The position numbers were made by a program, and so were the translations under genes. DNA of 63,428 nucleotides, the filler included, from Collodictyon triciliatum (lineage: Eukaryota), in NCBI GenBank assembly GCA_043381765.1. It is 3 parts of 3 records of this genome, joined end to end, with 100 filler letters (N's around TTAATTAATTAA, not from the genome) between each part and the next. Parts side by side here need not be neighbours in the genome. Positions count along the whole stretch, not along the records: positions 1 to 19,038 come from JBHJMP010000265.1; positions 19,139 to 49,558 come from JBHJMP010000266.1; positions 49,659 to 63,428 come from JBHJMP010000268.1. One strand, given 5' to 3'. The notes beneath the pieces are model-generated. The model saw only the letters and a list, made by a program, of their open reading frames with translations, searched no databases and was not told the origin of the DNA. Of the stretch, positions 1-63,428 are shown piece after piece; position 1 is the first letter of the stretch; each line of letters opens with the position of its first letter.

Positions 1-476
1 AAAAAAGGGGGGGGGGGGGGGGGGGGGGTTGAAAAATGAAGCAAAGCGTAAAGTAATCACCTTGAGCCAGATGCAACATACAGACCCTCGTCTCCGACAA
101 AACTCACACATTTTACGTTCGATCGATGACCCTCTAGGATGCACTTTGTGGAATTGGGGACGACATAACATGAGTAGTCCTCAAGGAGGCTACTCCCGAT
201 AAAAGACCATTTAATCGCGATTGTACTTGTAATTATAATTGGTTTCTGACAAGAAGAAAAAAAAAAAGAAGGAAAAAGTAGTAGAAAATTTGGATAAATT
301 CAGTCATTACGTAGAAAGTTTTGGAGGGACCCTAGGTCTATGTCGACTAAACTCGATTTGATACAGACTTGCTTGTTTCATCAAGTTCAACAAACGGGCT
401 GGAGGAACAGGCTTGGATTGCTCTAAAGATGTTATGGTAGATACGCAATTTAATATTCTGCATGCCTGGGATGATA

Positions 477-536
<60 letters not shown>

Positions 537-2567
537 CTTCCTTCCCAAATGGCTGTTTCTGAATCAATGAGCGCTTGGTATTGTTCGACTAGGTTCTCTC
601 TGGATATTGATGACTTTTGGTAATGACAATTTCATTGTACAGGGAGAAATCCACGTGTTCCTTATACAAGAATATTACTAATTGCAACATTAAATGTCAC
701 CTTGATGCAGCGACATTTCCATCCCATGATTTGAAAGATGGGCAATCCTGAACAGACTTGCATGTTAACAGGAAGCATAAATCCTTGAACTCGTTTGGGT
801 TAGCTTTAAGGAATAAATCCGAGATTTTAGCACAAATATCTTTCAATGTATTTTGGAAATGAAGTCAAAAAATTTATACAACTTTCAAAAATAATTACTC
901 TATGCTTCATTGAAATCTAGCAACACAAAATAAAATGAAAATAGGAAGGTAGCGGCATCCATTAAAGTCTAAAAAAACAAGAAATAGAAGGAGGATATCT
1001 TAGATTGGTATTATAGATACCCTTCATGTTTTCTAAAGGTTTCAGTCTTTTTGTCAGAATTGTGAATGCCTGGATAAATTGGTTCATTCAGAAATAAAGA
1101 AAAGACATGATGCATTATGAGGTGAGACCAAATTGAAATAATACTGATAGTATTTGAAGATTGACATTGGTAGCAAGATAATAAAATGAATATGCTATTG
1201 GTCAATCGTGCTTTCTTTCTTTCTTCCCAGAAATTTGAATACCTTTTGGTACTCCTGTCTCTCGATAAGTTCAAAGTACTGTTGTTTGTATACTGCGTAC
1301 AAAAATCCACGTTGGTTCTTGAACGCAGTCTTTGTACTTAACTTTTCAACTTCCGCCCAGTCCCCCTCTGATAATTCCGAGTTAAAATATGGTAATAATA
1401 TGCCACCGCAGATAAATGTACTCATACGAGTGAGAGAAATAAACAGGGATTGCATTCCAGTTGTATTAACAATTTAAATATATCATTCTCGAGACCAATT
1501 GTAAAAAAAAAAAAAAACACATTTATGGTATGAACATACTAAAAATCTAACCTAGAATCGCCGTTTTCATTCTGGAAAGCTTCAAAGTGTATATCAAGTT
1601 ATTAAGTACTGAATTCATCGGGTATTTTCTTTGCATTTGTTCGATATGATTATTATTGACAGCTCTCAAATATGTTTGTTTGAAAAGCAATTTTGAAGAT
1701 ATGATGAACAGAAGGCTAAATATCCAAATAAATAAAATGATGAAATAAATACCTGCGTTTGCCTAGATATCTGCTCTTGGACTTTAATATTCGCCTCGTC
1801 TTGAATCGTCATTACTGACGTGGAATATCCTTCGTCTTGAAGATACTGAATAATCATACGTAGCATGTCCTTCGTGTGTGTAATATGAAAAGGTACTTCT
1901 GTTTAGACAAATACTCTCAAGTCATAAGATTAAATTGTATGTGGGTAAAACAAAACCATGTTCATCTGCATTCAGTGAATAACAGGAAATTGCATACCTC
2001 TTTAATTTGAGGGTTGTCACTATCAAAGACATCTTCATGTAAATGAACTCTCCGAGTTGGGGCATCACCCACACATATCTCACGCCTCGCTCTGAAGCAT
2101 AGAAAACAAATATAGTAACACTTTCGTGAATCACACACAATGCCTAATTATTTTTAAATACACCAACATATTGAGTATGACTGCAGGATGATTTAGCATG
2201 GGTAATTGATAATAGGATAATATAAGAAAAAGAAAAAGGAGAGAATAAAATAGAATAGAATAGAATAGAATAAAATAGAATAGAATAAAATAGAATAGAA
2301 TAAAATAGAATAGAATAAAATAAAATAAAATAAAATAAAATAAAATAAAATAAAATAAAATAAAATAAAATAAAATAAAAATAAATGATGAAATGAATAA
2401 TTTTAAAAATGATGAAATGAAGAAAGAAGAAAATACGGTGCTGTATCGCCCTCGCTTTCGCTTAAGCCACCAGCTTGCACCCATTCCTGAACAGTGCTGG
2501 TTTTTTCTAGGCTCAACTCGGCTTTTGGCTCAACAACCCCCTCAGACGACTCTAGAGGATCATCCAT
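1..2567 (-). CDS. LisH/CTLH + WD40 protein (WDR26/GID7/SMU1-like); multi-exon, 3' end runs off the window
   Basis: Manually spliced GT-AG exons give MDDPLESS..., LisH-like KDMLRMIIQYLQDEGY, CTLH-like LSRMKTAILEGDWAEVE...YKQQYFELIE, VPPARLLNLMKQA, and a first WD40 repeat LEGHRSNVKCVSF...VASGSS. ATG at 2567 is inferred. Confidence 0.8.
2246..2383. repeat. Intronic (AATAG/AATAA)n microsatellite
   Basis: Directly visible. Confidence 0.95.
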
Positions 2568-2649
2568 GGCCGCGCTTTTGGCTCCTTCCTTCTGAGCCTC
2601 TAACCACGTTCATTACATAATTTTGTATACATACATATTCTGCATGCAG

Positions 2650-3591
2650 CAACATAATTGCTTGGTGCATTTTATCGTGTGTGTGATCGAGTGAGGCAGG
2701 CATCCTGTGAACTGGAGACACACTCGTACGAAACTGCCTGGCGCGATCGTGATTTGCTGAGCAAGAAAGCAGGATGGGCGAGAGATGGGATCGGAATCCA
2801 TCTTGCTATGAATTTCTATTTCTGGAAAACATATTTTGGGGCTTTTGTGTACGCTCACCGCGAGCTGGAGACAAGCACGAACCCCGCAAATCCTTCCAAA
2901 CCACCGCTCTCTCATGCTTAATATCACCAATAGGGAGCTATGGATAGGCACAGACGAGACAAAAGCTGGCAAAGTCTCCCAACAATGCACACTTTGCAGC
3001 AACGTTGATGAATCCATTGAGCACACATTTGTGCAATGTCCCTTCGCTCAAAACCTGCGCGAAACAGCCGGTGAGATTCTTCGGCTGACACTCAAGACGG
3101 CTGCGGCTGTTGGCCCAATCCAGGCGATATTTGGGCCTCTGCAACAGCTGCGTCCAGATGCAAAAACACTCTGGGCAGTGACACGAGGCCATTTGCTATG
3201 AACTATGTGGATAGCACGCACAGTCTCACGCAAAGCAAGACTCAACAACCAGCCACCCATTCCTGATAACACGCTGAATGACATCATACAAATCTCTTTT
3301 CTCAACAGCTTTCTTCACCACCTGCACGTTCTCTACTACTCAGACCATGTGAGAAGAGACATGTGGAAAGAGGCTGAGAAAGAGATTCAACCTCGCCTTG
3401 TATCTCTCATGCAAGCACAAGACTCGGACTACAGGCCAAAGCGCAGGATGCAATTCCTGATTACCAACTACTTCTCTGCCGCAAAGTCACCAAGTAGCGT
3501 CCATGCAAACGATGGCTAGCGAACCAAAGCCAACATCTCCACCATCCTGCACAAAATTGAAAGGAAGAATACTAAAATAAAATAAAAAAAA
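2650..3591 (+). mobile_element. 5'-truncated, decayed non-LTR retrotransposon (L1/Tx1-like ORF2 C-terminus, 3' UTR and A-rich tail)
   Basis: CCHC zinc knuckle CTLC...ESIEHTFVQC and downstream L*TMWIAR (TGA at 3199-3201 where Trp is typical). Frameshift near 2840, stop at 3519, short 3' UTR ending GCACAAAATTGAAAGGAAGAATA, then an A-rich tail. The 5' boundary is approximate. Confidence 0.8.
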
Positions 3592-3783
3592 CCGAATCAA
3601 ATTGTTTACACATTCTGCCTTGAAGGTATGAAGAGGGTGTGTTAGTATCTGTTTATGACACTATAATTATTCACCTGGGAAAGTTTGGTGTGATGCAACC
3701 GAGGATAGTCGGATCATTTATAACAGAAATAAAAACGATATCGATGATTGCATTTCTCATGACGACGACAACCATTCAGCTCT

Positions 3784-6546
3784 TCACTCAAAAAGTGAGA
3801 CAGTAGCCTCGCTGAGCGGCATTCTAACCGCACGTCGCTCAAAAGAAAAGCAGCATGTTGGGTTTTTCATGAAGCCCCATACTCTCCTCGAGGAAAATAT
3901 TGAGAAGGTGATGGATATGAAAAGAGACAGCATTCGATTATCTATGTTGATAATGGCAAGGGGGATGACCGTGGTGTGAACTGCGTTGGGAAATACCTGA
4001 AAAAGAAGGATGCATGAGAGGGAAAAGAGAAACAGAAATAAAGGCCCCACCATCATCGGCCATGGATATATTCTCAGCAGCGCTTTTGTTTTGTTCCACC
4101 ATGCAGAAAAGTTATTGAAAGGACTTTCATGAACAACGTCTCTAATATCGCAAATATATGTGCCTAAAATATCTTCGGGCAGTAAGTTTCCGTCCGTTCC
4201 ATCACTTTTGAATCTCACTGCCAACAGCTTTGCCAGAAATAAAAGATCTTTCAAGTGCCCATCTATTTGGTTATCTGATTTCAAATTCCCCAACAAACTG
4301 GTTAGATTCATCTTCAGTGTTTTTACGGGAAATTGGTATGCGTCTAAAAAAATGATTGATAAGGCGCCCATGACTATATACAAGGACCGTAAGATCGATA
4401 CATAGGAAAAGTCCTTGTAGAAAGTAGGTATGATTGCACCGAATATGATCGAGTTAGCAGAAAGAAAGAAAGTGTCGAATGTCCGAAGATTTAAATAAAC
4501 GGCTTCTTTTGAAAACGACATGAAGATGAGCACATTAGCAACCAAACCGAGGGTAACGCACACAACTTCAAGATCTAAAGGGATCATACCCGGTTGAATT
4601 ATATTTGCATATACAACGTAGTTTCCTGAGAAGCCAAATAAAACAGTGAGGTAGATAAGTCTATTGACCAAAATTCGAAAAAAATTGAATTTAACGCCAC
4701 CTGACAAAATATCATGGATGGATTTTTCACAGTTTACCACCAATTCATCTTTTATCGGAGTGAATACAATGCCGACTTTTCGATTTTCTTTGTCACCATC
4801 AAATAATAAAACATTCAAATCTATCTCCTTAGCACAGACGTGGGAGGTAATAGAATCAATTTTCTCTACTTCCATAGATTTCTTTGGAGTCTCACAGCTA
4901 CTCAATGCACCTATATTATATTCAGTATGGCTTTGGTCGTCGTCGTTATCTAAATTCCGTTTAGCCTGATATTCATCCACGTCTACTAAGCTCAAATCTT
5001 CATGAAAAAACAAAGACTTATCGTGCTCGATTGAATCTGACACCACGGAGAGATTAGAGGGGTGTATGTTATCACGAGATCCCTCATGGGATACATTCCG
5101 AATTTTCTCCGATAGAGCAGGCCTACATACCGTATCCATATTTTCATGCCTAATTCCGGCACCATACTTGACGTTCTCGTCAAGAAATGGCGGTTTCTTC
5201 TGGATGGTTGAATCCGCAGATTGCATGGATAAATTTAATTTACTCTGATATTCTCGGCTCTTAATGTATAATATTATAGGGATCCATTCCCTTAAGAGTG
5301 GAATCTTGTAAAGACGATGCCTTACTACCAACACTTTCAAAGGGTAATACAATTGCAGAAATATCCTTCTACAAGTAAATGCGATAATGTTGACACAACA
5401 AGTTCGGACCAAAACGTTTGTTGTAAAATAATCTGGTACGTAAGGTAGACCTTTGTCTTTAAATCCAGGTATCAGATTGAATTGAAGGCAAACATAAACG
5501 TAAATGGGATATATTATGCCAAACATTAAATAACCTACTTGAGTGGGTCCTGTGAATCGTGAAACTTCCGTTCGTACCCATATACCAGTTATTCCGTTCC
5601 CTGTGTTAGAATAGTCTACCAAATTCTGATATACTGTGCAAATCTTACCATAAAAATCATTTATTTTCATCCTTATGGGGGCTTTCTCCGGAGCAAGGTG
5701 TATTTTTATCGTTTTTGGTGAGCTGCCTTGCACAATGGAAACGGAATCGGGCAATTCTTTCTCCATTTCCGATGAGTCAAATGGTGAACTTTGATTGACC
5801 TCAGAAGGGGCTATCCGATTTGTAATCCATGGGATATTGTGAAAATTAGGACGCAAAGTATGCCTCACTTTTTTTCCTTTTATATCTGGCAGATGCGAAG
5901 ACGTGTTTCCGATTTTTGTGTGATGCTTTACAACAATTAGTTCGGTCGGCGGGACACTTGGACCAGCGCTGGTATTTGTACTTATATTTACGTTTGGGGA
6001 TTTGTCTCTTTTTTCAAGGGATGCATCATGCACGAACTTTATGTTTTTATCGAAAAAAGAAGGGCTTACTGCCCAACAGTCGAGTAAAAATAAGTTTAGG
6101 TAACTGACCAATAGGAAGACACCGCTGATAATGGCAGCATTGTTCCAATCGAAAGCCAAACCGAACGAAAATATCATCAAGAGAAGGAGAAATACATTAT
6201 ACAAAATCTCAAAGCACTGTAGAGATAAAATAATCAAATCTCTTTGGAGAGACAAAATCGATAGAATGTTATATGTCGCCCCCAGAGTCGAAAGTATCCC
6301 AAATAGATAAGAAACGTAGTAATCTGGGTTAGGAAGTGTGAACATCCAATAAAATATCGTCGTTGCTATGAATAATCCACCAAGCGACCTCACCCTTGGG
6401 TATATACTTCTTATTAATAAATTTTCCAGAGATTTGCTGAGGATTGAACTGGCCAACGTCCTAGAGTAGTCAATTTTGTACAATATGTCCTCATTTGCGT
6501 ACAGAACAAACCGTCTTGAAAAATGCTCCTCGGTCAGGCTAGGCAT
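3784..6546 (-). CDS. Uncharacterised 920-aa polytopic membrane protein with two homologous TM modules
   Basis: Uninterrupted 2.76-kb ORF with several hydrophobic clusters separated by polar loops. The ATG directly follows (TG)n-TAG, so an upstream intron or exon is possible. Confidence 0.8.
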   Translation of the reverse strand: MPSLTEEHFSRRFVLYANEDILYKIDYSRTLASSILSKSLENLLIRSIYPRVRSLGGLFIATTIFYWMFTLPNPDYYVSYLFGILSTLGATYNILSILSLQRDLIILSLQCFEILYNVFLLLLMIFSFGLAFDWNNAAIISGVFLLVSYLNLFLLDCWAVSPSFFDKNIKFVHDASLEKRDKSPNVNISTNTSAGPSVPPTELIVVKHHTKIGNTSSHLPDIKGKKVRHTLRPNFHNIPWITNRIAPSEVNQSSPFDSSEMEKELPDSVSIVQGSSPKTIKIHLAPEKAPIRMKINDFYGKICTVYQNLVDYSNTGNGITGIWVRTEVSRFTGPTQVGYLMFGIIYPIYVYVCLQFNLIPGFKDKGLPYVPDYFTTNVLVRTCCVNIIAFTCRRIFLQLYYPLKVLVVRHRLYKIPLLREWIPIILYIKSREYQSKLNLSMQSADSTIQKKPPFLDENVKYGAGIRHENMDTVCRPALSEKIRNVSHEGSRDNIHPSNLSVVSDSIEHDKSLFFHEDLSLVDVDEYQAKRNLDNDDDQSHTEYNIGALSSCETPKKSMEVEKIDSITSHVCAKEIDLNVLLFDGDKENRKVGIVFTPIKDELVVNCEKSIHDILSGGVKFNFFRILVNRLIYLTVLFGFSGNYVVYANIIQPGMIPLDLEVVCVTLGLVANVLIFMSFSKEAVYLNLRTFDTFFLSANSIIFGAIIPTFYKDFSYVSILRSLYIVMGALSIIFLDAYQFPVKTLKMNLTSLLGNLKSDNQIDGHLKDLLFLAKLLAVRFKSDGTDGNLLPEDILGTYICDIRDVVHESPFNNFSAWWNKTKALLRIYPWPMMVGPLFLFLFSLSCILLFQVFPNAVHTTVIPLAIINIDNRMLSLFISITFSIFSSRRVWGFMKNPTCCFSFERRAVRMPLSEATVSLFE

Positions 6547-6548
6547 CT

Positions 6549-6555
6549 ACACACA

Positions 6556-6642
<87 letters not shown>
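6549..6642. repeat. (CA)n microsatellite
   Basis: Directly visible; a similar (TG)n run lies at 13196-13305. Confidence 0.95.
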
Positions 6643-6647
<5 letters not shown>

Positions 6648-7736
6648 CGAAGAAATGAAAAAGAAAATGTTATGAGCCTTGTCATTCTTTTGTATAGATG
6701 TGTAACACAAGACAAGAGGAATAAACCAATTTCTGTTCAATGAAAGAAAGGCGACTAACATGGACAATCATAAATGTAAAGTAAAATAAAAACAGCAACT
6801 AAATTGCATTGGCACATAAGCAATCGACAGCACAGAAGAAAGGAAAGAAAAAAAAAAGGTATTTGAGCCTCCTAATTAACAAACAATGAAAACAATAACA
6901 GAAAACATCTATGACCTCGGCTGTAAGGAAAGGTCAGTAAATGATGCTCTGCAGGAATATTGCTCGCAGAGGCAAGGCGTAGGCTCAAGGCCATAGTTTC
7001 CAACCTCCCGAGCCAACAACATGAATAGCTCATGAACGGTGAGCAGATTTTACTCTTTGGTTTGATCGCGTGGGTTGAGGAGCAAACCAAACTCACGCCA
7101 CATGCGCGGCAAACTCCATGATTCGAGTCTGAGTTTCCATGAATTTATCCGCAGAGAAAACTTTGAGTATATTACAATATAATAAGTAAATATTTGTATA
7201 TATGTATCATGATAATCAATATTCGTGACATATAGTGAATAATATGTATTATATTGTAATTTCCACGATTATATTATCTCATTCGTTTCGAAACTTCAAA
7301 ATTTCATAACTTCAATTTTCGATTTCTCTTTTAGGGCGGTGGGGATGTCCCGTGATCTCGTTCGGTGGTTGCACCCGAGGACAGCCACGACCCGCGCAGC
7401 ACGCTCGTCCAGAAGCGCACGGCGCAACGCCACACTGCGAAGCCTCCAACACACATCCATAACAAAAACAAACAATCTCAGAGTGCATTGAACCGCATTC
7501 AACGAAAGCAAGCGGAACGCGAAGCCTCCCAAGAAGCTCTCTCCCTACCCTCAGGCCGAAAAAGGGATCGGCCCCTACTTCCACATTTCACAAGCCCCAG
7601 ACAACAACTGCGCCCGCCTCATTCGCAAAGCTCATATTCTACAGACCTTCCGCTGAATCTTCTTCTGGCTACTTAGAAAACTCTCTACTCGTTGGCAATA
7701 GTGTGAAGTCTTGACGCCTCTCGAAACGAGGACCGA

Positions 7737-10135
7737 ATGTACCACACCTCTCCGCGCACACCAGCGTCCACACCCAAGGCGACAAAGGTTCTATAAACTG
7801 AAAAGCCTTAAAGCATAAAAAGCATAAAAAGCATAAAAAGCATAAAAAGCATAAAAAGCATAAAAAGCATAAAAAGCATAAAAAGCATAAAAAGCATAAA
7901 AAGCATAANNNNNNNNNNNNNNNNNNNNNNNNNNNNNNNNNNNNNNNNNNNNNNNNNNNNNNNNNNNNNNNNNNNNNNNNNNNNNNNNNNNNNNNNNNNN
8001 NNNNNNNNCAAACAAACAAACAAACAAACAAACAAACAAACAAACAAACAAACAAACAAACAAACAAACAAACAAACAAACAAACAAACAAACAAACAAA
8101 CAAACAAAAAAGGCATAAAAGAAAAGAGAGGCATATCAGCCCGTCACGACTAGCAAAAGCTATTTCTGTCAATACCACGAAAGAAAAAAGCATTAACCCT
8201 AATTTAATGTGGTTTGTGGTACCAAAATAGCTGCAACAGAGAGGATGCGCCGCAGGGAATCGGGCGAGGACATCCAATGTCGCTCAAACACCTAAAACCC
8301 ATGTCCGGGCGGACGAGGAAATCTCAATAAAACTCAGTAAAGTCGCTCTGTCCACAGCGCGAATCCAACCGAAGGGCATGACGGCGCAAGTAAATAGGTC
8401 TTCTGTGGTTTCAACTGAGAAAACGCAACCTCCAAGAAAACCTCCTACTCAGCCCAAAGAAGGTGCGGTGTTCACATCTCAACGGACAAACAATGAGAAT
8501 GCACCCAACGCACAGAATTTCATCTCAGCCACCAAGAATGACCAGGAGTACCCATCGAAAGCACCACTTCCTATGACACCGAGGGGGCCTAATGCCAGCA
8601 GTAGCGAAGTTGCTACAGGAGACGCTTTGGCCAATCATGAAAAAGGATTGAAGGGTATTTTGAAAAACTGTGCACCATCTCCACTCGCTTTTGGGGGCCA
8701 GAGAAGCCTTCCATTCCACGGAATCGGCACACAAGACCCAACTAAGGGACTGAGTTCTGTTCAGTCTTTAGATACGTCCAGAGGTAAGTTGACTGCGAAC
8801 CTCAACGCCACACCGACAACCCAATATATGAGATCTGCTCTCCCACAACCAGTGCACTTGCCAAAGAGCATGGTGACTCCTAGGACCCCACGAACGCCAA
8901 GAACGCCGAGAACCCCTTTTACTCCTCAAGATGCGTCGTTTATGAATGATAGCAACGCCTCTACCGACCTGAACGATACAGTACCATATGTCGGGGCTGA
9001 CCTTTCAGAAGAGTTTTCTATCGACCCCTCGTCCATGCAAGCTATTCTTCAGGAAGACTTGCGTGACGCTCATAAGCAGCAGTATACTACGCCGTCCCGC
9101 ATGTCATACGCCCAAGGAACCCAGCATTCCTTACTTACCGGGTCGTTATGTGTTACACCCAGAACGTACTCGTTTTCCCCCTCCAATTCCTTTGCCACAC
9201 CAAAGCACTTTTCGCAACCGCTGGGCATCCAACGACATTCTGAACAGTTATCAAAGACCCCTGTTTCAAACCTGAGTGCATACGGGGGCGTTTACAAGCC
9301 AGGCTTAATGCAAGCGCTTGACAATTCGACACCAGGGAACCACCCGACAGACACCCGCGGGAGCGTGTATGCAGCATACACGGGCCGCAAACCAGAACCA
9401 AAGCCAACGACGCAGGTGACCCCAGCCGACTCCTTTACCTCCCTGAAAAGCCATCGCTACTCCATCTCCAGCAACACGGAGCACTCACGAGAAAGGGGGA
9501 TTGGAAGGCCTTCTACCACACAAACAAGCCGTACAGACTACGAGCACGCCCTCGCAAATGAGCAGCGGACACCGCGACGCGAGAGCGACTGCCCAGAGAG
9601 CGTCCTTGCGAGGCGATTTACGGTGCAAGGCGTAGCTTCGCACCATGTAAGGAACGCGCATTTGCCGCATGGCCTCGCGAAGACGCCGTCGATGTCAATG
9701 CCGATGCCATTGCCATTGTCGGCCCGGCCCGAAGGTGCCGCGCACAGCAGCCAAGGGGCCTTCCGCAGACTCGCGTGGGGGGAGGCGGCGCCCCAGGAGG
9801 CGGTGCGTGCAGACCGGCTTTCTGCCTACGAGCCCCTCTCTGCCGGCCTTGCACGCCAGCACGACAGGCTGCAGGCCGTGGAGCGGATGAAGGAGGCGCT
9901 CTACGTCTCCACGGAGCAGGACCACCCCATGCTTGTCCACATGGAGCGGCGCTTCGAACAGCTCGCACACCTGGCCAGCTACCGTGCGATTCCCGAGGCG
10001 CTCCCAGACCGCGACATGGACGAGCCGGTGGCCGCCATTCTGGACGACCGTGTCATCAAAGACTTTACCAACCAGCCACCAGCCGTCGGTCTGCGGGTCC
10101 CCAATGCCGTCCGCGTTGGCAAAGGCCGCCGCTAG
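7737..10135 (+). CDS. Uncharacterised Ser/Thr/Pro-rich, probably disordered protein with many TP/SP sites
   Basis: The 585-aa ORF (8378-10135) stays open upstream to an AG at 8230. Putative first exon 7737-7787 (MYHTSPRTPASTPKATK|gt) is in phase. (TPR)n repeats are present. The 3' end is uncertain because a gap follows. Confidence 0.6.
7812..8106. repeat. (GCATAAAAA)n and (AAAC)n microsatellites flanking an N gap
   Basis: Directly visible. Confidence 0.95.
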
Positions 10136-10653
10136 ACCAACTGCACAGTCGCCTCCGACTCGGGGGTTCCGGCGGCTCGAGAGCGGATTTGCTTGGGCTG
10201 CGGGGCTTTCGTGTCTGTACATATTCGCTCCGCTGCCTGGTGCAAAGGCACGNNNNNNNNNNNNNNNNNNNNNNNNNNNNNNNNNNNNNNNNNNNNNNNN
10301 NNNNNNNNNNNNNNNNNNNNNNNNNNNNNNNNNNNNNNNNNNNNNNNNNNNNNNNNNNNNNNNNNNNNNNNNNNNNNNNNNNNNNNNNNNNNNNNNNNNN
10401 NNNNNNNNNNNNNNNNNNNNNNNNNNNNNNNNNNNNNNNNNNNNNNNNNNNNNNNNNNNNNNNNNNNNNNNNNNNNNNNNNNNNNNNNNNNNNNNNNNNN
10501 NNNNNNNNNNNNNNNNNNNNNNNNNNNNNNNNNNNNNNNNNNNNNNNNNNNNNNNNNNNNNNNNNNNNNNNNNNNNNNNNNNNNNNNNNNNNNNNTCAGT
10601 TCATAATACTATTACTATTATATAATTAATTATTATTATGCGTGGAGCGTACC

Positions 10654-13193
10654 GGTCATCGCAGAATCCTTGTTTGTGAACATAAGGAAAATTCGGACAG
10701 CCTCCTCTGCTATAATCCCAGGTTCTCTCGACTGGATGACAAGCAACCAGATTATGGCAAACGTGGCATGGAGAGAAACAAAAAACGAAACGAAACGAAA
10801 CAAAACAAAACAAAACAAAACAGACAGACAAAAAGAAAAAGAAGCAGGTATGTGTAACGAAAAAGAAAAAAAGGAGAAAAAAAACAGAAAAAGAACAGCA
10901 CACAAGAAACTACAATTCAGGGAGACAGGTGTGTAGGAAGATATAAGCCGTAATAAAATGGTTGAGTCTTCACCTCGTAAACGTAACAAGCGTCGATGGC
11001 GCCGTACTTTGTGCACTCTTCCTCAGTCTCTGCCTGCAGTTCCGAATCAACCTCTCCAGGACCAACCATGTTCTGCATTAACGTCCGAGTTCGATAAAGA
11101 TGTCTCGCATTTTCATGAAAAACAATAAAATCACAGACATGAACGAAAAGAGGGGATAAGAGCAGTGAATAGAGCAAGAGATATTTTCACCTTCAGGACG
11201 ATGACCCTGGATGTTGGTCCGCGAATTATCGAGCCGGAGCGCGATACCCCAACTTCCGCTTTGGAAATCAAACTTCGCATCAGAACATTTGGTTTTCATT
11301 TATTTCTTGGGTTGTTATGTATTGTGAAAAAACTTGAATAGCGAACATCACATTTTAATCATTTGCCATCTTCAAACGGTTTTTTTTTTTTCATACCAGC
11401 TTCAAGAGCAGACCCTGTGCCAGGCAGGGATGCATTATCTGGCACAATCATGGCTGCCCGTCCAGGAACTTTTTTGGCCACAAGTGCATTGGTGATGCCT
11501 TGCTCCTGCTTTCCAAGACCTTGGATAATCAAATATTGTAATTATAATAAAGGTTCATAGACCACCAACGATATGAACCATATTGAAGAGACTAAAAATA
11601 AAAATAAAAATAAAAATAAAAATAAAAATAAAAATAAAAATAAAAATAAAAATAAAAATAAAAATAAAAATAAAAATAAAAATAAAAATAAAAAAGTAAA
11701 GAGAGAGAGGTGTATTTCCATATCTGTAACGCACAACACAAATAGCAACAACAATGGTATTTTTTTTCCTTTATTCGATTCAAAGAGCAACAACAATGGT
11801 ATTAATTTAATAGTAAAACCTTGTCCTTCTTTCCAGCCCATTTTCATCATCATTTTTTGAGCGATTGATTCTTTTACAGCAGGTTTGCTACATGTTTCCC
11901 AGATAAGATATTTTGGTGTAGCAAACATTCGCAGGTGGACAGTACAGCGGAAACAAGGATAAAAAAAAAAAAACTTACGAAGCGTTTGATGAATCTTCTA
12001 CAGTAACTTCTTGTTGAGATGAAGTTGACGCATCTTTCCCGGATAGCATAGCACGGCGACGAAATGCCTCGTCCCCAGATAAAGGTTTGCCACTTGGGAA
12101 GATAATTTTTTTTTTATTAATTGAATTCTTTTTAATTTTTTTTTTTTTAAAAAAAACAAACAAACAAAAAACCAACAACATCAACAAACGTATGGGTATG
12201 GTGTAAATATGTAAAGTAAATAAAGCTTGTTAACACCTCTGCGCACTTTTGCTCGATTGACCTTTCATCAGTTCTTCCATGATTTTCCGTTCGATCTCTA
12301 GATTATATATGATACCATCGTCTCTAAAGCCATCTCTTGCACACTTTCTGGAAACATAAAATTGAATGTCGCATAGAATCTCAAAAATGACGCGATGAAA
12401 CCTTGTTTTTGCCTCTCCTGCCTTCTTCGCTCTGCCATCTGTATTTTTTCTTCAACATACTCATCATAATCATTGGGTCGAGCAGGGTCATATATGTCTT
12501 GGATGTCTCTGGTCATGGTCAAAAAGTCTGCGACAACATCAACCTGCGACCGTGACAAAATACCATTAGAAATAAGTTAAATGAAAAACGAAGCGAAGGA
12601 GTCTGAATAAATGAACACACGAATACACGAATACACGAATACACGAATACACGAATAAACGAATAAACGAATAAACGAATAAACGAATAAACGAATAAAT
12701 CCATAAATCCATAAATCCATAGATGGATACGATGATATATAAATAATAAATCAAACTAAGACAATTTAAGGTGACGTATCCACAAATCCATACGAAGTTG
12801 CTGAAAAGATAATACGGAATATAAGGTAAAAGAATAAAAGGACAACAGTGCCTCTTCGTCGCTGGACCCATCTACTCCTTCGTCGGAACGGTTAAACCCA
12901 TCACGCACAACATCGTCCTCCTCGTGAATAACTCTGACAGTTGATTCTTGTGCGCCATCCTCGGCAGAAACTGCTGGCTTTCGAGATACGGCAGATGGGA
13001 CAGCGCGAAGAACTGAAGCAGCAACCGAGTTGCTTGGCGCCGGCGTCACGGACTTCTTAAGAAGGGCGACCGGAACAAACTTTGTGGCGGCAGCAGGACG
13101 ACTCTGGGAAGCTGACAAGGACAACATCTTAATCATAAAGCCCTTTCACCAATACGCATATAGACATATGAAAGATAATCATTAGGAAAGATA

Positions 13194-13254
<61 letters not shown>

Positions 13255-13255
13255 N

Positions 13256-13307
<52 letters not shown>

Positions 13308-13541
13308 AACATGCGCTCGTCTATGGTCAGAAAGAGATATGAAAGTAGGCAAACGTGTTGCAGAAGTGGGCTTTGCTGTTTGCACAGAAAATGTAGCAGG
13401 TTTCTTGTCGGCGGCTGAGTCAGCCTGAACAGCACTCGCTGGTGGAGGCAAGTCAGACAGCAGCGAGAACCCGAGCGGATTCGGCCCTGTGGCAGTGTTA
13501 GACTTTTTCGGAGGCGGCAGATCGTCGTAGAGGCCCGGCAT
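10654..13541 (-). CDS. RBM17: Splicing factor 45 (G-patch + UHM); last exon probably lies in the 10253-10595 gap
   Basis: MPGLYDDLPPP; YDPARPNDYDEY; SGDEAFRRRA; G-patch IAQKMMMKMGWKEGQG-LGKQEQGI; UHM NMVGPGEVDSELQAETEEECTKYG...EAVRIF. Confidence 0.9.
11744..11803 (-). mobile_element. Family B micro-insert with 18-bp TSD (RBM17 intron)
   Basis: AGCAACAACAATGGTATT (11744-11761), then T6-CCTTTATTCGATTCAAAG, then AGCAACAACAATGGTATT (11786-11803). Confidence 0.9.
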
Positions 13542-13619
13542 GATAATCACCTTCTTGCAGACGGAGTTAGTCGCATTGGCCAGGAAACAAGAGACAAGAG
13601 CGCAGATAAGACACTTGCG

Positions 13620-13770
13620 AAAGTAAAAAGTAAAAAGTAAAAAGTAAAAAGTAAAAAGTAAAAAGTAAAAAGTAAAAAGTAAAAAGTAAAAAGTAAAAAG
13701 TAAAAAGTAAAAAGTAAAAAGTAAAAAGTAAAAAGTAAAAAGTAAAAAGTAAAAAGTAAAAAGTAAAAAG
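13620..13770. repeat. (AAAAGTA)n microsatellite
   Basis: Directly visible. Confidence 0.95.
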
Positions 13771-14308
13771 AAAAAAAAAAGTAAAAAGAAAAAAGAAAAA
13801 AGTAAAATGAAAAAAGAAGAAAAGAAAAAAAAGAAAAAAAAGAGAAAAAAGAGAAATGTACAAAACGTCTGTGCAGCCAACAGTTTAACCTTTCCCCAAA
13901 AACAAGCAGCTGAAATAAATTAAAAAAAAAAAAAGACTGATTAAGCCCAAAAAAAGCGAGAAAAACAGACAGAGTTGCGGCCTTTCGGTTTGTGGGGGTC
14001 AATACCACGAGCAGGTGATGGATTGCGCTCCACAGCGTGTTTATACGGCAACGAAGACAGACACGCGAACTGGTCGCCCTGCACCAGTCACCTGCCCTTG
14101 GCCCCGACGCCGAGACGAGCACAGTACTTGCCTGCGGGATGCTGCGAGGAGAAGGGATGTGGAAGGGAAAGAAGATGACGGACGAAGGCAAAAGAAAAGG
14201 AAGGGGAGGCATGACAAAGAAAAGGCTTTGGGTTGAGGGCGCGGGCACGACAGGCTTCCCAAAGCACGCCCAGGCGTTCAGGTCTATGCGATTGGCAAGG
14301 GCAGGCGT

Positions 14309-17300
14309 CTAGACCGCAAGCTCCGGAATGTTCTTGTAGAACTCGAGACACCTTTGGGAGTGCAAATTGGCCGCGTCAGCGCCTTGGGCTTTCATGCAAA
14401 ACACATAGAGTTGGGCAGGGACTTTCAAGGCGGGATGTCTTACTCTGGGTTGTTGAGAGCCTCGATGTTGTCGACTTCTTGCCCGTGGATAATGCGCTTA
14501 ATGGCGATTTCGACTTTCTTAAAGTTCACGGTGTACTGCGGATTGATATTAACGGTTCGGTTGTGAATGACAGGGTGATGCTCCGTAAAAGAGGCGCATG
14601 GGTGAGAGGCTGCTTTGGTCGTTGATATTATGATGGCTTGAATCAAGTTGATAACCCTGAAAGACTATTTACATACCGGGATGTCGGCCACGGGCAGGAT
14701 GATTGCTGCGAGATTAGGAATTTAGGTTGCTGCGAGGACAGGTGAATGGGATAGATAGTGCACGGACAGTATGGAGAATGTGAGGTTACATGGGACGTGT
14801 CTCGCCGAAAGGTGTTCCCGAATAGAAACGCGCAACTTCGAGACAAGTTCTTGGGTGAAGGGATGCTCCTGGTTGCGTGCAAGAAGAATGTTAGCGGGAT
14901 TGTATATATTTACATAATTGCGAAAGATTGACATGAGAAAGTGACATCGAATAAAGGGGAATAAACATGAAGGAGTGTCACGTGTATGACTGCCTGACTC
15001 ACTGGTTTCATTTTCAAGAACAGGATGACTCTTTCGTCGCTGCCTACTTGCTGACCAACAGCCACACTGTCGAGTATCTCGTGGAAATTGGCAACTAATT
15101 CAAAGTGTATAAAGTATGATTGGCTTGTTGGGAGCACATAAAAAAAAAAAAAAGACAGAGACAGAGGATGAAAAATTATCCCAAATAGCATCTATCAGCA
15201 TCATACCGACATCGTACAACTCGGAGCTTCCAAACCGAATGCCAGCGGGATTCAGAGTAGCATCGCTATATTAGCGCCAGATGATTTGTTGGCACAGTAA
15301 AGACAAGAAAAAAATTAAAAAAAAAATAACAGTGATAAGAGAAACCGAGTCGTAAGAGCATATTGCCAAATCGAAGAAAGGAACACGTTTTAAGCCTCCA
15401 ATTAACCTGCGGCCAAGCATCACAACACCCAAAGTGGCAGTGTTTATCAGAACGAAATCGCCATGGACCCAGATTCCTGCATAAGAATAGGAAAATATGT
15501 AGAATGAGGATATATACACAAAGAAATGATAGCTATAGCTCATAAAACAAAAGAAAACAAAGAGAGACAAGGATGATGCGACATTTTATTTCTCGACGGT
15601 ACCTTTGGGGTTATTGAAGTAGGCTTTGTGATATTTGACACCATCCTCATCTTTCCAGAAGAATACAGGCTGCGAAGGGAAGGGCTTGGTGCAGACCAAA
15701 TCACCGCGTTCGCCAGTGATAGGGTTACCTGTAATACTCATCACAGTAAGTCAGAGAGAGAGAAAAATGGGATAGAGACGAAGAATGAAAAAAAAAAACA
15801 ACTTATATAGCTAATAACAAATAAAAAAAAAAAACACCCTTTCCGTCGAAAGCGTATATGGCCATCCCAAGATTCGGTGATTGGATCTCCCCTCTGTACA
15901 CAGGGAGCATGGGATTGGAGCCAGCGAAGCATGAAATTAAATCAGTGCCGCCACTGATGGAGCCAAGAAGAACGTCTTTCTTGACAAAGTTGTAAATAAA
16001 GTCGAATCCCTCGTTCGCAAGGGGAGACCCAGTAGAAAGAACCGCCCGCAAGCTTGTGAATTGATGGCTTTCAACTAGTTTGTCAAGGACACATGAGGAA
16101 TGCTCCAATCTTATTCTCTGTGGAAAGTACTTCGGCACGCAGTAATGATAAATAGAGGGAGAGAGAACATATTGGACTAACAAATAAAAATAAAAATAAA
16201 AAAAAAAGGCTACTAGGCTTCACGTCAGCAGCCTCCACTGAGGCGATAAACTTTGCACTGGTGCCAAAGATCGTCAGGTCCAGTTCGTCAATTAGATCGA
16301 ACATAGCTTTTTTTTTTCAAAAAAAAATGTGAATGTTTATCTCTAAAGAGCTATTCAGAGAAAGGATAAGGGACTATTTTAACCATTGAAACGATCAGAA
16401 TCAAATTAAAGTACATTACTAACCTTGAGGCGAGGGATAAAATGGAGAACCATCATACAAAACAATGGTGCTTCCAATTGCTAGGCCTGACACAAGCCAG
16501 TTCCACATCATCCAGCCAGTTGTCTGGTATGTTTTCATTTTAGTTGGAATACAATTTCTTCATTCTGATTAGGAATCTTAACAGGTAACCAATCGGTAAT
16601 AAGGACGAATATGCTTGCGGAAGGTGGATGGCCAGAGCACAAGAGAATTAAATAAATGAGAGGTAAACCAAGAATAATAATAAAAATTTTTTTAGAAAGA
16701 TACCGTATAAAAGAAAAGTCTGTCGCTTCTGCGAAGATCAGAGTGAAAAATGTGCTCCTTGATATGTTGGATAAGGGTACCCTAATAGATAAGCAGAAGA
16801 GGATATCGATGGTATGTTGGCATGAAACAATATGAGTTGCGATAATACTAAATAAAATATGGAGAAATCGTACTCCAGCAGAGTGAACGATGCATTTAGG
16901 CAGCCCAGTGGTTCCCGATGAGTACAAAATATAAACGGGGTGATTAAAAGGAAGCTGCTCAAAAATCAAAGGAGGGATTGCATCTGCAGGACAGTATTTA
17001 TCCAGAAATTGTTCGTAGGATATCCTTAAATTATGATTAATTATGTAATCAAGTCTTGCATGTCATACTTTGATACTTGAGTAAATATGTCACAAAACGT
17101 GACGTTTTTTTTAACCGAATGAGGCACACGTGTATGGGTTTGTTTTTTTTTTTTTTCATTTTTTTTCAAAGCACATATCACAAGTAAATAATTGACAATA
17201 ATCTTCTTACGATTTGTTGATGCACGAGAAGTCAACAACGGTATCGGCAAAGGGAACCATCACAACATGATCTAAGTTTGTCAACCCTATAGATAATTCA

Positions 17301-18846
17301 AATATGAGAATAAATATTTTGAAGCACAATTGGTAAAAAAAAAAAAAAAAACGACAAAAAGAAATGCATGGGTGAATGAACGTAATTAAATAGAGTAACT
17401 TCAGGTGTCTTGGTGTTATAGGCAACAGACCGTCAACAACTTCCTTGAGTTTTGCTAAATGGTCGTGTACTTTTCCATTGTAGCGCACTGCACTTACCGA
17501 GAGAAGAATTTTAGGTTCAACCTGGCCGAAGCGTTGGAGTACGCCCTGTTTTAAGAATAAAGTATAGTTATAAATATACATGTTTAGCATATAGGGGCAA
17601 GTAAACCACTAACTGATATGCATTATCGAATGCATAAAAAAAAAACGTATGTAGCTTATGTTTATTCTTTTCATTCCGAAAACAAAGAGAATATGTAATG
17701 TACACACGAATGGCCCTCACCTTAACACCAAAATCAGGTGATGTGGAGGTCCACAGGGCACCAATACTTGTGGTGGCCAGCATTCCAACGATGGCATCAA
17801 TGCAATTGGGCAAGTAACCTATTGAATGTATGTACCACCTTCATGAGTAAAATCAACGGGAAAGGGGGCTGCCTTTTTTCTTTTTTGGATCATAGTCAAG
17901 TCATAAGCATGGCCGTCGCCACGCAATTCAGTTGAATAGACACAAACCAGCGACGCGGTCGCCCACTTTGACACCCAAAGCACGGAATGCCCCGGCAAGA
18001 CGAGCCACTCGAGAGCGCAATTCGCGGTATGTCACAAAGACAGGAGCTGCGCTTTCGCCTAAAGAAAATAAATCATTCATTAAAAGAAAAAAAAAGAGCA
18101 TACGGTAGAGTTTTTTAACCGATTGTAGTCCAAGATGAGTTTAACAAGAATGAAAATCAAGAAAGAATAGCGTTTGGATGCAGCGAATAAAAGCTGTAAA
18201 AAGAAAATAAAAGCGGATACAGCTGCAATAAATCAGCTGAGTAGCATGCGCCAACTTGTTTCTCTGACACCAGTGCGATGAGTGGAGTACCTTTGAATAT
18301 AACCGCGGTTTGGTCGTCATTGAAGCGCAGAAGGTTTTCCGCAAAGTTAAGTCGAGCGCCAGTAAACCATGCTGGGACAGGATACATTCGATTCTCGTCC
18401 TCCACAACTTTATCATACGGAACACTATGAATGACCCCTCCTATTTCCCAGACTGTAGCCCAGAACAAAGACACATTCTCCACAGACCATTTCCATAAAT
18501 CGTGGTATGTATCTACGAGAGGTAGCAGTATTTTATTGTTTGTTTGTTTGTTTGTTTGTTTGTTTGTTTGTTTGTTTGTTTGTTTTAAGAAAGAAGTAAA
18601 TGATGGAACCTTTATACACAAACATACATAGGCAACGACACAGCATATAGTCATTTTCGTCTTTGAGAGAAAGCAAACAGTATGCCGGAGTCACGCAAAA
18701 GTATGAAGGGGCAAACCCAGCTGGACATTGTGTCTTGTCTGGATTGTCAGGCGGAGTTGGTTTATCTGCGAGCTTTCCTTCGCTTCAGGTGTCGGGCTCC
18801 ACAAGCGTGCGTGTTCCATCAACAGATGATCCTCGTTCGGATCCAT
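14309..18846 (-). CDS. AACS: Acetoacetyl-CoA synthetase (multi-exon)
   Basis: [31 protein letters not shown]-binding [68 protein letters not shown]; ends [11 protein letters not shown]. Confidence 0.95.
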
Positions 18847-18938
18847 TTCACTGGCCTTGCGCTTTGGTTGGCTAATTTTCAAAAGGGACCTGGGAGGAGT
18901 GGCTGGCTGTGAGGCAAAGAAAAAGACAGAAAAAAGAG

Positions 18939-19037
<99 letters not shown>

Positions 19038-19038
19038 A

Positions 19039-19138
19039 NNNNNNNNNNNNNNNNNNNNNNNNNNNNNNNNNNNNNNNNNNNNTTAATTAATTAANNNNNN
19101 NNNNNNNNNNNNNNNNNNNNNNNNNNNNNNNNNNNNNN
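19039..19138. other. Artificial contig-joining spacer (N44 + TTAATTAATTAA + N44)
   Basis: Exactly 100 nt with a six-frame-stop palindrome at 19083-19094; the same structure occurs at 49559-49658. Confidence 0.95.
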
Positions 19139-19192
19139 TTTGTTTTGTTTTGTTTTGTTTTGTTTTGTTTTGTTTTGTTTTGTTTTGTTTTG

Positions 19193-19223
<31 letters not shown>

Positions 19224-20180
19224 GAGTCCGTGCACTCTAGGTTAGCGAGCCATAGGCGAAGAATAAATTTTATTATTATTATTATCATTACTGTCTTTTG
19301 TGCGCAGTTAATTGTGTCTTCATTTTGTTATTATTGCGCATGGAAAGGTTTTTTGGTCGAAGTAGGGAGAGGTGCCTGTGGTTTGCTTGATGGCTGTGGG
19401 GCAGGCTCACCATAATGGCCGCAAGCAGAAACCCAGCGATCTGGACTCTTCTACCCACGCACCATTTTTGGCAGCATGGTGTTAGTTTAATCATTTGAAA
19501 ATTTGTCACACGGTCGCAGGTATGACCAAGGATGACGTGGCAGCAGGACAGAATAAGTAAATATATATCTATATTTAATATCATTATAATATTATACTAG
19601 ACACTAAGATAAAATCCATAGATCCAATAAATATGTATTATTATAAATTCCATACTTAAAAATTATTTGTGGATATGATAATATTACATTGTGCAAAACA
19701 ACTATTATTTCTTATAGTGGATTTGTAAAACTTATATTCACGTGGAAATAATATAATATCAATACAGTACAAATTTATTGCACAAAAGGATAACACTAGT
19801 TGGTTACACTATGATGCTGCAGTTACACACACTTCCTTTCTAGCAACGGCGATGTTAATCAAAAATCGATTCTAGTCTTCTCCATCCTCCCCCTCACCCC
19901 ACAACCAAGGCGTTGCAAAAAAAAAAACCCCCCCTTCTGTCCCACCCGCCGAGTTCCACATTCCCACCCAAGAGAAGCCCACTCGAAGAACCCTCGGAAA
20001 GAGTTGTGAAGCGAACTTGCTGCTGCGGACAAACCTTCAAAGTCAGGCCAGACGACCCCAGTCTTATTTGCCGAGAAAACCAAGAGCCCTAAACTTTCCG
20101 AACGAAAGAGCCGCAGCTTAAAAAAAAAAAAAAACAGTAGAGAAGATTGTTTGTTACGACAAATATTGGGATACTTTAGC

Positions 20181-20410
20181 ATGTCCGACTTTGTAATCAA
20201 GCCGAGGCACGTGCCTGATCAAGGTTTGTTAGCACTTTGTTGATATTCTTGAATGCGTTTTCTTTTCTCTTATTTATATATGTGCCATACCTCCCTTATC
20301 AAGGGAACCTATCACTCAGACGTGTATAGTAGTAAAACATGGCGAAGACCTTGATTTCTTGGTTTCTTTAAATTTTATTTTCATATTTACCTCTTTCTCT
20401 TTCATTCTAT

Positions 20411-20505
<95 letters not shown>

Positions 20506-23102
20506 CTAGTTACTCCAATTTTTATAGCAATTTGGTCATTCTCCTGTTTGACTTTCTTTATCACTCGATTATCCTAATAGAGACAGCAGAGCAAACCGCT
20601 CAAGACTCAACCTCTTTGTTAAAATCGGCTATCGTTCGCATCGGAGATCAAAATGAGGTTTCCTTGGAAGACAGTGTCGAGCAACTTGTCGGTCTTGTTT
20701 TTGAGGAGGCACCAGAAAAACACCTCATTATTATCGATTGCATTCTAGATTCGTTAGTCTTACTTATTATTGTTATTTCTAATGCCATTATCATCATTGT
20801 TAATATTATTATTAAATCCTCCAATACACAATACCGTATATTTCTCGTTTATTTTTTAATTTTTATTCTAAACCATACACCCATGAAAGCGTTGAAATGC
20901 TACCACTGAAAACCCACATTTATGGAACCGTCGTTGGACTTCTGAATGTCAAGAGCTTTGAGCTTACTGGTCTTGTCTTGAAAAGTTTTTATGACAGGCT
21001 CCAATCTGCTTTAGAGGGGAGAGATACTGTTCGTTCCAAATTATTGGTATTTTTTTATTATTACATTATCAATACCTTCGTGGGGATAGTCTTTTTCTTG
21101 AATAATGAAAATATGACGAAGGGCTTAAAATGAAATGCAACTCGACATAAGACTATTCTTTTGCAATTTAACTGAAAACTCTTCTTTTTTTCTTTTGCCT
21201 ACAACGACCAAACATTAATTACAACACTCCCAGATCCGTTTTATTTCCGAACTTGTCAACAACTTTGTCGTACTCCCGAAAACGTTCTTTGATTTTTTAT
21301 CCCAATTCGTAAACGCGGCATTGGGGGGAGTTGACGAGAGCCTACTCTCTCCAGATCTTGTCACGAAGAAAGATGCTTATGCTCGTGCGGACTTTTTGAT
21401 TCACCTCGTCTTATTTGCCCTTCCATATGTAAGACCTGCTCTGTTATAATAACTAACAGCAATTAGTCATATACATTTCCCTCCTCCAGTCACCATTCTA
21501 AACGAGTCAATTATTTATCTGATTCTAGGTTGGATATCAGTTCAGCAGAAGGGACTATCAAAACCTCGATACACTAATGACAATGATAGACTCTTATTTT
21601 TCATCGCGTCCAGCCAGGTTAACAGAGATAATGTCTCCATTCTTCTTATCTGAAGAGGCAAGTTTTATCCTCCGATCAATTTTTAACGATTGTCCCAGTC
21701 GATAGAGGCCGGTTATAGTTGTGTTTTTTTTTTAAAAAAAAAAAGTTCGAAAGATACTGATATATTCCACCCATTACCTTTTAATATGCAGCCGTTGGAT
21801 CGATTATCCCACTTATTTAACTCCGTCAAGAAATGCCAAGAAAACGGTTGGGAGGTCTGTTCGTCAATAGATTTAGTACTTGGACAATTTGTTCCCTACT
21901 TTTCATTGTTGAGTCCATAACGGGCCCTATCAAAAAAAAAATCCCGACGTTGAGATAATCGAAATCTAAAATGCAATAGATTATGTCAGTTTCTCAACTC
22001 TACAAAAGATTTGGTGAAAAACTATCGTCTTCCTTACAGCATGAGTTGCCCTTATTTCGCCTCCCTGGAGAAGTATCTAACTATACATATGAAAAAATGA
22101 AAAGCTAAATTGCTTACAAAATCACATCTTGAATGGTTATCTTAATCTCTCGACCCAAGTTCAAACAACATTTGACGCGAGGGTCTAATTTTGAATATAA
22201 TCAATTGCAACCTATTTAGTCTCCACTTTTTAAGAGTGCCCTGCAAGTGTTCAAAATATTCGATGATGCCAAAGATGCGGTTTGTGCCTGATTTGAAAAA
22301 TGACTGTTGGACACAATCGTATATATCAGAGTGCCCAAACAAATTAAGCCAATTATGAATAGTTCTATTACAGGGGTTATGGCCAATGTCATGGCTCTAG
22401 GTGTCATAACCTTCACCATCTTGCACAAACTGATAGGAAGAATAAAAGAAAATGACATGACATTAGGTATATCACCCTATTGATCGAATTCTTCTTGAGG
22501 ACCAATTATTGGATACTATCTATTTCTTCAATGTATCGCGTAAGGAATGTGTGAAGCAAATCATGTCAATCGAAGTTCCTTATTCTTTCGAAGAAATTTT
22601 AATTGAGGTATATTCCTTTCATATGAATAAAATCTCAAATTTAAGATTAAGCCAACAAACAGCTTCTAATTTCACACTCACACTTTAATCAGACGATTCT
22701 GGGTCAATTGTTATTCCTACCCAACCCGGAATTCAAAATTTTATACTACCACGTTCTCCTCGGCGACTTGTGCCAACAGAATCAGTCACTTTATGGAGTT
22801 GTATCCATTGAAATATATATACTTATTGATACTCATCGATACTCATTTGCAGCCACCAATACATATGTTTATTGTTTGTTTATTCTTTCTTTCAATATAT
22901 ACATATGTTGTTAATTTAAAAGAGGGGGAAATCATGCTGTTATATCTTTCACCTACAAAGATTTACAAAGCTGTGACGACTCTATTCGAAAGACTAGGTC
23001 ATATGGACATTGAATGTATTGACAGGCTGGCTGATTTCTTCGGGTATCATCTATCAAATTCTGGATACAGATGGGATTGGCACCTCTAGTAAGTTCTATT
23101 TC

Positions 23103-23174
<72 letters not shown>

Positions 23175-25556
23175 TCTTCCTTTCAATTTTGTGCAGTAAG
23201 TTCTATTTCGTTATTTTAACTTATAACATAAAATGGGCGCACCCTTTTCTGGGCTTGAAATGGCTATCGATGTTGTGATTAGCAAATTAATGTTATATTT
23301 TTTTCCTTTTTTCGACTCAAAGAAATTAATGTTATATATTATGTTTGTCTCTCCTTAATAAATTATTCCAATTCATAGCACCAACTATGTTACCCAGCCG
23401 AACACCTTCCAGCACTACTTCATTCGGGAAAGCCTTGGTGCTCTACACTATCTACTTATCAGATCTAATTATAAAACTCTTAAATAAAAATGCGTATTCG
23501 CTAACTTTATATTAATACAAGGCGTTTGTGTAAATCTATCCTATCTGGATAGAATAAAACTGGCCATTCCAACAGCTTTTCACCAAGTCATCGAGGCACC
23601 AGCCCCTTTTAATTTCAAATACGAGAGAATTCGTATGCTATTTATCTTTCAAACATTATACCCAATCACCGATAATGTTGAGTTTTCTACTCTTATTATT
23701 TCATTTCCATTAGTTTGCTTTGTATGCCAGTCTAGGCGCATTTAGCATACAATTCCCCTTCCCTTTCGCTTATTTGGGCATACAAAATAATCAAAATCCC
23801 ATAAATACCGAACTGATCAGCATATGTATGATGTTTAGATGATAAGGATTCTAGTCTCTCTCATGAGCTGGTCAACCAAATCATTCACAAGCAAGCTGTT
23901 GATACTGTCGTAACTTGGTACTCAGAAATTTATACATATATAATAAAGGCAATCCATATAACAAATCTACAAAAACAAAACAGTCCGCCCCTTATTGGAT
24001 TTTAACGTAGCCATTTCCTAAACATAATATCTCAAAGTTTTTTTTTTCGCTTTGCTTATGGCTAATTTTCATAGGCTGAGGCGCGAACTAGAGAGTATAG
24101 ATTCTATGCGCCGTGTTGAAATAGTACTGACTGCGTGTTTCTTTTGCGGCAAGAAGAGCTTCAGCCATCTCTCTCATATCCTCGAGAGGTAGGAAGCCCT
24201 ACTATATTGTAACCAAATCGATGACATAACTGCTTCCATTCCACTTATGATTTAATCTGTCTTAATCTTAATTTGAACCAAATAAAGGATTTTTTTTTGT
24301 GTCTTAATCTTACTTTGAATATCACTCATCATTAGATATCAAAACTATTTGTGTGATGTTTCTTCGTCACCAGAGTGCAAGCTTCATGTTCTAAAATGCA
24401 TGCAAGAGTTTTGGGGAGAAGATTGGGTTCACCAGGTACCCACAATACCCGCGCAAAGGGAAACAATTTATAGCTATATTTTTTCCCTTCCTTTTCTTCT
24501 TTCTCTATTTGCCACCATTATATTTATGTAATGTTTGTTTTCGTAGGGTATAGTCATAGACCGACTCATGACATTCAGAATAGTTGACAACATCACTATT
24601 GTTCAGTGGCTATTCTCTGAGGCAAATACAGCGAACTTGGCAAAGTGATATGCTTTTTTTTGTTTTGTTTATGAGTTCATTCAACTTTTATTTTATGGCA
24701 GTCTTTTCGCATAAAGTAACACCTATACATTACCGTCGTCTTGACTAATTTTCTGTCTCCAGATACGAGTTGTGGAAAGCAGTCAACAATATCATCTCGA
24801 AAACACTTGGTCGATTTGACACCGTCTCAAAAGAATACGAGAAAAATTCCAAAATGGGTAAGAAACGGGGTTTATTTGGCCTTCTCTTATTCTTTTTCTT
24901 CTTTTTTTTTTAAGCTTGTGTAGAGGCTTGCGCGACATCCATCAAAATATTATTAACTACTTCGTCTCAATCTTGCAAATCTGAAATAAAAAGTTGAGAG
25001 AGGTGAACGACCACAAAGACTTCCCGAAATAGTCCGTCAAGCTCTCGATATGTCTCGACAAGAATTGAGCGATCTTTTCTCTTGCATCTTTACTGTACGT
25101 AGGAACTCGCCCTTAAACTACCTATACATCTACATGTTTCAACCTGGATCAATTTCACCTGATGTGCTTTTAATAGAATCTCGTTGAGATGCTCCACCGC
25201 ATATCCTCCTGCTTTGGTGAAGGCGAGCCCGAGCCCTTCTATTTCAGTGTTGCATCGAGACACTTCGTCTCCTTGAGTAGAAAGGTAGCACATATCATCC
25301 TGCGGTATCACCACAGAACTCGATGTCAACTACTTCATATTACATATTTATTATACCATCATAAGCTCCTGCCCTTTGATGACCGAGTTGTATGATTGAT
25401 ATACATACCCTAATTGTTCACTCAGAAGACTTTAATCGAAAACAGCACAAGACACCCCTCACCCCAATCCTCCCCGAGATAGAAGCCAAAATTACATCAT
25501 CAGGAACTGTGACCCCACAAGTCTCCGAGCTTCTGAAGAAAATCAAGACTATCTAA
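20181..25556 (+). CDS. NCBP1: Nuclear cap-binding protein subunit 1 (CBP80), many exons
   Basis: LPLKTHIYGTVVGLLN; HPIDRILLEDQ; MDIECIDRLADFFGYHLSNSGYRWDW; NLSYLDRI; GKKSFSHLSHILERY; IDRLMTFRIVD. Confidence 0.93.
23088..23212 (-). mobile_element. Family A micro-insert (LINE 3' tip + about 69-nt A tail) with 18-bp TSD at an NCBP1 splice donor
   Basis: AGTAAGTTCTATTTCGTT at 23088-23105 and 23195-23212. The insert's reverse complement GCACAAAATTGAAAGGAAGAATA(n) equals 3549-3571. Confidence 0.92.
23284..23337 (-). mobile_element. Family B micro-insert with 15-bp TSD (NCBP1 intron)
   Basis: AAATTAATGTTATAT (23284-23298 and 23323-23337) flanks T6-CCTTTTTTCGACTCAAAG, which has 2 mismatches to consensus. 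Confidence 0.85.
24258..24312 (+). mobile_element. Degenerate family B micro-insert with 13-bp TSD (NCBP1 intron)
   Basis: TGTCTTAATCTTA (24258-24270 and 24300-24312) flanks ATTTGAACCAAATAAAGG; the tail is replaced by a T run. Confidence 0.65.
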
Positions 25557-26772
25557 CTTTTTCCGTCGCAACTTTCAAGCACATGCTCTCTGCCGATATG
25601 CGAGCTCACGTCACCTCTCCTCTTATTTCTCTCCACACACAATCTCCCTCTACCTCTCTCTCTGCTACCCAAGCCCCCATAAACCCGAACGCGGGAGGGA
25701 GACCGCCGTCTCTGAAGGCAAGAAAACGCGATTGCAAGCTTGTCCTGCCCGTTGCATGCCTTCTATATCTCGTTTGTTGCTTCTCCTCCTGTTACTATTG
25801 AAGCCACACACGCACCGTATTGTCTCGTTTGTTTCACGGACACTACAGCACCATCTGCCAATCGCCTGCCACACAACTTGGCTGACTCGGCTGCGTGGGA
25901 CTATTGTGCCTATTTGCTGTTATTCGTAGCCGCGTGGGTCTGCCACAGCTGAATAATTCGTGGAAAAAATGCATGTGTGTATGACGTGTGGCGAATAATT
26001 TTCCAGAAATGGATATTCCGATCATCTCTCGCGTTTGGCTTTGTTGTCGGCCATTCCCATCCCCGAAAGTTCTTTTGATTGCCGGCCTCCGTTGGTGGGT
26101 CGTCTAATCGCGGATCAGATCCATCTGCTTAGCGGGCTGTCGCTGGACGTTCAGACCGAGAAGGCATACCGATGCAGCCCAAGCCGTCTGTCAGGCTATG
26201 TTGCGACACAGTGGCGGGTGCCTGTCTTCTTTTCGTCATTCAAGACCCAACCACCCTTTTTACTCTTTTACTTTTTTTTTTTGCTACTTTTTTTTTACCC
26301 TTCTTTTTACCCTTCTTTATGCAACTCTTTTTGACTCTTTTTGACTCTTTTTGACTCTTTTTGACTCTTTTTGACTCTTTTTGACTCTTTTTGACTCTTT
26401 TTGACTCTTTTTTCCCTTGGTAATGATGGGTGCTGTTCGTTTGAAGCATAACATGTTGAACACGAGGAGACACAAAAAGACTATTTTTGCACACTTCTAT
26501 GGAACTTGAGACATATCCTGGTTCAAAAGAAACAAAGTCACGGCCATCCTGCACTTTCTCTTACGCCACGATATTATCTTATAGACCGACGTGCACCTTT
26601 TCAATATTATTTATATCTCTCGTACATTGTCTTCTGAAAACAACACAGGCAGCTACTTGTCATTAAGGCAAATAGCTTGAGGAAGTCGCCTCTGAAAAAG
26701 GGCAAATAGACGAAGCTGTTATAGGAGGAATTTGGGCTTCTCGGGTATTGGATACGTTCGGCTGTCGGTTCG

Positions 26773-26894
26773 ATGTCGAAGGACTTTTGTATGATTACTA
26801 GTTTTCTCCCACGGGGAGTCACTAGTGCCGTGCTATTGAAACCAGAGCAGCCTACTCCGAAGGCCTCTCCTTTTCGCGGGGGTATTTTTTTGAA

Positions 26895-26974
<80 letters not shown>

Positions 26975-29900
26975 CCTTTATTTCCATATGATCTTCATCA
27001 AAATTGTTGTTATCATTATTTTGGCATTATGATCTTCTATAGAGTTATTTTTTACTCTTGTATGCACAGAAATGTCACACAAAAAAACATGTTATTAACT
27101 TGCAGCTGGTTACTCGGTATCTGCCGTATTAAAAACCCATGCAAATTGCTGCATTATTTTATTTTACTTTATTATTTGGAATAGAAAGCCCACTCATTTT
27201 ATTTCCCCGGATAGTTTTGATGCTGATCGACATTAGCGGCTTCACTAAAATGAATGAGACATTGGCATCCTTCGGGACAGAGGGAATTAACTGTGTTTCC
27301 TTGTAAGAATTGTATATGCTTCATAACTTTTCCATAAACAAAAGGATTTATGGTGGTTTTTTTTTTTAAAACGCTTATTCCAACATAATCACATCATATG
27401 AGCACAAAGCTCATCAATTCACACCACCCCTGGTATATCATGAATTAGCACCAATAATTATTCACCATATATCTGAATAAATATTAGCTGTCTAAACGGA
27501 TTTTTCGGTCATTTGATATCTCTTGTTGATGCTTTTGGAGGAGACGGTTTTTCTTCTTGATCAATAAATGAATTTAAATGAAATGTGTAATCATTCAATA
27601 AATATTAATAATATATTAACTGTTGCTCCTAGTTATCAAAATTGCAGGAGATGCTCTCCTTGTCGTATGGAGGCCTATTAGAGAAAGAAATCCATTCTCT
27701 GAGACACTTACTGCAAGTATTCGAGGGCATTTGTCAGATGATCAATTCTCTTCGTCACAAGCGAGCCTAGAATCTCTTTTATTATTGGCCATAGATTGCG
27801 CTTTGGTTGCCATCGGAACATGCCACGACCATGATTTTACCAAAACCCATACCCTTGTGAAAAGAGCTTTTTCATCACAAAAAAAGGCATTTAACCTTGA
27901 TGTCCATTGTGGAGTTGTTTGTGGTGACATATTTGACGTTGTATGTGGAGGGGTAGATAACTCTTGGGAGAACCTCGTCTGTAGCTCTGATGTATTTGCA
28001 AATTTGACACACTGCTTGAACATGGCAAAAAATGGAGAACTCATGATTGACGAATCAAGCTACAATATATTGAAGGCCTCCACTGGATTTAATCAAGGAT
28101 TTACTTTTTCGTGCAAGGTGAAACATTCTATAGCACCATTTTGCATCAAGCATTTTTTAGTGAAGAAAAATTAAATGAAAAGATGATACATTAAGAGTAT
28201 TCTTTTTGTCATTCACCTCAACCTTAATCAATCTAGTCATTGGACAGGGACCTCCAAATTTTCCAAATTAAAAGGAACGCAGCCATGCCATGTCTGTTTT
28301 TAAGATTGGAACTTGATTTCAATTTGTGAAGCATACAACCCTTTACTTATTCATCATTAATATCAATCCAAAACAGCCTCGCCTTATGCGGACCTTTTTG
28401 GGCTTCAGGCGATATCCGACCACCGGAAGTCCTCCATCATTATCAGTGAAATTGAAATCAACCGAAGAGCAAAGTCACACATGTCAAATACATTCTTGGT
28501 ACAACTCTTACATGAAATGCCTTGTTCCATGATTTCCTTTCAAAAACATCTCTCATAAATACCTTGCACTTATCTTACTTCAAAGTCCGAATAGTAGGTG
28601 CATACGCAACAGTCAATTTACTCACATCCTCTGTTTTGGGTGAAATAATAGTCTTGGGTCGCAGGACTAAATACAGAATTGGATGCCTTCCCAGTTATGC
28701 AGGAATTTGTACCCAAAATAATTAAAAGGAGACTGGAAACAAGAGATGTTCAAGCTGACCCAGAACTCAGAAGATGCAGCATTGTTTTTGTAAGAGTTGC
28801 CTTGAATTTATTACCTTGTGATGATGTATGAAAGTCGTGTCATAAAACCCCCAATGTATCACATGTCCATAGATTGGACTTCATGGTCTAAAGTTTTCCG
28901 GTGTGCATGATGTCGAAATACTTCAGAATTCCATCGTTATTATTCAGCAAGCCATATTTTCAAGAGATGGAATTCTGCGGCAATTTCTTATGGTACTAAC
29001 TATATTGAATCATTTGGAATGCAACATCAATCTTGTGAATATATGTTCCCCATAAATCTATCATAACTGTGGTCATAATATCACATTAGGACGATAAGGG
29101 TTGTGTTGCAATTGGCGCTTTTGGACCTCCAGGGTTCTCGCATATAGGTATTTTACTAATAAAAGGACATACTGTATTTATTCATACTCAAACAAAATGA
29201 ATGAATTATTATGTGTATTTTTTAAAGTTTATAGTTCATGATTCATAGTATTTTGTTTATGTTTTATTGTTTATGTTTTATTGTTTATGTTTTATTGTTT
29301 ATGTTTTATTGTTTATGTTTTATTGTTTATGTTTTATTGTTTATGTTTTATTTATTATTGGAACGATACAGAGAAGATTGTTTATGTTTTATTGTTTATG
29401 TTTTAATCTTTATGTTTTAATCTTTATGTTTTAATCTTTATGTTTTAATCTTTATGTTTTAATCTTTATGTTTTAATCTTTATGTTTTAATGTTTTATTG
29501 TTTAGACGATTGTCTTCGAGCCGTGGAGGTTGCATGGATTGTAAATCAGAATCTTCGTGAAATAGGCAGATGATCATCATTATTTTAAACTAACCCATTT
29601 GCATATACTCCTAAATTTCAACACATGAACAAGTATAAAAAAATAGTACATTAATCATATCCCTACTTGATTTTAGGCATCGAGTGCTCTATTGGTTGTA
29701 CCTCTGGGCGTGTATACTGCGGTGACATTGGAAATATGTCAAGGAGGTATGAGTTTAATTCATTGAATACATCATTAATCTACACTTGCAATGTATCACA
29801 GAAATTAATGCAAATTTAATTGCTATATTGCTTTCTACGATTAGGGAATATGCTTTAGTGGGAGGTAACCTTTAATTCAGTTAGATTACACCCCAAATTT

Positions 29901-31644
29901 TGATGCAATTTTTTTTTCATCGCAGATGTTGTCAATGTGTCGGCGCATTTAATGGGAAACAAGAAAGGAATTTTATGTTCGAATATTATTTACGAAAGTA
30001 CATTCAATTATTTTGACTATGAATTGATTTCTGGAGTAAAAGTTAAAGGTATTGCGCCCCTTAGTATATCATATGTGTTCCACGACGTCTCAGCTCAAAT
30101 AGATTTTATTTTTTTATTTCGAGCTTACATGATATTCTCTTTTTTTTTCTTTTTTAGGCAGGCATGCAAATTATGTTGCATACCGCCCTGTGCGGTATAG
30201 AGGACTCGACCGATATTCCCAAAAAATCAGCAGTCCTCCAATACTGATTGATACAGCATCTTCTCACGAGCGTATAATTGGCCGAAACAAAGACCTATCG
30301 CAATCGTTGGAAGATATGAAAAACTATGTCAAGTTTGCGGAGGAGTAAGCAATGCATGAAACGTGGAATATGTTTTTTTTTCTTTCCTAGTCAGCTGCAA
30401 TCTAATCGCCTTTAAAATTGAATCTAGTGGCTATGGAGATGAAATATCCAGTAACATCAAGTTTGCAAAAGTACTTAATAATTACATGCTCACTTTCCTC
30501 TTCATTATTTCACTTCCAGTAAACTTTCTTGGGTGATTAACTGGACAATAAAATCTAACGCGGCGATATCGTATTCTAGAATATAATTACTGTATCGGGA
30601 CCTTCAGGAGTTGGAAAATCCTACTTTGTTCGGTGCCTCACTGAGAAATTAAAAGGGAACAGCTGTGAAATCTTGAAAGTTCGATGCGAGGACATTGATG
30701 ATGCCTCACCATATTCATCTTGGATTCCCATTGTGAATCAGGCTCTCGATAAGCACGTCATACTAGGAGATGTGACTCGAGAAATGGTTTAATTTTTCTC
30801 ATAATATATCAAGTGTCATAATATTCCTTCTATTTTCTTCTACAGCAGAAAAAGTATGAAGAATGTTGTGCCATAGGTTATCGAGAGGATTCTTGGTAGC
30901 CAAGTTTCGTCAAAGTCCTCGGGGGATGTATGCCTCCCTAAGGACATTCTTCAGACTTATGCTCCATTACTGAACCCTATACTCGGGTTAAAGTTTCCGG
31001 AATCAAATGAAATTTTCAACATAGAGCCACAAACCAGAGCACAACATATAAGATATATTCTGAAAAAAATCATGCTAATATCCTTGGGATTTAGATGTTC
31101 GTATTTTGTTTTTACAGACATTGAAAGGTAAATATATTTTAGTATATAAACTTTGGTATTTAGATGGTATTGTATTCTCTTTTTTTTTCTTGTCTCAAAA
31201 ATATGGAAGCATTTAACTGATTAAACTTATTTATCTGAGGAAGGAATACTTTTTATTTTTTTATTATTTTATTTTTATTATATTAAATTATATAAAACGA
31301 CAAGCCTTATTTCCTAAAAATTTAATTACGATATAGAATGGACGCATGTTCATTGAAACTCCTAGAGGAGATGTCATCCATCGAACGTACAGGCTTCTAC
31401 ATCGTGACTTATGACCCAGCGTTGTGCAAGGATATCGAGAGCACAATATTAAGCATCCAAGGGGATATTCATAAATCTCGAAAGGTAGAGATTGGACCAC
31501 TCACTCCAAAGGAAACAACCGAGTTTATAGCACAATTTTTTTCGGTAACGTCTGTCCCCCATGACCTTTCGCAACTTGTGTATGATAAATCTATGGGAAT
31601 GCCATTCGCAATTAAAGGTACGCCATGACATTCATAGCAGTTTT

Positions 31645-31741
<97 letters not shown>

Positions 31742-34700
31742 ATTTCTTCATTTCTTCATTTCTTCATTTCTTCATTTCTTCATTTTGTTTGTTTGTTTTT
31801 CTTGAATTTATCTTAACCATTGGCTTCCTATTTGTTTTTAAAAAAAAGAAACTCACCCTTTTTTTCATAGAATATTGTCAAGAACTTCTGTCTCTTAAAG
31901 CATTGACGGTGGATAGTGGTCTAGTCAAGATGAACCCCAATGTTCAATATCCTACCCTGATTTCAACAAACATGGACACCTTGGTAAGATGCAACGGGGT
32001 GCTCTCCTTGTAATAATTGTTTCTCTAAAATTTTATATGAAACAGATTTCCAGGAAAATTACTAGACTTGATCCTAAGACACGTGAAATACTACAAGCAG
32101 CCAGGTTTGAATGCTGATTTATGTTTACGTTTCTGCGTATTTCAATACTGTAAGGCTTTCAAATTCTGGCTCACGCATCATTTTTTTATAAACCAAATCT
32201 GAGGTGTTTCTCATCATGTATCCTCATGTGTTGCGTTATGATATTTCTAGCGCGTACGGCCTTGTTTTCCATTTGGAAGATGTATCAAATCTTATAGAAA
32301 CATCTTCTCCTGAGGAAATATCCGAACTTCTCCATCAAACTGCTCTTTTTTCGTTGTTGCATAAAGTTGCTAGGGATGATGTTTTCCGGTTCCAAAATTC
32401 TGTCACTAGAGATTCTATATGTAAGTCTTCATCACTAATTTGCACTATCGTAACATACTTGATTAAAAAATATATTTGGCTTGGATGAATCACATATTTT
32501 AAAAGCCCTGATTTTTATCTGCTAACATGCATTTTCAAAATAGATAACATGATTCCTGATTACGTAAGGAAAAATTACCACGAGAAGGTGGTGTTTCAAT
32601 ACGAGTCCAAAATGAAGAATTCACCCAAAAGAATGCCAGAAAAACTGGGCTATCATTATTCAGCAGGAGGATTTCATGAGAGGGCTGCACGTTTGCACCC
32701 TGAATTACTTCCTTTCATTTGTTTAAATCAATATTTGATTCACTCTTATGCTCTTAAGTTTTGTCCCTCCCTTCCCCATAACGCATAAGTTGCAAAAGAT
32801 ATTATCTTATTATTATCATTTTTACACTATGTAATATGGTAATAGACTACATGGGTATCGCTGCTGAGACTGCCTTTCAGTGGTGTGGGTTTACTGATGC
32901 CATACGGGTATCTAATGCAATTTTTTTTTAAAAAAAAAATAATAATAGTTGATATGTCGCTTAAAAGCCACTTACCTTCACCGCCCTCCTTCTTCCTTCT
33001 ATTTGAAAACAGATAATAAAGGAAAGAAAAGAAAAGGAGGGAAAATCCTGCTCATCATTACTTCGATCATATCAAGTCATATTATACTCTGTTAATACAA
33101 ATAACTGCATTTATCACAGCTCTTTCGTCAGGCCTTTCTATCTCTATCGAAGGTAGATAATCACATACAAGACCACTCACGGTCGAAAAGATGGATTTTT
33201 TTGAACGCAGAGTCACTTTACTTCAACGGGAACTTTGAATCTGCAAAACAGTGAGCAACAATTGGCCCTATATGCTCTATTAAAAAATTATGAGACCGCT
33301 TCAATTATGATAAGTTGTAATACAAATATTATTCTTCCTTTCAATTTGTGCGGAATGATGAGGATGGTAATGTTTGTGGTTTGTAATAGGGAATATATAA
33401 AATACTTGGATGCTGTTGGGTTCCGTACACCATCAACTTCTGGCATTTTCATGCTCAAATCCATCAAAATGCTGATTGGAGATATCTTGGATGTTTACAG
33501 AAATTCTCAACAATCCTCATCCAATCAAGTATCGCCGGTGGATGGCACTTCCTCAAAAATTTCAATTAGAGTTGAATCTCAATCACAACTTGATCATATG
33601 ATGATAATCCAGGGCCCATCAAATAAATTTGTGAACCGAAGATCATTTCTATATGTATCTGAAAAGTCTGAAGAAAGTTCATACGCATCATCAAAGTCCC
33701 TTACTATCAACACTCATTCGTCGATTATCAAGTCATGCATCAAAATTGCAAAAATATACATGCATAATAGAGATATGACAAAATCTCTTTACTACTCACT
33801 AAGAGCTAAGGGATTGTGCGAGTCACAGGATTTAGCAACCGATAAGCTGCAATCAATGGCTTTAATATCTTTGATAACGGATTCCATGAATCAATTTTGG
33901 ATTTCCAGGTTCGTCTCCCAATACTAATGCTTATTCTAATATTAATTTTTAGTTATATGCCCTGTCTGAATTAGTTGGAGAGCCAATATATTCAGTTCCA
34001 CCTTTTTGCTCAAGAATTTAGTGTGATAAACATACCATCATATGTATCACAATCCACAAATAGAATATACAGCCTCAGAACTTTTGATGTTTTGAAATCA
34101 AAGAACTTGTTCGACCTGTAAGCCCACATACTTTTCATATTTCTATGGCACACTTTCAGCCTACCATAATAATTAAATATCTCATTTAACGGTATCTGAA
34201 CGCGTGTAGACTGGATGATAGCAAAGAGATTATATCCACGGTCTGGTATACAACTATATCTCTTTGCTCACATGGGAAGTTTGAAGAATCCTCTGAGCAT
34301 TTGAAACAGGGGATTGAGTTCGCGGAAGCTTCCACAGACTTTGCAAACCAAGTGACCTTTCCTCAATCGTATTTTAAGACAAAAGTATCACATTGAACTC
34401 CTGGTTTATAGGATTATTTATTTTTCCATTTATTCGATTCAAAGAAGATTATTTTTATGGGATTCCTTTTTATTGTTTTTATTGTTTTTATTGTTTTTAT
34501 TGTTTTTATTGTTTTTATTGTTTTTATTGTTTTATTTTTCAATGAGAAAAAACAAAAATGAGATGCTTTTCTCGATATAATGCCCCATGTTAAAATAAAC
34601 CTCGTGATAGAAAAAGTATAGTAATCTACTCATCCATACATACGCCGTTTTAATATTATCTTCACCTTATTGTAGTTCAAGCTGTATACGATTCTTGGAA

Positions 34701-35850
34701 ACTACTACGGTGTCAAGGGCTCCCCAGATGAGTCTTTCTATTTCCTCGACCGGTCCCAGCTTTTGTCACTGGAGCTCGGCGATGTCAAGTATCAGATATG
34801 GTGCACCACCCAGAAAGCATCCATATATTCAAGATTTGGATTTGGGAATTATGAAGAGATTCGGCATAAGTGAGCTGAGATTCGGAGCTTCGAAATTCGA
34901 TCATAATTCGAAGTAATCATATAGTGATATAATCGCATTCAACTTACTCTCTCTTACAATATCGCTAGGCTGCTGTCGTTTTCAAAATACTATTCAAGCT
35001 CTCTGAAAAAGGAAAGAAGGATGGAAGACGACCTATACTTTGTTACCCTGTCGCTGATACTGAATCATCCGGTTTTTTCAAGAAAGGTACATAAGTGACC
35101 ACCACATCTTCATATTTAATGTCACCTTATAGTAGTAATCTTCTCTCTATAGACCGATTGAATGACACAGCAAGTTTTTATCCACATGAATCGAGCAAGA
35201 CACTGAACCACCACAAAATCAGATTCTCGAGTCAGTCTTGTCAGCCGGGAGGATAAAGTCCACATTCGAGTATGCTCCGGTGTCCTTTTCTGTACTGTCT
35301 GTCCTGCGCCATGTCTCGAAGAGTCGAAAGGACCAGGATGTCTTGACTGCCGCAGTTGTGCATTTACTAGAAAAGACAGAACTTGGCAATTCTTTCCCGG
35401 GACTAGCGGATGAGCTTAGTGATGAACTAGGAGACCTTAGTAGACCAGAAAAGGATACCAGGCTTGTGCGGTCTGTATTGGGAGTACTGGAAGCGCATTT
35501 TAAAGGGAGGGGATTCACCTTTCCAAGCATATTTCGGTGCTATGCATACCTTTATCAGATTGAGGGACGAACTCAGAGGGCGGATGAATTTTTTTACAAG
35601 TATTATTTTGTGTATGACAATAGACTAATTTTATTTTATTTTTCTAAACTTTTTTTTTTCCTTTATTCGATTCAAAGATTTTATTTTTCTAAACTAAAAG
35701 GCCAATCACCACTCTGGAGGAGCTTTCTTCAGCTTTGCAATTTTAATTTGGTATTCGACCATGCGTATGCAGAACAGAGGTGCATATAATATCTGTTTTT
35801 CAACCCACAATATATGCTTATCTGCGAAAATCGCTGCTTGGCTCCGATGA
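26773..35850 (+). CDS. Soluble adenylyl cyclase-like (ADCY10/sAC-type) protein: two class III cyclase domains, STAND-like P-loop NTPase, helical C-terminus
   Basis: C1 VLMLIDISGFTKM and VIKIAGDALLVVW; C2 RQFLMDDKG, IGCTSGRVYCGDIG, REYALVGDVVN; Walker A GPSGVGKS near 30600; GMPFAI; LGYHY. Start and last exon are uncertain. Confidence 0.85.
35633..35695 (-). mobile_element. Family B micro-insert with 18-bp TSD
   Basis: ATTTTATTTTTCTAAACT (35633-35650 and 35678-35695) flanks T9-CCTTTATTCGATTCAAAG. Confidence 0.9.
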
Positions 35851-36037
35851 ATATACCCACATACCCTCATACACACACAGGGGAGTATTATTTATCCCCA
35901 CAAATTCTATCTCAAACTAAGGAAATAAAAAAACAGAATAATTAATCAGCTCATTTGATTGTAACGAAGCATGCCGAAAAAATTGCTTAGTCTTTCCGAA
36001 TGTCATGCGGCTGGCTTTTTTGCTTCATTTTTTCTTC

Positions 36038-36352
36038 GTTTTTGATTTGTTTTTGATTTGTTTTTGATTTATTTTTTATTTGTTTTTGATTTATTTTTGA
36101 TTTATTTTTGATTTATTTTGATTTGTTTTTGATTTGTTTTTGATTTGTTTTTGATTTGTTTTTGATTTGTTTTTGATTTGTTTTTGATTTGTTTTTGATT
36201 TATTTTTGATTTATTTTTGATTTATTTTTCACTTTGAATCGAATAAAGGAAAAAAAAATTTTTTTTTGATTTATTTTTGATTTGTTTTTGATTTGTTTTT
36301 GATTTGTTTTTGATTTGTTTTTGATTTGTTTTTGATTTGTTTTTGATTTGTT
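36038..36352. repeat. 11-bp (TTTTTGATTTG/A)n array interrupted by a family B insert at 36230-36258
   Basis: Directly visible; CACTTTGAATCGAATAAAGG-A9 sits inside the array. Confidence 0.9.
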
Positions 36353-36465
36353 TTCTTTTATTCATGCGACCTGGACACCCACTTTTATCCCATATTTTCT
36401 GAGAATAATCGAGAAAGTAGCGTGTGCGATTTTTTGTGGACTTGCTGACGACGCTGTATATCGGT

Positions 36466-39400
36466 TTATCTTCTCGACTTCTCGGCCCACTCTGGGAAGG
36501 AGTCCAAGTCAATATCATACACCGCGACACCCAGGGTGTACATGCACCCAGTAATAAGAAACATGCCGATGATGTTCAGAAAGAATCCAGTATATGCCAT
36601 TTGGCGGATAGTCACTGTCCCTGATGTTTATTTAGAGTAAGAAAACACCATGAAGGAAGTAAAAAAATATTGCCGTTTTGCATATTTATTCTGCCTTACA
36701 TATATCTTATATTTTGAGAAAAATATATATATGTTTGAATTATTTGTAAACAAATCATGATCGATTGAAGAAGCGTATTTTTAACCATGTCTGCAAATAC
36801 ATCAACGCTCCTTATATCTCGGTGATATAATACGAGATAGGTACCTGTATTGTATGCGATTGCGTTGGGTCCGGTAGCGACGGGGAACATAAAAGCGTAT
36901 GACGCTGTTATCGTGGACGGGACCATTAGAAACCGCGGGTCGATTCCTGTTTTGTTAGAGAACAAGGTTTGAAAATGCAGAGAAACGGGTGTTTCAGATT
37001 TGGACAGTGTTCAGCTGAAATGACAAACAGTGGCTTATGTGTATAATTGGGTTGTGTCTCGTACTTATTCCAACGGCGAGCTCGGCAATTATCGGAAGAA
37101 ACAGAGCTGTTGCGGCCGTGTTTGAGACAATTTCGGTCAGGGACGCCATGAAAAAGGATATGAAAAACAAAATCCAAAATGGCGGAAGGAAGTCCACTTG
37201 GCTAAGGAAATCTCCGACGATTTTCGATAACCTACAGTTTGTGTGTGTATTGGATGTTCTCATTCATGTGCAAATTCACTCATGTATATTGATTTGATAT
37301 TTGCTATTTATTTTTATTTTAAGAGGCGGGTGGGAAGATGAGTGGATTGCAGTGCAAATAGTATGGCATATTTATTTGATTTACAATGCTTTTGTATTAG
37401 TGTTTTCTGGCCAAATCTATATTCATTTTGGTATGTGTTTTTTATGTTATATATTCTTTTGGTTTATTTTAACAGAAGATCAAAATGTAGTTACCCTGAT
37501 TTCTCAAACTCCCTTGATAATGCAAAACCACCGCCGACAAAGACAAACAACCCCCATGGCAGCGATTTTATGTCGTCTAATTCAAGAATCCCCTTTGGCG
37601 AGTACGGTTTATGTGGGATTATAGATAGGAGTATGCCCATTGCAATCTATTGTAAATGTCGATTCAGTTTAAATTATTATCGGCATCTTTACAAGATGTA
37701 TCGGAGACAAAAAAAACACTTATAAACATCTGAAATTAATCATATGAAGAAGTAAATCAGAAAAGCCTGGTTCTCAAATAAATATTAATCAACAAAGGTC
37801 ACTAAGTTTTGTATATGTATATAACTTACTGGCGGAGTGGAGTCAGTAATAAAAGGCGTCCAAGACCAGCCATTCATAAAATCTGGGTCTCTAAAAAACC
37901 ACAGGAACGCTGTAAATCCAAGAGCCATCAATACCACGCGCTCTGCAAACTTCATCGGACCGAGATTATGAAGCTGCAGTTGTATGTAAAGTCAGTTGTT
38001 TTTTTTAATCGAATAAAGGAATAAAAAAAAAACTCAACTTTATTTTTGTGAACGAGGAACACCATGAAAAAAAAATTTTTTTCATGCCATACACTTGCTT
38101 ATCTTTTTTTTTTTTTAAAAAAAAAAACCTGCTCCTTTAGTTCGGTCATATCTATGGCTGGAAGATTGTCCCTTTGCTTCCAACAGTATAGACGCACGAT
38201 GTATATCCATATTATTAAGTTGAACAGTACCATAGCTGGGACAGCAAAAAATGCCCAACGAGCGAAAGAGACCTGTTAGCAAAATTAATGGGTTTAATCC
38301 ATTTTATTTTCTAACATTGACTATTGTGTTCATGAAATGGAAAAGAAAATAGTCACGCAAAAATTTTATATTGAATTATTACCGAGGGAGCCCCTGGGAA
38401 AAGTTTGCTCAGTTGGCCAAGAAAAATGACTTGAGATATCTGAGTACGGATTATTGTTTTTATCATTATTGCTATTGCTGTTATTATTAGTATTCACTTG
38501 AGTACAAAAAGCAGACAAAAACTAAGGAAGCAAATATATAAACCAATAGCTTACGGTGCCCGTGAGGGTCGCAGTTCCCCCAACAGAATTCGCGTATGTG
38601 ACGGCAAGTATAAGTCCTGTGGAAAAAGATTGGAACGCATCACGGTGTGCATCTGTTTCGACTGTAGTTTCTAGCTTTTGGATAATAGCTGTGGCCATCG
38701 ATGTCTACATTGTTTTCACTCATTTAAAATGGGAAATTCTTTTATTCATAGGTACACGCGATGATGAATCCATTCAACTAAATACGATTTTTAATTAAAG
38801 AATTGTTGAGAAATGGACCATGATGAGGGATGTCGAAATGTTGTCAATCCACATGGACATGAAGCCAGATGCTACGATAAACGACATAATAATCCTTCTT
38901 GGGTCTGAACCCATAAAAGCAATGATGTTCAGTGCAATCCTTGTGTGCAGATCGAATTTTTCTGCCCCTTTCGCCAACATGCCTATAAAGCAAGGTAAAC
39001 TAAGTTCTTTTTGTTTAAGGTGATTAAGAAAAAGAAATGGTAAATTCACTACCAGTTTAATTCTATAGAGAAAAACTTTCATACCAAGGAGAGTATTTTT
39101 TTTGTTTGTCTCTTATTCAATTATTCCTCGTTATGAAATATGACATATGAAAAAATTAAAAAAACTAGTCCTTGAGAGAGAAGCTAACCTGACCCGATGA
39201 ATATAAACGATACATCATTGAAGTATAAACGGGTCACTTCCTTTCCGCTCATGAGGTCAAACATCGGGAAAAGGGCGATGGGAATTAAACTTATAATCTC
39301 CATCGGGATGGCTTCAGAAATCCTACAAAGTGATAAGTTCATTACAAGAAAGAATGGGAGAAATAAATGCAAATGTCTACCCATACGATTGAAGTACGAC

Positions 39401-40271
39401 ATGGTTTTTAAGAATATTAAAGAAGGAAACCCCGCAGCTTTGGTTTTTGACGGCAATATATAAGGGAAAAGAAAGGAAATGAAAAGGAAATGAAAAAGAA
39501 ATGAAAAGGAAATGAAAAGGAAATGAAAAGGAAATGAAAAGGAAATGAAAAAGAAATGAAAAGGAAATGAAAAGGAAATGAAAAGGAAATGAAAAGGAAA
39601 TGAAAAGGAAATGAAAAAGAAATGAAAAAGAAATGAAAAAGAAATGAAAAAGAAATGAAAAAGAAATGAAAAAGAAATGAAAAGGAAATGAAAAGGAAAT
39701 GAAAAGGAAATGAAAAGGAAATGAAAAGGAAATGAAAAGGAAATGAAAAGGAAATGAAAAGGAAATGAAAAGGAAATGAATTTATACCACAACACAGCCA
39801 TAAAGATGGTGATTCCAGCTGCCAGGATTGCATCCCTGTCTTCGTGACCCGACGAAGCTACTAGGAAGGGAAACCCACACACAAATGCCAATAGAAGCTT
39901 CAGACATCTCTTTTTCAGCATCCTAAGCTCCTTCTATCACGAATGAAATGCAGTGCCGTCAGCACAATAACTCCTTTGTGTGGCCATGAGTTATTCTATG
40001 TCTACTCTAAACGTACCTCCTGCTGGACACTTGTGTCTGACACGTTTTCCGCAGGTGAGAATAGGTTCTCTGGCTCGGGAGAGTAGGCCTCATCGCTGTT
40101 CTCCTCTGCCTGCTTGACAGAAGTACTGTGCTTCGGAGCTGCGGGGGAGTTGCTGAGGTCGCCGAGCTCCACAGACGGAAGAGCCTCGTCTTCAGTTTCG
40201 ATGTCAGGAAGCGCCGCCGTAGAGTCGGGCTCGACTGGAGTGTACCTCACCTTGCGCCCTTTCTTCCTCAT
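36466..40271 (-). CDS. SLC13/DASS-family (sodium:)dicarboxylate/sulfate transporter
   Basis: WISEAIPMEIISLIP; LHTRIAL; YANSVGGTATLTGT; GGGFALS; TEIVSNTAATALFLP; ASYAFMFPVATGPNAI; ends FPEWAEKSRR*. Confidence 0.93.
39467..39780. repeat. Intronic 11-bp (GAAAAGGAAAT)n array
   Basis: Directly visible. Confidence 0.95.
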
Positions 40272-53043: not shown

Positions 53044-54273
53044 CACAGCTATTAATGCTTGAGTTCCAGCCTGTCTCATTGGCATCGCGCGTTCCAATGA
53101 CCTGTGCTGGGAAGTCATCCGTCCACGCGGATCTGCAAGATGGAGGCATCAGCTTCCGAGCTGAAATCTCGACCTAATTTCATGCACTGTTAATAACTTG
53201 CAAGTTAAGGAGATGCGAAGAGGAAGATCTGGAAACGTGATGATAATGATGATGATAATGATACTGATACTGATAATGATACTGATAATGATACTGATAA
53301 TGATACTGATAATGATAATGAAAATGATAATGATAATGAAAATGAAAATGATAATGAAAATGATAATGATACTGATAATGATACTGATAATGATACTGAT
53401 AATGATACTGATAATGAAAATGATAATGAAAATGATGATGATAATGATAATGATAATGATAATGAAAATGATAATGAAAATGATAATGATAATGATAATG
53501 ATAATGAAAATGATAATGATAATGAAAATGATAATGATAATGATAATGAAAATGATAATGATAATGATAATGATAATGAAAATGATAATGAAAATGATAA
53601 TGAAAATGATAATGATACTGATAATGATACTGATAATGATACTGATAATGATACTGATAATGATACTGATAATGATACTGATAATGATAATGATAATGAT
53701 AATGATAATGAAAATGATTTTTTTCCTTTATTCGAATGAAAATGATAATGAAAATGATAATGAAAATGATAATGATAATGAAAATGATAATGATAATGAT
53801 ACTGATAATGATACTGATAATGATACTGATAATGAAAATGATAATGAAAATGATGATGATAATGAAAATGATAATGAAAATGATAATGAAAATGATAATG
53901 AAAATGATAATGAAAATGAAAATGAAAATGAAAATGAAAATGAAAATGATAATGAAAATGATAATGAAAATGATAATGAAAAGGAAAAGGAAAAGGAATA
54001 AAAGTAAAGTAAAAATAAAACAAATAAAAAGAATTTCCAATTAATCATCGAATTATGCCCAGGAGGAAAAAAAAAGGACGAAATTAGAATGAATGGAAAC
54101 AAATGGTAGAAGCGAATAGAAGAGGAAAGAGAATATATATATATATATATGAAAAGTGAGAACACGCAACGGCAGAGCAACCTGCAGCAACTGCATTTGA
54201 TCAGCCCGCTCGTCAGCCATTGCATCGTCCCACTGCAGGACATCGGCCACGCCAGCAGACGGCTCCGGATTCA
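53044..54273 (-). CDS. Putative 5' part of a small or unknown gene truncated near the gap at 52801
   Basis: MNPEPSAGV...QMQLLQ|gt, then a microsatellite intron, then ag|VEISARKLMPP...SSINS|gtgag. Splice sites and phase fit, but I recognise no family. Confidence 0.35.
53238..53998. repeat. Compound (GATAAT/GAAAAT/GATACT)n array interrupted by a truncated family B insert at 53719-53734
   Basis: Directly visible; T6-CCTTTATTCG is embedded in the array. Confidence 0.9.
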
Positions 54274-54716
54274 TCCTTCTTCGCGGCACAGGACGACGGC
54301 ATAAACCAATCGAATTGGCCACGCGCCCATCTCCTGACGAGTGCCGAACAACACGGTACTTTGCCCCTGCTTTGCTTGTCGCCTTCATTTCCCTCCCAGT
54401 ACCTCACTCGCCCTACGAGTCTCACTCAGTTCGGTGGCAACCAATCGCACATAGCATCTCTGTTTCAGAGTCCAACTCCCTTTCAAAACGCCTCCCTTCA
54501 CTTAAAGGAAACCCAGACACTTATCTTGGCTATGCACGATACGACAGACGGGTTTAGAAGCGGTATCTCTTAGTGGCGACAGAGCAAGAGAAGTGAAGAG
54601 AAGATAACAAGCGGGAAGAGCGAGAACGAGAGAAGCAACGAGAAGAAAAGACGGTTTTGTTGTTGGGCATGTGTAAATCGTTGGATGAAAGGAATGATAA
54701 GAATGATGGAGTGTGG

Positions 54717-57700
54717 TTATGGCTGCGGCTTCATCACGCAAAGAGATGGCAGGCCGCTGCTCACGCGCGCACTAGCTGCAAAGCCCAGAAAGTCTTGCAG
54801 CGTCACTGTGGATTGAGTCTCCAACGCACCGCGCAAGTCTGCAAGGATTCCAGAGTCGATGTCCGGCATAAGCAAGAGTGCCTCCGCAACAACTGACGAG
54901 ACCGATGAGACAGCCCCAGTCACAGCATTTTCGGCCTGGTTTGCGGATTGCCCAAAGATCTCTGCAAGGGAAAGAACCTCTTGGACAGAAAGCTCTTTGT
55001 TGCCCACCAAAGTTTCGGCGTAGTCGCGGTCTTCTGGTGCGAGGCTCTATGGTGGTGAACGTGATGAATCAGGAGGTTGCAAGAGTGTTATTTGATTGGT
55101 ATGCGGAGTTCTTACCTGCAAGTCTCGCTGGGTAGTTTTGGCTGAGATGCTGTCTGCTGCACTCTCTTCGTTTTGCCTGTCGTCCTGTTTCTCTTTGGTG
55201 GACTCACTGGTCTTCAGGCTCTCCTCTCCAGAAAAATCATCCGGGTATGTGGGGTTGCTTGATTCAGACTCATGAGTCTGCGGTTCTCCGTGAGTTTGTG
55301 GCTCTTCATGAGTTTGTGGCTCTTCACGAGTTTGTGGTTGTTCGTGAGTTTGTGGTTGTTCATGAGTTTGTGGTTGTTCACGAGTTTGTGGCTCTTCATG
55401 AGTTTGTGATTCTTCATGAGTTTGTGGCTCTTCGTGAGTTTGTGGCTCTTCATGAGTTTGTGGTTCTTCATGAGTTTGTGGTTCTTCATGAGTCTGTGGT
55501 TCTTCATGAGTTTGTGGTTCTTCATGAGTCTGTGGTTGTTCACGAGTTTGTGGTTCTTCATGAGTTTGTGGTTCTTCATGAGTCTGTGGTTCTTCACGAG
55601 TTTGTGGCTCTTCATGAGTTTGTGGTTCTTCATGAGTTTGTGGTTCTTCATGAGTCTGTGGTTCTTCATGAGTCTGTGGTTCTTCATGAGTCTGTGGTTC
55701 TTCATGAGTCTGTGGTTCTTCATGAGTCTGTGGTTCTTCACGAGTTTGTGGTTGTTCGTGAGTCTGTGGTTCTTCACGAGTTTGTGGCTCTTCGTGAGTT
55801 TGTGGTTCTTCATGAGTCTGTGGTTCTTCATGAGTTTGTGGTTCTTCATGAGTTTGTGGCTCTTCATGAGTCTGTGGCTCTTCATGAGTTTGTGATTCTT
55901 CACGAGTTTGTGGTTCTTCATGAGTTTGTGGTTCTTCATGAGTTTGTGGTTGTTCACGAGTTTGTGGTTCTTCATGAGTTTGTGGCTCTTCGTGAGTTTG
56001 TGGCTCTTCATGAGTTTGTGGTTCTTCATGAGTTTGTGGCTCTTCATGAGTCTGTGGTTCTTCATGAGTTTGTGGTTCTTCACGAGTTTGTGGTTGTTCA
56101 CGAGTTTGTGATTCTTCATGAGTTTGTGGTTCTTCATGAGTTTGTGGTTCTTCATGAGTCTGTGGTTGTTCACGAGTTTGTGGTTCTTCATGAGTTTGTG
56201 GTTCTTCATGAGTTTGTGGTTCTTCATGAGTCTGTGGTTGTTCACGAGTTTGTGGTTCTTCATGAGTTTGTGGCTCTTCATGGGTCTGTGGTTCTTCATG
56301 AGTCTGTGGTTGTTCGTGAGTTTGCGGTTCTTCACGAGTTTGTTGTTCTTCATGAGTTTGTGGTTCTTCATGAGTTTGTGGTTCTTCATGAGTTTGTGGT
56401 TCTTCACGAGTCTGTGGTTGTTCGTGAGTTTGTGGCTCTTCATGGGTCTGTGGTTCTTCACGAATTTGTGGGTCTTCATGAGTTGGTGGTTCTTCATGAG
56501 TTTGTGGTTGTTCGTGAGTTTGTAGTTCTTCACGGGTTTGTAGTTCTTCATGAGTTTGTGGTTCTTCATGGGTTTGTGGTTCTTCATGAGTTTGTGGTTC
56601 TTCATGAGTTTGTGGTTTTTCATGAGTTTGTGGCTCTTCACGAGTTTGTGGCTCTTCACGAGTTTGTGGTTCTTCATGAGTTTGTGGCTCTTCATGAGTT
56701 TGTGGCTCTTCGTGAGTCTGCGGTTGTTCATGAGTTTGTGGTTCTTCATGGGTTTGTGGTTCTTCATGAGTTTGTGGTTCTTCATGAGTTTGTGGTTCTT
56801 CATGAGTTTGTGGTTGTTCGTGAGTTTGTAGTTCTTCACGAGTTTGTGGTTCTTCATGAGTCTGTAGTTCTTCATGAGTTTGTGGTTCTTCATGGGTTTG
56901 TGGTTCTTCATGGGTTTGTGGTTCTTCATGAGTTTGTGGCTCTTCATGGGTTTGTGGTTCTTCATGAGTCTGTGGTTGTTTGTGAGTCTGCGGTTCTCCA
57001 TGAGCCTGCAGTTGTTCGTGAGTCTGCGGTTGTTCGTGAGTTTGTGGTTCTTCATGAGTTTGTAGTTCTTCACGAGTTTGTGGTTCTTCATGAGTCTGTA
57101 GTTCTTCATGAGTTTGTGGTTCTTCATGAGTCTGCGGTTCTTCATGAGTTTGTGGTTCTTCACGAGTTTGTGGTTCTTCATGGGTTTGTGGTTCTTCATG
57201 GGTTTGTGGTTCTTCATGAGTTTGTGGCTCTTCATGGGTTTGTGGTTCTTCATGAGTTTGCGGTTCTTCATGAGTCTGTGGTTGTTTGTGAGTCTGCGGT
57301 TCTCCATGAGCCTGCAGTTGTTCGTGAGTCTGCGGTTGTTCGTGAGTCTGCGGTTGTTCATGAGTTTGTGGTTCTTCGCGAGTTTGTGGTTCTTCATGAG
57401 TTTGTTGTTCTTCATGAGTCCGTGGCTCTTCACGAGTTTGTGGTTCTTCACGAGTTTGTGGCTCTTCACGAGTTTGTGGCTCTTCGTGAGTCTGCGGTTC
57501 TTCATGAGTTTGTGGTTCTTCATGAGTTTGTGGTTCTTCATGAGTTTGTGGTTCTTCATGAGTTTGTGGTTCTTCATGGGTTTGTGGTTCTTCAGGAGTT
57601 TGTGGTTCTTCATGGGTTTGTGGTTCTTCATGAGTCTGCGGTTGTTCGTGAGTCTGCGGTTGTTCATGAGTTTGTGGTTCTTCACGAGTTTGTGGCTCTT

Positions 57701-60700
57701 CACGAGTTTGTGGCTCTTCACGAGTTTGTGGTTCTTCATGAGTCTGCGGTTCTTCATGAGTTTGTGGTTGTTCGTGAGTTTGTAGTTCTTCATGAGTCTG
57801 TGGTTCTTCGCGAGTTTGTTGTTCTTCATGAGTCTGCGGTTCTTCTTGAGTTTGTGATTCTTCACGAGTTTGTGGTTCTTCATGAGTTTGTGGTTCTTCA
57901 TGAGTTTGTGGTTCTTCATGAGTTTGTGGTTCTTCATGAGTTTGTGGTTGTTCGTGAGTCTGCAGTTGTTCACGAGTTTGTGGCTCTTCACGAGTTTGTG
58001 GTTCTTCATGAGTCTGCGGTTCTTCATGAGTCCGTGGCTCTTCATGGGTCTGTGATTCTTCATGAGTTTGTGGTTGTTCATGAGTCTGTGGTTCTTCATG
58101 AGTTTGTGTTTGTTCATGAGTCTGCGGTTGTTCATGAGTTTGTGGTTGTTCGTGAGTCTGCGGTTGTTCATGAGTTTGTGGTTCTTCATGAGTTTGTGGT
58201 TGTTCGTGAGTTTGTGGTTCTTCGCGAGTTTGTGGCTCTTCACGAGTTTGTGGCTCTTCGTGAGTCTGCGGTTCTTCAGTAGAAAAATCATCCGAGTATG
58301 TATGGTTACTCGACTCGGGCTCATTTTGAACAAGTGTTGGCTTTTGGCCCTGTAGCTCCATTTGTGTCTGCTCATGTGGTTCTTCGTGAGTTTGTGGCTC
58401 TTTATAGATTTGTGGTTCTACATGAGCTTGTAGTTCTTCGTGGGTATGTGGTTCTTCGTGAGTCTGTGGTTCTTCATGGGTTTGTGGTTCTTCACGAGTT
58501 TGTGGCTCTTCACGAGTTTGTGGCTTAATTGACTCACCATCTTGACCTATCGATTGCTCGGTTACAGGCATATGTTCCTCGGGATTTTGTTGGGTAACAG
58601 CATTTTGTTTTTCGACTGTCTCTTCCTTATTCGAACTTGGGTCTGTGCTTTCACTGAGTTCAAACTCATGTAACCTGCTTTTTTCTTCGTCTACACCAAA
58701 ATTGGGTAGCTCCAGTTCTTCGGGCTCTGTGTTCTTCGTGGCACGGTCCTTTTGGTTGGTCGATGTTGCTTCAGATTGTTCCGTGCTTTCAAAATCATCG
58801 AAATAGCTCTTTCCTTCAGGTACGGCTGTGTCTTCTTGCTCGCCACTTACCTACAGGAGGTTACATAAATTTCAATATAAACAGAGCATTACATAGTGAT
58901 AGCGATGTGACAAAAATATACATAAATAATACAAAAAATGATACATGTGAAAAGGAAATTGATTGATACAAGTATGTGTGATTCTTATGAATAGGTATCA
59001 CTTTTATCTCATCTTCATCTTTCGTTTGTTTTGCTTGGATATCCTGTTCAAGAACTGCGCCTCCAGATTCAATTAACCTATCATCCAGGTCTGGAAGTGG
59101 TTCATTTTGTCCTTGTGTTATTTCTTCTGCTGTCTCTTTTCCCTCGGTGTCTTTGGTGCTTTCTTTTCCAGACGAGTCAGAACTGACCGATTCAAAGTCT
59201 CCTTCATATTTTCCCGACTTTGTATCACCAGATTCTATGTTCCCCGAATCATTTGCTGTGATTTCCTCAACATGTTTTCCATCAACTTTGGAAGATTTGT
59301 GTTGGTCATGGTCTGGAGATTCACTTTTGCTGGACATCTGCTCCTCATCGATGTAATCTCCAGCATATTGGTCATCTAATTCGGATTCAGCCACAATTTC
59401 TCGCCTTATGTCTTCGACTTTGTCCATGTCTAGACGTAACTTTGGATCTGTTAATTTTGATGAGTCTTTCTTGTCAACAAAGGAGTCTGCAAAACGCTCG
59501 TCATGTTCAGGAGACGATTGAGTGGAGTGTGACGATTGGAGTGAACTTTCTTCATGTTCTTCAGACGAGTCTTTTTCGGAATCATCGCTTGATTCTTTCG
59601 TTTGGACAGTGGTCTCGCTCTCCTGCTCATCAGATTCCTCTTCTTCCTCACTTCCATCATCTTCCCCCTCTTCCTCATTATCTTCATCCTCCTCATCCTC
59701 CTCATCCTCCTCATCCTCCTCATCCTCCTCATCCTCCTCATCCTCCTCATCCTCCTCATCCTCCTCATCTGTCTCAGTGCCAGTTTCAGATTCTGTATCG
59801 GCTTCAATTTTGTCTGATTCTACTGGCCTTGATTTCTTTTCAGGCACTGGCGAAGTTTTTGACTCTTCGCTCTGCTGGTCTGATTCTGAATTTCTCTGGT
59901 GACTCTTATCTTGGCTTTCTGGAGTGAGATTCAGTGTTCCACTTTCGTCCTGTGAGAATTTATGCAAAGCTACGGTTAATCCCTATGCGTTATTGATGCC
60001 ATTTTATGCCGTCTGATATTTAAGTAGACATTTTTTTTTATTCTTCCTTTCAACTTTTGTGCAGGACCGAGGGATATTTAAGTAGACATGCATATCAGTT
60101 CACTGTCTTAAGGCAACATATAATCAAAACAAAACAAAACAAATTGAAACAAATTAAAACAAATTAAAACAAATTAAATAAATAAATGAATAAGTCGAGT
60201 GAGCTAACCTGTTCGCTGGTCTTCTCGACAGGCTCATCGCCCCATTTGGGTCGGGTAGGTGCTTGACTGGTCATTGGACGCATTCCGTCAAACTTACCAC
60301 CTGGATGTTCGACACCCAAGTTGCTATTTTCATCATCATAATCCTTGTCATTATCGTCATCTTCTTCGTCCCCGGCTGTTTCTCGGTGATTATCACCTTG
60401 GCTTTCCTGTTTACTCTCCGAAACTTCACTGTTATCTTCTGTTTCAGAATTAGCATCTGCATCGTCTTCGCTATCAGACAATGCAAACTTTGTCAATTCA
60501 TCGCTCAATCCTTTTTTGAGCTTCCTTGGTTTCTTAGACTCTTTCGATGGCTGTGAAGATTTAATTGCTTCTTTCTTTTCACTTTCTGAACTGAGATAGT
60601 CCTCCTCATTGAAGGATTCTGATTTTGCATCTTCTAAGATGACGGTTTATTTGAAAAATTAGGTAAAATTTTCTTTCTTTTTTCTTTCTTTTTCCCTCTT

Positions 60701-63334
60701 TGTTTTCCTTTTTTAATGTTGATGATGTTGTTGTATTTTATTTTATTTTTTTTGTTCTTTCTCAGGCGAATACCTTCAGCTTTCTTTTTATCTTCGCGGT
60801 CGGAACCCTCTAGGCTGGCTGTATGCATTTGTGAATGTTAACGTAGTTACAACAATTTGTTAATGATAATTTCAGGATAGACATCAAGTAAATAATTTAG
60901 ATCTCAAAGATACTCACATCTCAAGAATGCGCTCTCTTCCATGTCTTCGCTTCCTGTGCGACTATTGTTTTCTCCATCGTCATACTCATCACCAGGCCTT
61001 GGCAACATCTCATCCTTGATCGTGATATGCTCCTGGATGATTCTGGGAGGAGCTTTTTCGAACAGGACTTCGTTTGCTCCAGCCTTAGTAATGATTTATT
61101 TAGACATTTATTTTTGAAACAAAGGAGATAGGATTATAGGCTCATCTTTTGCAAATTAAACAAGAATTAAATACAGTTTTGAGAATTAAAGTTGGTGAAT
61201 TTGTAGGGAGGTAATCGTATGTGTAAAGTAAGATATAAGGAATAGCAAATAGTGAGGTCATCCCTCAATTAACAATTAGTATGTGTCTAGCACGGATAGC
61301 TGATGGGTAGATAACCTTTTCTGAACCAGTTTGCGATGATTTTCTTGGCCTCTTGTTTGACAGAGGTGTACTGGGTTTACTTGCTAGTTTCTTGACGGTC
61401 TCTGACAATGAAAAATATAAGTAAATGATGATAAAATTACAATAAAGATTAGATAATGATAAACCGGCATAGATAGAGTTTGTGTAATCTATGGACTTTA
61501 ATATGAGATTAATCAGATGAAATTACTATGACATCTACCTTTGGCTTTGATGAATCCTCGAAGGTAGTCGACGAATGTTATAAATGGTGTTGTTGTTTTG
61601 AATGTGATATGCTCCTGTAAGAGCTCATACGAGCATCCTGGATTCTGCTTGATGATGGATTTCAAAACAAGGTGTGCTGTAAAATAGTTGAATATGAGAT
61701 TACGATATCTGATCTTCTAAATAAAAGGCAAAAAAAATAATAATTTATAAACAAATTACGTGATAAGAAACTTGAAGAAAATGTTAAATTCATTGTGATA
61801 GTAACAATACTGCTTTATAAATGAATACCTTTCTCTCTCGCAAGAATTCCATTTTTTTGTCCGGGCGCGCTATTAAATGCTGCCCGCAACATCTGAAGTT
61901 CATCCTTTACAACAAGACTTTCAAAGTTTGAGGCCGATTTCGGAGTTTTCATCTGATAAAAATTAAAATAAAGTGATAAAGATAGTTTAAAAAATGAAGA
62001 TTTCGGTACCGAGTGATAGAATAGTTGGGAATGTCCATGATTAGGAATATAGTTTTTTCTTTTTGATAATAAAAAATACCGATGTAGTTGCGTAAAATAT
62101 AAATAATAATATTACACCCAAGATATTTGATAAAAAAAAAGTACCGTTTGTAGAACTTCAGGCAAACTTGCAGTTGCTGGCCTGGATGACTTAAACGTGT
62201 ATTCGCTTTGTGGTGGATATCCGGACGTTGTGCGGGATTTTGATGATTGCTCAGGTGCACTGTATGGCCGAACAGCTCTAAAATTTGATGAAAAAAATTA
62301 TGAAATATATCTACACAACTTTGAAAAAAAAATTACGAAATGAACGGGATATTGGATTGGGAAGAAGAAAAAAAAAGAAGAAACTTTGATATATTTTTCA
62401 CGATATTTCTTACTCGTTCCAATCCGGTATTTCGGTCCTAACTATGCGCCCGAACCATTCTTGTGGGTGGGTGACTTTTTGGTTGGTCACATCGGGAAGC
62501 TTTGCAATGTTGCGGCGATACTTTTCATTTCGTTGAAAATCATCGGCCCAGCGTTCACGGCTATACGTCGGTTTTCCTGAGACAAGCTTTTTAATGAGGA
62601 CCTAGATTCATGTTAGGTAATCAATTGTCAATTTCCGATTCGTAGTTGAAGAATAAAGACATTCATGTCATGCATAATTTCTTTTCACGGTAGAATAACC
62701 ATGTCAGTAATTCACGCAAAAAGTTATCTATATGATCTTTTAATGTTAGAATAACCTGGTTTTCTGATTCAATTTTTTTTAGCCGCCTGCGTCGGTTGAT
62801 AGATGTGTGAGATTCAATGCTGAAGCTTTTGTGATCAGGAGCAAACAGTTCGTTCTGATTGGAGAATATTGTCTCCATTTTTTCGACCAGGATTCGGTTA
62901 TCCTTTCGGATTGTATTTAAGCGTTCTACATGTGTCAATGTGTAAATTATTTATCTGGGAAGGAAATCACCCAAAATATGGCAAAAAAAAAAAAAAGAAA
63001 AGAGCATCTTATGCGCATGAATATGTCTCAATTTATTGGTGAACGAGGGGGAAAATCTAATGTATATATTGTAAGTTAATCTGCAGACCTCGTTCAAACT
63101 CTTCCCTCTTCAAGTTCTCGTATAAGTGCTGGTGATAAGTAGGAGGATCTAGTGCGGTATTAAGTGATTAATACACAGGAAAAGAGGTAATGCATCCCCT
63201 TGAAACAAATCATCAAACTGTGTCCTGAATCACATAATTGTAATTGTCTAAAGTGACATGATAGAAGTTAAAGCGCTCTGATAAAGGTGAGAATTAAATT
63301 GTGTGCTGTTACATCGTTTAGATGAGTTTCATGT

Positions 63335-63365
<31 letters not shown>

Positions 63366-63370
63366 CTAAG

Positions 63371-63411
<41 letters not shown>

Positions 63412-63428
63412 GAATAGTGAATTTTTTT
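54717..63428 (-). CDS. CFAP97/KIAA1430-domain (Hemingway-like) protein with a long acidic region and a giant hexapeptide-repeat exon; 5' end off the window
   Basis: PPTYHQHLYENLK...ERLNTIRKDNRILVEKMETI...SINRRRRLKKIESENQ-VLIKKL...PTYSRERWADDF fits the CFAP97 domain pattern. Acidic exons follow, then exon 58850-55116 and a last exon 55046-54717. That all exons form one gene is inferred. Confidence 0.7.
55268..58525 (-). repeat. Coding 18-bp minisatellite, (H/R)E(E/Q)PQT, well over 150 units
   Basis: Unit GTTCTTCATGAGTTTGTG on the + strand with variants; open reading frame maintained on the - strand. Confidence 0.97.
60015..60089 (-). mobile_element. Family A micro-insert with 17-bp TSD (intron of the CFAP97-like gene)
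   Basis: GATATTTAAGTAGACAT (60015-60031 and 60073-60089). The insert's reverse complement is CCTCGGTCCTGCACAAAAGTTGAAAGGAAGAAT-A8. Confidence 0.9.

What the first reader, a model, noticed from the sequence alone, without database searches (positions are those of the whole stretch)
2650..60089. Family A: two tiny inserts are the extreme 3' tip of the LINE found at 2.65-3.59 kb
Seen: the LINE ends (TCCT)GCACAAAATTGAAAGGAAGAATA plus an A-rich tail at 3545-3591. The same 22-33 nt recurs alone at 23106-23194 and 60032-60072, each with a perfect 17-18 bp TSD. This links the micro-insert phenomenon to an L1/Tx1-like element within one window. Inference: reverse transcription in this genome very often aborts after a few tens of nucleotides, leaving tail-only scars, and family B may be the scar of a second LINE family.
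Basis: partly seen in the sequence, partly recalled or inferred. Interest (0 to 1): 0.75.

Follow-up and report, generated by a model that had tools for sequence, protein, structure and literature searches.

The report
Tail-only stubs of two LINE families
Two tiny insertions are the last 22 and 33 bases of an L1-type jumping gene, and in this protist about three quarters or more of such insertions stop within 50 bases, an extreme form of a well-known copying failure.

Summary
Largely confirmed. 23106-23194 and 60032-60072 are 3' tips of an L1-clade LINE (family A: ORF1, APE, RT, zf-RVT), each with poly(A) and a perfect 18 or 17 bp TSD. Two corrections: the window's LINE copy starts at 2852, not 2650, and the 60 kb stub comes from subfamily A2. 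Family B is a sister LINE (RT continuous with its tip; 68% identical to A). Genome-wide exact counts: 1076 A tips against 299 copies reaching 52 nt and 292 reaching 124 nt; 1812 B tips against 387 reaching 43 nt. Corrected for detection rate, about 76% of A stop before 52 nt and 82% of B before 43 nt, and survivors mostly run on. Census medians: A 31 nt (broad), B 18 nt (sharp). 5' joins show no microhomology excess, in stubs or longer copies. Best reading: ordinary target-primed reverse transcription with a fragile early phase; short RNA templates and selection against long inserts are not excluded. The scan has already noted the B stubs many times in this genome; new here are family A, the A-B link and the genome-wide counts.

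The parts
2852..3519 (+). 5'-truncated family A (subfamily A1) LINE copy: C-terminal part of ORF2 with zf-RVT, one in-frame stop at 3199-3201, ORF2 stop at 3517-3519
   Evidence: 88-94% identical to 29 other copies over the parts they share
3520..3570 (+). 51-nt 3' UTR of family A; nearly all A stubs lie wholly inside it
3571..3591 (+). A-rich tail of the long copy; no TSD found
2650..2851 (.).
23088..23105 (.). Left TSD (18 bp); contains the GT donor of an intron in a MIF4G-like (cap-binding CBP80-like, name recalled) gene
   Evidence: RNA contig X1 exon piece ends at 23088; PF09088 E 7.6e-10
23106..23194 (-). A1 stub: last 22 nt of LINE A plus about 67 A, antisense in the intron
23195..23212 (.). 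Right TSD (18 bp), a duplicated splice donor
60015..60031 (.). TSD copy (17 bp)
60032..60072 (-). A2 stub: last 33 nt of subfamily A2 plus A8
60073..60089 (.). TSD copy (17 bp)
11762..11785 (-). Family B stub, 18 nt, TSD 18 bp
23299..23322 (-). Diverged family B stub, 18 nt, TSD 15 bp, about 100 bp from the A1 stub
35651..35677 (-). Family B stub, 18 nt, TSD 18 bp
36230..36257 (+). Family B stub of about 20 nt inside a tandem array; TSD not resolved
50026..50075 (+). Family B stub, 43 nt, TSD 15 bp
53719..53742 (-). Possible diverged B stub inside a microsatellite; doubtful, since the TSD could be the repeat itself
22870..22898 (-). Possible old A stub, about 17 nt, TSD 11 bp
33331..33357 (-). 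Possible old A stub, no TSD resolved

Best explanation
[quoted passage not shown] SHOWN: parents with ORF1 (A), APE, RT and zf-RVT; stubs equal the parents' last bases plus poly(A); TSD mode 16-17 bp; AT-rich target, mostly T|A at the TSD start; lengths form a continuum up to copies that reach ORF1; most copies stop within about 50 nt (A) or 20 nt (B), while those that pass run on; 5' joins carry no more microhomology than blunt joins would. FROM ESTABLISHED KNOWLEDGE: the endonuclease nicks the bottom strand, poly(A) anneals, RT extends, and a second nick about 16 bp away gives the TSD. INFERRED: the second nick is made early and the complex is fragile over the first tens of bases, so the short cDNA is usually joined directly to the upstream target end before RT becomes processive. 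The exit points depend on each family's template, not on total cDNA length. Selection against long inserts probably adds to the excess.
For: Parent anatomy; best PDB hit human L1 ORF2p E 8.5e-45 against R2 1.7e-19; A and B sisters (SH-aLRT 100) in an L1-like group (94) in a quick tree. Counts: controls 0-1. Detection rates in long copies 21/36, 24/36, 26/36 (A) and 26/41, 32/41 (B) give 24% of A tips reaching 52 nt (17-35%), 22% reaching 124 nt (15-31%), and 17.5% of B tips reaching 43 nt (13-23%). About 90% (66-123%) of A copies that reach 52 nt also reach 124 nt. Census of 56 distinct of 57 listed A sites and 77 of 78 listed B sites. B body length varies less (SD 1.3) than tail (1.9) or total (2.1), n=24. 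One locus (L137) holds a re-copied A tip in tandem, as expected from dissociation and re-priming. Precedents: early top-strand nicking and premature second-strand synthesis (PMC7617806, passages); direct joining of L1 in DT40 cells (PMC4245944 section 10); Ku70 and Artemis shorten LINE inserts (PMC2666801, passages).
Against: No experiment or read-level data show when copying stops. No empty site was seen in another sample. The assembly is fragmented (14,576 contigs), so long copies are collapsed or gapped and undercounted; the census in low-numbered contigs overstates shortness (91% of A at 50 nt or less against about 76% genome-wide; 13 of 292 long-window hits lie up to C569 against 100 of 1076 tips). 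Detection rates come from long copies and may not hold for stubs. The B tip pattern also catches a third family (5 of 77 sites). No physical cause of the stop points was found: none of six 3'-end folds beat shuffles (z -0.61 to +0.94). Junction types do not separate stubs from longer truncations.
Confidence: 0.6

Rival explanations
1. Short-template model: RT copies to the end of a pre-cut RNA, a 3' fragment of the LINE transcript left by an endonuclease or by 5'-3' decay up to the ORF2p-protected end. The stubs would be complete copies of tiny RNAs.
For: B breakpoints are sharp: 40 of 77 sites at 16-19 nt by homology; of 38 strict-TSD sites, 13 are compatible with position 18 and 12 with 19. 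Joins are mostly blunt or carry extra bases: 40 blunt, 30 extra, 29 microhomology of 99 classified (108 strict sites, 9 dropped; at least 4 'extra' calls are subfamily variants). Microhomology equals the blunt-join null (13 against 12.2 of 34 in A; 16 against 15.6 of 35 in B). In human data that pattern belongs to full-length L1, whereas nearly 80% of truncated L1 have microhomology (PMC2912911, passages).
Against: Longer truncated copies (89-457 nt) join the same way: 6 blunt, 4 microhomology, 4 extra of the 14 with a perfect TSD, among 91 long tip-bearing copies seen. Direct joining is a known host-dependent route. Family A has no single cut point (13-48 nt). No small-RNA data were available.
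Confidence: 0.2
2. Selection filter: insertion lengths are ordinary at birth, but a gene-dense genome with 80-210 bp introns purges long inserts and keeps tiny ones.
For: The 15 joints listed from RNA contigs skip 82-208 bp. Long copies are about twofold depleted in low-numbered contigs. Two stubs sit in or beside one intron.
Against: Selection on length cannot easily give two sister families different modes in one genome (58 of 77 B at 21 nt or less, against 12 of 56 A). A counts are flat between 52 and 124 nt (299 and 292). The contig bias is also what assembly breaks would give.
Confidence: 0.15
3. Assembly artefact or later deletion: long copies are missing from the assembly, or were eroded to stubs after insertion.
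For: Many long copies run off contig ends or into N gaps; only 135 RVT_1 matches were scored.
Against: Stubs sit directly against their own unique, perfect TSD (65 of 133 census sites), which erosion would not produce. Only 5 of 77 B and 0 of 56 A census tips were flagged as cut by a contig end or gap. The 43-nt and 52-nt probes lie closer to the tip than the breaks seen (88-147 nt).
Confidence: 0.03
4. An independent micro-SINE that shares a LINE tail.
For: Near-fixed 5' end in B.
Against: Bodies are pure LINE 3' UTR with no separate head; lengths grade into coding sequence; subfamily-diagnostic bases (A1, A2) are shared with longer copies. Only 2 of 51 classified B sites carry 18-21 foreign 5' bases.
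Confidence: 0.02

Closest known systems
Human LINE-1 5'-truncated insertions (PMC2912911 passages; PMC7617806 passages)
   Same: Two ORFs, APE + RT + C-terminal zinc finger, poly(A) tail, TSD about 15 bp (here mode 16-17), AT-rich target, most copies 5'-truncated.
   Different: Median length here is 18-31 nt. There is no microhomology excess, against nearly 80% in truncated human L1. The target start is T|AW rather than TT|AAAA. ORF2 is only about 25% identical to its best database hits. That survey left out inserts under 50 bp by design, so the comparison of lengths is incomplete.
Human L1 and zebrafish ZfL2 in chicken DT40 cells (PMC4245944 abstract and section 10; PMC2666801 passages)
   Same: Direct 5' joining with about 15-bp TSDs; host end-joining factors set the degree of truncation.
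   Different: There direct joining goes with mostly full-length inserts (62%); here it goes with extreme truncation.
Tx1-like and plant or fungal L1-clade elements bearing zf-RVT
   Same: Same domain order; nearest named database hits; same supported group in the RT tree.
   Different: A and B form their own long branch with no close relative; no target-sequence specificity was seen; ORF1 has no Pfam match.
Tailless retropseudogenes (as described in PMC2912911 passages)
   Same: Short TSD-flanked retrocopies made by L1 machinery.
   Different: Those are 3'-truncated non-coding RNAs without an A tail; these are poly(A)-bearing 3' ends of the LINE itself.

Membership tests
L1 clade (L1/Tx1 in the wide sense) non-LTR retrotransposon | N-terminal APE endonuclease in ORF2 | tested here: met
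   PF03372 E 1.9e-16 in L182 (A) and 2.9e-12 in L188 (B-type)
L1 clade (L1/Tx1 in the wide sense) non-LTR retrotransposon | RT that groups with L1-clade RTs | tested here: met
   PF00078 E 1e-27; L1 ORF2p best PDB hit; quick tree of 107 rows, SH-aLRT 94 for the group with plant and Anolis elements, midpoint root, no curated clade references
L1 clade (L1/Tx1 in the wide sense) non-LTR retrotransposon | C-terminal cysteine-rich zinc-finger region | tested here: met
   PF13966 in window 2851-3198 and L198
L1 clade (L1/Tx1 in the wide sense) non-LTR retrotransposon | Separate ORF1 upstream of ORF2 | tested here: met
   Open frame of at least 520 aa in L331, shared at about 90% by 5 other copies over 1.5 kb; no Pfam family; B ORF1 not examined
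L1 clade (L1/Tx1 in the wide sense) non-LTR retrotransposon | Poly(A) tail and 7-20 bp TSD | tested here: met
   Perfect TSD of 12 bp or more at 27 of 56 A and 38 of 77 B sites, mode 16-17; tails mostly 4-13. TSDs under 12 bp were excluded by the filter
L1 clade (L1/Tx1 in the wide sense) non-LTR retrotransposon | One intact full-length, active copy | tested here: inconclusive
   Structure read from overlapping gapped copies (L331, L182, L194, L090); no gap-free copy seen
Tx1 subgroup | Phylogenetic placement with curated Tx1 elements; often sequence-specific targets | tested here: inconclusive
   Only an automatically named TX1-like protein was in the tree and it did not group with A and B; targets are varied AT-rich sites
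Human-type 5'-truncated L1 junction | Microhomology at most 5' joins | tested here: not met
   29 of 99 classified sites, not above the blunt-join null
SINE | tRNA, 7SL or 5S-derived head with internal promoter, joined to a LINE tail | tested here: not met
   TSD-bounded bodies are LINE 3' UTR only
Single-ORF (RTE-like) LINE | No ORF1, short 5' UTR before APE | tested here: not met
   The apparent common start was the truncation point of the query copy

The most novel reading that the evidence does not exclude
TPRT in this organism has a distinct abortive first phase with family-specific exit points (or uses small polyadenylated 3' fragments as templates), so that roughly 3,800 of about 4,700 insertions of two LINE families are under about 50 nt. 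That class falls below the size floor of at least one standard survey and may be overlooked in other genomes. The two sister families would be a natural experiment on what fixes the 5' truncation point.
Probability: 0.4. Interest if true: 0.65.

Novelty: new variant of a known kind. Interest (0 to 1): 0.42.

Why it matters
Why LINE insertions are 5'-truncated is still open: premature second-strand synthesis, host end-joining and RT dissociation are all proposed. Thousands of stubs with exact breakpoints from two sister elements in one host let element effects be told from host effects without a reporter assay. Reporter assays and a survey with a 50-bp floor cannot see such products. The stubs also duplicate 16-17 bp of host DNA, including a splice donor here, and some tails run into microsatellites. 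The elements themselves are ordinary L1-clade LINEs and the stubs are probably inert.

Tried and rejected
1) ORF1-less LINE as the cause of poor processivity: suggested, rejected. 2) A stable 3' hairpin as the stop: six folds, none better than shuffles. A weak B hairpin (-4 kcal/mol, z 0) does end at position -18, which is suggestive only; the A hairpins do not match the A breakpoints. 3) Microhomology-driven breakpoints: not above null. 4) Junction type as a discriminator between stubs and longer truncations: no difference. 5) A ruler counted from the primer: body and tail lengths are uncorrelated (rho -0.24, p 0.25, n 24). 6) Poly(A)-only or host-mRNA stubs: a generic scan of the fetched loci gave 46 A, 45 B and 19 other calls against 17 in a reversed control, with one ambiguous tail-only call. 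7) Empty sites in other samples: runs X3 and X12 do not cover the insert; X1 and X2 are probably RNA and differ from the window at a few bases. Small-share metagenome rows were not used as evidence of habitat. 8) Use of the new acceptor or second donor made by the 23 kb stub: none among the 15 of 18 joints shown, but the tool skipped 23091-23185 as a repeat, so this is untested. 9) Identity of 2650-2851: unresolved. 10) Literature: searches listed no paper on a LINE whose insertions are mostly under 50 nt; the library lacks most subscription papers. PMC3956500 (8 passages) and PMC4859970 (2 passages) gave nothing of use. No supplements were read.

Full report
OBSERVATION. The window LINE ends in the 23-mer at 3549-3571, and the same 23-mer stands alone at 23172-23194 on the minus strand (2 matches, 0.01 expected). 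The 23 kb insert (23106-23194) is 22 nt plus a long T run between perfect 18-bp repeats. The 60 kb insert (60032-60072) is 33 nt plus A8 between perfect 17-bp repeats. It differs from the window LINE by an extra G and in its first bases. Those bases are not untemplated: the 30-mer occurs 105 times exactly in the genome (control 0), and longer members run on into the family A 3' UTR and, across an N gap, into ORF2. It is subfamily A2. The long window copy starts at 2852, not 2650: none of 29 other loci matches 2400-2851, and three continue upstream with LINE sequence unlike the window's. zf-RVT is present.

THE PARENT. Family A has an ORF1 of at least 520 aa with no Pfam match and an ORF2 with APE (E 1.9e-16), RT (E 1e-27) and zf-RVT, read from overlapping gapped copies; no gap-free full-length copy was seen. 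The 3' UTR is 51 nt. The best solved relative is human L1 ORF2p (E 8.5e-45; R2 1.7e-19), and database relatives are about 25% identical. Family B is a sister LINE. In L198 an RVT_1 frame, a zf-RVT frame and the B tip follow each other, 67.9% identical to A over 1057 nt. In a quick RT tree of 107 rows A and B are sisters (SH-aLRT 100) inside a group with plant and Anolis elements (94), apart from the insect-type group; the tree has no curated clade references and is midpoint-rooted.

HOW SHORT. Exact genome counts, controls 0-1: A tip of 13 nt plus AAA 1076, A probe starting 52 nt from the tip 299, at 124 nt 292; B tip of 12 nt plus AAA 1812, 18 nt 1195, probe at 43 nt 387. RVT_1 gave 135 matches of 150 scored candidates, LTR elements included. 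With detection rates from 36 A and 41 B long copies, about 1850 A and 2880 B tips are estimated; 24% (17-35) of A reach 52 nt, 22% (15-31) reach 124 nt, and 17.5% (13-23) of B reach 43 nt; uncorrected ratios are 28%, 27% and 21%. Loss is steep over the first tens of bases and then nearly flat. A census of consecutive listed sites (A: 56 distinct of 57 in C1-C259; B: 77 of 78 in C1-C213) gave medians of 31 and 18 nt, with 51 of 56 and 68 of 77 at 50 nt or less after four diverged copies were re-measured, three of them as long. The census overstates shortness, because long copies are about twofold rarer in those contigs. B is sharply peaked (40 of 77 at 16-19 nt, above the 12-nt detection floor); five B-pattern sites belong to a third family. 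A is broad (13-48 nt) with clusters near 22-24, 33-37 and 42-46.

JUNCTIONS. Perfect TSDs of 12 bp or more were found at 65 of 133 census sites, mode 16-17 bp; the base before the TSD was T in 44 of 65 and the first base A in 54 of 65. Among 108 strict sites in all loci, 99 were classified: 40 blunt, 29 with microhomology, 30 with extra bases. Microhomology matched a blunt-join simulation (13 against 12.2 of 34; 16 against 15.6 of 35). Longer truncated copies behave alike (6 blunt, 4 microhomology, 4 extra of 14). Human truncated L1 has microhomology in nearly 80% of cases (PMC2912911, 12 passages seen), but L1 joins directly in chicken DT40 cells (PMC4245944, abstract and section 10). The join type is therefore a host or element trait, not a mark of the stubs.

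MECHANISM. That these are TPRT products of A and B is close to certain (about 0.97). [quoted passage not shown] Different length profiles of two sisters in one host, and a B stop fixed on the template rather than on total length, point to the element's RNA or protein. No stable hairpin explains the stops. Short RNA templates (0.2) and selection (0.15) remain; assembly loss or erosion (0.03) is contradicted by stubs that abut their own TSDs.

LOCAL EFFECT. The 23 kb stub lies antisense just inside an intron of a MIF4G-like gene. Its TSD duplicates the donor. The exon piece of RNA contig X1 ends at 23088, at the left donor; X1 differs from the window at a few bases and may lack the stub. No empty site was seen in DNA runs.

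COMPARISON AND NOVELTY. The elements meet the L1-clade features that could be tested; Tx1 placement is inconclusive; the SINE and single-ORF readings failed. Seven searches listed no paper on a LINE with mostly sub-50-nt insertions, in a library that lacks most subscription papers; PMC2912911 excluded inserts under 50 bp. The scan's own notes describe the 18-nt B stubs in many windows of this genome, while a sequence look-up with the family A end found none. Verdict: real, a new variant of a known kind, interest 0.42.

Noticed in passing
window 2852; L028, L025, L315: Four A copies have their 5' end 712-732 nt from the tip, in a C-rich stretch (4 of 27 uncensored long copies listed): a possible second truncation hotspot. 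A2 stubs often end in a C run too.
   Followed up: no
L089, L131, L193: Further TSD-flanked poly(A) stubs of other families (24-51 nt in L089 and L131, one nested; 16 nt in L193), parents not sought.
   Followed up: no
L211, L216, L225, L295, L299: A third family shares the last 16 nt with B but has a different, pyrimidine-rich upstream part.
   Followed up: partly
L308, L055, L306: Stub tails run directly into microsatellites, in L308 and L055 built from tip plus A tail; stubs may seed some of this genome's many A-rich microsatellites.
   Followed up: no
L137: An A tip copied twice in tandem inside one TSD, then an (AAT)n tail.
   Followed up: no
L200:2600-2660; L337: B inserts nested inside other LINE copies, with perfect TSDs and an inferable empty site.
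   Followed up: partly
L118:2121-2192: A 597-nt B copy begins just downstream of a tRNA-Glu gene; single case, no tRNA targeting tested.
   Followed up: partly
loci: 0 of 20 truncated copies over 500 nt had a perfect TSD of 11 bp or more, against 65 of 133 census sites; age, broken alignments or different target processing could explain it.
   Followed up: no
L188:3646-8145 (-): An uninterrupted 1500-aa frame that looks like an LTR-retrotransposon polyprotein (best RVT_1 match).
   Followed up: no
L192 / L167: A more distant LINE RT, 35% identical to A.
   Followed up: no
window 55047-58850 (-): 1267-aa frame with about 167 copies of an 18-bp (6-aa, EEPQTH-like) repeat.
   Followed up: no
window 3784-6546 (-): 920-aa intronless frame with hydrophobic stretches and no Pfam family above cut-off.
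   Followed up: partly
window, many places: Many pure microsatellites of close to 100 bp with 4-14 bp units; the uniform length may be an assembly effect, as may the 69-T run at 23104.
   Followed up: no
window 23630-23839: RNA contigs X1 and X2 show this joint with a TC..AG skip and two extra bases, so the donor differs from the window's sequence.
   Followed up: no
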